Below, piece by piece: positions 1 to 64,000 of a stretch of 64,000 nucleotides of DNA. The position numbers and the translations under genes are program-made. Position 1 is the first letter of the stretch. The number at the start of each line of letters is the position of its first letter. This stretch comes from an uncultured Gammaproteobacteria bacterium (lineage in GTDB: Bacteria; Pseudomonadota; Gammaproteobacteria; Steroidobacterales; Rariloculaceae). The notes below the pieces were generated by a model. It made no database searches. It had not been told where the DNA came from and saw only the letters and a list, made by a program, of their open reading frames with translations. Where the stretch lies: NCBI GenBank assembly GCA_963741255.1, contig CAVUHM010000005.1, positions 32,750-96,749 on the forward strand, in the 5' to 3' direction.

Positions 1-301
1 CGCCGTTGCCCATGTAGTGCTCGTCGCCTTGCGGCATCATGACGATGTCGCCGGCCGACAATGCCGTCGTGTCGTTGCCGACGCGGACGTAACACCGCCC
101 GCTGGTGACGAGGTGGAACTCGATCACGTGGTTGCCGGCCGGCGCAACGTATTGTCTGAATCGATGTGTCGGTGGCGAGCGAATGCACCACGGCGCCGAG
201 CAACGGGCGTCGTAAAACAATGCGCCCGAAAGCTTGACGGTGCGCAGGAACTCGGAGAGTGCGTCCACGGCGATGGTCAAAAACGGCTCTGGCCGGAGCA
301 A
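1..301 (-). CDS. AraC-family regulator, N-terminal cupin (ligand-binding) part; 3-prime end lies outside the window
   Basis: Reverse-strand translation is open from about 301 to the window edge: LLRPEPFLTIAVDALSEFLRTVKLSGALFYDARCSAPWCIRSP...GDIVMMPQGDEHYMGNG. This is the typical pattern of AraC-type cupin sensor domains. It is absent from the ORF track because the window edge truncates it. The TTG start at 301 is uncertain. Confidence 0.5.
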   Translation of the reverse strand, partial: MLRPEPFLTIAVDALSEFLRTVKLSGALFYDARCSAPWCIRSPPTHRFRQYVAPAGNHVIEFHLVTSGRCYVRVGNDTTALSAGDIVMMPQGDEHYMGNG

Positions 302-397
302 TATGCTAGCCGGTAGGATTGCAACTACAAAATAGGCGGCCGCCCAGGCAATTTTGGCGGCGCCCGAGCAAAGCGGCGGCTGCCGACGTGCGCCAGA

Positions 398-2122
398 ATG
401 GCGCGCAAATTACGTGAGGACTCCACGATGGCCAGATCTGATTCGTCGACCGTCTCGATCCCGTCCATGCGCCGGGCTTTGTGCCTCGGCGTGTTGGCCG
501 CGTTCGGCTGCTCGCCGGCAGCGCTCGCACAGCACGCGGGTCACTCCGCGCCATTGCCGCCCGCGGCCACGGAGGCTTATCCCGGCCTCGGCGGGCATCA
601 TTTCCCGATCACGACCGCGAACGCCGACGCGCAGACGTATTTCGATCACGGCATCGGCCTCTTGTACGGATTCAACCATGACGAGGCGGCGCGCTACTTC
701 CGCCGCGCGGCCGAGCTCGATCCGCAGGCTGCGATGCCGTACTGGGGTTTGGCGTTGTCGATCGGGCCCAACTACAACGACGCGGCCGTCGACGAGGCGC
801 GGGCTCGCGCTACCCACGATGCCGTGCGCAACGCGCAGCAACGAGCCGCCGCAGCGAGCGATCGCGAGCAGGCGTACATCGCGGCGCTCGCGAAGCGCTA
901 TCCGTCGCCGGACCCGAACAGTGATTGGCTGGCGTTTCACCGCGATTACAGCGATGCGATGCGCGCGCTGGTCGCACGCTACCCCGACGACCTCGACGCG
1001 GCCGCGATGTTCGCCGAGAGCCTGATGATGCTACGGCCATGGCAGCTGTGGACGCCGGACGGTGAGCCCGCGCCGGGCACGCTCGAGCTCGTGGCCGTGC
1101 TCGAGACCGTGCTGAAGGGCAATCCGGAGCACCCGGGCGCGAACCACTTCTACATCCATGCCGTCGAGGCGTCGCGGAATCTCGAGCGCGCGATTCCGAG
1201 CGCGACGCGCTTGATGACGCTCGCGCCGGCCGCCGGCCATCTGGTCCACATGCCGGGGCACATCTTCTTGCAGACCGGCGACTTCGATCTGGCGGCGGAT
1301 ACGAACGTGAAGGCCTCCGCGGCCGACAAGGCGTTCGTCGACCGGACCGGCGCGACCGGCGTCTATCCGCTGATGTACTGGACTCACAACATTCACTTCA
1401 TCGCGTACGCGCGCGCGCAGCAGGGTCGCTACGACGAGTCGAAACGGGCGGCACTCGACATGGTCGCCAACGTCGGCGACGCGGACCTCGAGATGCAGAT
1501 GCTCGAAGGCTTTAGGCTGTATCCGCTGATGGTCGACTTGAGATTCCACCGCTGGGACTCGATCCTCGCGGAACGCGAGCCGGTCGCGCAGCGGCCGTTG
1601 AGCCGCGCGTTCTGGCGCTTCGCCCGCGCGATGGCGTATGCCGGCACCGGCAAGATGCGCGAGGCGTTCGCGGAGCAACGGCGCTTCGAGCAGCTTCGCG
1701 GTCGGCTTGCGCCCGAGTTGACCTATCTCACCAACAACAAAGCGGCTCCTCTCCTGGCGCTGGCGTCCGCGTCGCTGGATGCGCAGATCGCAGAGGCGCG
1801 CGGCGACTCCGCGGCTGCGATCGCAGCGTGGCGCAACGCGTTGTCGGCCGAGGCGGCGTTGCAGTACGACGAGCCGCCGGCGTGGTTCTATCCGTTGCGC
1901 CAGAGTCTCGCGGCCGCGTTGCTGCGCAACGGACAGACCGCGGAGGCAGAGAAGGTGTTTCGCGAGGCGCTCGCGAAGCACCCGCGGGACGGGCGACTGT
2001 TGTTCGGCCTCTGGCAGACGCTGCTGGCGCAGCAACGACCGAGCGAGGCGCGGCTCGTCGAGAACCAGTTCAAGGCGGCGTGGAGCGACGCGACGACGAC
2101 GCTGACGCTCGCGGATCTCTAG
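398..2122 (+). CDS. Exported tetratricopeptide-repeat protein
   Basis: Intact 574-aa ORF with a signal-like N-terminus (MRRALCLGVLAAFGCSPAALAQ) and TPR-like helical repeats. It carries a conserved HPGANHFYIHAVEAS motif. The start may instead be 428 or later. Confidence 0.75.
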   Translation: MARKLREDSTMARSDSSTVSIPSMRRALCLGVLAAFGCSPAALAQHAGHSAPLPPAATEAYPGLGGHHFPITTANADAQTYFDHGIGLLYGFNHDEAARYFRRAAELDPQAAMPYWGLALSIGPNYNDAAVDEARARATHDAVRNAQQRAAAASDREQAYIAALAKRYPSPDPNSDWLAFHRDYSDAMRALVARYPDDLDAAAMFAESLMMLRPWQLWTPDGEPAPGTLELVAVLETVLKGNPEHPGANHFYIHAVEASRNLERAIPSATRLMTLAPAAGHLVHMPGHIFLQTGDFDLAADTNVKASAADKAFVDRTGATGVYPLMYWTHNIHFIAYARAQQGRYDESKRAALDMVANVGDADLEMQMLEGFRLYPLMVDLRFHRWDSILAEREPVAQRPLSRAFWRFARAMAYAGTGKMREAFAEQRRFEQLRGRLAPELTYLTNNKAAPLLALASASLDAQIAEARGDSAAAIAAWRNALSAEAALQYDEPPAWFYPLRQSLAAALLRNGQTAEAEKVFREALAKHPRDGRLLFGLWQTLLAQQRPSEARLVENQFKAAWSDATTTLTLADL

Positions 2123-2261
2123 CGCACCGCGGCGCCGCTCACGGATAGCTGCGCCGGCGCGAGCCGACGAAGGCGCAGAATCCGGACAGAAACGTCTTGA
2201 GCTGTTCGCGCACGCGCGCGTCGATCAGGGCGCCCTGCTCGTCGAACACGTCGCCGGCACG
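2108..2261. repeat. Left copy of a 154-bp imperfect direct repeat; contains a remnant of the last 41 codons of the FMN reductase gene
   Basis: Aligns at an offset of 241 bp with 2349-2502, roughly 90 percent identical by eye. On the minus strand it encodes RAGDVFDEQGALIDARVREQLKTFLSGFCAFVGSRRRSYP-stop, a duplicate of the real gene end. Confidence 0.8.
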
Positions 2262-2264
2262 AGC

Positions 2265-2337
2265 AACCGAAGTGCCGGTGTTACGGTTTAACCGAAGTGC
2301 CGGTGCTTCGGTTCAACCGAACCGTAACACCGGCACC
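2265..2337. repeat. REP/REPIN-like nested palindromic element, copy 1 (shorter variant)
   Basis: AACCGAAGTGCCGGTGTTACGGTTTAACCGAAGTGCCGGTGCTTCGGTTCAACCGAACCGTAACACCGGCACCG. It has two direct units GTGCCGGTG(T/C)T(A/T)CGGTT and one inverted unit, the same architecture as 11651-11725 and 39702-39775. Confidence 0.85.
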
Positions 2338-2348
2338 GTTCAGGGATA

Positions 2349-2502
2349 CTCGCGGATCTCTAAGGCGCCGGAGCGCTGCTCACGGATAGCTGCGCCGGCG
2401 TGAGCCGACGAAGGCGCAGAATCCGGAGAGAAACGTCTTGAGCTGCTCGCGCACGCGCGCGTCGATGAGCGCGCCCGACTCGTCGAACACGTCGCCGGCA
2501 CG
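2349..2502. repeat. Right copy of the 154-bp imperfect direct repeat; overlaps the true 3-prime end of the FMN reductase gene
   Basis: Begins with CTCGCGGATCTCTA, a copy of the last codons and stop of the TPR gene at 2108. Ends with GTCGCCGGCACG, exactly as the left copy does. Confidence 0.8.
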
Positions 2503-2951
2503 CGAGACCTGCAAGCGCCCGCCGAACCAGGCTTCCGTGCCGAGCGTTCTCAGCACCGGCAGCCAGGCGGTCTGCGACAGCAGCGTGCCGAAGCCGCCCG
2601 GCGACGCGCCGATCACGCGCGACGGGCCGGCCGCCGAACACGCGCGCGATGTCCTCCGACGGCCGCGACAGCCAGTCGATCGCGTTCTTGAACACGCCGG
2701 GGATCGAGTTGTTGTACTCGGGCGTCACGAGCAGCAGTCCGTCGGCCGCCACGATCTGCTCCTTGAGCGCGTCGACGACCGCGCGGGAGACCCTGCGCCG
2801 CCTCGACGTCGCCGTCGTAGAGCGGGATGCCCTTGATGCGTCGCGATCTCGAGCGTCGCGCCGGAGGGCATGTTGCCGCGGCGGCGCGCAGCAAAGCGCT
2901 GTTCAACGAAGCAGCCCGCAGGCTGCCGGAGATTCCGACGATCGTGGTCAT
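2380..2951 (-). pseudogene. NAD(P)H-dependent FMN reductase (ChrR/YieF-like), disrupted by about 4 frameshifts
   Basis: Family-typical segments are spread over three frames: MTTIVGISGSLRAASLNSALLRAAAA, GIPLYDGDVEAAQGLP, ADGLLLVTPEYNNSIPGVFKNAIDWLSRPSEDIARVFGGRPVA and VIGASPGGFGTLLSQTAWLPVLRTLG. These lie in ORFs 2613-2996, 2360-2752 and 2380-2616. An AAGGAG RBS sits 8 nt before the ATG at 2951. Confidence 0.8.
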
Positions 2952-3031
2952 GGGTCTCGCTCCTTCGAATGGATTCCAGTGATCTGATCTCGTCACTACA
3001 CTACGCTGAAGGTCAAGGAGTGGGGGAGATC

Positions 3032-5123
3032 ATGGCGTTGTTCGTGCGCGTCGCCGCCGTCGTGGCGCCGCTGATGGTGCTTGCCGCGACGACGAGCCTG
3101 GCGCAGAACGGATCCCGGCATTCGGCGCGTGACTTCTCCGCAGCGCGACTCGTCGCGCCGCCGACGGACCAGTGGCCCACGAACGGCGGCAACCTGTACA
3201 ACCAACGCTACTCGCCGCTCGATCGGATCGATACGACCAACGTCGCGCAGCTGAAGGGTGTGTGGCGCGCACGACTGAACGGTTCCGGCCTCGCGCCGCA
3301 GTATTCCGCCGAGGCGCAGCCGCTCGTTTACGACGGCGTCGTGTATGTGAGCACGGGCGCGAACGACGTGTTCGCATTGTCGGTAGAGACCGGTGCGATC
3401 CTGTGGCAATACATGGCGAATCTGCCGGCGGAGCTTCCGTCGGTGTGCTGTGGTTGGAACAACCGCGGAGTGGCGATCAGCGAAGACAAGGTCTTCATGG
3501 GCCGGCTCGACGGCAAGCTCGTTGCTCTGAATCGTGCGTCCGGTGAACCGGTCTGGACGATTCAAGCCGAGCGGCCCCAAGAGAACTTCTCGATCACGCC
3601 CGCGCCGGTCTATTTCGACGGCAAGGTGATCACGGGCTTCGCGGGCGCCGATCGCGGTACGCGCGGGCGCGTGAAGGCCTACGACGCCGACAACGGCGAG
3701 CTGCTTTGGACCTTCTACACGATCCCAGGTCCGGGTGAGCCGGGCCACGAGACCTGGCCCCAGCACAACGATTCGTGGAAATACGGCGGCGGCGCGGTCT
3801 GGCAGACACCGGCGATCGATCCGGAGCTGCAGCTCGTGTATTTCTCCACGGGCAACGCAGGCCCCGACTACAACGGCGCGGTGCGTGCCGGCGACAACCT
3901 GTTCACGGTCTCGATCGTCGCGATCGAGCTTAAGACCGGTAAATACCGCTGGCACTTCCAACAAGTGCATCACGACATCTGGGACTACGACTCGAGCAAT
4001 CCCGTGGTGCTGATGGACTTGGCTCTAGACGGACGCGAGCGCAAGGCGATCGTCGAGGTCGGCAAGACGGGTTGGGCGTACGTTCTCGATCGCGAGACCG
4101 GTGAGCCGATCGTCGGGATCGACGAGCGCCCGGTGATGCAAGAGCCGCAACAAGCGACCGCGGCGACGCAGCCTTTCCCCCGCGGCGACGCGGTCGTCCC
4201 GCACGAGGTCGAGATTGCACCGGAAGGCTTCGAGCTCGTGAACTCAGGGCGGATCTTCACGCCGTTCGTCGGCGAGGATCCGACGATCGTGAAGCCCGGC
4301 ATCTGGGGCGGCGCGAACTGGCCGCCGAGCTCGTACGATCCGACGAAGCAGTGGCTGTTCGTCTGCGCGTCATCGGTAGCCGGGGGGTTCACCGGGCAGG
4401 TCAACGCCGAGTTCGTTGCGCCGCGCGAGGGCGAGCGCTTCGGCATGGGCAACACGCGCGGCACGCCGCTGGCGCGGACGGGCGTGCTCGCGGCGCTCGA
4501 CATGACGACGAACACGCTGGCTTGGCGCTATCGCTGGCAGGAGCAGTGCTACAGCGGCACGCTCGCGACGGGCGGGGATCTGCTGTTCGTCGGCCGTAAC
4601 GACGGACGCCTGACCGCAGTCGATTCGCGAACCGGCCAGCAGCTCTGGGAGTTTCAGACCGGCGCGGGCATGCATGCGCCCATGAGCACATTCGAGCACG
4701 AGGGCAAGCAGTACGTGCTCGCGTATTCCGGCGGCAATGCGCTGATCGGCTCTCCGCGCGGCGACAGCGTGTGGTTGTTCGGCCTCGAGGGCACGTTGCC
4801 ACCCGTCGAGGCCGGTGCGCCGGTCTCGAGGCTCGCGGTCGCGACGACGACTGCGACCGCGGTCGCAGCCGCGGCCGAGGAGATCCGAGCCGGCCGGCAG
4901 GTCTACGACTCCACGTGCGTCGTTTGCCACGGCGAGGACGGCATGGGTGGGCACGGCGGCGGCGCGCCGCTCGACAAGGTTCAAAGCGTCGACAGCGTCG
5001 TCGACATCGTTACGAACGGGCGCAACTACATGCCGGCGCTGACCGCGTTGCTGACGCCGGAACAGATCCGACGCGGTGGCCTCCTACGTCGTCGACGCGT
5101 TCGCGAGCGAAGGCGCGGAATAG
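3032..5123 (+). CDS. PQQ-dependent quinohemoprotein alcohol dehydrogenase-like enzyme (beta-propeller plus C-terminal cytochrome c domain); one shift near 5069
   Basis: Signal peptide MALFVRVAAVVAPLMVLAATTSLAQ follows an AAGGAG/GGGGAG RBS. PQQ propeller motifs are present, including a vicinal CC (PSVCCGWNNRGVAI). The heme site is CVVCHGEDG. After EQI, a 1-nt displacement gives DAVASYVVDAFASEGAE-stop at 5121-5123 in place of the Arg-rich read-through to 5263. Confidence 0.85.
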
Positions 5124-5258
5124 GGGATGACGTTGTGTTAAATATCAGCCAGTTATATGCACAAGTGCGTGTGATGCATGACGCCTTATCGGCACGAGCT
5201 TACGAGCGTTTGACGAAAGGTTGCGGAATCTTCGGATGTGGCTCCGAAGTCACGCCAA

Positions 5259-5264
5259 TATAAT
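5259..5264 (+). promoter_or_regulatory. Candidate -10 box (TATAAT) for the MBL/DUF1592/DUF1552/ankyrin operon
   Basis: A perfect TATAAT lies in an unusually AT-rich roughly 140-bp spacer (5124-5306). It is about 43 nt upstream of a GTG start at 5307 that has a GGGAG RBS. I saw no good -35 box. Confidence 0.3.
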
Positions 5265-5306
5265 GAGTTAGCCGTCGCGTCGGCGGCCAACGGGTTGGGA
5301 GCTCAA

Positions 5307-6248
5307 GTGTTGGCGCAGGTTTCGCGCAGGACATTGATCGATACCGCGGTACGGGGCTTCGTCGGAGCCTCGCTGGGCGCCGCTTTGAGCGTCGATTCGT
5401 TGCTGGCCCAGCCTGCGGCCGTGCGCCGCGAGACTCGCGACCTCGGTAACAGCTTCCACGTGCTGACGCTCGGCGAGACGAACGTGCTCGCGGCCACGGA
5501 CCCGACCGGAATCACGCTCGTCGACGGTGGCCCGGCCGCGCAGGCCGATGCGCTCACGACGATGCTCCGCGCGTTGCCGAATGCCGGCAAGGTCCACACG
5601 TTGTTCAACACGCACTGGCATCCGGAGCAGACGGGATCGAATGAATCGCTGGGTGAAGCCGGCGCGACGATCATCGCGCAGGAAAACACGAAGCAATGGT
5701 TGACGACCGACGTCACCTGGCCATGGAACGACGAGACCGTGAAGCCGCTGCCGAAGGTGGCGTTGCCGAACAAGACGTTTTTCGGCGAGGCGGAGCTCAA
5801 CATAGGGGGCCGCCGCGTGAAGTGCGGGCACTTACGCGACTGCCCGCACACGGACGGCGATCAGTACGTGTTCTTTCCCGACGACAACGTGCTCGCCGTC
5901 GGCGACGCAGTCAACGGTGCCGCTTGGCCGTCGATCGATTGGTGGACAGGCGGCTGGATCGGCGGCATGGTCGGCGGCCTCGACATGCTGTTCTACGTCG
6001 CGAACAAGGACACGCGGATCGTGCCGGCTCGAGGTCCCGTGCTCACGCACGCGGACTTGCGCAAGCACTACGACATGTACAGCGTGATTTGGGAGCGTCT
6101 CGTGAAAACGTTGTACAGCGGCGGTGGCCCGAAGGAAGCGTTGGCCGCGAAGCCTACGCAGGAGTTCGATGCCATAATGGGCCCGTCGGACGTCTTCGTG
6201 GAACGCGCATTCCAGAGCCTGTGGGCTTATCTATCTCCGGATGCCTAG
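5307..6248 (+). CDS. Tat-exported MBL-fold metallo-hydrolase
   Basis: Part of ORF 5238-6248. A GTG at 5307 after GGGAG gives VLAQVSRRTLIDTAVRGFVGASLGAALS, a twin-arginine signal. The metal motif is NTHWHPEQTG. The upstream in-frame start at 5238 would overlap the candidate promoter. Confidence 0.8.
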   Translation: MLAQVSRRTLIDTAVRGFVGASLGAALSVDSLLAQPAAVRRETRDLGNSFHVLTLGETNVLAATDPTGITLVDGGPAAQADALTTMLRALPNAGKVHTLFNTHWHPEQTGSNESLGEAGATIIAQENTKQWLTTDVTWPWNDETVKPLPKVALPNKTFFGEAELNIGGRRVKCGHLRDCPHTDGDQYVFFPDDNVLAVGDAVNGAAWPSIDWWTGGWIGGMVGGLDMLFYVANKDTRIVPARGPVLTHADLRKHYDMYSVIWERLVKTLYSGGGPKEALAAKPTQEFDAIMGPSDVFVERAFQSLWAYLSPDA

Positions 6249-6263
6249 TGGACAGATTGCACG

Positions 6264-8715
6264 ATGACACGTAACGGATTATCCACGCTCGTGCTACGAA
6301 CCGTCGGCGTTGCTGCCGTCGCGACCGTGTTCGCGGGCTGCGGTTTCATCGGCGAGCCTTCCGTCGCCGAGCGCGCGCCGGAGCAATGGCCGCTCGTCGA
6401 TCGCTATTGCACGGAGTGCCACAACGGCGCCGAGCTCGCGGGCGAGCTCGATTTGGAGCGCATCGGCCCCGATAACGTTGCCGCGCACGCCGAGAAGCTC
6501 GAGATGGCGGTGCGCAAGCTGCGCAGCCATGCAATGCCCCCGCCGAAGGAGCCGCGGCCGGACGAGCCGCAGCTCCAGGCGTTCATCTCCTGGCTCGAGG
6601 ACGCGCTCGACGAAGCCGCCGCCGCGACCCACGGCTACGAGCCGATCGTGCCGCACCGACTGAATCGCAAGGAGTACGCGAACGCAGTCCGCGACCTGCT
6701 CGCGCTCGAAATAGATCCCGTCGAGTTCCTGCCGCAGGACGAAGAGGTCAAACACTTCGACAACATCGCGAGCGGCCTCCAGGTGTCGCCGTCGTTCATC
6801 GAGCAGTACGTCGGCGCGGCTCGGCAGATCGCGGTTCGGGCGGTCGGCCGGCCCGATGCGCGCACGGGCGGCCAGACGTATTTCGCGCCGCCCGGGTCGC
6901 CAGCAGACGCACGTGCAAGGGCTGCCGCTCGGCACTCGCGGCGGCTTCGCCGCCACGCATCTGTTCCCCTCGGACGGCGAGTACGAAGTCAACATCGCCG
7001 ACATGTTCAACCACATCTGGGGCAACACGTCGGAGTTCGAGAATACCGTCGTCGTGACCGTCGACGGGCGCGTCGTGTACGAGACGGTCGTCGGAGGCGA
7101 GGAGGACATGCGCGCCTACGACCAGGTGCAAGACGGCGTGATGGAGAAAGTCAACGCGCGTCTGAAGGACATCCGCTTCACGGCGACGGCGGGCCCGCAC
7201 AAGGTCGGAGTCACGTTCCGTCGCCGCACCTTCGCCGAGTCCGACGATCAGCTTCAGGCGTTCGTGCCCGGCGGCGGCCAGGACCGCGTGTTCCGCGTGC
7301 AGTCGTTCGAGGTCAGCGGCCCGTACAATCCCACGGGCTTGAGCGCGACCCCGAGCCGCGACCGCATTTTTGTCTGCGAACCGTCGAACGCTGCCGACGA
7401 CCAGCTCTGCGCCGAACGCATCCTGAGCGAGCTCGCGACACGCGCGTATCGGCGGCCGCTCACCGAGGAAGACCTTCAAGAGCTGCTCGCGTACTACCGC
7501 GACGGCGTCGCTACGAACGGCTTCGAGGAAGGCATCCGGAGCGGGCTCACGGGCATCCTCGCGAGCCCGTATTTCCTCTACCGCATCGAAATGCCGCCGG
7601 AGCACATTGCCCCCGGCGAGACGTACACCATCGACGACGTGGCGCTCGCGTCGAAGCTATCGTTCTTTCTTTGGAACACGATCCCCGACGACGAGCTGCG
7701 CGACCTCGCCGTGCGCGGCGAGCTCAGCGACGAGCGCGTGCTGCGCGCGCAGGTCGAGCGGATGCTCAAGGATCCGCGCGCCGAGACGCTCGCGAGCAAC
7801 TTCGTCTATCACTGGCTCGACCTGAAGCGCCTCGAGGAAGTCGAGCCCGACACGTCGATCTTCCCGTACGCCTCCGGCAGCGGCGATCCGCGCGAGGACT
7901 ACCTGACCGAGCTCTCGCTGTTCGCGAAGAGCCTATTCGACGAGGACCGCAGCGTCGTCGAGTTCATGACGGCCAAGCACACGTTCGTGAACGAGCGTAT
8001 CGCGCTGCTCTACGGCATCAACAGCGTGAAGGGCGATCGCTTCCAGCGCGTCGAGCTCGAAGACTCGACGCGATGGGGATTGCTGGGTAAGGGCGCGATC
8101 CTGATGGCGGCCGCGTATCCGAACCGCACGTCGCCGGTGCTGCGCGGCGCGTTCATTCTCGAGTACATCGCCGGTGCGCCGCCCGCCACGCCGCCGCCGG
8201 GCGTCGACGCGTTTCCGGAGGCCGAGATCGGTACTGCGAAGGCGCGCACGGTGCGCGACATCATGGCGCAGCACCGCGCGAATCCAACGTGTTTCGCCTG
8301 TCACGGGGTCATGGATCCGCTCGGCTTCGCGCTCGAGAATTTCGATGCCGTTGGTGTTTGGCGCGATGTCGATCGCTACGCGGGCACGCCGATCGATTCG
8401 GCCGCCGAGCTGCCCGACGGCACTGCCGTGACCGGGCCAGACGATCTGCGCGCAGCGCTCATGCGCAACCCCGAGCAGTTCGTACAGACGTTTGCCGAGC
8501 GCTTCCTCATATACGCGCTCGGCCGCACGACGGATTACCGCGACATGCCGGCCGTGCGGAAGATCGTGCGCGAGGCGGGCAAAGAGGATTATCGTTTCTC
8601 GGAATTGGTCTGGCAGGTGGTGGCGAGCGAGCCGTTCCGTATGCGCGTGGCGCCGGAGCTTCCCGCACCGCCGGCGCCCATCGTCGCGCAAGCCGCGGCC
8701 GACGCGGGGGAGTAG
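6264..8715 (+). pseudogene. DUF1592/DUF1587/DUF1585-type heme-binding protein (CxxCH), one +1 frameshift near 6895
   Basis: ORF 6264-8090 carries the N-terminus up to GGQTYFAPPG (CTECHNG heme motif; HRLNRKEYANAVRDLL). ORF 6856-8715 continues with QQTHVQGLPLGTRGGFAATHLFPSDGEYEV and runs to CFACHGVMDPLGFALENFD. It is the usual partner of the DUF1552 gene downstream. Confidence 0.85.
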
Positions 8716-8724
8716 GAGAGAGTC

Positions 8725-10011
8725 ATGTTCATCACGAAGAAACATCTTTCGCGTCGGACGGTGCTGAAGGGAGCGGGGGCGGCCATCGCGCTGCCGTTGC
8801 TCGACGCCATGAATCCCGCGGGCGTTGCCTGGGCACAAACCGCTGCGGGCAAGACACCGCATCGGCTCGCGTTCGTCGGCTTCCCGCACGGCGCCGTGAT
8901 GCGGCACTGGAAACCCGAGCAAACGGGCAGCGACTACACGATGACGAGAATCTTGGAGCCGCTTGCACCTTATCGCGAGCACATGACGATCGTCACGGGC
9001 CTGCGCAACAGGCCGGCCGAGAGCCCGGAGCCGCACGAGTTCATCGAGCGAACCTGGTTGTCGTGCGTATCGCCGAAACAAGCCGGCGTGATCGGGCCGG
9101 ACGCCGGCGTCACGGCGGACCAGTTCGCAGCGCGACACATCGGCCAAGAGACCCGCATACCGTCTCTGGAGCTCACGACGTCGGGACGCGGTGCACAGCT
9201 CGCGTGGCGCACGCCCACCCAATCGCTGCCGCAGGAAAGCAATCCTCGCGCCGTGTTTTACCGGCTGTTCGGCCAAGGCGACGACGAGGCCGAGCGTGCG
9301 GCCATCCTTGAGGAGACCGGCAGCATCCTCGATCGCGTGATGGCGCAGGCGAATGGCTTGCAGGCGAAGCTCGGTGGTCAGGATCGCGCAGCCGTCGGTG
9401 TCTATCTCGACTCGGTACGCGAGATCGAGCGGCGAGTTCAGATGGCGGAGGAAAAGGACACGAGCAACCTCGACATTCCCGAGGCGCCGATTGGCGTGCC
9501 GAACGACCTCGACACGCACTTCGCGCTGATGTTCGATTTGATGGCGCTCGCGTTCCAGGCCGATCTCACGCGCGTGATCACGTTCTCGATGGACCGTGAA
9601 GCGAGCATGCGCACGTACAACAACTTGAGCATCTCGGAGGCGTTCCATCCGCTGTCGCACCACGCGAACGACCCCGGCAAGCAGGATCGTCTCGCGGTGA
9701 TCCAGACGTATCACACGAAGGTGTTCGCGCGCTTCGTCGACCGCGTGGCGAAGACGCCGGAGGGCGACGGCTCGCTGCTCGATCACTCGATGATCCTGTA
9801 CGGCAGCAACATGAGCGATAGCAACCGCCACAACAACGATCCGTTGCCGTCGGCGATCCTGGGTCATGCGCACGGCCGCATCAAAGGCGGCACGCACGTG
9901 CACTATCCGCAGGACGCGAAGCACTCGAATCTGTTGCTGACGCTGCTCGAGCGCACCGAGATTCCGGTCGAGTCGATCGGCGACAGCGACAACACGTTGT
10001 CGGAGGTCTGA
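8725..10011 (+). CDS. DUF1552 domain protein with Tat signal
   Basis: Intact 428-aa ORF. N-terminus MFITKKHLSRRTVLKGAGAAIALPLLDAM. Starts 10 nt after the DUF1592 stop and has a GGAGAGAG RBS. Confidence 0.9.
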   Translation: MFITKKHLSRRTVLKGAGAAIALPLLDAMNPAGVAWAQTAAGKTPHRLAFVGFPHGAVMRHWKPEQTGSDYTMTRILEPLAPYREHMTIVTGLRNRPAESPEPHEFIERTWLSCVSPKQAGVIGPDAGVTADQFAARHIGQETRIPSLELTTSGRGAQLAWRTPTQSLPQESNPRAVFYRLFGQGDDEAERAAILEETGSILDRVMAQANGLQAKLGGQDRAAVGVYLDSVREIERRVQMAEEKDTSNLDIPEAPIGVPNDLDTHFALMFDLMALAFQADLTRVITFSMDREASMRTYNNLSISEAFHPLSHHANDPGKQDRLAVIQTYHTKVFARFVDRVAKTPEGDGSLLDHSMILYGSNMSDSNRHNNDPLPSAILGHAHGRIKGGTHVHYPQDAKHSNLLLTLLERTEIPVESIGDSDNTLSEV

Positions 10012-10013
10012 GC

Positions 10014-11633
10014 ATGACGGTCCGGGCGGCTGCTCTGGCATTGGCCCTGCTCGGCGCGGCAGCGACCGCGGCCGGTCAATCGCTGCTCGAAGCCGCGGAG
10101 GCCGGCGACCACGACGCGGCACTCGCCGCGTTGAAAGCGGGCGGCGACGTCGATGCGCGTGGACCGGACGGAACGACGGCGCTGATTTGGGCCGCGTACA
10201 ACGCTGATGCAACGCTCGTCGAGAAGCTGGTCGACGCCGGTGCTGATGCGAACGCGAAGAACGCGTTCGGCGCTTCGGCGCTATCCGAGGCTGCGATCGG
10301 CGGCTACGCGGACGTGATCGCGGCGCTGCTCGAGGGTGGCGCGGACGCCAACATCACGAATCCCGAAGGCGAGACACCGTTGATGGCCGTGGCGCGCACC
10401 GGCCACGTCGAGGCGGCCACGCTGCTGCTCGACGCTGGCGCGGACGTGAACGCGATCGAGCTCTGGGGACAGCAAAGCGCACTGATGTGGGCCGCGGCAC
10501 AGAAGCAGCCGGAGATGATCAAGCTGCTGATCGCGCGCGGCGCGAACGTCGACGCTCGTGGCGCCGTCCGCAACTGGGAGCGCAAGGTCATCAAGGAGCC
10601 GCGCCCGAAGGACATGAATCAGGGCGGCTTCACGCCGCTGTTGTACGCGGCGCGCGAAGGGTGCATCGACTGCGCGCGCGAGCTCGTGGCGGGCGGGGCG
10701 GATCTGAACTTGCCGGACCCGCATCGCGTGACGCCTCTGATCATGGCGCTCTTGAACCTGCACTTCGATTTCGCTGCGTACTTGATCGAAGCCGGCGCCG
10801 ACGTGAACAAGTGGGATCTCTACGGCCGCTCGCCGCTGTACATGGCCGTGGATACGAGCACGATTCCTGTGCAAGGCAACGGCTCGATGGTCGTGTTGCC
10901 GAGCATGGATAAGCTGCAGGCCATCGACGTCGCCCGCCTGTTGCTCGACAGCGGTGCGAACGTCAACGCGCAGCTGAAGCGCCGGCCGCCGTACCGCAAC
11001 GTGCCGCAGGATCGCGGCGGCGACTCGATCCTATCGATGGGCGCCACGCCGTTGCTGCGTGCCGCGCGCGCCGGCGACACGCCGATGGTGAAATTGTTGA
11101 TCGAGCGCGGCGCGCTCGTGGACCTGCCGAGCAATCAGGGCGTCACGCCGCTGATGGCCGCCGCGGGCGTCGAGTACGGTCTGCGCGTCACGCGCGGCCG
11201 CAATCGGACCGAGGAAGGCGTGCTGACGACGATGCGTGCGCTGCTCGATGCCGGCGCCGACATCAACGCGCGGATGCTCGTGGAGCCGCAGGGCGACGCC
11301 GCGGCACACCTGCTCGTGATCGAGCAGCGTCTCTCCGACTATCGTTACGACTACCGCGGCCGGCAGGTGCCGAGCGCGCGCGCAATCCCGCATCGAACGG
11401 CGCTGCACGGCGCCGCGATGAAGGGGTTCACGCCGATCGTGAAGTTCTTGGCCGAGAACGGCGCGGACCTGTACGCGAAGGACGCGAACGGGCGGACGGC
11501 GCTCGACCTCGCCGAGGGCAACTACAACGAGCAGTTCCTGCGCCAGGCCGCGGAGCCGCACGAGGAGACCGCCGCGGTCCTGCGCGAGCTGATGGCCGCG
11601 CACCCGCCGCCCGCCCAACTCTCCGCCAACTGA
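10014..11633 (+). CDS. Secreted ankyrin-repeat protein
   Basis: Intact 539-aa ORF that starts 3 nt after the DUF1552 stop. Has a signal peptide and many ANK units (GxTALxWAAxxGxxxxVxxLLxxGADVNA). Confidence 0.9.
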   Translation: MTVRAAALALALLGAAATAAGQSLLEAAEAGDHDAALAALKAGGDVDARGPDGTTALIWAAYNADATLVEKLVDAGADANAKNAFGASALSEAAIGGYADVIAALLEGGADANITNPEGETPLMAVARTGHVEAATLLLDAGADVNAIELWGQQSALMWAAAQKQPEMIKLLIARGANVDARGAVRNWERKVIKEPRPKDMNQGGFTPLLYAAREGCIDCARELVAGGADLNLPDPHRVTPLIMALLNLHFDFAAYLIEAGADVNKWDLYGRSPLYMAVDTSTIPVQGNGSMVVLPSMDKLQAIDVARLLLDSGANVNAQLKRRPPYRNVPQDRGGDSILSMGATPLLRAARAGDTPMVKLLIERGALVDLPSNQGVTPLMAAAGVEYGLRVTRGRNRTEEGVLTTMRALLDAGADINARMLVEPQGDAAAHLLVIEQRLSDYRYDYRGRQVPSARAIPHRTALHGAAMKGFTPIVKFLAENGADLYAKDANGRTALDLAEGNYNEQFLRQAAEPHEETAAVLRELMAAHPPPAQLSAN

Positions 11634-11650
11634 CACGCGCCGCGAGAATT

Positions 11651-11725
11651 AGGTGCCGGTGTTACGGTTTCGGTTGAACCGAAGTGCCGGTGTTTCGGTT
11701 GAACCGAACCGTAACACCGGCACCT
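11651..11725. repeat. REP/REPIN-like nested palindromic element, copy 2 (75 bp)
   Basis: AGGTGCCGGTGTTACGGTTTCGGTTGAACCGAAGTGCCGGTGTTTCGGTTGAACCGAACCGTAACACCGGCACCT. The outer 19-bp arms are perfectly complementary (11651-11669 with 11707-11725). The inner palindrome TCGGTTGAACCGA occurs twice. The element lies 18 nt after the ankyrin stop codon. Confidence 0.9.
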
Positions 11726-11797
11726 CTTGACGCGCGTCGCATTCGGACCACCGAACCGCGTGGTAAATTGCGGCCGGGTCCCAAGGGGAGCACCACC

Positions 11798-12163
11798 ATG
11801 ATGAGAGCTCTGACGTTATTGGCCGCCGCTCTGGCGTGCGGATGTGTGTCGTACAAACCGGTGCCGCTGACGAACGGTGTTCTGCCGCGCGGCGCCGTGC
11901 TGGTCGGCGATGATGTGCGCGTTGTGAAGCGCGACGGCGAAGCACAGCGATTCAGAGTTGCAGGCGTCGAGAACGGCGTGCTGACCTCTTCGGACGGCGA
12001 GACCATCAACCCTGCGGACCTCACGGTTCTCGAGCGGAAGACCACCGATAAGAAGGCCACGATCATCACGCTCAGCGTGATCGGCGGTGTGATCCTGACC
12101 GGACTCGTGCTCGAGGAGATCGACGATTGCGAGGACGATCCGTTCTGCGACGACTACTATTGA
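11798..12163 (+). CDS. Small putative lipoprotein or membrane-anchored protein
   Basis: Internal ATG of ORF 11684-12163, preceded by an AAGGGGAG RBS. N-terminus MMRALTLLAAALACGC, a C-terminal TM segment (IITLSVIGGVILTGLVL) and an acidic Cys-containing tail. The ORF-track start at 11684 lies inside the repeat element. Confidence 0.6.
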   Translation: MMRALTLLAAALACGCVSYKPVPLTNGVLPRGAVLVGDDVRVVKRDGEAQRFRVAGVENGVLTSSDGETINPADLTVLERKTTDKKATIITLSVIGGVILTGLVLEEIDDCEDDPFCDDYY

Positions 12164-12206
12164 GAGGCTGGCGCACGACGCCGGTATCCGCGAAGGGGGA
12201 GCATCG

Positions 12207-13067
12207 ATGCGCGAATTGTCCCGGTGGGCCCGGCCCATCGGCCTGGTGTGGGTCGTCGTAGCTGCGACCGGCAGGGCCGAGCTCACGAACGAAGCCGCGC
12301 CCGTGATCGTCGGGCATTACCACCTGAACGTCACGAGCGTCGCGGACCACCGGAAGTTCTGGGTCGACACGCTCGGCGGCAAGGCCGTCAAGGTTGGAAC
12401 CGTCGACGCGATCGAGTTTCCGGACGTCTACCTGCTGTTGCACGTGCAAACGCCGAGCGGGCCGACGCGCGGCACGACGTTCGACCACATCGGGTTCGCG
12501 GTCCCGGACGTGCCGGCGCTCACGACGAAGGTCGTGGCGAACGGCTATGCGCTGACCGTGGGGCGCGAGCCCGCGCCGAGCGAAACCGCGAGCCCGCCGA
12601 CGGCCGGTAACTACGGCCGATTCTCGTACCTGGTCGGGCCCGACGGCGTGAAGGTCGAGCTCGTCACGAATGCCGACGCCGGTGCGCCGCCGATCAAGCA
12701 CCACCACGTGCACTTCGTGAACCGTGACTTCGTCGCGATGCAGCAGTGGTACATGAAGGCATTCAACGCGACGCTGCGCGAAGGGCAGACGGACTTCTTC
12801 ATCGGCGCGGACCTGCCCGGCGTCGGGTACATGCTGAACTTCTTCAGCTGGCTGCCGACCGAGAATTTGGTCGGGACCGCCGGCCGCGCGGTCGACCACG
12901 TGGGCTTCGAGGTCCGGGATCTCGAAGCGTTCTGCGAGGAGCTCGAGCGGAAGGGGATCGCGCTGACGGCGCCGTATCGCCGCGAAGACGAGACCGGCCT
13001 GGCCGTCGCAACGCTGACGGATCCTTGGGGCACTGTCGTGGAGTTGACGGAGGGTCTGCGCGATTGA
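12207..13067 (+). CDS. Exported two-domain VOC (glyoxalase/dioxygenase-fold) protein
   Basis: Intact 286-aa ORF with a signal-like N-terminus. Two VOC-like modules (HYHLNV...FDHIGFAVPD and HHVHFV...VDHVGFEVRD). Confidence 0.75.
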   Translation: MRELSRWARPIGLVWVVVAATGRAELTNEAAPVIVGHYHLNVTSVADHRKFWVDTLGGKAVKVGTVDAIEFPDVYLLLHVQTPSGPTRGTTFDHIGFAVPDVPALTTKVVANGYALTVGREPAPSETASPPTAGNYGRFSYLVGPDGVKVELVTNADAGAPPIKHHHVHFVNRDFVAMQQWYMKAFNATLREGQTDFFIGADLPGVGYMLNFFSWLPTENLVGTAGRAVDHVGFEVRDLEAFCEELERKGIALTAPYRREDETGLAVATLTDPWGTVVELTEGLRD

Positions 13068-13194
13068 ATGCGCCGCGCGGCGTGCGTGATCCGCGTCATG
13101 CTCGGCCCGTGCGGAATGAGACGCGCGCAGGGGCTCGCGGCACGTGGGCGCGGCTATCCTCCGGAAGCGAGGTCTTTCGATCCTGAGGTAGGGC

Positions 13195-15072
13195 ATGGCT
13201 GGCAAGAAATCGGGGGCGGCAAAGAGCGGCGCGCGCAAGCGCGTGCCGGCCAGTGCTGCGCGTGATACGGCCGCCGCCCCGCGGCCCAAAGTTCCGGCCG
13301 ACAACGAGATGCAGGTGCAAGTCGAGCGGCTGCTCACGCCCGACACGGAGACGGCCCGGCTGCTCGCGGAGATCGAGCGCCTGCGCGAGAGCGAAGATCG
13401 GTTCGCCTCGACGATGGCGTTGGCGGCGATCGGGATCTCGCACGTCGACGACGCCGGGCGATTCCTGTACGTGAACCCACAGCTGTGCGCGATGTTGGGC
13501 TATACCGAGCAAGAGTTGCTCGCCCGCAGCGTCAAGGAGATCTCGCACGCGGACGATCTCGATACCACCGTAGCCTTGTCCACGCAGTTGCGCGACGGAA
13601 CGATTCCGTCGTTCAAGATCGAGAAGCGCTACCTGCGCAAGGACGGGACGACGATGTGGGCCGGTCTCACGATCGCGCTGAAACGCGATCGCGAGGGCCG
13701 CAAGCTCTACGACGTGTCGGTCGTCGAGGATATCTCGGCGCGCAAGGAGGCGGAGCAACGCGTCCAGTACCTCGCGAGCCACGATGCGCTGACGAATCTG
13801 CCGAATCGGGCGACCTTCTCCGAGCTGCTGAATGCCGCGTGTGCGACGGCGCGTCGTTACGACCGCAGGTTCGCGGTGCTATTCGTGGATCTCGATCGTT
13901 TCAAGTTCATCAATGACACACTCGGGCACGACGCGGGTGACATCGTATTGCGCGAAGCGGCCTCGCGCTTGCGCCGCTGCGTGCGGAGCAGCGACATCGT
14001 GGCGCGGCTCGGCGGGGACGAGTTCGTCGTGCTCCTGCAGGAGACCGGCGACCCCGCGGTAGCTACGCGAATTGCCGACAACATCCTCGCGTCCTTGGGC
14101 CGGCCCATCGAGATCGGTGGTCGTTCGTGTGCCGTGGGTGCGAGCATCGGCATCTGTCTGCATCCGGACGGCGCGCAAGAAGACCACGCCGTGCTCAAGA
14201 ATGCCGACGTCGCCATGTACTTGGCGAAGCAGGCGGGCAAGAACACCTGCCGCGTCTATATGAACGAGCTCGGGGAGCTCGCGGCCGAGCGGCGGGCGCT
14301 CGAGACGCACTTGAAGGGTGCGCTCGCCCGCACCGAGCTCGCGTTGCGCTATGAGCGCGTATTGAACCCTGCGACGCACGGCGTCGTCGCCGTCGAAGCC
14401 GGAATCGTGTGGACGAGCCCCGAGCTCGGCATCGTGCCCGCGGAAAAATGGCTGGCCGTGGCCGAGAGCTCGGGGCTCATCGTGCCGATCAATCGGTGGG
14501 CGCTGCGAACCGCGTGCGAGGAGGCTGCGGCGTGGGAACGAACCGGGCTGCCGACCACGCGCGTCGCGGTTCGCGTGTGTCACGCTCAAGTCCAGGACGA
14601 TGGATTCGTTGGCGACGTGCGCGATGCGCTGGAGCGGAGCGGGCTCGCGCCGAATAGGCTCGAGCTGGATGTGACCGAGAGCGTGGTTCTGGGTAATCCC
14701 GAGCGCGCGACAGCGGCGCTTGCGGGCATCAAGGCGCTCGGAGTCGTGATCGGATTCACCGGTTTCGGCATGGGTCGAGCGGCACTCGCGGACTTGAAGC
14801 GGTTCCCGATATCCGTGCTGAAGGTCAGTGGCGAGCGCTTGCGCGGCGTCGCAATGGACATCGAGAAGCAGGCCTATGCGGAGGGCATCGTCGCACTCGG
14901 GAAGGCGCTCGGTTTCACGATCGTCGCGAGCGGTATCGTGAGCGCCATGGACGCCGATTGGCTCTCGGTGCTGGGTTGCGCCGCGGTGCAGGGGCCGTTC
15001 TGCGGCGCCGCGATCGAGGCGGGTGCCTGTGCCGCGCTGCTCAGCGAGCCTGCCGTTCAACACGCGCCCTAG
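13195..15072 (+). CDS. PAS-GGDEF-EAL protein with intact cyclase motifs and a degenerate EAL domain
   Basis: Intact 625-aa ORF. PAS region ESEDRFASTMALAAIGISHVD. The I-site RSSD lies five residues before GGDEF. The EAL-domain catalytic positions are replaced: EAG for EAL, VRVC for VNLS, TGFGMGRA for DDFGTGYS, KVS for KID and SGIV for EGVE. Confidence 0.9.
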   Translation: MAGKKSGAAKSGARKRVPASAARDTAAAPRPKVPADNEMQVQVERLLTPDTETARLLAEIERLRESEDRFASTMALAAIGISHVDDAGRFLYVNPQLCAMLGYTEQELLARSVKEISHADDLDTTVALSTQLRDGTIPSFKIEKRYLRKDGTTMWAGLTIALKRDREGRKLYDVSVVEDISARKEAEQRVQYLASHDALTNLPNRATFSELLNAACATARRYDRRFAVLFVDLDRFKFINDTLGHDAGDIVLREAASRLRRCVRSSDIVARLGGDEFVVLLQETGDPAVATRIADNILASLGRPIEIGGRSCAVGASIGICLHPDGAQEDHAVLKNADVAMYLAKQAGKNTCRVYMNELGELAAERRALETHLKGALARTELALRYERVLNPATHGVVAVEAGIVWTSPELGIVPAEKWLAVAESSGLIVPINRWALRTACEEAAAWERTGLPTTRVAVRVCHAQVQDDGFVGDVRDALERSGLAPNRLELDVTESVVLGNPERATAALAGIKALGVVIGFTGFGMGRAALADLKRFPISVLKVSGERLRGVAMDIEKQAYAEGIVALGKALGFTIVASGIVSAMDADWLSVLGCAAVQGPFCGAAIEAGACAALLSEPAVQHAP

Positions 15073-15896
15073 TGGCACTTGGTCGAACGGCGCTCACGCG
15101 CAAGCAGCGACGCTGGGCCGACCTCAACGGCATCCCTTATGACGCGCGTGGCTTCGTTAAGGAGCTCGCTCAAAACCTGCGAGCGCCGTTGACGGAGGCC
15201 GCGCTCGCGGAACACAAGCGCGGATCGGAGCTGACGGCCACTCTCACACGGCCGCCGCGAATGCACTCGCTGACCTCGTCCGCGGCGCTCGTCGAGAATT
15301 TTTTCGGGTGGTGGCGGGACCACGACTTGAGCGGGCTCGTCGCCGCGCTCGGTCTCGACGAGGGCGACGGTGCGCGTTTGACGTTGGAAGAACCGCTGCC
15401 GACGGGCCTCGCCGGCGATCCGCCGCTCGTCGACGTCGCGTTGCGGTGGCCCAATGGCCGCCTCGTCGCCATCGAGAGCAAGCTCAGTGAGTGGCTCGTG
15501 CGGCGGCCGCGGAACAAGAGCGTGTTCAAGGACAAGTACTTTCCGCCCGCGCCGGTGTGGTCTGCCGCGGGGCTGGCTCGTTGCCAGGCGCTCGCCGACG
15601 ATCTGCAGCGAGGCCGCGAGCGGCCGAAACTGTTGCACGCGGCGCAGCTGCTGAAGCACGCGCTCGGCTTGGCGAAGAGCGGCGCTTTGAAGTGCACTTT
15701 GGTGTACCTCTACTTCGACTGCCCGGGCCGCGAGGCCGCGACGCATCGCGGCGAGCTCGAGCGGATCGTGGCGCGCGTCGTCCCCGAGATCGACTTGCGT
15801 GTCATGACGTACCAAGACGTCTATCGCGCGCTGCACGCGACCGCCGGCGTAGACCCCGACTATCTCGGTTATCTCGGCGCGCGCTACTTCGACTGA
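15072..15896 (+). CDS. Hypothetical protein with a PD-(D/E)XK nuclease-like motif
   Basis: In frame within ORF 14958-15896. The GTG at 15072 overlaps the upstream TAG by 1 nt (TAGTG). The candidate motif is PLVDVALRWPNGRLVAIESKLSEW (D ... E-S-K), preceded by SLTSSAALVENFF. No other family was recognised. Confidence 0.55.
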   Translation: MALGRTALTRKQRRWADLNGIPYDARGFVKELAQNLRAPLTEAALAEHKRGSELTATLTRPPRMHSLTSSAALVENFFGWWRDHDLSGLVAALGLDEGDGARLTLEEPLPTGLAGDPPLVDVALRWPNGRLVAIESKLSEWLVRRPRNKSVFKDKYFPPAPVWSAAGLARCQALADDLQRGRERPKLLHAAQLLKHALGLAKSGALKCTLVYLYFDCPGREAATHRGELERIVARVVPEIDLRVMTYQDVYRALHATAGVDPDYLGYLGARYFD

Positions 15897-15981
15897 CGCC
15901 TGGCACGGCGTGCGCCCGAAGGTGCGCATCGCTTACCATTGCGGCCCTTAGATCCCCCGCGGAACGCTTCGAGGTGGCGCC

Positions 15982-18233
15982 GTGAATAGCCTTTACGTGA
16001 CCACGCCGGCCGGTACCGCGGAGCTCGCCGGGACGAGCTGACGTCGTTCGGCGCGACCGAGGTCAAGGTGTCGCGTGGCGGCGTCGCCTGCACGTCGTCG
16101 CTCGAGCAAGCGTATCGCGCGTGCCTGTGGTCTCGCGTCGCGAATCGCGTGCTACTCCCGATCGCGGAGTTCGCGGCCCCGACCCCCGAGGCGCTGTACG
16201 AAGGTACACGCACCGTGGCGTGGAGCGATCATCTTGGCACCGACGACACGTTGGCCGTCGATTGCACGAGCAGTCGGTCCGCGATCACGCATACGCAATA
16301 CGCTGCGCTGAAGGTCAAGGATGCCATCGTCGATCAGTTTCGCGAGCAGTCCGGAAGCCGGCCGTCCGTCGACGTGGCCGCTCCCGACGTGCGGGTGAAT
16401 CTGCACCTCGACCGCGACGTCGCGACGCTTTCGATCGACCTCTCCGGCGAGAGCCTGCACCGGCGCGGCTATCGCGGGCCGCAGGGTGCGGCGCCGCTCA
16501 AAGAGAACCTCGCGGCCGCGATCCTGCTGCGCTCGGGCTGGCCCAAGCTCGTTGCGACGACGGAGGGCCCGCTCGGCTTCGTCGATCCGATGTGCGGCGC
16601 TGGCAGCCTCACGATCGAGGCCGCACTGATCGCGGCCGACGTCGCACCCGGCGTGCTCCGGAACTACTTCGGGTTCCTGGGTTGGCGCGGGCACGATGAG
16701 GCGCTGTGGCAGCGCCTTTTGACGGAGGCGGCCGAGCGGCGCGCCGCGGCGCGCGTCGACCGCATCGCATTCCGCGCCTACGACCGCGACGCCGCGGCCG
16801 TGCGCGCGACTCTCGAGAACGCGACCCGTGCGGGCTTCGCGAAGGTCATTCATGCGGAGCGGCGCGAGCTCGCCGATTTGCCGCCGGCGCCGGCGCCGCA
16901 CGGTCTCGTCGCCGTGAACCCGCCGTACGGCGAGCGGCTCGGCGAAGCCGAAACGCTCGCGCCGCTGTACGCGCTGCTCGGCGAGAAGCTGAAGCAGAAT
17001 TTCGTGGGATGGCAGGCCGCGGTGTTCACGGGTAATCCGCCGCTCGGCCGCGATCTCAAGATCCGGGCGAAGCGCACGCACGTGATGTTCAACGGGCCGA
17101 TCGAGTGCCGGCTGCTCCGGTTCGACGTCGAGCCGCAGCACTTCGAGACGAAGCGAATGCCGGGCGCGTTGCCGGTATTCGACGCCGAAGCTGCGCGTGC
17201 GCGGCCCGGCGCCGCGATGTTCGCGAATCGGTTGCGTAAGAACTTCGCCTCGCTCGGCGATTGGGCGCGCCGAGAAGGTATCGCGTGCTATCGCGTCTAC
17301 GACGCGGACATGCCCGAGTACGCGTTCTCGATCGATATGTACGCTTTGGGTGTCGAGCCCGAGGCGCAGCGCTGGGTGTACGTGCAGGAGCACGCGCCGC
17401 CGAAGACCATCGAGCCCGCGAAGGCGCGCGCGCGTCGCGAAGAGGCGTTCAGCGTGCTAGCCGAGATCCTCGGCGTGCCGCCCGAGCGCGTGCACGTGCG
17501 CACGCGCCGCAAACAGAAAGGCGGCGCGCAATACGAGAAGCTCGCCGAGCGCGGCGAGTTCGACGTCGTGACGGAAGGCGGCCTCGAGCTCGAGGTGAAT
17601 TTCACCGACTACCTCGATACCGGGTTGTTCCTCGACCATCGTCCAACGCGTGCGCGCATCCGCGAGCTCGCTACAGGCAAGAGATTCTTGAACCTGTTCG
17701 CGTATACGGGCACCGCCTCGGTCTTCGCGGCCGCGGGCGGTGCGCGCTCGACGACGAGTGTCGATCTTTCGCGCACGTACATGGACTGGGCGCGCCGCAA
17801 TCTCGATCGAAACGGTTTCGACGACCAGAGCCGTCACGTGCTGTTGCAGGAGGACGCGTTACGGTGGCTCGACACGCGCACGAGCGAGCGCTACGACCTG
17901 ATCTTTCTCGATCCGCCCACCGTGTCGCGCAGCAAGCGCATGGACGCCGAGCTCGATTTGCAGCGCGACCACGTCGAGCTGATCCGGGCGACGTTGCTGA
18001 AGCTCGCGCCGGATGGGCTTCTGATCTTCTCGAACAACTTTCGCAAGTTCCGGCTCGATGCGGCCGGGCTCGCGGACCTCGACGTCAAGGACGTCACGCC
18101 TACCACGATCCCGAAGGATTTCGCGCGCAGCCCGCGGATTCATCAGTGCTTCGAGATCCGCGTGCCGCGCGGTGCGGCGCGGGCGCCGCGACCCGTGCTA
18201 TCGGTCTGGCATAAGCCGCGCGCAGAGGAATAG
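15982..18233 (+). CDS. rlmL: 23S rRNA methyltransferase RlmL/RlmKL (THUMP plus two methyltransferase domains); one frameshift near 16030
   Basis: A GTG at 15982 after GAGGTGG gives VNSLYVTTPAGTAELAG, matching the E. coli N-terminus MNSLFASTARGLEELL. The sequence then continues in ORF 16068-18233 (ACLWSRVANRVLLPIAEF ... YAALKVKDAIVDQF ... NPPYGERLG). The junction behaves as a 1-nt deletion. Confidence 0.9.
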
Positions 18234-18944
18234 CGCGAGCTCGAACAACGCGTACATCGGCACGGCGAGCAGCGTCTGCGAGAACACATCCGGCGGAGTC
18301 AGCAGCATGCCGACAACGAACGCCGTGAGTAGTACGTAAGGCCGCGCGCCTCCGAGCGTCTTGCGAGACACGAGCCCCGTCCAGACGATCGTGATGATGA
18401 CGATCGGCACCTGAAACGCGAGGCCGAACGCGAACACCATGCCGAGCGTGAAGCTCAGGAACGCGTTGATGTCGGTCATGACCTTGACGCCTGGCAGCTC
18501 GATGTTCGCGAAGAACCGGAAGACCATCGGCAGCACGAGCAGGAACGCGAACGCCGCGCCGATGTAGAACAGCGCGGCGCTCGACGCGATGAACGGCAGC
18601 GCAATCCGGCGCTTGGTGGCCGGCAGCCAGTACGCCACGAGCTTCCACAGGTGGTATAGCAGCAGCGGCATCGCGAGGAACAGCGCAACCCAGAACGTCG
18701 CCTTCATCGGCGTCAGAAATGGCGACGCGACTTGCTTGCTGATGAGGCTGGAGCCTTCCGGCATCGCTGCGATCAACGGCCCGGCGACGATGCTGAACAC
18801 TTGGTCGGCGAACGGCAGCAATGCAAGAAACACCAGCAGCAGAGTCAGGATCGCTTTGAAGGCCCGCGAGCGCAGCTCGAGCGCGCCCTTGAGCAGGCTG
18901 CGAGCCGCATTCGCGGTGTCGGGGTCGAGCGGTAGGCTGGCCAC
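18198..18944 (-). CDS. tatC: Sec-independent protein translocase subunit TatC
   Basis: C-terminal roughly 248 aa of ORF 18198-19208. Typical six-TM TatC sequence (LELRSRAFKAILTLL...ASPFLTPMKATFWVALFLAMPLLLYHLW...MLLTPPDVFSQTLLAVPMY). The GTG at 18944 was chosen because the longer ORF would overlap the divergent promoter and gene at 19046-19080. No tatA or tatB is adjacent. Confidence 0.85.
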   Translation of the reverse strand: MASLPLDPDTANAARSLLKGALELRSRAFKAILTLLLVFLALLPFADQVFSIVAGPLIAAMPEGSSLISKQVASPFLTPMKATFWVALFLAMPLLLYHLWKLVAYWLPATKRRIALPFIASSAALFYIGAAFAFLLVLPMVFRFFANIELPGVKVMTDINAFLSFTLGMVFAFGLAFQVPIVIITIVWTGLVSRKTLGGARPYVLLTAFVVGMLLTPPDVFSQTLLAVPMYALFELALFLCARLMPDR

Positions 18945-19079
18945 GGCGCCATTGTAATCGAGCCGGCGGACCGAAAAACTGCGCGAAAGCTCGCCATTCG
19001 CGGATGGTTCTGTTCGATCATTCGTTGCGATGCTGTTCGCGCGGCTTGACTGCGAGCTTTCAGCAGGGCTTATCATCCA

Positions 19080-19604
19080 ATGCCGATGCAGGCGGAATCG
19101 CTCGAGGTTCTGGAGAAAGCCAGCGTTGCACCGGCGCAAGCGCGTGCGTTCGTGCGCGCGATCGAAATCGAGATCGCCGGAGCCAAGGACACGCTCGCGA
19201 CGAAGCACGACCTGTTATTGCTGCGACAGGATTTTGACGCGTTGCGCGTGGATCTGCGTGGCGAGATGACCAAGCTCGACTCCGGGTTGCGCGGTGAGAT
19301 GACCAAGCTCGAAGCCGGGCTGCGGGGCGATATGACCAAGCTCGAAGCCGGGCTGCGGGGCGATATGACCAAGCTTGAAGCCGGGCTGCGCGGCGATATG
19401 ACCAAGCTTGATGTCGAGTTGCGCGGCGAAATGGTAAAGCTCGGCGCGAAGTTCGACACCGATCTCGCGAAAGGACTGGCCGAGGTGCGAGCGCAGATCG
19501 CAATCAGCGTGGGCGGCGTCACGCGCCAGATGTACCTGGCTATTCTGGGTCAGATGGCCGTCCTGCTCGGGTTCGCCTATTTCTTCGCCACGCATCTGCG
19601 TTGA
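19080..19604 (+). CDS. Coiled-coil, C-terminally TM-anchored protein with six 11-residue repeats (DUF1640-like)
   Basis: Intact 174-aa ORF. The repeats LRG(E/D)MTKL(E/D)(A/S)G occur six times and are followed by the TM segment MYLAILGQMAVLLGFAYFFA. A TTGACT (19046) and TATCAT (19071) pair lies immediately upstream of the ATG. Confidence 0.75.
   Translation: MPMQAESLEVLEKASVAPAQARAFVRAIEIEIAGAKDTLATKHDLLLLRQDFDALRVDLRGEMTKLDSGLRGEMTKLEAGLRGDMTKLEAGLRGDMTKLEAGLRGDMTKLDVELRGEMVKLGAKFDTDLAKGLAEVRAQIAISVGGVTRQMYLAILGQMAVLLGFAYFFATHLR
19254..19451 (+). repeat. In-frame tandem repeat, 6 x 33 bp
   Basis: Units start at 19254, 19287, 19320, 19353, 19386 and 19419. Units 3 and 4 differ by a single base (ctc/ctt). 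Confidence 0.9.
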
Positions 19605-19771
19605 CTCGGCGGCTGGCGCTACCCCCGATCTTCATAAGATTTCGTTGGACGGCGGCCCGGCGTCCACCACGCGGCCGGCAACGGCCTATGCTCGGTGGCA
19701 GCCTTGGAGAGCCGTCGTGGCCGTGTAGTACCATCTGCGCTCGCCCCATTTGCACCCCGGAGTCCTCGCGC

Positions 19772-20614
19772 ATGCACAAGAATATTTGGCTCGGTCTCTT
19801 GCTCGGCGGCGTCGCCGCGTCGGCCCACGCCCAGTTCGGCAATGAGCCATCGAAGCTCGAGCTGATCAAGCTTAAGGACGACGTCTACGTCATCCACAAC
19901 GAATACGTTCCCGGCAACACGACTGTGGTAATCACGAACGAGGGCGTGATCCTCGTCGACGACAAGTTCGAGATCGACGCCGACAACATCGCTGCGATGG
20001 TCAAGACGGTCACGAACCAGCCGATCAAGTACGTGATCAACACGCACTACCACGGCGATCACAGCGGCGGTAACGCAAAGCTGCAGGCAAGCGGCACGCT
20101 CGCGGTTGCGTCCGCGCAGGCGCGCGCACGCATGGTCGCTGCGAACCAGTCGGGCCAGCCGGACATCACGATCGCGCCGCGCGGCACGATTCACCTGGGC
20201 GGCAAATCGGCCGAGATCTACTGGTTCGGCCGCGCACACACGGACGGCGACGTGGTCGTGCTGTTTCCTGACGACGGCCTGCTCGCGGCCGGCGACATGT
20301 TCACGGTAGGCGAGGGCACGCCGCAGCTGATCGACTACAACGGCGGCGGCAGCGCGAAGGAGTGGACCGCGACGGTCGAGCAGGTCTTGAAGCTCGACTT
20401 CGACACTGTCGTGCCGGGTCACGGCAACGTCGTGAAGAAGGCCGACATGCAGTCGTTCCGCACGAGCACGCAGCGCTTGACGCAGCTCGTCACGGCGGCT
20501 GTGAAGGCCGGCAAGTCCCGGGCCGACGTCGAGGCGCTGATGCGCATGGAGTTCGGCTGGCAGGACTTCCACGTGCAGATGGCGCTCGACGGCCTGATCA
20601 ACGAGATGCGTTAG
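19772..20614 (+). CDS. Exported MBL-fold metallo-hydrolase (beta-lactamase-like)
   Basis: Internal ATG of ORF 19601-20614 gives MHKNIWLGLLLGGVAASAHAQ. Metal motif INTHYHGDHSGGN. Confidence 0.85.
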   Translation: MHKNIWLGLLLGGVAASAHAQFGNEPSKLELIKLKDDVYVIHNEYVPGNTTVVITNEGVILVDDKFEIDADNIAAMVKTVTNQPIKYVINTHYHGDHSGGNAKLQASGTLAVASAQARARMVAANQSGQPDITIAPRGTIHLGGKSAEIYWFGRAHTDGDVVVLFPDDGLLAAGDMFTVGEGTPQLIDYNGGGSAKEWTATVEQVLKLDFDTVVPGHGNVVKKADMQSFRTSTQRLTQLVTAAVKAGKSRADVEALMRMEFGWQDFHVQMALDGLINEMR

Positions 20615-20645
20615 CGGCGACGTCGCAGGCGAGGGTGGAGCCGAA

Positions 20646-21386
20646 GTGAAGCGCTCGTCCCTGATCGTCGTCGCGGTGCTGGCGTCGCTTGCAGCGGGGC
20701 TCGCATCCGGTCAGTTCCGCCGCCGGCGCTCGATGGTGATCGAGGACAACGATCCCGCCGCCGACGGAGTTCGTCGTCGCGCGCTGGAAGTACGGCACGA
20801 ACGGCGACGATCGGCCACTACGGCTGGTCGCACAACTACCCGGACGCCGAGATGAACCTGAACGAGTTCATCGGCCGCACGACCAGCGTCGACGTCGAGG
20901 ACACCTCGTATCGGCTGCTCGAGCTCTCCGACCCCGAGATCTTCGAGTACCCGTTCGCGTACGTCTCCGAGCCCGGCGAGATGGAGCTCACGGAGGCCGA
21001 GGTCGTGAACTTGCGCGAGTACGTCGACCGCGGCGGCTTCATTCTCATCGACGACTTCGACACGTGGCACATGGACAACTTGCGCGAGGAGATGCTGCGG
21101 GTTTTTCCGGAGCGCGTGTTCGAGCGGCTCAGCGTCGACAATCCGATCTTCGACCTCGTATACACGCTCGAGAGATCTCGAGAGCATGGCGCCGTACACG
21201 CAGGGCGGGACGCCAACCTACTACGGCCTTGTGAACGCCGCTGGCCACATCGCGGTCGTCGCGTGCCACAACAACGATCTCGCGAACTTCTGGGAGTGGT
21301 ACGGCAGCCCGCAGTATCCGCTGCGGCCATCGACCGACGCTTTCCGCATGGGCACGAACTACGTCGTGCATTCGATGACACATTGA
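20646..21386 (+). pseudogene. DUF4159 domain protein, three +1 frameshifts
   Basis: The signal peptide is in ORF 20646-20855. PPTEFVVARWKYGTNG is in the next frame. GHYGWSHNYPDAEMNLNEFIGRTTSV...DPEIFEYPFAYVSEPGEMELTEAEVVNLREYVDRGGFILIDDF is in ORF 20852-21409. The C-terminus MAPYTQGGTPTYYGLVN...NYVVHSMTH is in ORF 21186-21386. Confidence 0.75.
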
Positions 21387-21405
21387 TTTTGATTGGGGGA
21401 TCGAT

Positions 21406-22339
21406 ATGAGTGAGCAGACATCCACGCGCCGTGAGTTCATCGCACGCGCGAGCGCCGCTGCGGCAGCCGCCAGTTTCGCCGGGGCGTGCGCCATTCGCGG
21501 TCTCCGCGCAGCACGCGGTTCCCGAGCGCGCGATTCCGAGCACCGGCGAGAAGCTGCCCGTGATCGGGCTCGGCTCGAGCAAGGTGGTGTCGGAAGTTGC
21601 CGCGAACGGCCCCGAGCCGCTCGCGAACGTGCTGCGCGCGTTGGTCGCGCACGGCGGCAAGCTCGTCGACACGTGGCCGCGTAATCCTGACAACGATGCG
21701 GCGTTCGGGCGCGTGATCACGGCACCCGAATTCACGGGCAAGCTGTTCGTGACCACGAAGATCGATCAGGTGGGCAAGGACGTCGGCGTCGCGCAGTTCC
21801 GGGGCGCACAGCGGGCGTATCAGCGCGAAGTGCTGGATCTCGTGCAGATCTTCAGCCTGACCGACCTCGAAACCCACTGGCCGACTCTCAAGGAGCTCAA
21901 AGCCGAGGGTCATGCGCGCTACATCGGCGTGACCGTGTCCGAGGACGCGCGGCACGACGCTCTCGAAGCGTTCATGCGTCGGGAAAAGCCGGATTTCGTG
22001 CAAATGAATTACTCGATCACGGAACGCGCGGTGGAGGACCGGTTGTTGCCGTTCGCGGCCGAGCGCGGCGTCGCGGTCGTGATCAATCGGCCGTTCATGA
22101 ATGGCGCGTACTTCGATCGCCTCGAGGGGAAGGAACTGCCGGAATGGGCGAAAGAGTTCGGCTGCGAAACGTGGGCGCAGTTCTCGCTGAAATACATCCT
22201 TGCGAACCCGCACTTCACCTGCGTGTTGACGGAGACCAGCAATCCGAAGCACATGGAGGAGAACCTCGCGACGGCGGCGGGAGCGTTGCCGAGCGAGGCG
22301 CAGCGCAAGCGGATGCGCGAGTTCATCGCCACGGTTTAA
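21406..22339 (+). pseudogene. Tat-signal aldo/keto reductase, one +1 frameshift near 21485
   Basis: MSEQTSTRREFIARASAAAAAASFAG (ORF 21406-21684) continues in ORF 21410-22339 with the AKR core (IPSTGEKLPVIGLGS...ARYIGVT). GGGGGA RBS. Confidence 0.85.
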
Positions 22340-22361
22340 CGAGATCACAATAGGGGGAGTC

Positions 22362-22970
22362 ATGCGAACGATCTTAGGATGCGTGGCCGCGGGGGTCGTC
22401 GTGACGGCGGCATTCGTGATCGGTCGATTGTCGGCACAAGAAGGCGTGGCGTCGTGCCGCTTCTGTCCCTCGGATTACATTCCGCGCAGCGAAATCGCGG
22501 AGTACGAAGCGATCGGGCGTGCGACGAACGTGATCGACCAGCAGATGCGCTCGATCGACATCGGCAAGGCACAGGTCGAGATCGCGCTCGTGCACCGCAC
22601 GAAGCTCGATGCGCCGACGCCGCGCTCGGTCGCGACGCACGACCTCGTCAGCGAGGTCTATTACATCTTGAGCGGCTCGGGCACGAATCGCACGGGCCCC
22701 GACGTCGTGGACCCGCAACGCCGGCCGCCGGACGACCGTGCCGTGCGACTCCTGAACGGCCCCGGCGCGAACGGCACCGATTTTCGCAATCCGACCGAGC
22801 ATGAGCTCACGGCCGGCGACGTGCTCGTGATCCCGGCGGGCACGGGGCACCAGTTCACGAAGATCGACGACCACATCACGTACCTGATGATTCGCGTCGA
22901 TCCGGACAAGGTCGTGCCGCTGATGAACGCCGCGGACTCGCGAACGTATCTCGACGCGAACCGTCGTTAA
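22362..22970 (+). CDS. Exported cupin-domain protein
   Basis: Intact 202-aa ORF with a signal peptide. Cupin motifs HDLVSEVYYILSGSG and GDVLVIPAGTGHQF. Confidence 0.7.
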   Translation: MRTILGCVAAGVVVTAAFVIGRLSAQEGVASCRFCPSDYIPRSEIAEYEAIGRATNVIDQQMRSIDIGKAQVEIALVHRTKLDAPTPRSVATHDLVSEVYYILSGSGTNRTGPDVVDPQRRPPDDRAVRLLNGPGANGTDFRNPTEHELTAGDVLVIPAGTGHQFTKIDDHITYLMIRVDPDKVVPLMNAADSRTYLDANRR

Positions 22971-22991
22971 CGCAATTTTGGGGGGAAGATC

Positions 22992-24283
22992 ATGTCGATT
23001 CGCAAATTCGCTTCAGGTCTCGCCGGCGCATTGCTGGCCGTTGCACCGGCTCTATTCGCGCACGCCGAGACGGCCACGCCGCAGAGCGTCGGCCTGTCCA
23101 CGGAGCGCCTGCAGCGCGTGCACGAGCTCGTCGAACGCACGATCGCGGCCGGCGAGATCGCGGGCGCCGTGACGCTCGTCGCGCGCAACGGCCAGGTCGC
23201 CTATCTCGAGGCGCAGGGCGTCATGGACCTCACGTCCAAGAAGCCGATGCAGCCCGACTCGATGTTCCGGATCGCGTCGATGTCGAAGCCGGTGGCGGCC
23301 GTCGCGATTCTGATGCTGGCCGAGGAAGGCAAGGTTCGGCTCAACGACCCCGTCTCGCGCTTCATTCCGGCGTACGCGAATCTCGAGGTCGGCGTCGCGA
23401 AGCCCGCGCCGGCCGGCCCGCCCGGTGCGGCACCTGCGCCGGCGGCAGGCCCCGGCGCGCCGGCACCCGCCTACTACAAGGCGCCCGCGACGCGCGAGAT
23501 CACCGTGCTCGACCTGCTCACGCACACCTCGGGCCTGATGAGCGGCCCGATGGGCAACTCCGTGGCGCAGGCGGCGTTCGTGAAGCGCCACGACATCGGC
23601 TTGAAGTGGACCGAGGAGCTCGGCACGTCGCCGCTCGAGTTCCAGCCCGGCACGCGCTGGGCGTACAGCGCCGTGGCCGGCTTCGACGCGCTCGCGCACA
23701 TCGTCGAGATCGCGTCCGGGCCAGGAGTACGGCGAGTTCCTCGCGCAGCGGCTGTTCGGGCCGCTCGGCATGCGCGACGTGACGTTCTGGCCGAGCACGG
23801 AGCAGCGCATCGCGGCTCGCGACGGTCTATCAACGCCGCGACGGCAAGCTCGTCGCCGGCGAGAACCCCGACTCGATGTCGGGCGAGAGGTACCACGGTG
23901 GCGGCGGCGGCATCATGACCACGGCCGAGACCTACGCGCAGTTCGCGATGATGCTCGCGAACGGCGGCGAGCTGAACGGCGTGCGGATCCTGAGCCCGCG
24001 CACGGTCGAGCTGATGGGCTCCGAGTTCATTCCGTCGACGCTGCCGGGCAGGCCCGCGGGCGAGGGGTACGGGCTCGGTGTCCGCGTCGTGACGAACTCT
24101 GCGGCGCGCGGCACGTGGCTGTCGCAGGGCTCGTTCGGCTGGAGCGGCGCCTACGGCACGCACTTCTGGGTCGACCCGAAGGAGAACCTCGTCGGAATTC
24201 TGCTCGCGCAGACACCGAACCGAACGTTCTCGGCCGACTTCGAGAACGCCGTAATGCAGGCGCTCGTTGATCAGAACGAGTGA
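22992..24283 (+). pseudogene. Serine hydrolase (class C beta-lactamase/PBP family), two +1 frameshifts
   Basis: The SxxK motif is SMSKPV. The reading path runs through ORF 22992-23918, then 23770-24270 (MRDVTFWPSTEQRIA), then 23876-24283 (GGGGIMTTAETYAQFAMML...GWSGAYGTHFWVDPKENLV). Confidence 0.85.
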
Positions 24284-24293
24284 GGTCTCGGCT

Positions 24294-26359
24294 CTAGTCG
24301 CTGAGACCCAGCTCGTCGAGCAGCGCGCGCGGCTTGTAGACCTTCGTCAGCGCCTCGCGGATGAACGCGGGGTGCACGGCGATCGCGCGGTTCTTCGCCG
24401 TGTCGAACCAGTAGGCGCCCGAGATCGAGTGGATGTTGCCGTCGAACAGCAAGCCCGACGATCCGGCCTTCCGCGTCGATCAACGGGCTGCCCGAGTTGC
24501 CGCCGACGATGTCGTTGTTCGTCGAGATGTTGGCCGGCGTCGACAGGTCGAGCGTCGGTTGCACGGCCGTCCAATCGACGGGCACCGCGAACGGCGGTCG
24601 GCCCGTCGCGCGCGCGAACAACCGGTCGAGGCGCGTGAACGGCTCGACGGGCACGCCGCTCTCGCTCCAACCCTGCACGGAACCGAAGTTGATGCGCAGC
24701 GTGAAGGTCGCGTCGGGGTACACGCTCGTGCCGTAGACCGCGAAGCGGGCGCGCGCGATCTGCTCGTGCGCGACCTCGACGACGGCCTCGATCTCCTCCT
24801 CGTGCCACTTGCGCAACGCGCGCGCCTCGCCGTCCAGGCTCTTCGCAAGCTCGATGAACGGATCGGTCGAGGCGTCGATCGCGGCTTGTCCGCCGGACCA
24901 TAGCTGCATCCGTGCCGCGGGTTCGGCCAGCACCGATCCAGCCACCAGGCGCGCCGCGAGCTCGTCCGGGCTCTCGGTGGCGAGCAGGCGCCGGACGACG
25001 GGATGATCGGGACCGAGCCATTCGCGCATGCGCTCCAGCGAGAACGCCAGCGTGAGCCGCTCGAGCTCGGGGTAGATCGGCACCGGCGCCGCAATCTGCT
25101 GCTCGAGTCGTGGCAGGAAGCCATCCGTGTACTCGCGCAGGCGGTCCGCGTTCGGCTTCTCGCGTTCCGCCGCGGCACGCACGAGCTGCCGCGCGGACCG
25201 GAACAGCCGGCTGTTGAAGCCGGTGCCCCCCTCGATGAATTGGTACGGTAGCCAGCGTGTGGCCTCGGCCGCCTGCGCCGTTTCGATGCGCGCCCAGGGG
25301 TCGCCGATTTCGGCTGCGAGCGCCGTATTGCGCGCGAGTCGCTGGCGCAGGTCCGCCTCCGCGTCGTGCTTCGCGACCATCAGCGTGTCGTCGAGCAGCG
25401 CATCGAGTTGCTTGCGCTGCACCTTGATCGTGTTCTCGAGGCTGTCCAGCGAGTCCTGGACGATCGCTTTGCGCGTCGTCACCGGTCTTGCCGAACTGGA
25501 TGTAGCGGCCGCGCAGCTCAGACCCGCGCAGCAGGGTCGGCGGCAGGATCCGATCGCGCAGCGTCTTGAGCTCGGCGACCGTGAGCTGCCGATCCGTCGA
25601 GCCCGGGTGCCCGATCACGAACACGGGTTGGTTGGCTTCGGGGCCCGCGAAATCGATCGTGAGGTGTTCCGGTGTCGAAGCCGGCTGGCCGTCGACGTAG
25701 GCGCGCAGCAGCGAGAAATCCAGGCACCAGCGCGGGAACTGGAAGTTGTCGGGGTCGCCGCCGAAGGCTGCGATCCCGGCCTCCGGCGCGAACACGAGCC
25801 GCACGTCGTCGTAACGGCGGTATTCGTACAGCCAGTACTGGCCGCCGCCGTACAGCGTCACGGCCTCGCACTTGCGCGGATTGCCGGTTTGCTTTGCGGT
25901 CTCCTCGCACTCGAGCTCGAGCGCCGTGAGCGTCTGGCGGCGGCGCTCATTGGCCGCGCGCTCGTCGAGGCCGCGCAGCGCGTCGGCGACCTTGTCCGTG
26001 ACGTTCGTGAGCTTCTCGAGCACGTCCGCGATCTGCACGGGGCAGCGCAGCTCGCGTTGCCTGCCGTCGGCGACGTAGCCGGTGTCGAGCAAGCTCGACT
26101 CGCGCGTCGAGTTCTGCGCGAGGCAGCTCGCGACGCAGTGATGGTTCGTCAGGATCAGCCCGTCCGGCGAGACGAACGACGCCGTGCAACCCGCGAGCCG
26201 CACGACTCCGCGGCGCACGCGGTCGAGCCACGCCTGGTCGATCTCGACGTCGTAGCGCTGCTCGACGAGCGCGCTCGGGAAGTTGTCGAACGTCCACATG
26301 CCTTCGTCGGCCATCGCCGTGGTGGCGATCAGCGCGGCAAGTCCGCTGAGCAGGCGCAT
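24294..26359 (-). pseudogene. S46 family dipeptidyl-peptidase (DPP7/DPP11-like), at least two frameshifts
   Basis: N-terminus MRLLSGLAALIATTAMADEGMWTFDNFP...ILTNHHC (ORF 24347-26359). Middle part in ORF 24271-25482, including NDIVGGNSGSPLIDAEGRIVGL. The C-terminus LLFDGNIHSISGAYWFDTAKNRAIAVHPAFIREAL...LGLSD-stop is in the third frame. Confidence 0.85.
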
Positions 26360-26368
26360 ATGTTCCCC

Positions 26369-27667
26369 CTAGTAAACGATGTCCCAACGCAGCGACAGCT
26401 GCGTGTTGAGCTCATCATCGTTGAAGGTTACGTCGTCCTTCCACTGATAGTCGATAGCGAGCCGCGAGCTCGAGCCAATTCTGCGCAGGTAGCCGACATT
26501 GAAGGCGCGCGGGTTCTCCCCCGTCACGGGATCGTTGTCAAATCGATCCCAGCGCCAATAAACATCATCTCGCGGCGTGAGGTTGAAATCGAAAAATGCC
26601 GTGGCACCCCAGGATTTCTCGCCGGGTGTAAACGCGGGAGCGAACTCCGGATCGAGGCCGAGGAGCGTCGAGGGCGTGTTGCCGCGCACGTACTCGGCGC
26701 GCATGCCGAGCCGTCCGGCGACGAGCTGCACATCGACGCCGGCCGCGTCCTCGTCGGCGTCGCCGGTCACCCCAGGCGGCAAGAGTTGCGTGCCCGCCTG
26801 ATACGAAGCGCCGACCGCGAGGCGTCCCGAGGCGAACTCATGGCGGAGACGCAGGTTGTAGTTCAACTCGTCGTTGCTATCGGCAAAGAACCGATTGCCG
26901 TTGAAGGCGCCGGCATACAGCGTCGTTCCGCGGAGCCAGCCGAGCTGTCCGAGATCCGCGCGCAGCATGAAGCCGCGATCGCGCTGCCCCGGGAAGAAGT
27001 AGCCTGCGAAGATGCTGCGCTCGGGAGACTCGCGCTCGCTGCTCGAGTGCTGGATGTCGAAGCCGAAGGGCTTGACGAACTGCCCCGCGCGCAGCGTGAG
27101 TGCGTCGTTCGCGTAGTATTCAACGAACGCGTCATTGATCAGCTCCTCGCTTGCACCATCTGGAGCGGGATGGTACTGAATCTCGTAGCCCATGCCGACG
27201 CGTTCGCTGACTCTTCCGCCCCACGCGAGCTCGAGTCGGTTGATACCGAAATTGACAGCCGCATCCTCGGTCGCGGCGCCGTCGATGCGGTTCGCGAAGT
27301 ACGCCGTTTGCACGAACAGCTCGGGTTTCGCCTCGAGCTCGTCGCCGCGCTGGTCGCTGCCGAGGTCGGGGACAATGATGCGCTCCGCGAAGGAGATGTC
27401 GCCGGCGACGGTGTTCTCGGCAGCGTCAGAGAGCTCGTTGGTCGTTGTCGGTAGCACGTCGCGCTGGCCCGCGGTGGCATCTTTGACGGCCGCGACCGCA
27501 GCACTGAGATCGTCGAGCGTCGCCGTGAGCTCGGCCACGCGTGCTTGCGCATTGCGCAGCTGTGTTTCGAGTGCCGCGACTCGCTCGTCGGCCGCCGTTT
27601 GCGCGGCCAATGCCGTGGGCAGTGCGAGCAGGCTAACCAGAGCGAGGGACGGGTAGCGACGCGTCAT
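26369..27667 (-). CDS. Outer-membrane beta-barrel porin-like protein with N-terminal coiled coil (porin O/P-like)
   Basis: Intact 432-aa ORF with a signal peptide, a coiled-coil stretch (VAALETQLRNAQARVAELTATLDDL), alternating beta-strand pattern and an aromatic C-terminus (WDIVY). AAAGGAG RBS. Ends 9 nt before the S46 start. Confidence 0.6.
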   Translation of the reverse strand: MTRRYPSLALVSLLALPTALAAQTAADERVAALETQLRNAQARVAELTATLDDLSAAVAAVKDATAGQRDVLPTTTNELSDAAENTVAGDISFAERIIVPDLGSDQRGDELEAKPELFVQTAYFANRIDGAATEDAAVNFGINRLELAWGGRVSERVGMGYEIQYHPAPDGASEELINDAFVEYYANDALTLRAGQFVKPFGFDIQHSSSERESPERSIFAGYFFPGQRDRGFMLRADLGQLGWLRGTTLYAGAFNGNRFFADSNDELNYNLRLRHEFASGRLAVGASYQAGTQLLPPGVTGDADEDAAGVDVQLVAGRLGMRAEYVRGNTPSTLLGLDPEFAPAFTPGEKSWGATAFFDFNLTPRDDVYWRWDRFDNDPVTGENPRAFNVGYLRRIGSSSRLAIDYQWKDDVTFNDDELNTQLSLRWDIVY

Positions 27668-27744
27668 GGCAGCTCCTTTTGGGTCAGGGCCGGCGCGCGC
27701 CGTTGCATGGGCAAGGTACTAGGACGCGGGCGCGCCGCCGATGG

Positions 27745-28939
27745 TTAGTCGAATCTCCAGGCCGAGACGTTTGGCCAATTCACGATGGCTTCCTTGGCAG
27801 CGGCTGGCGTCAGGTCCGAGTGGCACGACGTGCAGGGATTCGGAATTCCATAATGCTCGGTGGCGCTCGGCGAGATGAAGCGGAACGTATGGCTGCGCAC
27901 GTTCACTTCGCCGACCGTGCGCGCGATCTTCGGCATGTGGCAGTCGACGCACTGCACGTTGCCGACGCTGTGATGAGTGTGCTCGACCGTCGTTCCCGGC
28001 GGGCCGACGGGACTCTCGGGGCCGTGACACGTGCCGCAGAGCGATTCGGCCGGCTTGAGCAGATCCGCCGGATTGCTCGTGCCGTGCACGTCGTGACAGT
28101 CCCAGCAGGCGACGCCCTTTGCGATACATCGCGCTCGTGACGTAGTCGTTGCCCTGCATGCGGTTCTTGTGCGCGGAGCCATCCGGCCAGTGCGTGAACG
28201 TCTCTTCGCCGAGCGTGTGCTCCTCGAGGCGCCAGAAGTCGGCAAGCCGCTGACCGGGTTGATAGCCGACCGGCCAGTCGAAGTAACGGCCGGCGATCGG
28301 ATTCGTGAGCGGCTGGCCTTGCGAGTGACACTGCACGCACACGTCCACGCCGCGCGCATGATCGAGCCGAGCCGGGTTGACGATATTAGTGAGTTGCGGA
28401 TTGCGCACGTGCTGCTCGCCCGCGCCATGGCATTTCTCGCAGCCGACGTTCCACTCCGTCACTTGCTTGGTGGCGATGTCGTAGTTCGTCGAATGGCAGC
28501 CGTCGCACAGCGGGCCGGTGGGCCGTTGCATCTGGTCTGCGGGATAGTGCTCCGCCCACCAGTCCGTGCCGTTCTCGACGTAGTAGCGTCGCCAGGTCTT
28601 CGCGAGCACGTCCCACTGGACGGGAAACACGAAATAGTCGTCGCCGCGTTTCGTGAAGTAGCGTTGCTTCCACTTGCTGCCGTACGTGAAGACGATGTCG
28701 TTGCGGTCGAACGTCACGAGCGGGTTCGGTGTGTCGAAGTCGCCGAGCACGGCCTCGGGATGCGCCTGTGCGTCGACGATGACATTGGCCATGCGTGTGT
28801 TCTGCCAGCGCACGTACTCGTTCTCGTGGCAGTCGCGGCAGGCTGCCGAGCCGGTGAAGCTTCCAGTGGGCTGCGCGGGCGCCGACGTCGCAAGCAACAG
28901 GCCGGCAGCAAATACGAGAACAATCCTGTAGGGCGTCAC
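27745..28939 (-). pseudogene. Octaheme c-type cytochrome (cytochrome c554-like multiheme family), one +1 frameshift in a G-run near 28115-28117
   Basis: Eight CxxCH motifs: CRDCH, CDGCH, CEKCH, CVQCH, CWDCH, CGTCH, CVDCH and CTSCH. The GTG at 28939 gives VTPYRIVLVFAAGLLLATSAPAQ. The break falls between YRKG and VACWDCH, where AAAGGGCGTC should read AAAGGCGTC. Pieces lie in ORFs 27719-29410 and 27745-28428. Confidence 0.85.
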
Positions 28940-29270
28940 AGAGTCTCCAAGCCTCACCAAGGCGGACTCGATTCTAGCGATTAGGGTTTGGCTCGGGGTT
29001 AGCTTGCGGTGACTAAAGGGGTAACAGCTCTCGGACCGCCGACACCCTGGGTCAGGTAACCGAAGCCCTCGATGACGTGGTCGCGACCGGGCTGTGCAGC
29101 CAGTCGGCCCACGCGCGCGCGGCCGCGTTGTCGCCGGCGCGCTTGCGCAGCGGAGGTCTTGTCGCGACGGCTCGTGCAGCTCGGTAGGGACTTCGAAATA
29201 TGCCGCAATACCCTGATAAGTCAGTGCTTGTGACCGCGTTCCCCAGGCTTTCGCTTCGGAGCAGGCCGGC

Positions 29271-30629
29271 TCAAAAGGCCGTCGTGACGGCCGCGTAGAA
29301 GTAGCGCGGTGAGCCCAGGAACGCATTGCCGGCGGTCTGTTCCGGAAATCGGCCCGAGTCGACCAACGCGAAGCCGGTCTCCACGCTGAGCCGGTCCGGG
29401 ATCGCGGCAAACGTGAACGACGCTTCGATCTGGTGCCCGAGCGACTGGCCGGCGAGGCCGGTCGTATCGCGCCAGCCGGAGCCGACCCAGGCGTCGCGGG
29501 CCGCGGCGAGCCGAAAGTCGCGAAAGGCGGCCATGCCGCGCCAGCGCGGAGCGGGGTTGTAGGTCACCCGAACACCTACGCTCTCGAGATTGCTGCGCGG
29601 ATAGAGGCCGTAGATACCCGTCGGCGAGAAGTCGAAACGCCGCTCGCCGAATAACGGGTTGAACCGCTCGGTGCGCGTGTCCGCGGGGTCCGCGTCGCCG
29701 CTCGCTCGGTCGTACTGCAGCAGCACGTTCGGTGCCCACTGCACGTCGAACGAATAGCCGATCTCCGCGTGCGCGTAGTAGGCGTCGTGATCGAGCCCGA
29801 TGCCGGCCACGGCCGCCGACGTGCCGCGCTGAGTGCCGCCCTCGACCTCGTAATTCCACCCGCTGCGCGCGACCGGCCTGAAAACCCGCAGCGCGTAGGT
29901 TTGAAAATCGACTGGCCCGAGCATTTCGCCGGTGCCGTGCGGCGCCTCGAGATCGAGCGCCGTCAGCTCGACCTGCGTTCGGCCGGGCAGCGGCGCCGAC
30001 AGGTAGTAGGCGCCCCAGAAGGCCGCGTCGCGCGCGCCGCGGTCGAATTCCTGATCGTTGTCGAGCATCTCGTCGCGCGTCGCGGGCAGGATCCGCATCG
30101 GCACGACATAGAACGCGCGCGCGCGCATCCCGTTCGCGCCGCGCCACTCCCAGTCCGCACCCGCGAAGGATTGGATCGCCTGACGGAAGCCGCTTCGAGC
30201 GACCAACCGGCGTTTGCCGACATCGATCGTCATGCGACCCGCGCGCAGCGAGCTTTGGCCTACGCTTTCTGGGACGCCGGCGAATCGCCACGACAGATAG
30301 GTTTGCAGTGGCTCGAGCGTGTTCACGACGCCGCTCGTGACCGAGTCTTCGTCGTTGAGCTCGCCGCGCGCATCCAGGATCTCGCCCACGAAGGACAGTC
30401 TCCGCCACTCGGCCGTAAGCGCGAGGCTCGTCTGAATCGCGAGCACGGTGTCGCTGCCGCCCAAACCGGCCCTGAATTGCGGCGCCAGGCGCTCGTAGCG
30501 CGTGCGATTGCTGCCGGAGAGCTCGATCGTGGGCTTTAGACCAGAGTCGTCCGCGGCTCCGGCGCGCGATGCGAGCAGCGTGGCGAGCACGAACGCTAGG
30601 CGGCTGGCGATTGCGGTGGCGGTCGACAT
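29271..30629 (-). CDS. Outer-membrane beta-barrel, alginate-export (AlgE-like) family
   Basis: Intact 452-aa ORF with a signal peptide. N-terminal pattern LSGSNRTRYERL and C-terminal ...AAVTTAF. Confidence 0.7.
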   Translation of the reverse strand: MSTATAIASRLAFVLATLLASRAGAADDSGLKPTIELSGSNRTRYERLAPQFRAGLGGSDTVLAIQTSLALTAEWRRLSFVGEILDARGELNDEDSVTSGVVNTLEPLQTYLSWRFAGVPESVGQSSLRAGRMTIDVGKRRLVARSGFRQAIQSFAGADWEWRGANGMRARAFYVVPMRILPATRDEMLDNDQEFDRGARDAAFWGAYYLSAPLPGRTQVELTALDLEAPHGTGEMLGPVDFQTYALRVFRPVARSGWNYEVEGGTQRGTSAAVAGIGLDHDAYYAHAEIGYSFDVQWAPNVLLQYDRASGDADPADTRTERFNPLFGERRFDFSPTGIYGLYPRSNLESVGVRVTYNPAPRWRGMAAFRDFRLAAARDAWVGSGWRDTTGLAGQSLGHQIEASFTFAAIPDRLSVETGFALVDSGRFPEQTAGNAFLGSPRYFYAAVTTAF

Positions 30630-30711
30630 CGGGGGCGCGTAGCTAACCAGGTCTGGCGGTGTGCGGCAAGTCGGTTGCGCGCCGACATACGGCCTGTGCG
30701 ATCATCGCCGC

Positions 30712-32517
30712 ATGCCGTCCCCCTATTCGATCGAGCGCGCGCGCGCGCTGTTGCGCGACGTGTTCGGCTATGCGGAGTTCCGCGGCCAGCAGGAGGCGAT
30801 CATCGCCGCCGCGCTCGCGGGCTCGGACTCGTTGGTATTGATGCCGACCGGCGGCGGCAAGTCGCTGTGCTACCAGCTGCCGGCGTTGGTGCTCGACGGC
30901 GTCGGCATCGTCGTGTCGCCGTTGATCGCGTTGATGGAAGACCAGGTCGGCGCGCTGCGTGAGGCCGGAGTCGCGGCCGCGTTCTTGAACTCGACGTTGA
31001 GCCGGGCCGAGCAGAACGCGGTCATTCGGCGCCTGCGCCACGGAGAGCTGAAGCTCTTGTACATGGCGCCCGAGCGCCTGCTCCAAGAGGACACGCGGTC
31101 GCTGCTTTACGACGTCACGGTCTCGATCGTCGCGATCGACGAGGCGCATTGCGTATCGCAGTGGGGCCACGACTTCCGTGCCGAGTATCTCGGCCTGAAC
31201 GTGCTCAAGGAGTGGTTGCCGGGGGTGCCGCGCATGGCGTTGACGGCGACTGCGACGCCGCCGACGCGCAGCGAGATCGTCGCGCGGCTCGAGCTCGATT
31301 CGCCGCGGGTGTTCGTGAGCAGCTTCGATCGGCCGAACATCCGCTATTTCGTGCAGCCGAAAACCGACGCGCGCCGCCAGCTCGCCGCGTTCTTGCAGTC
31401 GCATCGCGGCGAGTCCGGCATCGTCTATTGCTTGTCGCGCGACAAGACCGAGAGCACGGCCGAGTGGTTGACCGAGCAGGGGTTTGCGGCCCTGCCGTAC
31501 CACGCAGGGTTACCGGCCGACACGCGTGCAGCGCATCAGCGGCGCTTCCTCGCGGAGGACGGGCTGATCATCGTCGCGACGATCGCGTTCGGCATGGGCA
31601 TCGACAAGCCGGACGTGCGTTTCGTTGCGCACCTCGACCTGCCGAAGAGCATCGAGTCGTATTACCAGGAGACGGGTCGCGCCGGCCGCGACGGCGAGCC
31701 GGCGGACGCGTGGATGGTGTACGGGCTACAAGACGTCGTGCAGCTGTCGCAGTTTGTCGCAGCGTCCGATGCCGACGAGCAGCACAAACGCCGCGAGCGC
31801 GCGAAGCTCGACGCGCTGCTCGGCTGGTGCGAGCTCACCGAGTGTCGCCGCCGGCCGCTGCTCGCGTACTTCGGCGAGCACAGCGCCACGGACTGCGGCA
31901 ACTGTGACAACTGTCTGTCGCCTCCCGCGACGTGGGACGGCACCGAGGCCGCGCGCAAGCTGTTGTCGGCGGTGTATCGCACCGGCCAACGATTCGGCGC
32001 GGGGCACGTGATCGACGTGCTGCTCGGGAACGTCACCGAGAAGGTGCAGCGGCATCGTCACGAGCAGCTATCCGTGTTCGGCATCGGCACGGAGCTTGCG
32101 GCGCCGGCATGGCGCTCGCTGCTGCGGCAGCTGATTGCGCAGGGCCATGTGGATGTGAATCACGAGGGTTTTGGCGCGCTGACGCTTGCGGGTGCGAGCC
32201 GCGCGCTGCTGCGTGGCGAGACGACGCTGCGCGTGCGGGAGGACACCAAGGCTCCGGCATCGCGCAAGAAGTCGCGGAGCCCGCAACAGGACGTGGCGCC
32301 TGAAGATCAGAATTTGTGGGAAGCGCTGCGAGAGTGTCGGCGACGGCTGGCGGCTGAGCACAACGTGCCGCCGTACGTGATCTTTCACGACGCTACGCTG
32401 CGGCAGATGCTCGCCGAGCGGCCGGCCGACCGCGACGGGCTGCTCGGCATCAGCGGCGTCGGGCAAGCGAAGCTCGAACGCTACGGGGAGCGGTTTCTCG
32501 AGGTGCTGCGCACCTGA
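30712..32517 (+). CDS. recQ: ATP-dependent DNA helicase RecQ
   Basis: [31 protein letters not shown], with [16 protein letters not shown], a DEAH box ([15 protein letters not shown]), a zinc-finger region [12 protein letters not shown]...CGNCDNC and a C-terminal HRDC domain. Intact. Confidence 0.95.
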
Positions 32518-32591
32518 CCGGCGATGCCGTGCTAGCGGTGCGGTTGCGGCCGCGTTACGCTCAGCGCACTCCGCAACCCTAAGGCACCACC

Positions 32592-32963
32592 GTGGATCCG
32601 TCGGTCAACGTGTTCGGCGAAAGTCTGCAAGACTGCAACGACAAGCCCAAGACGGGCTTCTTTCGCGACGGCTGCTGCAATACGAGCGACCAGGACGTCG
32701 GCTCGCACACCGTGTGCGTCGAGGTCACGAAGGACTTTCTCGAGTTCTCGCGGTTCCGCGGCAACGATCTCACGACGCCGCACCCCGAGTTTCAGTTCCC
32801 GGGCTTGAAGCCCGGCGATCGCTGGTGCCTGTGCGCGGCGCGATGGCTCGAAGCGCACCAATCCGGTATGGCGCCGCGCGTCCTGCTGAGGGGCACGCAC
32901 TCGCGCGCGCTCGAAATCGTGCCGCTGGAGCTGCTGAAGAAATTCGCCGTCGACCTGAACTGA
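32592..32963 (+). CDS. DUF2237 family protein
   Basis: Intact 123-aa ORF with the GFFRDGCCNT...GSHTVC...PGLKPGDRWCLCAARW signature. Confidence 0.85.
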   Translation: MDPSVNVFGESLQDCNDKPKTGFFRDGCCNTSDQDVGSHTVCVEVTKDFLEFSRFRGNDLTTPHPEFQFPGLKPGDRWCLCAARWLEAHQSGMAPRVLLRGTHSRALEIVPLELLKKFAVDLN

Positions 32964-32970
32964 CGCAGAG

Positions 32971-33534
32971 CTAGAAGAGCTCTGCCAGCGAGATCTCGCC
33001 GAGTCCCTCGGGGAGCGGTAGCGCGCCGGACGCGATCTCGACGCGCTCAGAGTACTGCGTGCCGCGAGGCTTGCGGTGTCGCCAGACGCGACTGGCGACC
33101 AAGTCGACGACCCAGTATTCGGCAACTCCATGCGTGGCATAGAGGTGTGCTTTCACGTCGAGGTCGTAACGCAACGTCGAATCGCTGACTTCGATCAGGA
33201 GCACGACGTCGTCCGCAGATGGGTGCGACCGTCGATAGCCGGCGGCCTTGAGCCTGAGGACCGCGAGATCGGGTTGGGGCTCCGAACGCGTCGACAAGCG
33301 GACGGGCAACTGGACGCTGATCACACCCGAGTCTCCAACGGCGCGCACCAGTCGTTGGGTGAGCAGCCTGACGACGTCCGCTTGCGTGCTGCCTATCGGC
33401 GCCATGTCGATGATCTCTCCCTCGATCAGCTCCGTGCGATCGTCGGGTGAGAGCACGCCGGTCTCGGCCATGCGGTAGTAGTCGTCGACCGTGAGTCGAT
33501 GCGGCTTCGGCCAGGTTTCTGTTTGGGCGCTCAT
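32971..33534 (-). CDS. Uma2 family (DUF820) PD-(D/E)XK endonuclease-like protein
   Basis: Internal ATG of ORF 32971-33663. MSAQTETWPKPHRLTVDDYYRMAETGVL...ELIEGEIIDMAPIG...PDLAV...LLIEVSDSTLRYDLDVKAHLYATHGVAEYWVVD. Confidence 0.85.
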   Translation of the reverse strand: MSAQTETWPKPHRLTVDDYYRMAETGVLSPDDRTELIEGEIIDMAPIGSTQADVVRLLTQRLVRAVGDSGVISVQLPVRLSTRSEPQPDLAVLRLKAAGYRRSHPSADDVVLLIEVSDSTLRYDLDVKAHLYATHGVAEYWVVDLVASRVWRHRKPRGTQYSERVEIASGALPLPEGLGEISLAELF

Positions 33535-33806
33535 GATGCGTCGTATTGCGGTTGTCCAACGATAGCGCGCATCGAATCGAAAACGAAGGCGCCACCCGAT
33601 TCGCTGCAATGAGAACACTGGCGCCGGGGATGAGCGAGCCGCCAATCTCGAAGAAGCCGCCATTTATCCGTAGTATCCGTTCCGGCGGTTGATTGTTCTG
33701 CTGCAATGGGGGGAGTCGTGCAACACGCTATTCGAGAACAGCGGCGGCTGTGCGTCGCGTGGGCCAGCCTCGCGGCAAGTGCATCGCGCACGCGCAGGGC
33801 GCGCGC

Positions 33807-35634
33807 ATGGTCGAGTGGCCGGTGTACGGCGGCAGTCTCGCGGCCCAGCACTACTCGCCGCTCGATCAGATCAACGCGCAGAACGTCAAGGACCTGAAGG
33901 TCGCGTGGCGCTGGTACGCCGGCAACTTCGGTCCGAACCCGGAAATGAAGAGCGAGACGACGCCGATCATGATCGGCGGCGTGCTGTACGCGACCGCGGG
34001 CGCGACGCGCAACGTCGTCGCGATCGACGCCGGCAGCGGCGAGACGCTGTGGATCTGGCGCCCGAGCGACGGCGACCGGTTCCGCACGGCCCCGCGCCGC
34101 ACGTCGGGGCGCGGCGTCGCGTACTGGAACGATGGTGATCAAGATCGGCGCATCTTCACGGTGACGCCGGGCTTCTATCTGTGGGCGCTGGACGCGGAGA
34201 CCGGTCTGCCGAAGCGCGAATTCGGCGAAGCCGGAACCGTGGATCTGCGCATTGGGTTGCGCGGCCCCGATGGACAACGTCGAGGCCGGCTCGTCGTCGC
34301 CGCCGCTCGTCGTCGGCGACGTGGTCGTCGTCGGCCCGGCCGGTGGAGTCGGCGCGCGGCCGAACGCGAAGACGCAGGTGAAGCTCGACGTGCGCGGGTT
34401 CGATGCGCGCACCGGCAAGCTGCTCTGGACGTTCCACACGATTCCGGAGAAGGGCGAGGTCGGCTACGACACCTGGCTCACGCCGGGCTCGGCCGAGTAC
34501 ACGGGCAACGGCGGCGCGTGGGGCCCGCTCGCGGCGGATCCCGAGCTTGGGCTCGTGTATCTGCCCGTCGAGGGCGCCACGAGCGACATGTACGGCGGCG
34601 AGCGTCACGGCAACAACTTGTTCTCGTGCAGCCTCGTCGCGCTCGACGTGAAGACGGGCGAGCGCGTCTGGCACCGGCAGCTCGTCCATCACGACATCTG
34701 GGACTACGACAATCCGACCGCGCCGATCCTGCTCGACGTGAACGTGAACGGCCGGCCCGTGAAAGCCGTCGTGCAGCTCACGAAGCAGGCGTTCGCGTAC
34801 GCGTTCGATCGCGCGACCGGCGAGCCGCTGTGGCCGCTCGAGGAACGCCCGGTGCCGAAGTCCGACGTGCCTTTCGAGTGGACGGCGCCGACGCAGCCGT
34901 TCCCGACGAAGCCGGCCGCGTACGATCGCCAAGGCGTCGACGAGGACGATCTCGTCGACTTCACGCCCGCGATCAAGGCCGCGGCGCTCGAGTCCGTGAA
35001 GACCTTACGCATGGGGCCGATGTACACGCCGCCGTCGCTGATCGAAGCGCCGGACGGCACGCGCGGCACGCTCGTGCTGCCGCATTACGGCGGCGGTGCG
35101 AACTGGGAAGGCGGCGCGGCCGATCCCGAGACCGGCATGCTGTACGTCGGCTCGCAGACCAGCCTCACGGTGTTCGCCGTGAATCCGGCAGGAGATCGAT
35201 CCGACATTCGTTACCTGTTCGTGAACGGCGAGGCCCCGCGGCCGATGGGTCTACCGCTCGTGAAGCCGCCGTACGGGCGCATCACGGCGATCGACATGAA
35301 TAGTGGCGACCACCGCTGGATGGCCGTGAACGGCGACACGCCCGACGAGATCAAGAACAACCCCGCGCTCGCGGGCGTGACGATTCCGCCGACCGGCAAG
35401 GCCAGCCGCGCGACGTTGCTCGTGACGAAGACGCTGCTGTTCGCGGGCGAGGGGTATGGCGGGGCGCCGGTGTTTCGCGCCTACGACAAGGCGACGGGCG
35501 CGGTCATCGCAGAGCTGCCCTTGCCCGGTGCGGCCAGCAGCAAGCCGATGACGTACCTATTGGACGGTAAGCAGTACATCGTGCTCGCGGTCGGCCGCGA
35601 TACGCCGGCCGAGCTGGTCGCGTTTGCGCTGTAA
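33807..35634 (+). pseudogene. PQQ-dependent dehydrogenase (glucose/quinate-like soluble type), +1 frameshift near 34255 and possibly another in the signal region
   Basis: MVEWPVYGGSLAAQHYSPLDQINAQNVKDLKVAWRW (ORF 33693-35303) continues in ORF 34252-35634 (GFDARTGKLLWTFHTIPEKGEVGYDTW ... HHDIWDYD). A signal-like stretch (CVAWASLAASA) in ORF 33706-33897 suggests the true start is upstream, near 33706-33718. Confidence 0.85.
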
Positions 35635-35678
35635 TACGTGCGCCGCGCGGCACGTAGTGCTATTTGGGGATCGAGCGG

Positions 35679-36680
<1,002 letters not shown>

Positions 36681-36684
<4 letters not shown>

Positions 36685-38025
36685 GCAAGGTTTGGCTCAT
36701 CGCGGTCCGCGAGTTCGTCGCGACGGTGTTCACGAAGGCATTCATCATCGGGTTGCTGATCTTTCCGACCATACTGGGCGATCATGGCCGTGGTCGGGCC
36801 GCGCTTGTTCGGCGACATCGCGACTTCTCGGTCAAGGGGCAGCTTGCGGTGATCGATCCCACCGGCGTCGTGCTTCCGCAGGTGCAAGGCCGCGTTGACG
36901 GAAGGCCGCTCCGGTGCGAACGTCTCGGAGCTCGTCGAGCGTGCGCGTGCCGGCGGCGCCGAGGACGCCGCCGCGAGCGTGTTGCAGTCGCTCACCGATC
37001 TGACGCTCGTCGAGCGACCGCCCGACGCGGACGTCGAGCGCGAGAAAGCATGGCTGAACGTCGACAGAGCCCGGTGCGCCGCATCTCGCGCTCGTCGTCG
37101 TGCACACCGACGCCGTCGAGCCCAAAGCCGGCGAGTCGAAGCTCGGCAGCTACGATCTGTACATTCCGTCCGGTCAGGACAACCGCGTCGAGATCGCCGT
37201 GCAGGGAGCGCTGCGCGAGGCGATCATCGGCGCGCGCATGGGCGCGCGCGGGCTCGATCGCGACGCGGTTTCAGGTCTCGTCACGGTCGCGCGAGTGCGC
37301 TCGGTTTCCGTCAGCGCGGAAGGCGAGCGCGGCACCGTGGGCGGCTTCAACTTCGTCGTGCCGGTCGCGTTCATGTTCCTGCTGTTCATGGGCGTCATGG
37401 GCGCCGGCCAGGGCATGTTGACGACGACGATCGAGGAAAAGTCGAGCCGCGTGATCGAGGTGCTGCTGTCGGCCGTGTCGCCGATGCAGCTGATGGGCGG
37501 CAAGCTGATCGGCCACATGGGCATCAGCCTGATCGCGATGAGCCTGTATATCGCCCTCGGCCTCGTCGACGCTCGCGTCGTTCTCGCTGTTCGGCCTGCT
37601 CGACCTGTCGCTGCTGCTCTATTTGTTCATCTTCTTCTTGATCGCGTTCTTCACGATCGGCTCGCTGATGATGGCGGCCGGTGCCGCGGTCAACGACATG
37701 CGCGAGGCGCAGCAGTTCATGATGCCGCTGTCGATCTTCTTGATGCTGCCGTGGATCCTGTGGATGCCGATCTCGCGCGAATCCGGATTCGATGCTTGCG
37801 GTGATCTCGAGCTTCGTGCCGCCGCTGAACACGTTCGCCATGTTGCTGCGGCTCGCCTCGACGAGCCCGCCGCCGGCGTGGCAAGTGTGGCTGTCGATCG
37901 CGATCGGCGTCGCAGGCGTGGTCGCGACCGTGTGGTTCTCCGCGAAGGTATTCCAGATCGGCCTCCTGATGTTCGGCAAGCCGCCGGACTTCAAGACGCT
38001 CTGGAAGTGGGTACGCGCGGCCTAG
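36681..38025 (+). pseudogene. ABC-2 type transporter permease (NatB-like), at least four +1 frameshifts
   Basis: Consecutive pieces lie in ORFs 36681-37421, 36895-37641, 37100-37804, 37623-38168 and 37792-38025. TM-rich segments include FNFVVPVAFMFLLFMGVMGAGQGMLTTTIEEKSSRVIEVLLSAVSPMQLMGGKLIGH. Confidence 0.7.
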
Positions 38026-38680
38026 ATGCACGTCGTCATGTTCGACATCGACGGCACGCTCGTCGATTCGGCCGGGTTCGATGGCGAGCTGTACGCGGCG
38101 GCCGTGCGCGAGGTGACCGGCGTACAGCTCGATCAGCAGTGGGGTCGCTACGAGCACGTCAGCGATAGCGGCATCCTCGAGCAGGTGCTTCGCGAAACAC
38201 GGTTCGACAGCGACCGCGCGGCGCTCGCGGCGCGCGTGCAGCAGCATTTCGTCGGGCTCGGTGCGTAACTATTTGGAGGCTCAGCCGAAGACCGTCCGCG
38301 AGATTGCGGGCGCGAAACACCTCGTAGAGCGATTGCGCGGGCTGCCGGATGTTCGCGTCGCGATCGCGACCGGCGGTTGGGAGCCGACGGCTCGGATGAA
38401 GCTTACGCACGTCGGCATCGACGTGGGCGCGCTCGGCTTCGCGAGCAGCTCGGACGCGCGCGCGCGGACGGAGATCATGCAATTGGCGGCGCAACGCGCA
38501 CTACGCGGAGCGACGCCGTCGCGAGCCACCTATTTCGGCGACGGGCCGTGGGACCAACACGCGAGCCGCGAGCTCGGCTACGACTTCGTCGCAATCGGCC
38601 GCGGCGTCAGCCATCCCGTGGCGTTCGACGACTTCAGCGATTCCGACGCGATCCTCGACCGACTACACTTGCACGCATGA
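38026..38680 (+). pseudogene. HAD-superfamily hydrolase, one +1 frameshift near 38255
   Basis: Motif I MFDIDGTLVDS is in ORF 38026-38268. The rest is in ORF 38261-38680 (VAIATGGW...YFGDGPWD). Confidence 0.75.
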
Positions 38681-39698
38681 ATCGATACGCATGGACGGCG
38701 GCGCTCGGCGCCGCTTCGATCGCAGGCCCCGGCGCGCAGGCCCATCACAGCGTGTCTGCGTGGTTCGACACGACGGTCGAGATGGCGGAGGTCGAAGGCG
38801 TCGTGACGGAGCTCCGCTGGCAGAACCCGCACGTGATTTTCACGCTGCGCGTCGATGACGCGGACTGGAGCATCGAGACGCTGTCCACGAGCGGCATCAG
38901 CCGTTGGGGCATCACGCGCGATCTGATTGCCGTCGGCGATCGGCTGCGCGTCGCGGGCAATCCCGCGCGCCGCGAAGCGAATAGCCTGTTCGTGCGGAAT
39001 ATCCTGCTGCCTAACGGCCGCGAGATCGTGCTCGGCGGCGAATGCTCGTTGGTCCGGCGACACGCTGCGCGGCAGCGAGTTGCTCCAGGCGCGCGAGGGA
39101 GATGCGTCGCGGCCCGACCTCGGCCTGTTCCGGACCTGGAGCACCGGCGGCGTCAACGGCGTGCTGTTCCCGGAGGCCGTGCAGGCGAACTTCGATTTCA
39201 GCCGCTATCCGTTGACCCCCGCGGCGCGCGCCACGCTCGAGTCGTTCGACTTCGCGAGCGACGACCCGACCGAACAACTGCACGCCGAAAGGCATGCCGA
39301 CGATCATGGAGCAGCCGTATCCGATGGAGATCGTGGATCGCGGCGCCACGATCGAGCTCCTGATCGAGGAATACGACACGCGCCGTATCGTGAACATGCG
39401 GCCGACGGGGGTGTCGACACCGGGGCCGCTCGGGGTGTCCGTGGGGCGCTGGGAAGGTGCGACGCTCGTCGTCGTGACGACGCGCTCGACCTGGGGGCAT
39501 TTCGACAGCGTCGGTATTCCGCTATCGATCGACGCGGTGATGGTCGAGCACTTCACGCCGAGCGCCGACGGTGCGCGACTCGATTACAGGCTGAGCGTGA
39601 CGGACGCTTCGACGTTCATATCCGCAGTCGAGCTGACAAAAAGCTGGATCTGGCGCCCCGAGGTCACGCGCGGCGCGTACGAGTGCCGCCCCGCCTGA
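38677..39698 (+). pseudogene. Exported protein with a DUF6152-like N-terminal domain and a long C-terminal extension; two +1 frameshifts
   Basis: MNRYAWTAALGAASIAGPGAQAHHSVSAWFD...VTELRWQNPHVIF resembles the protein at 62313-62699. The path runs through ORFs 38377-39363, 38927-39703 and 39294-39698. The start overlaps the HAD stop (ATGA). Confidence 0.6.
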
Positions 39699-39701
39699 AG
39701 T

Positions 39702-39775
39702 AGGTGCCGGTGTTACGGTTCGGCTCAACCGAAGTGCCGGTGTTTCGGTTCAACCGAACCGTAACACCGGCACCT
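39702..39775. repeat. REP/REPIN-like nested palindromic element, copy 3 (74 bp)
   Basis: AGGTGCCGGTGTTACGGTTCGGCTCAACCGAAGTGCCGGTGTTTCGGTTCAACCGAACCGTAACACCGGCACCT, preceded by GT to give a GTAGG head. It fills the gap between the convergent stop codons at 39696-39698 and 39778-39780. Confidence 0.9.
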
Positions 39776-39777
39776 CG

Positions 39778-40206
39778 TCAGGGTTTGGCGTCGGCGACGA
39801 GGCCGGCTTGCTCGATGCCGTGAATGCAGACGGCTTCATCCTCTTCGCCCGTGCCGCCGCTAGCGCCGGCCGCGCCCAAGATCGCGCCGCTCGCGTCGCG
39901 GATCAACACGCCGCCGATCTGCGGCAAGAACTTGCCGCCGGCCGTCGCGGCCAGCGTGATGAAGAAGTTCGGGTTGTCCTTCGCGCGGCCGGCGAGCGCG
40001 CGGCTCGATGCTCCCATGCCGACAGCGGCCCACGCTTTACCGGTCGCGACGTCGTAGCGGAACATGCTGGCGCCGTCCTCGCGCTGCATTGCCTTCAAGT
40101 GGCCGGCCTCGTCCAGCACGACCACGGTCACGGGCTTGATCTTCATCGCGCGCGCCTTCTCGAGGGCCTTCGCGACGATTTGGTTGGCTTGGGCGAGGGT
40201 CAGCAT
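39778..40206 (-). CDS. GlcG/HbpS-like heme-binding protein (DUF336)
   Basis: Internal ATG of ORF 39778-40245. MLTLAQANQIVAKALEKARAMKIKPVTVVVLDEAGHLKA...GGVLIRDASGAILGAAGASGGTGEEDEA. Confidence 0.85.
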   Translation of the reverse strand: MLTLAQANQIVAKALEKARAMKIKPVTVVVLDEAGHLKAMQREDGASMFRYDVATGKAWAAVGMGASSRALAGRAKDNPNFFITLAATAGGKFLPQIGGVLIRDASGAILGAAGASGGTGEEDEAVCIHGIEQAGLVADAKP

Positions 40207-40358
40207 CTCTAAGTCCTCCGGCAATGAGCTCAAGGCCCGCAGCATAACGGCGGTTTCGGCGTTGGCAAGGCGGGGTGATAGTGGCGCACCCCGAGCGCGG
40301 TCTAGTAATGTGGCCGCTCCGAGCGCTCGCGCCGGAAGTAAGGAGACCCGATCCGATC

Positions 40359-41189
40359 ATGAGCACGCCGTGCATCATTACCGTCGCCATTACAGGCTCG
40401 GTGCCTACGAAAAAAGACAGCCCGGCGGTGCCGATCACGGTCGCGGAGCAGATCGAGTCGACGCATGCTTCTTATGAAGCCGGGGCCGCGCTCGTGCACG
40501 TACACGTGCGCAACGACGATGGCACTACGACTTCCGATCCCGACAAGTTCGGCCGGTTTCTCGACGGCATTCGACAGCACTGCCCGGACATGATCGTGCA
40601 GTTCTCGACCGGCGGGCGCAGTGGCCTGGGCAAGGAGCGCGGTGGGATGCTGCACCTTAAGCCCGAGATGGCGTCGCTGACGACTGGCTCCGTGAACTTC
40701 GCGAAGATCATCTACGAAAACCACCCGACGCTGATCCATGATCTCGCGACCGGCATGCTCGCGAACGACATCAAAGCGGAGGTCGAGATCTTCGATCTCG
40801 CGATGCTCTACAACGCCGCGAAGCTCGTTGCGGATGGCTTGTTGAAGGCGCCCGCCCACGTGCAGTTCGTGCTCGGCATTCCGGGCGCGCTGCCGGCGGA
40901 CCGGCAGGTGCTCGAGTTCGAGATCGCGCAGCTCGAACGGATGCTGCCGGGCGCCACGTGGACGGCGGCCGGCATCGGCCGGCATCAGTTGACCGTGAAC
41001 GAATGGGCGCTCGAGCTCGGCGGGCATTGCCGTACGGGTCTCGAGGACAACGTGCGGTTCGACAAGGATCGGCTCGCGGTCAGCAACGCCGAGCTCGTGC
41101 AGCGCGTCGCAGGTCTGACGCGCAAGTTTGGGCGCACGGTAGCGACGCCGGCCGAAGCGCGCCGAATTCTCGGTTTGCGAGCGGCGTAG
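40359..41189 (+). CDS. 3-keto-5-aminohexanoate cleavage enzyme family (BKACE/DUF849)
   Basis: Internal ATG of ORF 40275-41189. MSTPCIITVAITGSVPTKKDSPAVPITVAEQIESTHASYEAGAALVHVHVRNDDG. Confidence 0.9.
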   Translation: MSTPCIITVAITGSVPTKKDSPAVPITVAEQIESTHASYEAGAALVHVHVRNDDGTTTSDPDKFGRFLDGIRQHCPDMIVQFSTGGRSGLGKERGGMLHLKPEMASLTTGSVNFAKIIYENHPTLIHDLATGMLANDIKAEVEIFDLAMLYNAAKLVADGLLKAPAHVQFVLGIPGALPADRQVLEFEIAQLERMLPGATWTAAGIGRHQLTVNEWALELGGHCRTGLEDNVRFDKDRLAVSNAELVQRVAGLTRKFGRTVATPAEARRILGLRAA

Positions 41190-41201
41190 GGGAGTGCTTC
41201 G

Positions 41202-41582
41202 ATGGAGCTCGTTTACCTGACGATCCTTGCGGCGTTGGTCGAGTACTGCGTCATGGCCGCGCTCGTGGGCCGCGCGCGTGCGAAGTACGGCATCGCCGCG
41301 CCGGCAATGACCGGGAACCCGGTCTTCGAGCGCGTGAATCGCGTTCACGTCAACACGCTCGAGAACCTGATCATCTTCGTGCCGGCTGTGTGGATCTTCG
41401 GGCAGTACACGAGCGCGACGTGGGCCGCCGTGCTCGGCGCGTTGTTCGTGATCGGACGCGCTATCTACGCGATCGGCTACATCAGCGCGGCCGAGAAGCG
41501 CAGCATCGGCGCCGGCATCAGCGGCATCGTGAACTTGGTCCTGATCGCGGGCGCTTTGGTCGGCGTAATCCGCACGCTATAG
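41202..41582 (+). CDS. MAPEG family membrane protein
   Basis: Intact 126-aa ORF with four hydrophobic segments and the RVHVNTLENL motif typical of MAPEG. Confidence 0.7.
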   Translation: MELVYLTILAALVEYCVMAALVGRARAKYGIAAPAMTGNPVFERVNRVHVNTLENLIIFVPAVWIFGQYTSATWAAVLGALFVIGRAIYAIGYISAAEKRSIGAGISGIVNLVLIAGALVGVIRTL

Positions 41583-41604
41583 GGCGAAATGGCGTTTCTC
41601 GGCT

Positions 41605-43732
41605 TCAGCCGCGTGCGCGCTTTCGCTGCACCGTGGCCGTCGGTAACTCCGCGGACGGCTCGCCGATGTAGTAGCCCTGCGCGTAGTCGATGCCGTACTT
41701 CTCGAGGTGCTCGAGCGTAGCGGCGCTCCCCACGTACTCGGCGACGGTCTGCATGCCCGCGGCCCTGGCAACCTCACCGACCATCCGCACCATGGCTTGG
41801 TCCACACGGTCCCGCGCCAGCTGTTTGATGAACGACCCGTCGATCTTCAAATAGTCGACCGGCAGCCGCTTCAAGTAGCTGAACGAGCTGTAGCCGCTGC
41901 CGAAGTCATCGATCGCGAGCTGGCAACCTAGATCGCGCAACGCCACGATCTGCCGGTCCGTGTTGGCCGCGAAGCGCACGGCGAGCTGCTCGGTGATCTC
42001 GAGCACGAGCCGATCGCCGGAGACACCGTGATCGTTCAGCTGCGTGCGCAGGTAGCTGCCCAAGTGCTCGTCCTCGAACGCGTACCCGCGTGACGTTCGT
42101 GCCGAGCTTCACGTTCGCCTGCGGCCCGATCTCGGCCAGAGCGCGCACCACGCGGCGTAGCACCCAGCGATCGATGTCGGCCATCAACCCGAAGCGGAAT
42201 GCCGCGGGCAGCAGCGAGTCCGGACCGATGATCCCTTCTTCGGTCGGCAGGCGCAGCAGCGTCTCGTAGTGCGAGATCGTGCCGGTCTTGATGTGCATCA
42301 GCGGCTGGTAGTACAGCTGGAACCGATCGTGCTCGAGCGCGTCGCGTAGCAGATTCATCATCGTGACGTCTTTCGAGATCTGCTCGCTCTGCTTGCCGGC
42401 CGGGCTGTAGACCTCGACGCGATTGCGCCCGCGCACCTTCGCCGATTGGCAAGCGATGTCCGCTTGGGCGATCACCTCGTGCGAGCTGATCCGGTCGCCG
42501 TGGAACGCCGTGACGCCGATGCTGCATTGCAAATGGAACACCCGTTCGTTCTCGACGTGCTTCAAGCCGCGCATCAGCTCGAGCACCTTGCTCGCGAGGA
42601 CCTTGGCCTCATGGCGCGACACATCGCGCGCGAGCACGACGAACTCGTCGCCGCCGAACCGCGCCAGGAAGTCCTGCGGTCGAATCGCGTAGCGCAGCTG
42701 TTGCGCCGCGAGCTGCAGCAGGTGATCGCCGGACGCATGACCGCACGTGTCGTTCACATACTTGAATTGGTCGAGGTCGATGAAGAACAGAGCGCCGCGG
42801 GCGTGCTCGGCGGAGCAGCGCGCGAGCTCCGCATTCAGCTCGGCGACGAGCCGGTGCCGATTCGCGAGGCCCGTGAGCTGGTCGTGGTTTGCGAGGTGCA
42901 GCAGCCGTTGCTCGCGTTTGCGGAGCGCGAGCGTGGTCTCCTCGAGCGCCGTGACGATCGAGCGCAGCTCCGAGTGCGGGGAGCTTGGGAATCGGACTTC
43001 GGTGTCGCCGGCCGCGAGCTCGCCGAGCGACTGTTGGAGCGCAGAAAGCGGCGCGAGCGCGTTCTTCAGGAACCACCGGCCGCAGATCCACCATACGGCC
43101 AGCAGCAGCAACAGCACACCGCTGGCGACCGCGAGGCGCGGCCACAACGCGCTCTCGTACGCGGAGAAGTCGAGGTCGACGCTGACGAAGCCGAGCAGTT
43201 GAACCGTCGCCTCGACGGCCGCCGGGTCGTCGGCGAACAGGGCTCCTTCGGGCAGCGTCTCGGTCCAGATCGGCCCGGACAGCCGATACCGCTGGCCGCC
43301 GTTCGCATCCTCGGTGAGAAGGTAGGAGCTCTGCTCGCCGGCGCGTGCCGCGAGCTCTGTTGCGATGTCGGCGGAGAGCGGGGTCGCAACGTTCGCGGAA
43401 GTGCCGGTCTCGTCCAGCGACAACAACGCCGCGCCCTCGGCGCCGTACCACGTCACGCGCTCGATTTCGGGGTATTTCGCGATGAAGCGTTCGACGTCGA
43501 GCAACGCGCCGCCGGCGTCCGTGAGATAGAACGGCGCGCCGAGCTCGTTCAGCTCGTCGGCCCATTGCCCGGCCCAGTGCTCGAGGTTGTTGCGGACGAC
43601 GGATCCGGAAGTCCAGGCGAGCCCAGTGACGGCGACGAGGCCGGCCAGCGCAGTCACGGCGAGCTGCGCGCCGAGCACCTCGTGCACGAGGCTGCGGCTG
43701 CCGCTCGCCGCCGGCCGCTCAGTCGGGCTCAC
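41605..43732 (-). pseudogene. Membrane sensor GGDEF-EAL protein (diguanylate cyclase/phosphodiesterase), frameshift near 42070-42100
   Basis: ORF 41906-43732 has a TM segment, a periplasmic region, a second TM segment, the RPQD I-site with GGDEF, and the start of the EAL domain (YYQPL...ETLLRLP). ORF 41605-42063 carries the rest (LEITEQ, DDFGSGYSS, KIDGSF, QGYY). Confidence 0.85.
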
Positions 43733-44753
43733 GGGTCACCCAGCGCGAGATCGAGATCGGCGGCAGGCCGAGTGTCGTTGCGACGCTCTGATTGACCTCG
43801 AACGCGGCGGCCGAGAGCGGCGTCATCGGGTGAAGATCATCGGTACGTCCCGCCACGACGCGCTCGACGATCCGCGTGACGGTGGAGGCGACATCGGCAG
43901 GGACGCTCGTCACGCTCAACAACGCACCGCGCCGCAGCAGGGCCTCGTTGAACGTGAGCACGCCGATGCCGCGCGCCAACGCGTAGCTCAGTATCTCGCG
44001 CAGCGCGGTCGGGCTCAGTGCCTCAGTGTCCGGGAGCAACCACAGCCCGTCCACGCCGGCGGCGAGACGGCGGAACAGATACATCGTCTCGCGATCCGAC
44101 GACGAGGCTTCGAGGACGAGATCCGTCGCCGAGTCGCGCGCGGCCTGTTGAGCTTCCGTCGCGAGCGCGGCGCTCGCGTTACTGACGATCAGCGCGACCG
44201 TGCGCAGCGCGGGATCGATCGCCTTCCACGTCGATAGTTGCAGCGTGAGCGGCGGCAATGAAGGGACGCCCCAGACGTTCTCGCCGTCGGCGAGCAGCTC
44301 TTCGGACGCGAGCACCTGACAGAACACCAATGGCTTGCTCGGCAATTGCGCGCGGGCGGCCGTGACGGCGTTCGAGCCGACGGCGACCACGATCACGCGT
44401 CGCTCGCGAAGCGGCTCGAAGGCGGCCGTGTCGTCGCTCACGATCTGTTCGACGCGGTAGAGCCGCGGATCGAGCGCCGCTGCGATCTCGGCCGCGACCA
44501 CGGCGTGACTCGGTGCGCTCGAGTCGATGACGAGCGCGATCTCAGCTCTCGTCGGCGCAGGGCGCGGCCGTGTCGGTGTGACCGGAGTCGGGGTGACGAT
44601 CGGTTCGGGTGGAGTGGGCTCCGCGATCGCTACGGGCAGCGGCTCCTCGACGGGCGGGGGCGGCTCGACGCTCGCGCAGCCGGCCACGCAAAGAATGAGG
44701 AGCGCGGCTGAAGCGCGCGCGAAGCGGTCCATTGGCTGGGCGCAGTTTCCCAT
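43719..44753 (-). CDS. Lipoprotein of the ABC-transporter substrate-binding-like family (ABC_sub_bind type)
   Basis: Intact ORF. MDRFARASAALLILCVAGCAS lipobox (start at 44753 or 44732), a Pro-rich linker, then a periplasmic-binding-protein fold pattern. It overlaps the downstream GGDEF-EAL gene by 14 nt. Confidence 0.7.
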   Translation of the reverse strand: MGNCAQPMDRFARASAALLILCVAGCASVEPPPPVEEPLPVAIAEPTPPEPIVTPTPVTPTRPRPAPTRAEIALVIDSSAPSHAVVAAEIAAALDPRLYRVEQIVSDDTAAFEPLRERRVIVVAVGSNAVTAARAQLPSKPLVFCQVLASEELLADGENVWGVPSLPPLTLQLSTWKAIDPALRTVALIVSNASAALATEAQQAARDSATDLVLEASSSDRETMYLFRRLAAGVDGLWLLPDTEALSPTALREILSYALARGIGVLTFNEALLRRGALLSVTSVPADVASTVTRIVERVVAGRTDDLHPMTPLSAAAFEVNQSVATTLGLPPISISRWVTREPD

Positions 44754-44853
44754 AGTGGAACTGCCAGCCTACGAGGGGGCCTCCGCCGGGGGAGTGCTGG
44801 GCTTCACACATCCTGCCCGCCCATGGGGCGGGGGACGGAAAAGTGGGCTTTTT

Positions 44854-45345
44854 TCAGCCTCCGCCGGTGCCGAGATACGGCAACAAGCGCCCGTACGACA
44901 GCACGCCGAACCAGAACACGAGCGACAGAACGCCGACGACTTTTGCGCTGCCCGGCGTCGGGTCGTTAGGGCCGAGCTTCAAGATCTGCGGCTCGACCTT
45001 CGTGAAATAGACCAGGAAGTTGATGCCGGCGAGGACGATGAAACTCATCTTCACCCAGAACGCGTAGTTCTGAAAATACGTATTCGGGTCGCCGAACAAA
45101 AATCCCAGGCCCGAGATCAGATTGATCGCGAACGAGCCGATCGCGAGCGGCATCAGGCTGTGCACTGCGGACAGCGGAATGATGCGTTGCAAGCCGATCA
45201 GCCGCAGATCCATGATCAGCAACGAGCCCATCAACGTGCACAGCGCGAGGAAGTGCAACGACTCGAGCGTCGGCCAGCTCCACGCATAGCCGATCACGAG
45301 CTGGTTGATCGGCGTGCTGAGCATCCAATCCATCAGGGCATCCAT
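44854..45345 (-). CDS. Integral membrane protein (multi-TM, unknown function)
   Basis: Intact 163-aa ORF. Paralogous in pattern to 45355-45873 (DLRLIG / DLRVLG, INLISG / INFLSG, trailing GRLL / GRLTAYL). Confidence 0.6.
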   Translation of the reverse strand: MDALMDWMLSTPINQLVIGYAWSWPTLESLHFLALCTLMGSLLIMDLRLIGLQRIIPLSAVHSLMPLAIGSFAINLISGLGFLFGDPNTYFQNYAFWVKMSFIVLAGINFLVYFTKVEPQILKLGPNDPTPGSAKVVGVLSLVFWFGVLSYGRLLPYLGTGGG

Positions 45346-45354
45346 GTTCGGCTC

Positions 45355-45873
45355 CTATAGATAGGCCGTCAGGCGGCCCATGATGATCGCGACGATCCAG
45401 ATCACGATCGCGGCCCCAGCAATCGCCTTCGTGCTGCCCGGGAGTGGACCGGTGCCTGCATTCGCGACCGCGGGCTGCAATATCCCCGCGGTGACTGCGC
45501 CGAGGAGCACGAGGCCCATCTTCGTCAAGAAGACCCAGTCCACCATGTAGGAGATGGCCTGCGCCGAGAACAACGCGCTGCCCGACAAAAAGTTGATGCC
45601 GAAGCCGATCCACGCGATCCCGAAGAACCGCTTCAAGGCCGGCAGCGGAATTCCGGAGAAAAAGCCCAGCACACGCAGATCGATCACGAGCGACAGACCC
45701 ACCATGACCGCCATGCCGATCGCATGCAGCGCGATCATCGATGGGTAGCCCGGCGTCGAGCTGCGTACGCACTCGCCGAGACCGCTGGCTTCGAGCCAGC
45801 CCAAGAATCCCGCCTGCGTGGCCTCTACCCCGTGCACGCATTCGGCGAGCCCGACGGCTTCTAAAAATCCCAC
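45355..45873 (-). CDS. Integral membrane protein, paralog of 44854-45345
   Basis: Intact 172-aa ORF located 9 nt upstream of its paralog, with the same TM pattern. Confidence 0.6.
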   Translation of the reverse strand: MGFLEAVGLAECVHGVEATQAGFLGWLEASGLGECVRSSTPGYPSMIALHAIGMAVMVGLSLVIDLRVLGFFSGIPLPALKRFFGIAWIGFGINFLSGSALFSAQAISYMVDWVFLTKMGLVLLGAVTAGILQPAVANAGTGPLPGSTKAIAGAAIVIWIVAIIMGRLTAYL

Positions 45874-45984
45874 GGAGAATCCCCCAACACGCGCTGTTCA
45901 AATTGTTATGCGGCCAGACTAGCTGCAAGCCCGTGCGGCTGTCCAGTGCGCGAGCCCCAAGAAAAATCTAGATGTTTCGCGCTG

Positions 45985-46014
45985 TTGCCATGCTCTCCTT
46001 GCGTCGCCTATAGT
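45985..46014 (+). promoter_or_regulatory. Candidate sigma70-type promoter (TTGCCA, 18 nt spacer, TATAGT) for the transporter at 46025
   Basis: The hexamers are at 45985-45990 and 46009-46014. The ATG at 46025 lies only about 4 nt beyond the expected transcription start, which implies a near-leaderless mRNA. Confidence 0.4.
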
Positions 46015-46024
46015 CGGCCGCCGA

Positions 46025-47432
46025 ATGGCCGCCGCTTCGCAGTCCGTCGAAAACACCGCGCTCGCCCGCGTCGGTTTGCGGCTTTCCGAGTGGTTCGAAA
46101 AATGGTTTCCCGACGCGTTCGTGCTCGCGCTCGCGGCCGTCGCGATCGTATTCCTCGCGAGCCTCGCCGCCGGCAGCTCGGTGCTCGACACGGCAGAGGC
46201 GTTCGGCGCCGGGTTCTGGGGCCTCGTCGCATTCACGATGCAGATGTCGATGATCGTCGTGACGGGCTACGCCGTCGCGACGTCGCCGCCCGTCTACAAG
46301 GTCGTGCGGCTGCTCGCGGCCGTGCCGACGACGGGACGCGGCGCGGCCGCATACGTCGGGTTGTTCTCGATGCTCACGTCGCTCGTGTCGTGGAGCTTCA
46401 GCCTGATTTTCAGCGCGTTGCTGGCTCGCGAGATCGCACATCGCGTGCGCGGCTCGGACTATCGCGCGATCGGGGCGGCCGCCTATCTCGGCGTCGGCAG
46501 CGTGTGGGCGCTCGGCATGTCGTCGTCGGCGGCGCTGATCATGGCCACGCCGGCCTCGCTGCCCGACTCGATCGAGAACGTCACGGGCATCATTCCGCTC
46601 AGCCAGACGCTCGGGCCTTTGGCAGAGCTTGACGATCGCGGGATTGCTGATCGTGGTCTCGATGGCCGTCTCGTACTATTCCGCGCCGAGCCAAGCTCAC
46701 GCGAAGTCGATGGCCGACATGGGCGTCAGCTACGCGCCGGCGACGGGCGACATCGGGCGGCGAACGACGCCGGGCGAGTGGCTCGAGTACAGCCCGCTGC
46801 TGACGATCGTCGTCTGCGTGCTCGGCTTCGGCTATCTGTTGCGCGAGGTGATGGCGAACGGGCTCAGCGTTTTGCTGCAGCTGAATCACTACATCTTCCT
46901 GTTCCTGATGGTCGGCTTGTTGCTGCACTGGCGGCCGCGGTCGTTCGTGCAGGCGATCGCGGCGTCGGTCACGCCGGTCGGTGGAGTACTGATTCAGTAT
47001 CCGATGTACGCGGGCATCGTCGAGATGCTGACGAGGTCGGGTCTCGCGGAGCAGTTGTCGCGGTTTTTCGTGTCGATCGCGAACGAGCACACGTATCCGG
47101 TGCTCGTCGGAATTTACTCGGCGTTCCTCGGGGTTGTTCATTCCGTCCGCCGGTGGCAAATGGCTGATCGAAGCGCCGTATCTGCTCGACGCGGCCATCG
47201 AGCTCGAGGTGCACTTGGGCTGGGTCGTGCAGACGTACAACGCGACCGAGGCGCTCGCGAATCTGATTCATCCGTTCTGGATGCTGCCGCTCGTCGGCAT
47301 CCTCGGGCTCAAGGCACGTGACATCGTCGGTTACTCGATGCTGCAGTTCGTCGTGCACGTGCCGCTCGTGCTGTTTCTCGTCTGGGCTCTGAACTACACG
47401 CTGACATACGTGCCGCCCGTGCTGCCTCGTAG
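46025..47432 (+). pseudogene. Short-chain fatty acid transporter (AtoE family), at least two +1 frameshifts; 3-prime end approximate
   Basis: Pieces lie in ORFs 46025-47167, 46629-47321 and 47134-47955 (RLSEWFEKWFPDAF ... GVLIQYPMYAGIVEML ... FIPSAGGKWLIEAPYLL ... LIHPFWMLP). Hydrophobic sequence ends at ...YVPPVLP, and a TAG at 47430-47432 is in another frame. Confidence 0.8.
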
Positions 47433-47441
47433 GGCGGCTCC

Positions 47442-48107
47442 ATGGTCGAGCGAGGTCGTCGCAGGATCGAGTGTTCTACTCGGCGATGGCGCTCGCGATC
47501 ATCGTGCTCGCGGCCGGCTTCGCTCCCGACGTTCTATGCGCGCGGCCTCCGATCTTCCGCCGTTGCCGACGCGCGGCGTTGCTGCACGGTATCGCGGGGA
47601 CCGCATGGCTGTCGCTGTTCGCGATCCAGTGCGTCTTGATCGCGACCAGTCGGGTGGAGTGGCACCGTCGCCTCGGCGTGTTCGGCGTCGTGCTTGCGAT
47701 GGCCTTCGTCGTGAGTGGCATTGCCGTGATCGCGGGACTCGAGGGCGCTCACATCGGGGAGTCGGGCGCGGCGCTTGCGGCGCACTGTTCACGAATGGCG
47801 CGCCACTGACCGCGTTCGCGCTGCTCGTTGCGCGCGGGGCTGTGGCAACGCCGCGTGGCAGCGCGGCACAAACGCTTGATGCTGTTGGCCGCGGTCGTGC
47901 TCACGCCGCCGGCGATCGGCCGTTTGTTCGCGCACCTCGGATTTGTCGCATCTGAATCTGCTCGCATACGCGTCGCTCGCGTTCGCGAATGCGGTGTACG
48001 ACGTGTGGGCTCGTGGGCGCCCGCATCCGGTATCGCTGTTCGGAGCGACGGCGCTCGTTGCGATCGATGTGACGACGACGGTGTGGCTCGCCGCGGTCGG
48101 GTCGTAG
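47442..48107 (+). pseudogene. Multi-TM membrane protein of unknown function, several frameshifts
   Basis: Hydrophobic segments are scattered over three frames: FYSAMALAIIVLAAGFAP, LLHGIAGTAWLSLFAIQCVLIATSRVEWHRRLGVFGVVLAMAFVVSGIAVIAG, HKRLMLLAAVVLTPPAIGRLFAHLG and LLAYASLAFANAVYDVW...VAIDVTTTVWLAAVGS-stop. Confidence 0.45.
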
Positions 48108-48141
48108 CGCGCCGCGCGCTTGCTTGGCCGCACCGACGGTC

Positions 48142-48320
48142 TCGCCGTACGCGCTCACGAAGGTTGCTCCCGACCGACGGTCTCGCGCACAGGCGCTCAC
48201 GAATTCGCTCCTGCAATTCCTGCACGACCGCCATGCGCATGGCGGCGATGTGCGCAGACGAGCCCCAGGGACGGTCTTCCGGCGTGTCTCGGGAGCAACC
48301 TTCGTGAGCGCGTACGGCGA
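48142..48320. repeat. 179-bp unit bounded by perfect 30-bp terminal inverted repeats (MITE-like or long hairpin)
   Basis: TCGCCGTACGCGCTCACGAAGGTTGCTCCC at 48142-48171 is the exact reverse complement of 48291-48320. A degenerate direct copy of the left arm lies at 48173-48211. The unit sits between convergent genes, 4 nt from the rlmJ stop. Confidence 0.6.
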
Positions 48321-48324
48321 AGGG

Positions 48325-49155
48325 CTAGCGATAGCTTCCGGCGCCGTCTCGACCGAGTCGGGCAGCGAGCCAGGGCAGGGCCTCTCTCAGCTCGTCGTCG
48401 AGCTGCCACGGCGGGTTCACGACGAACACGCCGCTGCCGCACGAGCCCGCGCTCGGCGCCGGGGCGTGTCACGCAGAGCTCGTAGAGTCGCGATCTCGGC
48501 GCGGAACGCCGCACGCAGTGCGCGCTCGTAGCGGTCGACCCAGTGTCGCTCGATCACGGGATACCAGATCGCGATCACGCCAGTCGCGAGGCGCTTGATG
48601 CACCTTCGCGGCCGCGTCGATGACCTGCGCGGTGCTCGTTGTCGATCTCGTACGACGGGTCGATGAACAGCAGCGCGCGCTTGTCGGGTGGCGGCACGAG
48701 GCCTATGCAGCCTAGGAGCCCGTCCTCGCGCAGCACTTTGACGCGTGCGATCGCCGTCGGTCGCGCGCACGAGCGCCCGGTGCTCGGCCGGATGCAGCTC
48801 GAACAAGAACAGCTTGTCGATCGGTCGCAGCGATCTCGCGCGCGAGCCACGGCGACCCGGGATAGCGCCTGCAGCGGACCGCCCGCGTTGTAGCGCTCGA
48901 CCAAGCTCGAGCCAGCGCGCGACGGCGGATGGCGCATCGCGCGCACCCCAGAGCTTGCCGACGCCGCGTGTCGTGCTCACGGTTCCTGCGCGCGGCGCCG
49001 CGCGCAAGTCGTAGCCGCCGGCGCCCGCGTGCGTGTCGATGTAGCGCAGCGGCTTTGTCCTTCGCGACGAGCCGCGCGAGCAACGCCGTGAGCACGGTGT
49101 GCTTCAGCACGTCGGCGTGGTTGCCGGCGTGGTAGCCGTGCTGGTAGCTCAGCAT
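48325..49155 (-). pseudogene. rlmJ: 23S rRNA (adenine2030-N6)-methyltransferase RlmJ, at least five frameshifts
   Basis: MLSYQHGYHAGNHADVLKHTVL matches the E. coli RlmJ N-terminus. Later blocks lie in other frames: IDTHAGAGGYDL, RYPGSPWLARE, LFELHPAEH, ALLFIDPSYE, RLATGVIAIWYPVIERHWVDRY and GVFVVNPPWQLDDELREALPWL. Confidence 0.85.
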
Positions 49156-49268
49156 CCGCAAGCTTCTCCCGTTGCGAGCGCGCGATACTGACACCGACGC
49201 GCCGAGCGTGTCACGCGACGCGTCTTCTCATGGCGGGTTATATTGCCGCCTCCAACGCGAGGTAAGAC

Positions 49269-50718
49269 ATGAGCTCACACGACGTCCGCAGCGCCGAACG
49301 ACCGGCTCCGGACCGGCTGTTGACCGAAATCGCCGACTACGTGCTGAACTTCCGCGCCGACAGCACTGAAGCGCGGCGGATCGCGCGTTACTGCCTCATG
49401 GACACGCTCGGCTGCGGCATGCTCGCGCTCGGCTTTCCGGCCTGCACGAAACTGCTCGGGCCCGGTGGTGCCGGGCGCGGAGCTCGTGGGCGGCGCGCGC
49501 GTTCCGGGCACGCGTCACGAGCTCGATCCCGTCGCGGCCGCGTTCAACATCGGCGCAATGGTCCGCTGGCTCGACTTCAACGACACGTGGCTCGCGGCCG
49601 AGTGGGGTCATCCGTCCGACAATCTCGGCGCGATACTCGCGGTCGCAGACTATCTCGCACGCAAGCGTGTCGCGCGGCCGCTGACGATGGGCGACGTGCT
49701 GACGGCCATGATCCAAGCGCACGAGATCCAGGGCGTGCTCGCGCTGAACCACAGCTTCAACCGCGTCGGCCTCGATCACGTGCTGCTCGTGCGCGTCGCG
49801 AGCACGGCCGTCGCCGACGCGTTTGCTCGGCGGCAATCGCGACCAGATCGTGAACGCGGTGTCGAACGCGTGGCTCGACGGCGGCGCGCTGCGCAGCCTA
49901 CCGCCACGCGCCGAACACGGGCTCGCGCAAGAGCTGGGCCGCGGGCGACGCGACGAGCCGCGGTGTTCGGCATGCGCTGATGGCATTGACTGGCGAGATG
50001 GGTTATCCGTCGGCTCTTACCGCGAAGGGCTGGGGCTTTCAGGACGTGTTGTTCAAAGGGCGCACGATCGCGCTCGAGCGCCCGCTCGCTTCGTACGTCA
50101 TGGAGAACGTGCTGTTCAAGATCTCGTTCCCGGCCGAGTTTCACGCGCAGACAGCGGTCGAGGCCGCGCTCGCGCTGCATCCGGCCGTCGCGGATCGGCT
50201 CGATGACATCGAGCGAATCGCGATCGAAACGCAGGAGCCCGGTGTGCGAATCATCGATAAGACCGGGTCCGCTCGCGAATCCCGCCGACCGCGATCACTG
50301 CCTGCAGTACATGGTCGCGGTGCCGCTCGTGTTCGGCCGCTTGACGGCCGAGGACTACGAGGACGAAGTCGCGCGCGATCCGCGTATCGATGCGTTGCGC
50401 GCGAGGATGGTCGTCGCGGAGAACCCAGGGTTCAGCCGTGACTACTTGGACGCCGACAAGCGCGCGATCGGCAACGCCGTGCAGGTTTTCTTCAAGGACG
50501 GCTCGCAAACGCAACGTATCGCGATCGACTATCCCGTCGGTCATCGACGCCGGCGCGAGGAGGGAATTCCTTTGCTGGTCGACAAATTCGAGCGCAGCCT
50601 CGCGACGCGGCTCGCGCCCGAGCAATGCGCGCGGATCACGGACGCCTGCGTGGATCAGGCGCGATTCGAGGCGCTGCCCGTCGCAGAGTTCATCGCGTTG
50701 TGGGTGCCGCAGTCGTGA
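49269..50718 (+). pseudogene. prpD: 2-methylcitrate dehydratase PrpD, four +1 frameshifts
   Basis: Consecutive pieces lie in ORFs 49269-49853, 49465-49980, 49823-50206, 49980-50441 and 50203-50718. Examples are [65 protein letters not shown] and [19 protein letters not shown]. Confidence 0.9.
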
Positions 50719-51626
50719 GCACCGGCAAGAAGTTCCGTCGGCTCGTCGCGAAGCGCGCGCCGCTGCAGATCCCGGGCGCGGTCAACGCGTACTGCGCATT
50801 GCTCGCGCAGCGCGCGGGATTCGAGGCGTTGTATCTGTCGGGTGCCGGCGTCGCGAACGCGTCGTTCGGTCTGCCGGATCTAGGGATCACGGCTCTCGGC
50901 GACGTGCTCGAGGATGCGCGGCGAATCACGGCGGCCGTCGACTTGCCGTTGCTCGTCGACGTCGACACGGGATTCGGCAGCGCATTCAACATTGCTCGCA
51001 CCGTGCGCGAAATGGAGCGCGCCGGTGTTGCGGCGATCCACATCGAGGACCAGGAGCAGGCGAAGCGCTGCGGTCACCGGCCGAACAAAGCGACGGTCGA
51101 CGTCGCGGAGATGTGCGACCGCCTCAAGGCCGCTGTCGACGCGCGCCACGATGACGCGTTCGTGATCATGGCGCGGACGGATGCGTTCGCGCGCGAAGGC
51201 CGCGAGGCGGCGCTAGAGCGCGCCGGTGCATACGTCGCTGCCGGCGCCGACATGCTCTTCGCGGAGGCGCTACATACGCTCGACGACTACGCCGCGTTTG
51301 CACGTGGCGTTCGGGTTCCAGTGCTCGCGAACCTCACGGAGTTCGGCTTGACGCCGTACTTCACCGTGGACGAGCTCGCGAAAGCCGGCGTGAAGCTCGT
51401 GCTGTACCCGCTGTCGGCGTTTCGCGCGATGAGTCGCGCAGCGGAGCGCGTCTACGCGGCGATCCGCTCGGAAGGCACGCAGCGCGGTGTCATCGATGCG
51501 ATGCAAACGCGCGAAGAACTGTACGGCGTGCTCGATTACTACGACTACGAGCGCAGGCTCGATGCGCTGTTTGCGACGAACGACAAGACGCGGCAGCAGA
51601 AACGCGCGCGGAAGAAACGACGCTAG
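50715..51626 (+). CDS. prpB: Methylisocitrate lyase PrpB
   Basis: The GTG start overlaps the prpD stop (GTGA). [30 protein letters not shown]...DTGFG...[18 protein letters not shown]...ARTDA. Part of ORF 50625-51626. Intact. Confidence 0.9.
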
Positions 51627-53633
51627 CGTTGTGCCGCCGTCTTGTGCGACGGCCCGGTCGGCGGCAGCGTGGAGTCGTCGATCAGCTCGAGTGGCGCATC
51701 GGACAGACCGAGCAGGTCGAGCAGGTCGTCGCTCTCGGCCGGCTTCGGCTCAGGCGGAGCCGCAGCGGCCGGTTTCGCGGCGGGCCTCGGCTTGGGCGCC
51801 GCTGCCGCGGGCTTAAGCGGAGGCGCGCTCGGGACCGGCGGCGACTCCTGCATGCCGGGCATTTCGTCTTCCCAGCTCGCTGACGAATTGAGCGCGGCGG
51901 TCATCAGATCGAGCTCCGCGTCGCCGAACAGTGTCTCGGCCATCGAGTCGCTGACGTCGTCGATCGACTTGGCCACCGCAATCGCACGCATCGTCTGTGT
52001 CTGGCGCAGCAAGTCCTCGTCCTCGGCCGGCGCGGACTGGGTGGTGCGCTAGGTGTGGGCTTGGGCGGTACGCTCGGCGTAGCCGCGGCGGCGGGTTTCG
52101 CAGCGGGCGCCGGGGGCGGCGGTTGCTGAGCCGAAACGGGGGCAGGCGTTGCGGGTTTCGGCGGCGCCGCGGTTTTCGGGGTCGAATACGCGGTCTCGAG
52201 GCGCTTCACCGGCGGTGACGGCGCAGGAGCGGGTGGCGAGCTCGGGACGACCGCTGGGCGTGAGGGTGCCGCAGCACCGCTCACGGGCCGTGGCGTTCCT
52301 GCCGGTGGCGCGGTAGCCGCAGGCTTCGCGGCGGCCGGCGTCGTCGTCGCTGCTCGTTGCTGCTGGACCGGCGCCGGCGAAGGCACTTCGACGGCATCCG
52401 TGAGGATCGGGAACTCGCTGCTCGGGACGTCCGGGAGGTCGGTCGCGCCGCCGTCGAACTCGATCGCGACCGACGGGGTGCGAGTCGGTGCCGTCGTCGA
52501 AGCGGCAGGCGGTGCGACAGGCACCGGTGCAGCGGGCCGGGTATCGCTTGCGGGGCCAGAACAGCTGGTGCTGTCGGCGTCGTGCGTGCCACCAGGGGGC
52601 TCGCGGCGGCTGGGACCGGTGTCGGTATTGCGACCGACGGCGTGACAGTGGTTGGCGTTGGCGTCGTGGCACGTGCTGTCGACGGCGTCGCGACACGAGC
52701 GGCGGCGGGCGGCGGCATCGTGACGATCGGCTCCGCGCGCGGCGCGGGCTCGACGCGTTCCGGCGCCGGTGCCGCCGCGGCGGGCTTCGGCGGGGCCGTC
52801 GGGGTCGCCGCTGCTGGCGTCACTTCGGCGAGGCCGAGCATCGTCGCTGCGTTCGACAACGTTGCAACAGTCAGTGTTTTCTCGAGCCCCGTCGCTGCCA
52901 GGGTCAGAGCCGTCTCGCAGAGATTGTTCGCGAGCCGCGCGATGCCGCCGGAGTAGCGGTACAGCGCGGCGGCGACGCCGGGCGCGAATACCGCATCGAA
53001 GCGGCCGCCCGCGCCGGCGACCTGGTGCCGCAGGTAGTCGTTGAGCTCGGCCTCCGTGAACGGGTCGAGCTGTGCCTTGAGGCGAACCCTCTGGCGCAGC
53101 GCGTCGAGCGACGACGCACCGAGATGTCGTTCGAGCCCCGGTTGACCGAGCAGCACCACGTTCGCGCCGGTGTTGCCGGCCGCGTCAGGCGACGTCAACG
53201 AATCGAGCGCTCGCAGCACCTCGGCCGAGAGATCTTCCGTGCGTTCCGCGACGACGAATAGGCGCGATGCGGTCGTGCTCATCTCGCTCTGAAATTGTCG
53301 CCACAGCTGCAGGCGTTCGATGCGCGTGGTTCGTAGCGTCGCGATGCCGAGCTCGATCAGCAACAGCTCGAGGAGCTCCGATGCGTTCGTCGGTGTGCCG
53401 TTCAGCCACGCGATCGCAAGGCGTGTCGTGGTCGCGCGCAAGGCGGTCGACGTCAGGGTGGTCTTACCGACACCGGCCGGGCCTGTCACCACGATCACCG
53501 AGCTTGGGCTTGCGAGCGCGACTTTGAAGCTGGCGATCAGACGGGTGTGCTGGGCGCTCAAGTACACAGCCGTGTCCAAGGAGATGCCTTCGTGGAACAG
53601 GCTCTTCGTAAGGCCGAAGTGTGGGTGATACAT
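51623..53633 (-). pseudogene. ExeA/GspA-like AAA+ ATPase with a long Pro/Ala-rich region and an acidic C-terminal domain; at least two frameshifts
   Basis: N-terminus MYHPHFGLTKSLFHEG...VTGPAGVGKTT (ORF 52281-53633). The PA-rich middle is in ORF 51904-52524. The C-terminus EDEDLLRQTQTMRAIAVAKSIDDVSDSMAETLFGDAELDLMTAALN is in ORF 51623-52012. The path through the low-complexity part is uncertain. Confidence 0.65.
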
Positions 53634-53803
53634 GGCGCCCGGGTCTGCCTTCGGATTGGAATGCGGGAAAGTTTGACCCCTTATGGGGGCATGGTTCGTG
53701 AAGCGCCGTCACAACTTATGCAAAACACACCCGGGCTGCGCTCGATCGCTCGCGTTCCCTATAATTAGGACTGGATCAACGTGTTAGCTGGGTGATTCCG
53801 CGA

Positions 53804-54349
53804 ATGGCGGTGCGGCCGATATTGCGCATGGGCGACCCTTTCTTGACTCGGGTCGCGGCACCTGTGACGGAGTTCGCAACGCCGGCGCTGCGCGAGCTCG
53901 TGCAAGACATGCTGGAGACCATGCGCGCGAATGATGGCGCCGGCCTCGCTGCCGTGCAGATCGGCGTGCCGCTGCGCGTGGTCGTGTTCGAAGTCGCGCA
54001 GAATCCGCGCTATCCGGATGTCGCGCCCGTGCCGCTGACCGTGCTCGTGAACCCGCAGATCGATTTCCTCGGCGACGAGCGAGAGGTGGGTTGGGAAGGC
54101 TGCCTCAGCGTGCCCGGCCTCCGCGGGCTCGTGCCGCGCTACAGCCGGTTGCGCTACCGCGGGTTCGACGAGCTCGGCGAGCCGATCGATCGCACGGTGA
54201 CGGGCTTTCATGCCCGAGTCGTGCAGCACGAGTGCGATCACCTCGATGGCATCCTGTACCCGCAACGCATCGAGGACATGACGAGCTTCGGGTTCCAGGA
54301 CGAGCTCGTCGCCAGCGGTGTGTTACCCATCGCCGCGACCGCGGATTGA
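53804..54349 (+). CDS. def: Peptide deformylase
   Basis: [16 protein letters not shown] and HECDHLDG motifs. The ATG at 53804 ([14 protein letters not shown]) lies within ORF 53792-54349. A TATAAT at 53760-53765 lies upstream. Confidence 0.9.
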
Positions 54350-54374
54350 CTGACGTCTGACAGGCTGGTAAGAT
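54346..54374 (+). promoter_or_regulatory. Candidate sigma70 promoter: TTGACT, 17 nt spacer, TAAGAT
   Basis: The -35 box TTGACT (54346-54351) overlaps the def stop codon. The -10 box TAAGAT is at 54369-54374 with the optimal 17-nt spacing. It would drive the sORF and cytochrome c gene downstream. Confidence 0.45.
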
Positions 54375-54400
54375 CGGGCTGCGTGCGACTGGGGGGCGGA

Positions 54401-54505
54401 ATGAAACCGCTCGCGTCGTCGGGTCGTATGTCGGTCGGCGTCGCCGTCGCCGGTCTCGCGAGCACGGTCTCGTTGGCGCAAGCACGGGCCGGCTCGAGCA
54501 TCTAG
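54401..54505 (+). CDS. Possible small ORF (34 aa) with a signal-peptide-like sequence
   Basis: ATG preceded by GGGGGGCGGA. It encodes MKPLASSGRMSVGVAVAGLASTVSLAQARAGSSI-stop. It is too short for the ORF track, and I have no homology evidence. Confidence 0.2.
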   Translation: MKPLASSGRMSVGVAVAGLASTVSLAQARAGSSI

Positions 54506-54509
54506 CGGC

Positions 54510-54941
54510 GTGATGAACAAGGTTCGACCGGCGGCCGCGGTGCTCGGCATCGCGGTGGTAGCGGTGGTTGCAGTCTCGAGTGTTACGGCTCAGGACAATC
54601 GGCGAACGCTTCGCGACGGCGTGTTCTCTCCGGCACAGGCCGCGCGCGGCGAACGTCTGTTCGAGTCGATCTGCATCAACTGCCACGAGATGGCCGAGTT
54701 CACGGGGCCCGATGCCTATCTCGAGGAAGTCGAGGGCAAACCGCTCTGGGACACGTTCGAATACGTGTGGTCCGAGATGCCGGAGGACGACCCGTCGTCG
54801 CTGAATCCCGAGGACTATGCCGCGGTGCTCGCGTACATCTTCAGCGTGTACGGAATGCCGAGCGGCGAAGCCGATCTGCCGATCGACCGCGACTCACTGC
54901 GCGCGATCACGATCGTGCGGCCCGAGCGTCCCGGAAGCTGA
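54510..54941 (+). CDS. Exported monoheme c-type cytochrome
   Basis: Intact 143-aa ORF with a signal peptide and a CINCH heme motif. Confidence 0.8.
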   Translation: MMNKVRPAAAVLGIAVVAVVAVSSVTAQDNRRTLRDGVFSPAQAARGERLFESICINCHEMAEFTGPDAYLEEVEGKPLWDTFEYVWSEMPEDDPSSLNPEDYAAVLAYIFSVYGMPSGEADLPIDRDSLRAITIVRPERPGS

Positions 54942-54967
54942 CCGCGCTCGCCGCTTGCGCGCTGTGC

Positions 54968-55811
54968 CTAACGAACGAAGCGGTCGAGCCAAGGCTGAAG
55001 CTCTTCGGCCCACACATCGAACCCCGGCGGCTGTATTCCGAATCGCCGCCGCTCGCACCCCACCGCGACCACATGGTGCGTGTTGTGCGTGCCGTCTGGC
55101 AGGTAGAAGCGTTCGCCGAAATCGGCGTAGAAGACCGTTTGGTCGTCGATCAGCTCGCGAGCACACAGCCGCTGTGTCTTGCGGCGATTTCACGCCATTC
55201 TTCGCGAGCGTCGCGAAGTCCTCGCGGGAACGGCGCTAGGAGCAGGATCTTGGCCTGCGGCTGGCGCGCGCCGGATCTCGGCGATCACGGCGTTCGTACA
55301 CCGAGTGATCAGCTGAACGGGCGCGGTCGGCGTCGAAGCGCGACGTCGGGCGGCGACGCCGGCCCCGGAGTAAGGGCACGAAGCACGACGAGCTTCGCGC
55401 GATAGCCCGCGAGCTCGCCGTGCTGCATCCGCCAAACGAAGCTCGAGGGGCGAGTGCCTTGCGAGCCGAAGTTCGCGGCTTTCAGTGGAGCCGAACCGGC
55501 GATTCCAAACGTGGTCAGGCCGCGTTCCTTCCAATGCCACATCTCGGTATTGGTGGTGCCGAAGAACACGAAGTCGATGTCGCCGGCTTGCTGCGCGAGG
55601 TCGATGAACCTGTCGTGCCGGTGCCGCCTCGAGCGCATGCGTCAGCGTGCTCGCGGGTGCGTCGGCGCTGACGGCGTCCAAACGCTCGGAAGGCGGGGCG
55701 ACCTCCACGAACTTGCCGCGACAGGCTGTTGTGCCCAAGCGGCGTAGCCCAGCGCGGCGCCGAGCACGGTGACGAGTGCGAGCCGCCCGCGACTGCGCCG
55801 CAGTGACTCAC
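54968..55811 (-). pseudogene. SGNH/GDSL-family hydrolase-like protein, several frameshifts; block I reads GTT instead of GDS
   Basis: Signal segment SLRRSRGRLALVTVLGAALGYAAWAQQP. Block I is IDFVFFGTTNTEMW and block II is ANFGSQG. AKILLLAPFPRG follows. The C-terminus is TVFYADFGERFYLPDGTHNTHH...FDVWAEELQPWLDRFVR-stop. The pieces lie in three frames. The putative GTG start overlaps the M56 stop (GTGA). Confidence 0.5.
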
Positions 55812-56656
55812 CGACAGGCGCGGCCCAGCAGCTCGATACGCTCTGCGAGGCGCTTCGCCCGAGCGGCTCGTCCAGGTGCAGCCGAGTGGGAGGAATCGCC
55901 GCCGAAATCTGCGTCTGCAACAGGGCGCTGCGCATACGTACGGCGCGCGGCCGGTCGCGCGGCGATCACGGCAGCGTCGCACGCGAGCTCCTGATCTGTC
56001 CTGAGCGCGATTCGCGGCGAGATGCACGAGCGGATTGAACCAGTTGCACGCAGCGCACGACCTCGACGAGCGCGTTGACGAGGGTGTGACCCGAGACTCG
56101 ATGCATGTCTTCGTGCGCGAGGATCAGTGCGCGCTCGTGCGGCGTCGAAGCGCGATGGTCGAAATCAGCGGCAGAACGAGCCTCGGGCCGCAGCACGCCG
56201 ACCAGCGCGGGCCCGACGGAAGGATCGCGCGCGAGCCGACGGGTGCTCGACGATCGATCGTGCCATCAACGCGACTGCCGCCGAGCAGCCAGAACACGAT
56301 CCGACACGTCAGCGAGCGTCGGAACGGCAGCGACGTTTCGGCGCGGCGAGACCGCGATCTGCTCGATGCTCAGCGGCAAGGTTGCGGCCGGAGTCGATCG
56401 ACTCGTCGGCGCATCGCAGCGCTCGCAGCGACTACGCGGTGACTCGCATATCCCTGGGATCACGACGATCTGCTGGCGCGCGGGAACGAAGCTGGCAATC
56501 GGCAACGATCGGCACGATCCAACCACAACGAATACGCGACGTTGGCGCCGAGCCGACGCAGCACGAAAGGGCGCAGCGCGACCACGAGCAGGATCGCGAC
56601 ACTCGCGACGACGATTCACGCGAATCAATGCTAGCGAGAATCGTTTCAGCGTTCAT
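55808..56656 (-). pseudogene. M56 family (BlaR1-like) metallopeptidase, short form, multiple frameshifts
   Basis: MNAETILASIDSR is followed by the TM pieces IVVASVAILLVVALRPFVLRRLGANVAYSLWL and IVPIVA, each in a different frame. The HExxH motif is ERALILAHEDMHRVSGH. WFNPLVHLAANR is also present. The start overlaps the blaI-like stop by 11 nt. Confidence 0.7.
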
Positions 56657-57020
56657 GCTCGAACTTCTCGATCAGACGTTTCAGCTCCGTCGACCTCGTC
56701 GCGGCGTCAGATCGTGGCGGTCCGAGAAGTGCGTAACGAACGGCGCAATGCGCCCGCCGAACAAGCGTGTCGATCAACCGGCGGCTCTGCTCGTGGACGT
56801 AGTCCTCGCGCGGGATCAACGGGCTGTAGAGGTAGCGCCGCCCGTCCGGCGCGGCGGCCAGCGCCTTTTTCTTCACGAGGCGAGTCAGGAACGTGCGGAT
56901 CGTGCCGGGCGTCCAGTCGCGATCGTTCTCCATCGCCTCGACGACGTCGTCGGCGCTGAGCGGCCCTTGGGCTCGCCAGAACACGTCCATGACCTTGCCT
57001 TCGGCTTCGCTGATCTTCAT
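56646..57020 (-). CDS. BlaI/MecI/CopY family transcriptional repressor (open frame, but with an apparent internal out-of-frame segment)
   Basis: The ATG at 57020 gives MKISEAEGKVMDVFWRAQGPLSADDVVEAMENDRDWTPGTIRTFLTRLVKKKAL, the winged-helix part. Between about 56694 and 56772 the alternative frame reads FGGRIAPFVTHFSDRHDLTP, which is family-like, whereas the annotated frame reads VRRAHCAVRYALLGPPRSDAATRST. Confidence 0.8.
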   Translation of the reverse strand: MKISEAEGKVMDVFWRAQGPLSADDVVEAMENDRDWTPGTIRTFLTRLVKKKALAAAPDGRRYLYSPLIPREDYVHEQSRRLIDTLVRRAHCAVRYALLGPPRSDAATRSTELKRLIEKFEHER

Positions 57021-57027
57021 GACCTGA

Positions 57028-57061
57028 TACACGTGTATTTGATATTCAAAATACACCTGTA
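57028..57061. promoter_or_regulatory. Putative BlaI-type operator: two TACA-NN-TGTA dyads flanking a TTTGATATTCAAA palindrome
   Basis: TACACGTGTA (57028-57037), TTTGATATTCAAA (57038-57050) and TACACCTGTA (57052-57061). It begins 8 nt upstream of the blaI-like ATG, in an AT-rich patch. Confidence 0.5.
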
Positions 57062-57141
57062 ATAGTGGCTGTCAAGCCGGGTAGGGACCCCTGGCCGAAT
57101 CGTCATGAGCCCGGAATCGGCTAAGCTCCGGCGGTTTTCGA

Positions 57142-57699
57142 GTGCTGGCGATGCTGCAGAGAATCAGAGTCCTTCTGAAGTTTCGTCGAGGGTTGCTCGC
57201 TCGGCGGGCCGGACGCCTGCCGGAAGCGCGTCGCGAGTTCGGCGCAGCGGCAGAGCTTGCGCGGCGGTGCGGGTCGAAGCGGCTCCTGGTGCCGTGCCTC
57301 AAGGGTCTCGCGCAAATCGAGCGCGACGCCGGAAACACCGCTGCTGCGGTGCCGCTGTATCGGGAAGCGGTCTCCGATTGCCGCTCGATCGGCGACAAAG
57401 TGCTGTTGGCGCACACGCTCCGACACCTCGGCGACGTGCATCAGGATCTCGATCAGTTGGCAGAGGCCGACGCATGCTATCGCGAGGCCCTGACGTTGTA
57501 CCGTGAGAGCGGCGCCGCGCGGAGCCTGGATCTCGCGAATGCGGTTCGTGCGTATGCGCTGCTGAAAGAACGCGTCGGCGACCCTGCAGAGGCGCGTGAG
57601 CTTTGGACCGAGGCGCACCGTTTGTACGCGAGCAGCAATGCGCCGGCCGGCGTCGCGGAGAGCGCGACTCACCTCGCGAAGCTCGAGGGCGAACGATGA
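57142..57699 (+). CDS. Tetratricopeptide-repeat protein
   Basis: Intact 185-aa ORF with TPR-like repeats (AVPLYREAVSDCRSIGD..., ADACYREALTLYRESG..., ARELWTEAHRLY). Confidence 0.7.
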   Translation: MLAMLQRIRVLLKFRRGLLARRAGRLPEARREFGAAAELARRCGSKRLLVPCLKGLAQIERDAGNTAAAVPLYREAVSDCRSIGDKVLLAHTLRHLGDVHQDLDQLAEADACYREALTLYRESGAARSLDLANAVRAYALLKERVGDPAEARELWTEAHRLYASSNAPAGVAESATHLAKLEGER

Positions 57700-58542
57700 C
57701 CGCCCGCATGTTGTTGCGTTGGGCCGTGCTCATACACGCGGCGCTATGCCCGATCGCAGTCGGGACCGATGTTGCCGGCGGCGTCAGGCGACGACGGCCG
57801 CGGTGTCGGACGCGTGCAGCGCCGAGCGAGTCCGAGCGTCGCCCGTTGAGCTCGACGACACGCTGAACAAAGTCGCGCGCGAGGTCTCGTACGACACTCC
57901 GTTGGACGACGCGATGCAGCGCGTCGGCTATCTCGCCGAGAAGTCGACGTCGCTGTATTTCAAAGTCCTGGCCGACGACGCGGCAATCAAAGAGATCATC
58001 GCGGATCGGTATTGCGTCGGCGTTAGAGACGAGGGCTTCACGGAGATCGGCGTCTATCATTTCCATCTCGAGACTTGGATCGTGTTGGCGCGACCGATCG
58101 CGAAGCCTGCGATAGGAGACACTGCAATCATCGAAGCGCGAGTGCTCGAGCTCGTGAATGCGGCGCGCGCACAGTCTCGTCGGTGCGGCGACCGCGAGCT
58201 CGTCGCGGCGCCGCCGTTGACGCTTGCCAGCGAGCTGACCGTGGCCGCGGCGCGTCATGCGGGCGATATGGCTCTGAACGGCACATTCCGGCATCAAGGC
58301 TCGGACGGTAGCGAGTCGCGCAACGAGTGGCCGCGGCCGGCTATCGGTGGCGCTCGACCGGCGAGAACATCGCAGCCGGCCAACGCACAGCGGCAACGGT
58401 CGTGGCCGCATGGCTCGAGAGCCCCGAGCACTGTGCGAATCTCATGGACCGCGCGTTCAACGAAATGGGCGTCGCGTTCGCGCTGGCGGCGTCGGGGAGC
58501 CCCGATATCTACTGGACGCAAGTCTTCGGCGCGCGGCTATAG
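57696..58542 (+). pseudogene. Secreted CAP/SCP/PR1-like domain protein, two frameshifts
   Basis: The start overlaps the TPR stop (ATGA). The signal MTARMLLRWAVLIHAALCPIAVG is in ORF 57603-57866. The middle is in ORF 57596-58552 (ARVLELVNAARAQSRRCG...AAARHAGDMALNGTFRHQGSDGS). The C-terminus is in ORF 58327-58542 (GENIAAGQRTAATVVAAWLESPEHCANLMD...YWTQVFG). Confidence 0.75.
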
Positions 58543-58548
58543 CGATCG

Positions 58549-60297
58549 CTAGTCCGGTAGCGCGAACACGAACAGCTTGTTCTGGCTCTCGGCCGGCATG
58601 GCGTCGGGCGTGAGCCGTGAGAGGCCGCCGGTCACGTTCGAGCGGCCTGTGCTCACCGCGAGATACTGCTCGCCGTCGACGGCGAACGTCACGGGGTGGC
58701 CCGTCACGTGCGCGCCGAGGTTCGTCTCCCACAGCACTTGGCCGGTTTCGGCGTCGAAGGCGCGCAGCATGCCGGCGAGGTCGCCGCCGAATACGAGGTC
58801 GCCGCCGGTCGCGAGAAGCGCCATCATCGCTGCGCGTTGGTCGTGCCGCCAAGACTCTTTGCCGGTTTCGACGGAGATCGTGCGCAGCGTGCCGGCGTTG
58901 CCGGCGGCATCGGGTGCGATCACGTTTTGCGTCTGAATCGCGTACAGCATCTCCGGTGTCGCCGGGCCCGATACCGACGTCGTCCACGCGCACGTGTTCG
59001 CCATGGCGAAGTACATCGTTCGTGTGCGCGGGCTGTAAGCGCCCGCGGGCCAGTTCTTGCCGCCGTTCGTGGTCGGGCAGATCAAGCGGCTTTGGTCCGG
59101 GCCCGTGAACACAGCGTCGGCGCGAATCGTGACGGCGCCGGTCGCGCCGTCGATGCGGTCGATCACGTTTTGCGTGATCGTGGGCCGCGCCCAGAGAAAC
59201 TCGCCGGTTGCACGATCGAGCGTATAGACGAGCCCCGTCTTGCCCGGGATGCCCGTCATCACTCGCCGCTGCTCGCCGTTCCGCAACCGTGGGTTGATCC
59301 ACGGCACTTCGTTCGCATCGGGCGCGACCGCGGTGTCGATCAGAATCCGCTCGAACGGGTGATCGAGGTCCCAGTGATCGACCGCGTGCTGGTAGTACCA
59401 CACGGTCTCGCCGGTCGTCGGCCGCAGGGCGAGCGTCGAGTTGTGGTACAGGTACTGCGCGTCGTTGCCGCCGAGCATGAATTTCGGCGCGGGCGCGGTC
59501 ACGGATGTGCCGACGTACACGAGATCGAGCGCGGGGTCGTAGCTCGGAATCATCCACGCACCGACGTGCCAGCGCCTGTCGTCGGGCACGTCGCCCCAGC
59601 TGTCGCCGCCGGGCTCACCAGGCTTCGGAATCGTGCGCTTGCGCCACAACTCCTTGCCGGTGCGCGCGTCGTGGCCCGTGATCACGCAGGCATCGGGGCC
59701 GCCGTTCGGCTGACAGTTGCGGCCCGCGATCAGCACGCCGTTTGCGACGAGCGGCGCGGAGCCCTGCTTCACGTGATGGATCTTGTAGTCGAGGATTTTG
59801 GTTTCCCAGACTTGCTCACCTGTCACCGCGTCGAGCGCGTAGATGTAGTCGTCGGCGCCGTTATCGATGATCAACCGGTCGTAGATCGCGAGGTTGCGGT
59901 TCGTCTGTGGGAACGGCACAAATTGGCCTAGGTCGGCGGGCAGTGCGCGACGGTGCTGCCACAGTTGCTTGCCGGTCGCGGCTTCAAAGGCTGTCGTGAC
60001 GTCCATGGGACTCGGGAAGTACAGCACGCCGTCGTAGATGAGCGGGATTCCCTCCTGCGATGGTGCGTCGTCGAGATCGACCGACCACGCGAGCGTCAGT
60101 TGCGCGACGTTGCGGCGATCGATGTGCTCGAGCGGGCTGTAACCCCAGCTGTCGACCGTACGCCGCCACATGAGCCAATCGGCGGGATCGGGATTCTCGA
60201 GCATTGCGTCCGTGACGGGCACGAACTCTGCCGCGTCGGCATTCGACGCCAACAGGGTCAACGCGGTAATCGCGAGCGGGGACAACCGTCGGGTCAT
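58549..60297 (-). CDS. PQQ-dependent dehydrogenase (methanol/ethanol family propeller)
   Basis: Internal ATG of ORF 58549-60807 gives MTRRLSPLAITALTLLASNADAAEF. Typical N-terminus NPDPADWLMWRRTVDSWGYSPLEHIDRRNVAQLTLAW with W-docking repeats. Intact over 583 aa. Confidence 0.9.
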   Translation of the reverse strand: MTRRLSPLAITALTLLASNADAAEFVPVTDAMLENPDPADWLMWRRTVDSWGYSPLEHIDRRNVAQLTLAWSVDLDDAPSQEGIPLIYDGVLYFPSPMDVTTAFEAATGKQLWQHRRALPADLGQFVPFPQTNRNLAIYDRLIIDNGADDYIYALDAVTGEQVWETKILDYKIHHVKQGSAPLVANGVLIAGRNCQPNGGPDACVITGHDARTGKELWRKRTIPKPGEPGGDSWGDVPDDRRWHVGAWMIPSYDPALDLVYVGTSVTAPAPKFMLGGNDAQYLYHNSTLALRPTTGETVWYYQHAVDHWDLDHPFERILIDTAVAPDANEVPWINPRLRNGEQRRVMTGIPGKTGLVYTLDRATGEFLWARPTITQNVIDRIDGATGAVTIRADAVFTGPDQSRLICPTTNGGKNWPAGAYSPRTRTMYFAMANTCAWTTSVSGPATPEMLYAIQTQNVIAPDAAGNAGTLRTISVETGKESWRHDQRAAMMALLATGGDLVFGGDLAGMLRAFDAETGQVLWETNLGAHVTGHPVTFAVDGEQYLAVSTGRSNVTGGLSRLTPDAMPAESQNKLFVFALPD

Positions 60298-60423
60298 GTC
60301 GAGCGTGCTCCTCGGTGCGCGCCAAAGTGTAGCAGCGATCGCGAGTCCGGCACTCGCCGCCCTCTTGCGCGGTCGGCGGCGGCGCGTCGTATGATACGGA
60401 CGAGTAGGGCAAGCGGGGGCACC

Positions 60424-61017
60424 ATGACCAGTCGCAGAGAGTTCCTCCAAATTGGCGTTGCCGCGTCGGCATTGCCATGGGCCGCGTACGCTGCTGCTGT
60501 CGCTCCGTCCGCGTCGGCGGACGCGTTGCCGCTCTACAAGGTCGTATACGACACCCGGTTTTTCCCCAGCATCGAGTTCGCGCGGCGCGCGTCGGCCCGA
60601 GGGCACGCCGTGCACGCGATCGACGGCGATATGACGCGCTTCTGGTACGACGATCTCTACCATCGTTGGCGCCATGGCCCGGCCGCGATCGCGGGGCTTA
60701 CGGCGCGCGGAGCATTGTTCTGTCTCGAGCAGCTGGCCTGGGATCAGCGTATGCGCGTCGTGTTTCGCGCCGAGCATTCCGTCGGTGACGACGGATGCGT
60801 CGCACATCGGTTCGACGGCACCACGGCTCTGATGTCGGCCGCAGTCGACGCGGCGTCAGGACCGGGCTGGGCCGCCGCAATGGCGGACATCGTGGGTCGA
60901 TGTCCGTTGGCTCGTCCGGAGCGATCGACCGCGAGTGCGCTGACGAAGCACGCCTCCACGTCGCCGGTTGGCGAGCCATTGTTCTCGTGGGTCATTGCAC
61001 CCGTGATACGCGCATAA
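60424..61017 (+). CDS. Tat-signal hypothetical protein (about 197 aa)
   Basis: In frame within ORF 59953-61017. MTSRREFLQIGVAASALPWAAYAAAV. No family was recognised. It is divergent from the PQQ dehydrogenase and 10 nt upstream of a cytochrome c gene. Confidence 0.6.
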   Translation: MTSRREFLQIGVAASALPWAAYAAAVAPSASADALPLYKVVYDTRFFPSIEFARRASARGHAVHAIDGDMTRFWYDDLYHRWRHGPAAIAGLTARGALFCLEQLAWDQRMRVVFRAEHSVGDDGCVAHRFDGTTALMSAAVDAASGPGWAAAMADIVGRCPLARPERSTASALTKHASTSPVGEPLFSWVIAPVIRA

Positions 61018-61027
61018 GGGTGGAGCG

Positions 61028-61372
61028 ATGACGAGAATCCCCGAGGGGCTCGTAGCCGTCGTCGTTGCGGGGATGTCGTTCACCGCGAATGCCCAGGACG
61101 CGGCGGCCGCTGCGCGCGGGCAAGAGGTGTTCGAGCGCTGGTGCGCTGCCTGTCACGCGCCGGGCGCGCGGCATCCCGGCACTCAGGCTCTCGAGGCGTT
61201 GTACAAGGGAGCGAAGCCGGCAGCGCTCGAGCAACGGACCGACCTCGTTCCGGAACTGACCCGCGCGTTTGTCCGCACGGGCGTGTCGGTCATGCCGCCG
61301 TTTCGGAAAACCGAAATCAGCGACACTGATCTCGCGGCGCTCGCGGCGTATCTCGCGCCCAAGACGCCGTAG
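61028..61372 (+). CDS. Exported monoheme cytochrome c
   Basis: Intact 114-aa ORF with a signal peptide, a CAACH motif and a distal Met in GVSVMPPF. Confidence 0.85.
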   Translation: MTRIPEGLVAVVVAGMSFTANAQDAAAAARGQEVFERWCAACHAPGARHPGTQALEALYKGAKPAALEQRTDLVPELTRAFVRTGVSVMPPFRKTEISDTDLAALAAYLAPKTP

Positions 61373-61461
61373 CCTCGTCGACTAACGGCGGTAGCGTCCG
61401 GGGCGCGCCGTGGACGCCAGTTCCTATCTGTTTGTACACTTGAGAAAGACTCCGTAACTAC

Positions 61462-62344
61462 ATGATTAAGCTGGCCATTGGAGGTGTTCCAGAACACTTC
61501 AATTTGCCGTGGCACCTGGCGCTCGAGGCGCGACGGTTTGCGGCATTCGACATCGAGGTCAGTTGGCGCGACTTTCCGGATGGCTCCGGTGCCATGGCCA
61601 AGGCATTGCGGGAGGGTCAGCTCGACGCCGCGTTGTTGCTGACCGAGGGAGCCATTGCCGGAGTCGCCGACGGCGGCGGATTTCAGATCGTTAGCCTTTA
61701 CGCCGACTCGCCACTCTTATGGGGAATCCACGTGCCGGCCGCGTCGCGGTTCCGCGCCGTGGCGGAGATTCGCGGTGCACGCTATGCCGTGAGTCGTCGC
61801 GGTTCCGGCTCGCACCTGATGGCCGTCGTGCACGCGCGCGATCGCGGTTGGACGGCCGACGATCTCGAGTTCGTAATCGTGCGCAATCTTGCGGGCGCGG
61901 TCGATGCATTCGCGGCAGGCGCCGCGGACGTGTTCTTCTGGGAAAAGTTCATGACCAAGCCGTTAGTCGACGCCGGCCAGTTCCGACGCATCGGCGATTT
62001 CGCGGCGCCGTGGCCCGCGTTCGTCGCGTGTGTGGCCGATGCCGCGACGTGCCGACCAACGCGCCGCGTTCACGCGCGTACTCAGGCTCGTGCTGGATGA
62101 GGCTCGCGCGTTGCGCGCGCGGCCCGATGCCGCATCGCTGATCGCCGATCGATATGGGCTACTGGTCACCGACGTCGTCGAATGGCTGGCGACGACGCGT
62201 TGGAGCGACCGCGTCAGCGTTGCACCGCGCGATCTCGACGCGGCATGCACGGCGCTGGGCTCGCTCGGTGTACTCGCGCGCGCCGTGAGCGCGCGAGATT
62301 GCATCGCGACGGCTACCGGATCGCGAAGCCCGCGCGCGGATTGA
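61462..62344 (+). pseudogene. NMT1/THI5-like substrate-binding-domain protein (no signal peptide), one +1 frameshift near 62040
   Basis: MIKLAIGGVPEHFNLPWHLA...GSGAMAKALREGQLDAALLLTEG is in ORF 61462-62100. The C-terminus is in ORF 62030-62344. Confidence 0.6.
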
Positions 62345-62699
62345 ACTCTTTACCGTCGCCGCGTGTGGCTTTGACCCACGCGGCCGCGGGGCGGCCGTCG
62401 CGCATCGGGTTGCCAGTGATCGTGATCGCGGTGCCCGGCGCAAAGTCGCTTCTGCGAATACCGGCGCGCGTCAGCGTGCTCGGGCCCTCGGCCTCGAAGC
62501 CCCATGTCGTGACGGTGCCATCGTCGTTCTTGACGTCGACCAGCAGCCACGAGTGCGGATTCGTGTATTGAAACTCCTTGACCGTGCCCGTGACCGTGAC
62601 TTCTTTGGCGTCGTCGAACATGACCGCCGAGTGGTGGGCGAACGTCGGCGTCGCGAGCAACGTCGCGCTGCCGAGCAAGCATGCCAAGGTTTTCCTCAT
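62313..62699 (-). CDS. DUF6152 family exported protein
   Basis: The ATG at 62699 lies 6 nt after AAGGAG. MRKTLACLLGSATLLATPTFAHHSAVMFD...VTGTVKEFQYTNPHSWLLVDV. Its 3-prime end overlaps the convergent gene by 32 nt. Confidence 0.8.
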   Translation of the reverse strand: MRKTLACLLGSATLLATPTFAHHSAVMFDDAKEVTVTGTVKEFQYTNPHSWLLVDVKNDDGTVTTWGFEAEGPSTLTRAGIRRSDFAPGTAITITGNPMRDGRPAAAWVKATRGDGKEFNPRAGFAIR

Positions 62700-62730
62700 G
62701 GCCATCTCCTTACTAGTCGTCTGTACCATT

Positions 62731-63187
62731 CTAATGCCTACGTGCGGTGCGCGGAATCCGAGCGGATTCTACTCGCGCTGCGACGCGGTTCTTGCGTTCC
62801 AATATGTCACGTAGCAGCGGCAGGTCGTCTACGGCCGGCGCATCGACGGGGATCGTGCGAATGTACGCATAGATGTCGGCGAGTTCCTGGGCCGAGGCGT
62901 CCGGGAACGCCGGCATGTTCGGCACCGGCGAGCTCTGCACGAACGTGATGAAGCCGTCCTGCGTGTAGTTCAAAGGCACGAGACGCCGCTCGCCGCTCTG
63001 AGCGTCGAAGCCGTGGCATGCGTAACAGTTGAACGTGTCCGCGAACAGCGGTTGTCCGCGGGCGGCATCCCCGACGATCGCTGTGTTTCCGGGCTGGCGG
63101 TTGCGCGGACAACACGGCGGCCGCGAGCGTGCCGAGCAACGCGAGTGCGATACGCGAGCGAGCCGCGCAGTGCGAGTTGTGCCTCAT
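62731..63187 (-). pseudogene. Exported monoheme cytochrome c, one +1 frameshift near 63095
   Basis: The signal MRHNSHCAARSRIALALLGTLAAAVLSAQP is in ORF 62807-63187. GNTAIVGDAARGQPLFADTFNCYACHGFD...NMPAFPDASAQELADIYAYI follows, in the frame of ORF 62731-62979. Confidence 0.75.
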
Positions 63188-63196
63188 CGACGTCGC

Positions 63197-64000
63197 CTAT
63201 CGCGGCTGCGAGATCACGTCGACGAGCGCGGGCTCGCCTGCGCGAACTCGCGCCAGCGCGCGTTCGAACGCGGGACCGAGCGCATTCGGATCGCTGATCG
63301 GGCCTTCGGCATAGACGCCGAAGCCCTGGGCGATCTTCGCGTAGTCGGGCGCGGGATCGCGGATCACATTGCCGATGTCGACGTTGTCGTTGCCGCGGCC
63401 GCGGCGGGCCGCGACACGCTGCACGAGCATGACCTCGGCGTGATACGCGCGATTGTTGTGGATCACGAGCAGCAGCGGAATCTTGTGGTGTGCCGCGGTC
63501 CACAATGCGCCGGCTCCGACGAAATTGAAGTCTCCATCGCCGACGATGCCGATCGGTAGGCGTCCATGGGCTTTGTGAGCGAGGGCTCCGCCGACGGAGG
63601 CCGGCGTGTCGTAACCGATGCCGAACCCGCCGGAATCGCCGTTATAGCGATAGAAGCGATCGTGATTCAGCAGCCGTCGTTGCCACTGCCCCGTGAACTG
63701 GTGGCCCGACACGATGGCCCAGTCGTCGTTCTGTATCTGACGTCCGAGCTCGGCGATCATTCGTGGCACGCTGATCGGGCTGCTATTCCAGCCGTAACGA
63801 GCGTCGTCGATCTCGCGCTCACGGATTCTCTTGTGGGCTTCGGCAATCGTCGCGCCGCGCGCGCTGCGCGTGCGCGTCGCCGCGGTTGGACTCTGGCGAC
63901 GAAGCTCTTCGATCAACGATGGCAGTGTCGTCTCGCCGTCGGCGGCGATTGCAACGTCGACCTCGGAGTAGTTGCCGAAGTCGTGAATGTTGTGACCCTG
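63197..64000 (-). CDS. Thiamine-diphosphate-dependent enzyme (acetolactate synthase/benzoylformate decarboxylase-like), C-terminal TPP-binding domain; 5-prime end outside the window
   Basis: ORF 63197-63916 and its upstream continuation. The TPP motif is GDGDFNFVGAGALWTAAHHKIPLLLVIHNN. Confidence 0.85.
   Translation of the reverse strand, partial: QGHNIHDFGNYSEVDVAIAADGETTLPSLIEELRRQSPTAATRTRSARGATIAEAHKRIREREIDDARYGWNSSPISVPRMIAELGRQIQNDDWAIVSGHQFTGQWQRRLLNHDRFYRYNGDSGGFGIGYDTPASVGGALAHKAHGRLPIGIVGDGDFNFVGAGALWTAAHHKIPLLLVIHNNRAYHAEVMLVQRVAARRGRGNDNVDIGNVIRDPAPDYAKIAQGFGVYAEGPISDPNALGPAFERALARVRAGEPALVDVISQPR

What the first reader, a model, noticed from the sequence alone, without database searches (positions are those of the whole stretch)
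2380..63187. About 40 percent of genes are frameshifted, and nearly all shifts behave as single-base insertions
Recognisable families are split across frames in about 25 genes. These are FMN reductase, DUF1592, DUF4159, AKR, serine hydrolase, S46, octaheme cytochrome, the second PQQ dehydrogenase, ABC ATPase and permease, HAD, the 38677 gene, the second GGDEF-EAL, AtoE, the 47442 gene, rlmJ, prpD, the ExeA-like gene, SGNH, M56, CAP, the NMT1-like gene and the cytochrome c at 62731. rlmL and the first PQQ dehydrogenase also carry single shifts at their termini.

I took start coordinate mod 3 of consecutive ORF-track pieces. The downstream piece is displaced by +1 in the direction of translation in at least 30 junctions:
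- prpD 49269, 49465, 49823, 49980, 50203: frames 0,1,2,0,1
- permease 36681, 36895, 37100, 37623, 37792: frames 0,1,2,0,1
- DUF4159: frames 0,1,2,0
- minus-strand genes step by -1 in coordinate terms, which is the same direction relative to translation

Only about 5 junctions go the other way (rlmL, CAP x2, ExeA-like x2). One site can be read directly as an extra G in a G-run at 28115-28117.

Natural bacterial indel spectra are deletion-biased, whereas some long-read chemistries give insertion-dominated errors. An assembly or polishing artefact is therefore the more economical explanation. If the shifts are real, this would be an unusually decayed genome that lacks IS elements.
Basis: partly seen in the sequence, partly recalled or inferred. 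Interest (0 to 1): 0.6.

Follow-up and report, generated by a model that had tools for sequence, protein, structure and literature searches.

The report
Single-base insertion errors in an assembly
About four in ten genes in this soil-type gammaproteobacterial contig are broken by extra single bases that no related genome carries. The pattern fits consensus errors of a long-read assembly, not real gene decay, so the finding is ordinary but a useful quality warning.

Summary
I place 82 frame-shifting events in 25 of about 60 genes (42%). Seventy behave as single-base insertions, 5 as two-base insertions and 7 as single-base deletions (binomial p = 3.5e-14).

Alignments to orthologous contigs show that each alignment-placed extra base is private to the window. 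Removing only these bases restores full-length reading frames and full-length Pfam domains. There are no in-frame stop codons in 6,659 aligned codons of 16 broken genes. The broken genes are no more diverged from their orthologs than the intact genes.

The events are patchy: about 1.3% of bases in 48.3-49.2 kb and 54.97-57.02 kb, and none over several stretches of 4-7 kb. About 64% of the precisely placed inserted bases do not duplicate a neighbour, so homopolymer slippage is not the cause.

Nine related short-read contigs have intact genes. Four related contigs with Flye-style names, two of them from the Nanopore-only Microflora Danica catalogue, carry their own private, insertion-dominated single-base indels and split genes.

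Verdict: an assembly or polishing artefact (confidence about 0.93). The reads were not available. Low interest.

The parts
2383..2902 (-). FMN reductase gene with two +1 shifts, near 2634 and 2785.
   Evidence: Frame segmentation. The repaired protein matches Pfam FMN_red positions 2-137 of 152 across both junctions. No ortholog DNA was available.
2870..5130 (+). First PQQ dehydrogenase with a C-terminal cytochrome c domain. It has one +1 shift near 5065, just after ...LTPEQI. The true C-terminus ...DAVASYVVDAFASEGAE is in the next frame.
   Evidence: Three-frame reading and Pfam domains. The junction was read directly and not checked against an ortholog.
6264..8715 (+). DUF1587/DUF1595/DUF1592/DUF1588/DUF1585 protein with one +1 shift near 6887.
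   Evidence: DUF1587 lies in one ORF and the other four domains in the next frame. The repaired protein shows all five domains in the canonical order.
15926..15926 (.). Private extra G in the intergenic region upstream of rlmL.
   Evidence: Alignment to L161, L163 and L164.
15982..18233 (+). rlmL with one missing base at about 16031, in the N-terminal region.
   Evidence: Multiple alignment. Frameshift-aware alignment to the 749-residue L161 ortholog. The Pfam RlmL_1st domain starts only at profile position 28 in the window ORF.
20661..21383 (+). DUF4159 gene with extra bases at 20752 (A), 20807 (A) and 21175 (A).
   Evidence: Pfam DUF4159 positions 9-202 of 202 span the 21175 junction.
21406..22339 (+). 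Aldo-keto reductase with one extra base between about 21479 and 21505, inside the signal-peptide region.
22992..24283 (+). Serine hydrolase (beta-lactamase family) with extra bases at about 23716 and at 23809 (A, with flanks identical to all orthologs).
   Evidence: Pfam Beta-lactamase positions 3-324 of 329 span both junctions.
24297..26359 (-). S46 peptidase with extra bases at 24451 and 25465.
   Evidence: The repaired protein matches Pfam S46 positions 1-697 of 698. It has full-length homologs at up to 89% identity.
27745..28870 (-). Multihaem (octahaem-type) cytochrome with an extra G in the run at 28115-28117.
   Evidence: Sequence. Five homologs place one extra base at 28120-28123, and P0370 reads MYRHGVTCYDCH.
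33718..35634 (+). Second PQQ dehydrogenase with one extra C in the run at 34265-34268.
   Evidence: Alignment to L166 (89.5% nucleotide identity), L167, L168 and L163. DP alignment. The repaired protein matches Pfam PQQ positions 1-595 of 595 and has homologs at up to 96% identity.
35733..36684 (+). ABC transporter ATPase with an extra T at 36053.
   Evidence: Pfam ABC_tran positions 2-136 of 137 span the junction.
36681..38025 (+). ABC-2 permease with extra bases at 36773, 36815 (two bases), about 36890, about 37061, 37568 and 37779.
   Evidence: Pfam ABC2_membrane_2 and ABC2_membrane_3 span the junctions.
38026..38680 (+). HAD hydrolase with one extra G near 38254.
   Evidence: Pfam Hydrolase positions 2-183 of 191 span the junction.
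38677..39698 (+).
   Evidence: The repaired frame is open for 323 codons.
41608..43732 (-). Second HAMP-GGDEF-EAL protein with one +1 shift near 42084.
   Evidence: The EAL domain is cut at profile position 90 of 236 in the ORF and complete, positions 3-236, in the repaired protein. No ortholog DNA was available.
46025..47430 (+). Short-chain fatty acid transporter (AtoE) with extra bases at about 46613-46617 and in the G run at 47130-47133.
   Evidence: Pfam SCFA_trans positions 2-447 of 453.
47442..48107 (+).
48328..49160 (-). rlmJ with ten extra bases (48443, 48486, 48595, 48627, 48746, 48831, 48870, 48897, 48971, 49053) and one missing base (48996). This is hot patch 1.
   Evidence: Alignment to six orthologs. 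After the 11 fixes the frame is open for 274 codons and matches Pfam RlmJ positions 1-238 of 245.
49269..50718 (+). prpD with extra bases at about 49458-49464, 49814, 49896 (G) and 50268 (T).
   Evidence: Alignment to eight orthologs. Both PrpD domains are full length after repair.
51626..53636 (-). ExeA-like AAA ATPase with three deletion-like shifts, at about 52537, 52031 and 51730. The first two lie in a Pro/Ala-rich linker.
   Evidence: tblastn frames. DP alignment to L016 and L006 orthologs. This is the only gene in which the shifts all go the other way.
54971..56656 (-). BlaR1-type M56 peptidase fused to an SGNH/GDSL domain. It is one gene and carries about 20 single and 5 double extra bases. 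This is hot patch 2.
   Evidence: The ortholog in L169 is one 533-residue protein. DP alignment gives 64% identity over 524 codons with 25 shifts and no stop codons.
56649..57020 (-). BlaI/MecI repressor with extra bases at about 56765, 56704 and 56691.
   Evidence: DP alignment to the L169 ortholog gives 82% identity. Pfam Penicillinase_R positions 1-114 of 115. Homologs reach 92% identity.
57750..58542 (+). CAP-domain protein with one deletion-like shift near 58327.
   Evidence: Pfam CAP positions 1-117 of 117 span the junction in the repaired protein. No ortholog DNA was available.
61462..62344 (+). NMT1/phosphonate-binding-like protein with one extra base near 62047.
   Evidence: tblastn frames 1 then 2. 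DP alignment to the L001 ortholog.
62734..63187 (-). Small cytochrome c with a +1 shift near 63108, between the signal peptide and the haem domain.
   Evidence: Frame segmentation. The Pfam Cytochrome_CBB3 domain lies upstream of any start codon in its own frame. Inferred; no ortholog was available.

Best explanation
The window is a stretch of a GC-rich (66%) environmental gammaproteobacterial contig. Its consensus sequence carries uncorrected sequencing noise, almost all of it spurious single extra bases.

**Shown**
- The alignment-placed extra bases are absent from every orthologous sequence.
- They fall in coding and non-coding DNA.
- They are mostly not copies of a neighbouring base.
- They are concentrated in patches.
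- They are the only kind of damage present.

**Inferred**
- The contig comes from a noisy long-read assembly. The most likely route is a Nanopore-only Flye assembly with light Medaka polishing, as used for the related Microflora Danica genomes.
- Local read support was too thin, or too mixed between strains, for the consensus step to vote the extra bases out.
- The genes are intact in the organism. Gene callers split them only because of the errors.
For: 1. Alignments show 41 single extra bases private to the window against 2-8 orthologs each. A protein-to-DNA alignment adds 28 more events in the BlaI and M56-SGNH genes.
2. The direction is 70 insertion-like against 7 deletion-like shifts, p = 3.5e-14.
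3. Removing only these bases reopens full frames and restores full-length Pfam domains: S46 1-697/698, PQQ 1-595/595, RlmJ, PrpD N and C, SCFA_trans and EAL.
4. There are no in-frame stop codons in 6,659 aligned codons of 16 broken genes.
5. Nucleotide identity to orthologs is not reduced in the worst-hit genes. For rlmJ it is 0.747, against 0.754 among the orthologs. For prpD it is 0.812 against 0.813. Untouched genes such as the third PQQ dehydrogenase give 0.765 against 0.857.
6. 25 of 39 placed insertions differ from both neighbours, and A/T are inserted about as often as expected from base composition. This is noise-like and not slippage-like.
7. The events are clumped, with an index of dispersion of 6.5. 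Two patches reach about 1.3% of bases, and several stretches of 4-7 kb have none.
8. Technology control. Short-read contigs L002, L003, L006, L016, L161, L163, L164, L166 and L169 have full-length orthologs and almost no private single-base indels. Flye-named contigs L001, L167 and L168 have about 20 private single-base insertions against 3 deletions, in other genes, and visibly split genes. L167 and L168, 96-98% identical, differ by 37 single-base gaps in 19 kb.
9. L001 and L007 are Microflora Danica MAGs. That catalogue is Nanopore-only, assembled with Flye and polished with one round of Medaka. Its authors report signs of sequencing error in low-coverage genomes (PMC12313526).
Against: - No reads, coverage values or provenance are available. 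Exact-protein look-ups did not find the source contig.
- Published Nanopore assembly error profiles are deletion-dominated and tied to homopolymers (PMC12007338). The profile here is the opposite, so the responsible platform or polishing step is not established.
- No sequence motif, including GATC and CCWGG, marks the sites.
- One gene (ExeA-like) has three shifts that all run in the deletion direction. I cannot explain this.
- Six of the 70 insertion-like shifts rest on frame analysis, five of them with Pfam support. None of the six has ortholog DNA.
Confidence: 0.93

Rival explanations
1. The shifts are real. The organism carries a recent burst of single-base insertions, for example from a mutator defect or an intercalating mutagen, and about 40% of its genes are young pseudogenes.
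For: The broken genes still look conserved. A very recent event would also give this. Nothing in the sequence alone proves what the reads say.
Against: - Known spontaneous bacterial indels are deletion-biased and occur in repeats or runs (established knowledge). Here they are insertion-biased 10:1, and 64% lie outside runs.
- There are no nonsense codons, larger deletions or excess substitutions alongside about 80 indels.
- A 1.6 kb gene with 25 hits sits next to several kilobases with none, which is hard to reconcile with a genome-wide mutational process.
- The same kind of damage appears independently, at other sites, in three related long-read contigs. It appears in none of nine short-read contigs.
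Confidence: 0.03
2. This is a classic Nanopore, 454 or Ion Torrent homopolymer-length error: the extra bases are over-called runs.
For: A few sites do lie in runs: GGGG at 47130, CCCC at 34265 and GGG at 28115-28117.
Against: Only 3-4 of 39 placed sites lie in runs of three or more, and 25 of 39 are not adjacent to an identical base. Published Nanopore profiles are deletion-dominated.
Confidence: 0.04
3. This is a consensus artefact of collapsed strain mixtures. Where two co-assembled strains differ, the polisher keeps both alleles side by side, which adds one base.
For: - At several sites the inserted base and its neighbour are both alleles seen among the orthologs: 49896 A/G, 49053 C/T and 48746 T/G.
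- This would explain the lack of neighbour duplication and the patchiness.
- The Microflora Danica authors stress microdiversity as a problem.
Against: This is anecdotal and I ran no statistical test. Codon-position enrichment has too little power at this sample size, and I have no population data. It is a sub-type of the best explanation, not a true alternative.
Confidence: 0.25
4. The shifts are programmed or tolerated frameshifts (recoding), and the genes are expressed normally.
For: None beyond the consistent +1 direction.
Against: No shared slippery motif or enriched k-mer marks the sites. Up to 25 shifts occur in one gene. The shifts are absent from all orthologs.
Confidence: 0.003

Closest known systems
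Gene-fragmenting indel errors in long-read assemblies (for example as treated by the Kastor tool, PMC12007338; also Watson & Warr 2019, recalled from my own knowledge)
   Same: Small indels private to one assembly split otherwise conserved genes into adjacent ORFs. They can be repaired by comparison with orthologs, and their density depends on read support.
   Different: The published profile is deletion-dominated and linked to homopolymers. Here insertions outnumber deletions about 10:1, and two thirds are not next to an identical base.
Nanopore-only Flye plus Medaka metagenome assemblies of the Microflora Danica long-read catalogue (PMC12313526)
   Same: The closest genome-scale relatives found, L001 and L007, belong to this catalogue. 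L001, and the Flye-named ENA contigs L167 and L168, carry the same kind of private single-base insertions and split genes.
   Different: The window itself could not be traced to that project. I could not check whether L167 and L168 belong to it, because no supplementary tables are held. The window's local error density, up to 1.3%, is higher than in those contigs.
Pseudogene-rich genomes under reductive evolution (Mycobacterium leprae, recent host-restricted symbionts; from established knowledge)
   Same: A large fraction of genes is interrupted.
   Different: Those genomes show mixed lesions (nonsense codons, deletions of all sizes, IS elements), deletion bias and relaxed selection. None of these is seen here.

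Membership tests
Assembly or polishing indel artefact | The lesions are private to the one assembly, and orthologs in independent assemblies lack them. | tested here: met
   41 extra bases are private against 2-8 orthologs. 28 more were placed by protein-to-DNA alignment.
Assembly or polishing indel artefact | Only small indels are present, and repairing them alone restores full-length conserved proteins. | tested here: met
   Open frames after repair. Full-length Pfam domains. 0 stop codons in 6,659 codons.
Assembly or polishing indel artefact | The affected genes show no sign of relaxed selection or extra divergence. | tested here: met
   Identity to orthologs is not lower in hit genes. Third-position excess of differences is kept in prpD, S46 and the serine hydrolase; it is weaker in rlmJ.
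Assembly or polishing indel artefact | The errors also occur outside genes, and their density varies with local support. | tested here: met
   Intergenic insertion at 15926. Index of dispersion 6.5. Coverage itself is not available.
Assembly or polishing indel artefact | The same signature is seen in other assemblies made the same way and is absent from short-read assemblies of relatives. | tested here: met
   L001, L167 and L168 compared with nine short-read contigs.
Assembly or polishing indel artefact | Accurate reads do not support the extra bases. | not testable with these tools
   No reads or provenance. The source was not found.
Classic Nanopore homopolymer error profile | Deletions outnumber insertions, and the errors sit in homopolymer runs. 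| tested here: not met
   70 insertions against 7 deletions. 25 of 39 sites are outside any run. Reference profile in PMC12007338.
Genuine pseudogene-rich (decaying) genome | Mixed lesion spectrum with nonsense codons and larger deletions, and a deletion bias. | tested here: not met
Genuine pseudogene-rich (decaying) genome | Elevated divergence or loss of codon-position pattern in the broken genes. | tested here: not met
Programmed ribosomal frameshifting | A conserved slippery site at the shift, shared with orthologs. | tested here: not met
   No enriched k-mer at the sites. The shifts are absent from orthologs.

The most novel reading that the evidence does not exclude
The insertions are real. 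An uncultured soil gammaproteobacterium would have suffered a very recent, insertion-only, non-templated frameshift burst confined to patches of its chromosome, with about 40% of genes inactivated and no other kind of mutation yet. This would be a mutational process with no known bacterial precedent.
Probability: 0.02. Interest if true: 0.75.

Novelty: not a real feature. Interest (0 to 1): 0.12.

Why it matters
For the biology of this organism it does not matter, because the genes are almost certainly intact. It matters for data quality.

- A contig like this yields dozens of truncated or chimeric protein predictions. It lowers apparent genome completeness and can be mistaken for genome decay.
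- The error profile is insertion-dominated, mostly outside homopolymers, and concentrated in patches that reach over 1% of bases. It differs from the textbook Nanopore profile.
- The same profile is shared by related public long-read contigs, so it may be a systematic property of a widely used assembly and polishing route at low or mixed coverage.
- Frameshift-aware annotation or ortholog-guided correction would recover the proteins.

Tried and rejected
- **Tracing the source.** Exact look-ups of three intact window proteins found nothing. One look-up of a homolog, P0260, also failed.
- **Metagenome scan with RecQ.** It gave only distant loci with no usable synteny beyond the gene itself.
- **tblastn with all stop-to-stop ORFs of the relatives.** In this GC-rich DNA the off-frame ORFs of homologous DNA also match, which is misleading. 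I replaced it with DNA alignments and a frameshift-aware protein-to-DNA alignment.
- **Ab initio frame segmentation.** It gave correct directions where shifts are sparse but broke down in the two dense patches. The SGNH domain was not recognisable until an ortholog was found.
- **Candidate frameshifts that turned out to be gene boundaries.** These are 12160, 33507 (Uma2), 57688 (TPR protein then CAP protein), 61006 and 62766.
- **A window 'deletion' at 36410.** It was flagged against two error-prone references and I rejected it, because the C-terminal ABC domain is in frame.
- **Methylation or sequence-motif association.** By eye GATC looked enriched, but the test gave 17% against an 11% background, and no 4-mer survives multiple testing.
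- **Checking whether ERZ25039547 and ERZ25039494 are Microflora Danica assemblies.** No supplementary tables are held.
- **The DUF6152 protein of L161.** It is not orthologous to window 19601-20614 (26% identity), so that alignment was discarded.

Full report
**What the window is.** The 64 kb window has 66% G+C. It encodes a typical set of environmental gammaproteobacterial genes: PQQ dehydrogenases, cytochromes c, DUF1592-family proteins, S46 peptidase, RecQ, prpBD and rlmL/rlmJ. A scan of species-representative genomes with the intact PrpB protein found no identical record. It did find syntenic contigs at 78-81% protein identity, all uncultured Gammaproteobacteria. Further syntenic contigs came from homologs of repaired window proteins:
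- S46, up to 89% identity.
- The second PQQ dehydrogenase, up to 96% identity.
- BlaI, up to 92% identity.

Together these relatives cover about 12-41.6 kb, 44.8-54.9 kb, 54.97-57.02 kb, 58.5-60.3 kb and 61.4-62.0 kb of the window.

**Checking the observation.** I used three independent routes.

1. *Block-wise MAFFT alignments.* I aligned the window to 2-8 orthologous DNA segments and listed, for every sequence, the gap runs private to it. The window has 41 private single extra bases at sites that could be placed. The short-read contigs have almost none inside genes.
2. *A frameshift-aware protein-to-DNA dynamic programme.* Penalties for one extra and one missing base were equal. Run with ortholog proteins, it reproduced the same sites and resolved regions the alignments could not.
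   - The relative L169 encodes a single 533-residue M56 peptidase-SGNH fusion. This maps to window 56656-54971 at 64% identity, with 20 single and 5 double extra bases and no missing base.
   - The adjacent BlaI gene has 3 extra bases.
3. *Pfam scans of repaired proteins.* Proteins rebuilt by joining the frames give single, essentially full-length matches across the junctions. Examples are FMN_red, S46 (1-697/698), PQQ (1-595/595), Beta-lactamase, ABC_tran, ABC-2 permease, HAD, EAL, SCFA_trans, both PrpD domains, RlmJ and CAP. The unrepaired ORFs give truncated matches.

**Tallies.** There are 70 insertion-like single-base shifts, 5 two-base insertions and 7 deletion-like shifts. Two-sided binomial p = 3.5e-14, and p = 4e-11 if every two-base event is counted as a deletion. 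Six of the 70 rest on frame analysis, five of them with Pfam support, and none has ortholog DNA. These are two in FMN reductase, and one each at the first PQQ dehydrogenase C-terminus, the DUF1592 protein, the second GGDEF-EAL protein and the small cytochrome c. By my inventory 25 of about 60 genes are hit, or 42%.

- SGNH and M56 are one gene, and BlaI is also hit.
- CAP has one supported shift, and the ExeA-like gene has three.
- Several apparent junctions are ordinary gene boundaries.

**What kind of lesion.**
- *Neighbour duplication.* For 39 alignment-placed insertions I asked which single-base deletion best restores agreement with the orthologs. In 25 cases the removed base differs from both neighbours. 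In 10 it sits in a run of two, and in 3-4 in a run of three or more. This is about what random insertion of a random base would give, and far from homopolymer slippage.
- *Inserted base.* All four bases are inserted, with A and T roughly in proportion to composition.
- *Sequence context.* No 4-mer is enriched around the sites after correction for multiple tests, and neither are GATC or CCWGG.
- *Non-coding DNA.* One insertion lies in intergenic DNA, at 15926.
- *Distribution.* The events are strongly clumped, with an index of dispersion of 6.5 for 2 kb bins. rlmJ has 10 insertions in 830 bases. BlaI and M56-SGNH have 28 events in 2.05 kb. Regions 8-14 kb, 30-34 kb and 58.5-62 kb have none or one.

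**Real decay or artefact.** Several tests bear on this.
- *Lesion spectrum.* Removing only the private indels reopens complete frames: 323 codons for the 38677 gene, 274 for rlmJ after 11 fixes and 482 for prpD. Across 16 broken genes and 6,659 aligned codons there is not one in-frame stop codon, against about 72 frameshift events.
- *Divergence.* The window's nucleotide identity to orthologs is no lower in the worst-hit genes than in untouched ones. For rlmJ it is 0.747, against 0.754 among the orthologs themselves. For prpD it is 0.812 against 0.813. The third PQQ dehydrogenase, with no shifts, gives 0.765 against 0.857. Differences remain concentrated at third codon positions in prpD, S46 and the serine hydrolase, and less clearly in rlmJ. 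A gene that had drifted long enough to collect ten indels should also have collected many substitutions and some stop codons.
- *Mutational bias.* Natural bacterial indels are deletion-biased and favour repeats (established knowledge). The spectrum here is the opposite.
- *Technology control.* Nine short-read contigs of relatives encode full-length S46, beta-lactamase-family, AKR, DUF4159, RlmL, PQQ, BlaI and M56-SGNH proteins, and show essentially no private single-base indels in genes. Their names follow MEGAHIT, SPAdes or JGI conventions. Four relatives with Flye-style contig names behave like the window, but at other positions.
   - L001 has about seven private single-base insertions and no deletions.
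   - L167 has four insertions and one deletion.
   - L168 has nine insertions and two deletions.
   - The gene tables of L167 and L168 show split ABC ATPase, permease, DUF3500 and BKACE genes.
   - L167 and L168 are 96-98% identical yet differ by 37 single-base gaps in 19 kb of mostly coding DNA.

L001 and L007 are Microflora Danica long-read MAGs. [quoted passage not shown] Its authors report signs of sequencing error in lower-coverage genomes (PMC12313526).

**How it most likely arose.** It is shown that the extra bases are private, noise-like, patchy and unaccompanied by any other damage, and that the same signature tracks assembly technology among relatives. It is inferred that the window comes from a comparable long-read assembly, and that in the dense patches the consensus rested on very few reads or on a mixture of strains.

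A possible sub-mechanism is retention of both alleles at sites where co-assembled strains differ. At several sites the inserted base and its neighbour are both alleles seen among orthologs (for example 49896, 49053 and 48746). I could not test this.

The main caveat is that the published Nanopore assembly profile is deletion-dominated and homopolymer-linked (PMC12007338). I therefore cannot say which platform or software step produces the insertion bias. I also cannot explain why the ExeA-like gene alone has three shifts in the deletion direction.

**Comparison with what is known, and verdict.** Indel errors in long-read assemblies that fragment genes are well known. This window is an example with an unusual, insertion-dominated, non-homopolymer profile. 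It is not a biological feature.
- Interest is low (0.12). The residual value is as a quality warning about this window, and probably about related public long-read contigs.
- A real insertion-only mutational burst is not excluded. I give it about 2-3%.

Noticed in passing
In the short-read relative L169 they are one 533-residue BlaR1-type M56 peptidase fused to a GDSL/SGNH hydrolase domain, preceded by a BlaI repressor. L169 also has a second BlaI/M56 pair without the SGNH domain.
   Followed up: partly
L167 and L168 whole loci; L001 919, 3337, 6074, 13604, 15621, 15633: Public contigs of relatives with Flye-style names carry their own private single-base insertions and split genes (ABC ATPase, permease, DUF3500, BKACE, Alginate_exp). 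L167 and L168 differ by 37 single-base gaps in 19 kb. The problem is therefore not limited to this window.
   Followed up: partly
window 51626-53636: The ExeA-like AAA ATPase has three shifts that all run in the deletion direction, two of them in a Pro/Ala-rich low-complexity linker. Almost every other gene has only insertions. Unexplained.
   Followed up: partly
window 32971-33663: A Uma2-family (putative restriction endonuclease-like) gene sits between DUF2237 and the second PQQ dehydrogenase. In L166, L167 and L168 those two genes are directly adjacent, so this looks like a window-specific insertion.
   Followed up: no
window 41600-44850: A block of about 3.2 kb holds the second HAMP-GGDEF-EAL gene and an ABC substrate-binding protein. 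It has no counterpart in the syntenic relatives L001, L003, L006 and L016, where the flanking genes are adjacent.
   Followed up: no
window 44966-45928 and 58549-60807: Long ORFs in this GC-rich DNA mislead. The 320-residue ORF at 44966-45928 is an off-frame overlap of two real genes (44857-45354 and 45358-45884). The 752-residue ORF of the third PQQ dehydrogenase over-extends a protein of about 590 residues.
   Followed up: yes
window 19601-20614, 38677-39698, 62313-62729; L161, L163, L164: DUF6152-domain proteins recur three times in the window and many times in the relatives, usually next to PQQ dehydrogenases, cytochromes c or TAT-signal proteins. This suggests a periplasmic redox-associated paralog family of unknown role.
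   Followed up: no
window 47546: The window has a 5-base gap relative to four orthologs in the 47442 gene. This fits a natural 6-base deletion plus one spurious extra base, but could not be resolved.
   Followed up: no

Follow-up and report, generated by a model that had tools for sequence, protein, structure and literature searches.

The window, i.e. the whole 64-kb stretch of DNA analysed here (G+C 66.5%, GC skew positive throughout), contains three copies of a hairpin-forming element, all of them intergenic and with the same polarity on the + strand. Copy 2 (11651-11725, +), a full inverted doublet of a REP-like unit, starts 18 nt past the stop codon of an ankyrin-repeat gene (10014-11633, +) and ends 72 nt upstream of a small lipoprotein-like ORF (11798-12163, +); it is composed of AG plus the head GTGCCGGTGTTACGGT (11653-11668), the small hairpin TTCGGTTGAACCGAA (11669-11683), the spacer or loop GTGCCGGTGT (11684-11693), a second small hairpin (11694-11708) and the inverted head CCGTAACACCGGCAC (11709-11723), followed by CT. 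Copy 3 (39702-39775, +) has the same architecture (head 39704-39718, hairpin 39719-39733, spacer 39734-39743, hairpin 39744-39758 and inverted head 39759-39773) and fills the 79-nt gap between the convergent stops of a DUF6152-like gene (ending at 39698, +) and a GlcG/HbpS-like gene (39778-40245, -). Copy 1 (2262-2338, +) sits between a convergent TPR gene (398-2122, +) and an FMN_red gene (stop at 2380, -), and comprises the remnant AGCAACCGAA (2262-2271), a head (2272-2286), a hairpin that is 6 nt short (2287-2296), the spacer GTGCCGGTGC (2297-2306), a complete hairpin (2307-2321) and the inverted head (2322-2336). This compound layout is unusual and is common to the three copies despite their unrelated flanks.

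A first-pass annotation of the sequence had described three copies of one element in these places, and our analysis located them there with a slightly different extent for copy 1 (2262-2338 instead of 2265-2337). The arrangement proposed for each copy, i.e. two direct and one inverted copies of a 17-nt unit, was recovered by a search with GTGCCGGTGTYWCGGTT allowing up to two mismatches, which returned exactly nine matches in the window, a number reached in none of 100 shuffles and to be compared with a chance expectation of 0.07 in these shuffles. The perfect 19-bp outer stem claimed for copy 2 is formed by the pairing of 11651-11669 with 11707-11725, the roughly four differences reported between copies 2 and 3 amount to three substitutions and one indel, and the inner shortening of copy 1 corresponds to 6 missing nt in its first inner hairpin. 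One-base differences between copies should not be over-read, because at least two genes of the window carry single-base indels. These are the FMN_red gene (2380-2951, -), with four single-base indels with respect to its ortholog, and the DUF6152-like gene (38704-39698, +), which is split over three reading frames; both adjoin element copies, and they could be explained either by sequencing indels or as pseudogenes. The 9-mer core GTGCCGGTGTT occurs 10 times in the 64 kb, nine of them within the three elements, and an nhmmer profile of 88 family arms detected no further credible arms in the window, hits outside the nine arm positions having E > 1.

The basic unit consists of a 15-16 nt non-palindromic head, (A)G|GTGCCGGTGTTACGG, followed by the small hairpin TTCGGyTsAACCGAA, and a window copy is the inverted doublet of this unit: head and small hairpin, a 10-nt spacer, small hairpin and inverted head. 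Each copy is thus one long imperfect palindrome forming a single hairpin of about 28-35 pairs (~33 bp) with GTGCCGGTG(T/C) as its 10-nt loop. Strong folding was predicted for the three copies both as RNA (dG -45 to -60 kcal/mol, z -5 to -11.6) and as ssDNA (dG -30 to -37, z -6.6 to -11.8). No intrinsic terminator with a T-tract was called at 11400-12000, the region of copy 2, and the right flanks of the copies (CTCTTG, CTCGTC and CGTTCA) lack the T/U-tract of a Rho-independent terminator. Two further repeats were noticed in the window: a perfect 32-nt inverted repeat (48142-48173 and 48289-48320) of sequence unrelated to the hairpin family, with 115 nt between its arms and located in a region devoid of obvious genes, and six tandem 33-nt repeats (19221-19476) that are 68-100% identical and probably encode an 11-residue repeat in an ORF.

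Copy 1 is flanked by 161-nt direct repeats that are 90% identical. In the left repeat (2108-2268) the TPR gene ends and is followed, after a 16-nt spacer, by a detached copy of the final 42 codons and stop of the FMN_red gene; in the right one (2349-2509) the ~17 nt that end the TPR gene are present as a copy, next to the spacer and the 3' end of the resident FMN_red gene. Together they span the ancestral convergent TPR/FMN_red junction and, because of this, both genes keep a 3' end. The differences in the FMN_red part of the repeats distribute as 2/1/7 by codon position. In the orthologous locus L152 the TPR/FMN_red junction harbours a different insert of 1.2 kb, with ~35 nt of the TPR 3' end duplicated on its flanks. 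The duplication around copy 1 could have been caused by the insertion mechanism, by hairpin-provoked replication slippage or by selection for duplications that preserve overlapping gene ends. An assembly artefact is less likely, since L152 is also duplicated there and L151 shows the same left junction with the element.

The expectation of the first-pass annotation that the hairpins belong to a dispersed family with possibly uncatalogued sequence was borne out. The arm 20-mer was found at 16 loci in about 11 uncultured gammaproteobacterial species-representative MAGs, labelled as Gammaproteobacteria, Steroidobacteraceae or Chromatiaceae, and a pattern fixing only the 11-nt termini matched contigs, at least 120 in number, in metagenomes of soil, sediment, wetland and sludge. 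The carriers of the arms include long-read MAGs, examples being CAVZRR01, CAWBYP01, CAVSZK01 and SZOW01. Rfam 15 yielded no match at the gathering threshold in the whole window, and a literature search for the motif returned only primers and unrelated sequences. Across loci the termini, and usually about 20 nt of the arm, are conserved, and the inner arm splits into subfamilies, with the window type being ACGGTT(T)CGGTT and others including ACGGTTACGGT, CACTTATT, GTCTTATTTGAC and GAGTTGTTGAG; the core GTGCCGGTGTT is kept in subfamilies with differing inner arms, and the centres vary between loci, being always self-complementary. The 127 distinct simple hairpins have a median length of 56 nt, a median of 10 nt of perfect complementarity beyond the 11 nt set by the search pattern, and an MFE of -42.7 kcal/mol vs -26.1 with shuffled centres. 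In the outer flanks there is a weak bias towards A on one side and towards T on the other. The first-pass annotation had also pointed to a GTAGG head reminiscent of REP sequences, which does exist at copy 3 (39699-39703) and only there; as a family feature the GTAG head is ruled out by the flank logo of 332 distinct ends, with G at -1 in 90%, A at -2 in 55%, G at -3 in 40% and T at -4 in 16%.

The placement of the family with respect to genes is well defined. A coding-ORF stop codon was found no more than 60 nt from at least one end in 60 of the 94 elements whose flanks were long enough, and from both ends in 27; the median element-to-stop gap is 7 nt, and random positions reach 6%. None of the 94 lies inside the tested 3' ends of coding ORFs. 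Besides dimers, solo arms were seen as a minority (L003, L005, L006, L011 and L013), as well as arrays with up to four left units (L116). Four 17-mer matches in viral contigs were solo arms within coding sequence and were discarded as chance. A 'flank + left arm' tandem duplication is recurrent: at least 16 loci combine two to four left units with a single right one, a layout to which that of the window copies is comparable. Related to these duplications are short tandem repeats of 8-10 nt that abut element ends in L014 (521-763), L034, L035, L086, L093 and L133, the one in L014 being three copies of GGGGACAG, which fits the GGGGWSAS motif of TIRYT elements. Several metagenome contigs begin or end inside an element (L018, L063, L105 and L151), and another one, L134, closes with a fold-back palindrome (5258-5309 to its end); the repeat apparently breaks or confuses short-read assemblies.

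As already noticed in the first-pass annotation, the window has no gene for a Y1 transposase, none being found by tblastn of the 64 kb. Beyond the window, a Y1_Tnp gene bracketed by the same inverted arms was identified in seven independent related loci (L035/L124, L117, L127, L086, L141, L142/L143 and L144). Four of these distinct loci are element-ascertained: a scan for Y---NP, a motif of class-2 Y1 enzymes, revealed ORFs of 290-306 aa adjoining the elements in L035 (= L124), L117, L127 and L086; a further Y1 ORF in L017 is more distant, 3 kb from the element. The other three (L141, L142 and L144) were fetched by protein sequence alone (54-66% identity) and the same arm bracket was present in 3/3. 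With the gene on the + strand, the L-arm (GTGCCGGTGTTACGG...) lies about 100-120 nt upstream and the R-arm (...CCGTAACACCGGCAC) at or just past the stop, encoding in L035, L117 and L144 the last residues (...KPKP*) and the stop codon itself. The ends of L142 carry head and small hairpin on both sides, GTGCCGGTGTTACGGT-TTCGGTTGAGCCGAA ... TTCGGCTGAACCGAA-ACCGCAACACCGGCAC, and differ very little from the two halves of the window element, which therefore is an inverted doublet of the terminal unit of the transposase gene, i.e. conforms to the definition of a REPIN. In about 98 kb of protein-fetched loci the only credible arms were those flanking the Y1 gene and, because of this, the abundance of the repeat per genome may be modest or lineage-specific. 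Two of the bracketed loci have additional features: in L141 an IS3-family insertion sequence (10934-12087; HTH_Tnp_1 and rve) lies between the Y1 gene and its two R-arms, and in L127 a second L-arm with Y1-leader-like sequence (1293-1479) starts ~100 nt past the 3' hairpin of the first unit and may represent a second unit in tandem, truncated where the contig stops.

The proteins encoded at these loci score 44-56 bits with Pfam Y1_Tnp (cutoff 23), and their sole NCBIfam match is REP_Tyr_transpos, at 62-64 bits below the equivalog cutoff of 80; the C-terminus (residues 223-288) gave sub-threshold matches to Bac_DnaA_C, HTH_38, HTH_23 and HTH_28. Alignments show no variation in HUH, in the Tyr of Y---NP or in a WSSH motif. 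Related contigs commonly carry homologous genes in which HUH and Tyr are intact, and the JGI annotation of homologues reads 'REP element-mobilizing transposase RayT'; in the plasmid collection all homologues were distant (up to 44% identity). The AlphaFold2 model of one of these proteins, P0061 (mean pLDDT 82), had as its best PDB structural match 4ER8 (E 4.6e-8, TMt 0.75), the E. coli TnpA_REP (YafM), a REP-associated tyrosine transposase bound to a REP hairpin, followed at ranks 2-29 by IS200/IS605 transposases. Searching the PDB by sequence, either with the single sequence or with a profile, did not reach 4ER8/TnpA_REP; in the profile search the C-terminus matched DnaA domain IV (E 0.015).

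Several observations bear on the mobility of the family. Target-site duplications (k ≥ 3, offsets 0-3) were found beyond chance in 0/147 elements, as expected for HUH Y1 enzymes, and the palindrome often extends into the flanks instead. The centres of elements in the same contig or genome have a median identity of 0.79 vs 0.54 between loci (Mann-Whitney p = 5e-6). At the ortholog of the copy-3 site in L150 (GlcG/DUF6152 junction, 88% protein identity) the stops overlap and there is no element; three more relatives are also devoid of it at this site but have different neighbouring genes. This occupied/empty comparison would be compatible with either gain or loss of the element. An occupied orthologous site is shared by L011 and L014, with differing internal structure, and the copy-1 site seems to be occupied in L151 (85% amino-acid identity), whose contig ends inside the element with the same left junction as copy 1; some insertions are therefore old.

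In their general organization the elements resemble the REP/BIME sequences and REPINs associated with RAYT (TnpA_REP) proteins, as known for E. coli REP/YafM (4ER8) and the REPINs of Pseudomonas fluorescens (PMC3116915, PMC3479197, PMC5581495). Common to both are short extragenic palindromes that combine as inverted doublets into a long hairpin, lie downstream of genes and lack target-site duplications, as well as a cognate Y1/HUH gene flanked by the same units in inverted orientation, with a fold that here is closest to TnpA_REP. Unlike those systems, our family has no GTAG/GTGG head and its unit joins a 15-16 nt non-palindromic head to a very small hairpin, whereas the transposase is about twice as long as a classical RAYT, carries a C-terminal HTH and falls below the NCBIfam RAYT equivalog cutoff. 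Judged by its domain architecture, the associated enzyme is of the HTH-bearing 'TIRYT'/Group 1 type (subclass 2.1) and does not belong to the classical RAYTs of GTAG-headed REPs. Subclass 2.1 is equated by Quentin et al. 2018 (PMC6006769) with TIRYT (PMC3733652) and with RAYT Group 1 (PMC5581495), and the proteins found here share with the TIRtron/TIRYT group a length of about 300 aa and a Y1 core joined to a Bac_DnaA_C/HTH_23/HTH_28-like C-terminus, the criterion used in PMC6006769. Also shared are long terminal inverted repeats (TIRs) that may overlap the 3' end of the gene and occur in addition as singles, dimers and clusters, in line with the moderately abundant TIR families described by Di Nocera et al. 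2013 (PMC3733652) in Stenotrophomonas maltophilia K279a.

There are nonetheless differences from the published members of this class. The GGGGWSAS motif common to many TIRYT TIRs (PMC3733652) is not in our arms, which begin (A)GGTGCCGG; GGGGWSAS-like sequences, GGGGACAG and GGGGAGAG, were limited to positions immediately beyond the arms in two loci, L014 and L144. Quentin et al. reported no REP-like secondary structures next to subclass 2.1 genes (PMC6006769) and Bertels et al. 2017 (PMC5581495) found the 16-mers flanking Group 1 genes barely repeated, at about 12 per replicon, whereas the arms described here form a clear REPIN-like hairpin population. With IS200/IS605 elements (IS608, ISDra2) the family shares the HUH Y1 catalytic fold, subterminal hairpins and the lack of target-site duplications, but the ends of those elements are not mutual inverted repeats, whereas ours are inverted copies of one unit, and those are multi-copy autonomous elements, whereas here a short gene-less form is dispersed. 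Correia/NEMIS, ERIC and RUP elements are likewise small and intergenic, with terminal inverted repeats and strong RNA hairpins; they are nevertheless MITEs derived from DDE insertion sequences with short target-site duplications, of which none were seen here.

The reading that we favour, with a probability of about 0.75, treats the window elements as members of a non-autonomous REP/REPIN-type family whose hairpins a RAYT-like, HTH-bearing Y1/HUH transposase would disperse in trans. The REP/REPIN-like character proposed in the first-pass annotation is upheld by the inverted doublets and by the same arms bracketing a RAYT-like gene in relatives. The family would have been created and spread by a single-strand-specific tyrosine transposase (RAYT Group 1 / TnpA_REP subclass 2.1 / 'TIRYT') whose gene would bear the same head-plus-hairpin units as terminal inverted repeats, and which may be encoded in the source genome outside the window or have been lost from it. 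We infer catalysis and mobilisation by the Y1 protein from the association of gene and arms and from the known behaviour of HUH Y1 enzymes (PMC3479197, PMC6006769); the process would involve a single-stranded DNA intermediate. Copies would survive where they are harmless, tight against stop codons, and would probably also act there as transcript-end hairpins. Against this reading stand the missing transposase gene of the 64-kb window, with a family that may be orphaned in the source genome, the sub-cutoff NCBIfam RAYT score, the lack of the classical GTAG head, the published subclass 2.1 survey with no REP-like structures near the genes (PMC6006769), an occupied/empty site comparison that would suit loss as well as gain, and credible arms limited to the flanks of the Y1 gene in the protein-fetched loci.

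An alternative is that a REPIN/TIRYT system lost its transposase and left the elements of this genome behind as immobile relics, now vertically inherited and slowly decaying. The centres of the window copies have diverged (identity 0.84-0.92), copy 1 is 6 nt short within a rearranged junction, and the sites shared by L011 and L014 and by copy 1 and L151 point to old insertions. No Y1 gene was found in the 64-kb window either, but RAYT-type genes are normally single-copy, so that its absence from 64 kb says little, and intact homologues abound in related contigs; we therefore regard such relics as an unlikely, albeit not negligible, explanation. It is more doubtful still that the hairpins are host-selected structures at transcript ends, i.e. 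terminators or mRNA-stabilising 3' hairpins, with convergence or gene conversion accounting for their similarity. They are indeed very stable, lie at a median of 7 nt past stop codons, in 27/94 cases between convergent genes, and show the weak A and T bias of their two outer flanks described above. Nonetheless, no T-tract terminator was called at copy 2, function alone fails to explain an invariant head of 11-20 nt across hundreds of unrelated genes in many species, and the arms that bracket the transposase gene in 7/7 loci would be left unaccounted for. A terminator role is compatible with the REPIN explanation as a secondary effect, not as an alternative origin.

Two other explanations appear highly improbable to us. 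An element of 40-100 nt whose ends are ~20-nt inverted repeats, shared with a gene-bearing 'full-length' form, would suit a classical MITE, i.e. an internally deleted derivative of a DDE-transposase IS moved by cut-and-paste via its terminal inverted repeats, but the gene of the full-length form encodes a Y1/HUH enzyme instead of a DDE transposase, the IS3-family insertion of L141, which has the only DDE gene encountered, is unrelated, and target-site duplications are lacking throughout. To the same small degree it could be argued that inverted pairs of a short recognition motif, either of DUS/USS-like uptake or as the operator of an HTH protein, form hairpins by chance, given the conservation of the core GTGCCGGTGTT across subfamilies with different inner arms and the DnaA-domain-IV-like HTH of the associated protein; the density of this core in the window, however, is far below that of uptake sequences, with all but one occurrence inside the elements, and solo arms are a minority and were never within the tested gene 3' ends. 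Integron attC sites were also considered and rejected: by eye, the arms misfit the RYYYAAC/GTTRRRY consensus of these sites, and the genes next to the elements do not resemble cassettes.

REPIN/RAYT systems attract study as 'replicators' that are long-lived and vertically inherited within bacterial genomes; to our knowledge, what is known about them comes almost wholly from the GTAG-type REPs of enterobacteria and pseudomonads. At the level of the window the message of our analysis is modest, namely ordinary dispersed repeats and no new kind of system or principle. The hairpins are a new, uncatalogued sequence family within the known REPIN/TIR-dimer repeats of a RAYT-like transposase, and this REPIN-like population is widespread in Gammaproteobacteria from soil, sediment and freshwater. 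We only tentatively entertain the idea that it is the first clearly REPIN-like population tied to an HTH-bearing Group 1/subclass 2.1 'TIRYT', with modular ends and duplication footprints. The ends could be built of an 11-nt terminus kept across lineages followed by fast-diversifying subterminal tandem repeats of 6-8 nt, and it is tempting to speculate that the latter could be what the DnaA-like HTH reads; similarly, the 'flank + left arm' duplications and the 161-nt duplication could be footprints of a distinct insertion or repair mechanism. Our study provides a defined repeat family and a candidate transposase for the largest and least understood RAYT class (Group 1/TIRYT) in abundant uncultured environmental Gammaproteobacteria. 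Biochemical work would thereby gain a candidate pair of substrate and enzyme, and strain typing a marker that would also help to explain assembly breaks in MAGs; hairpins located directly on stop codons, which probably shape the 3' ends of transcripts, could be annotated as members of the family.
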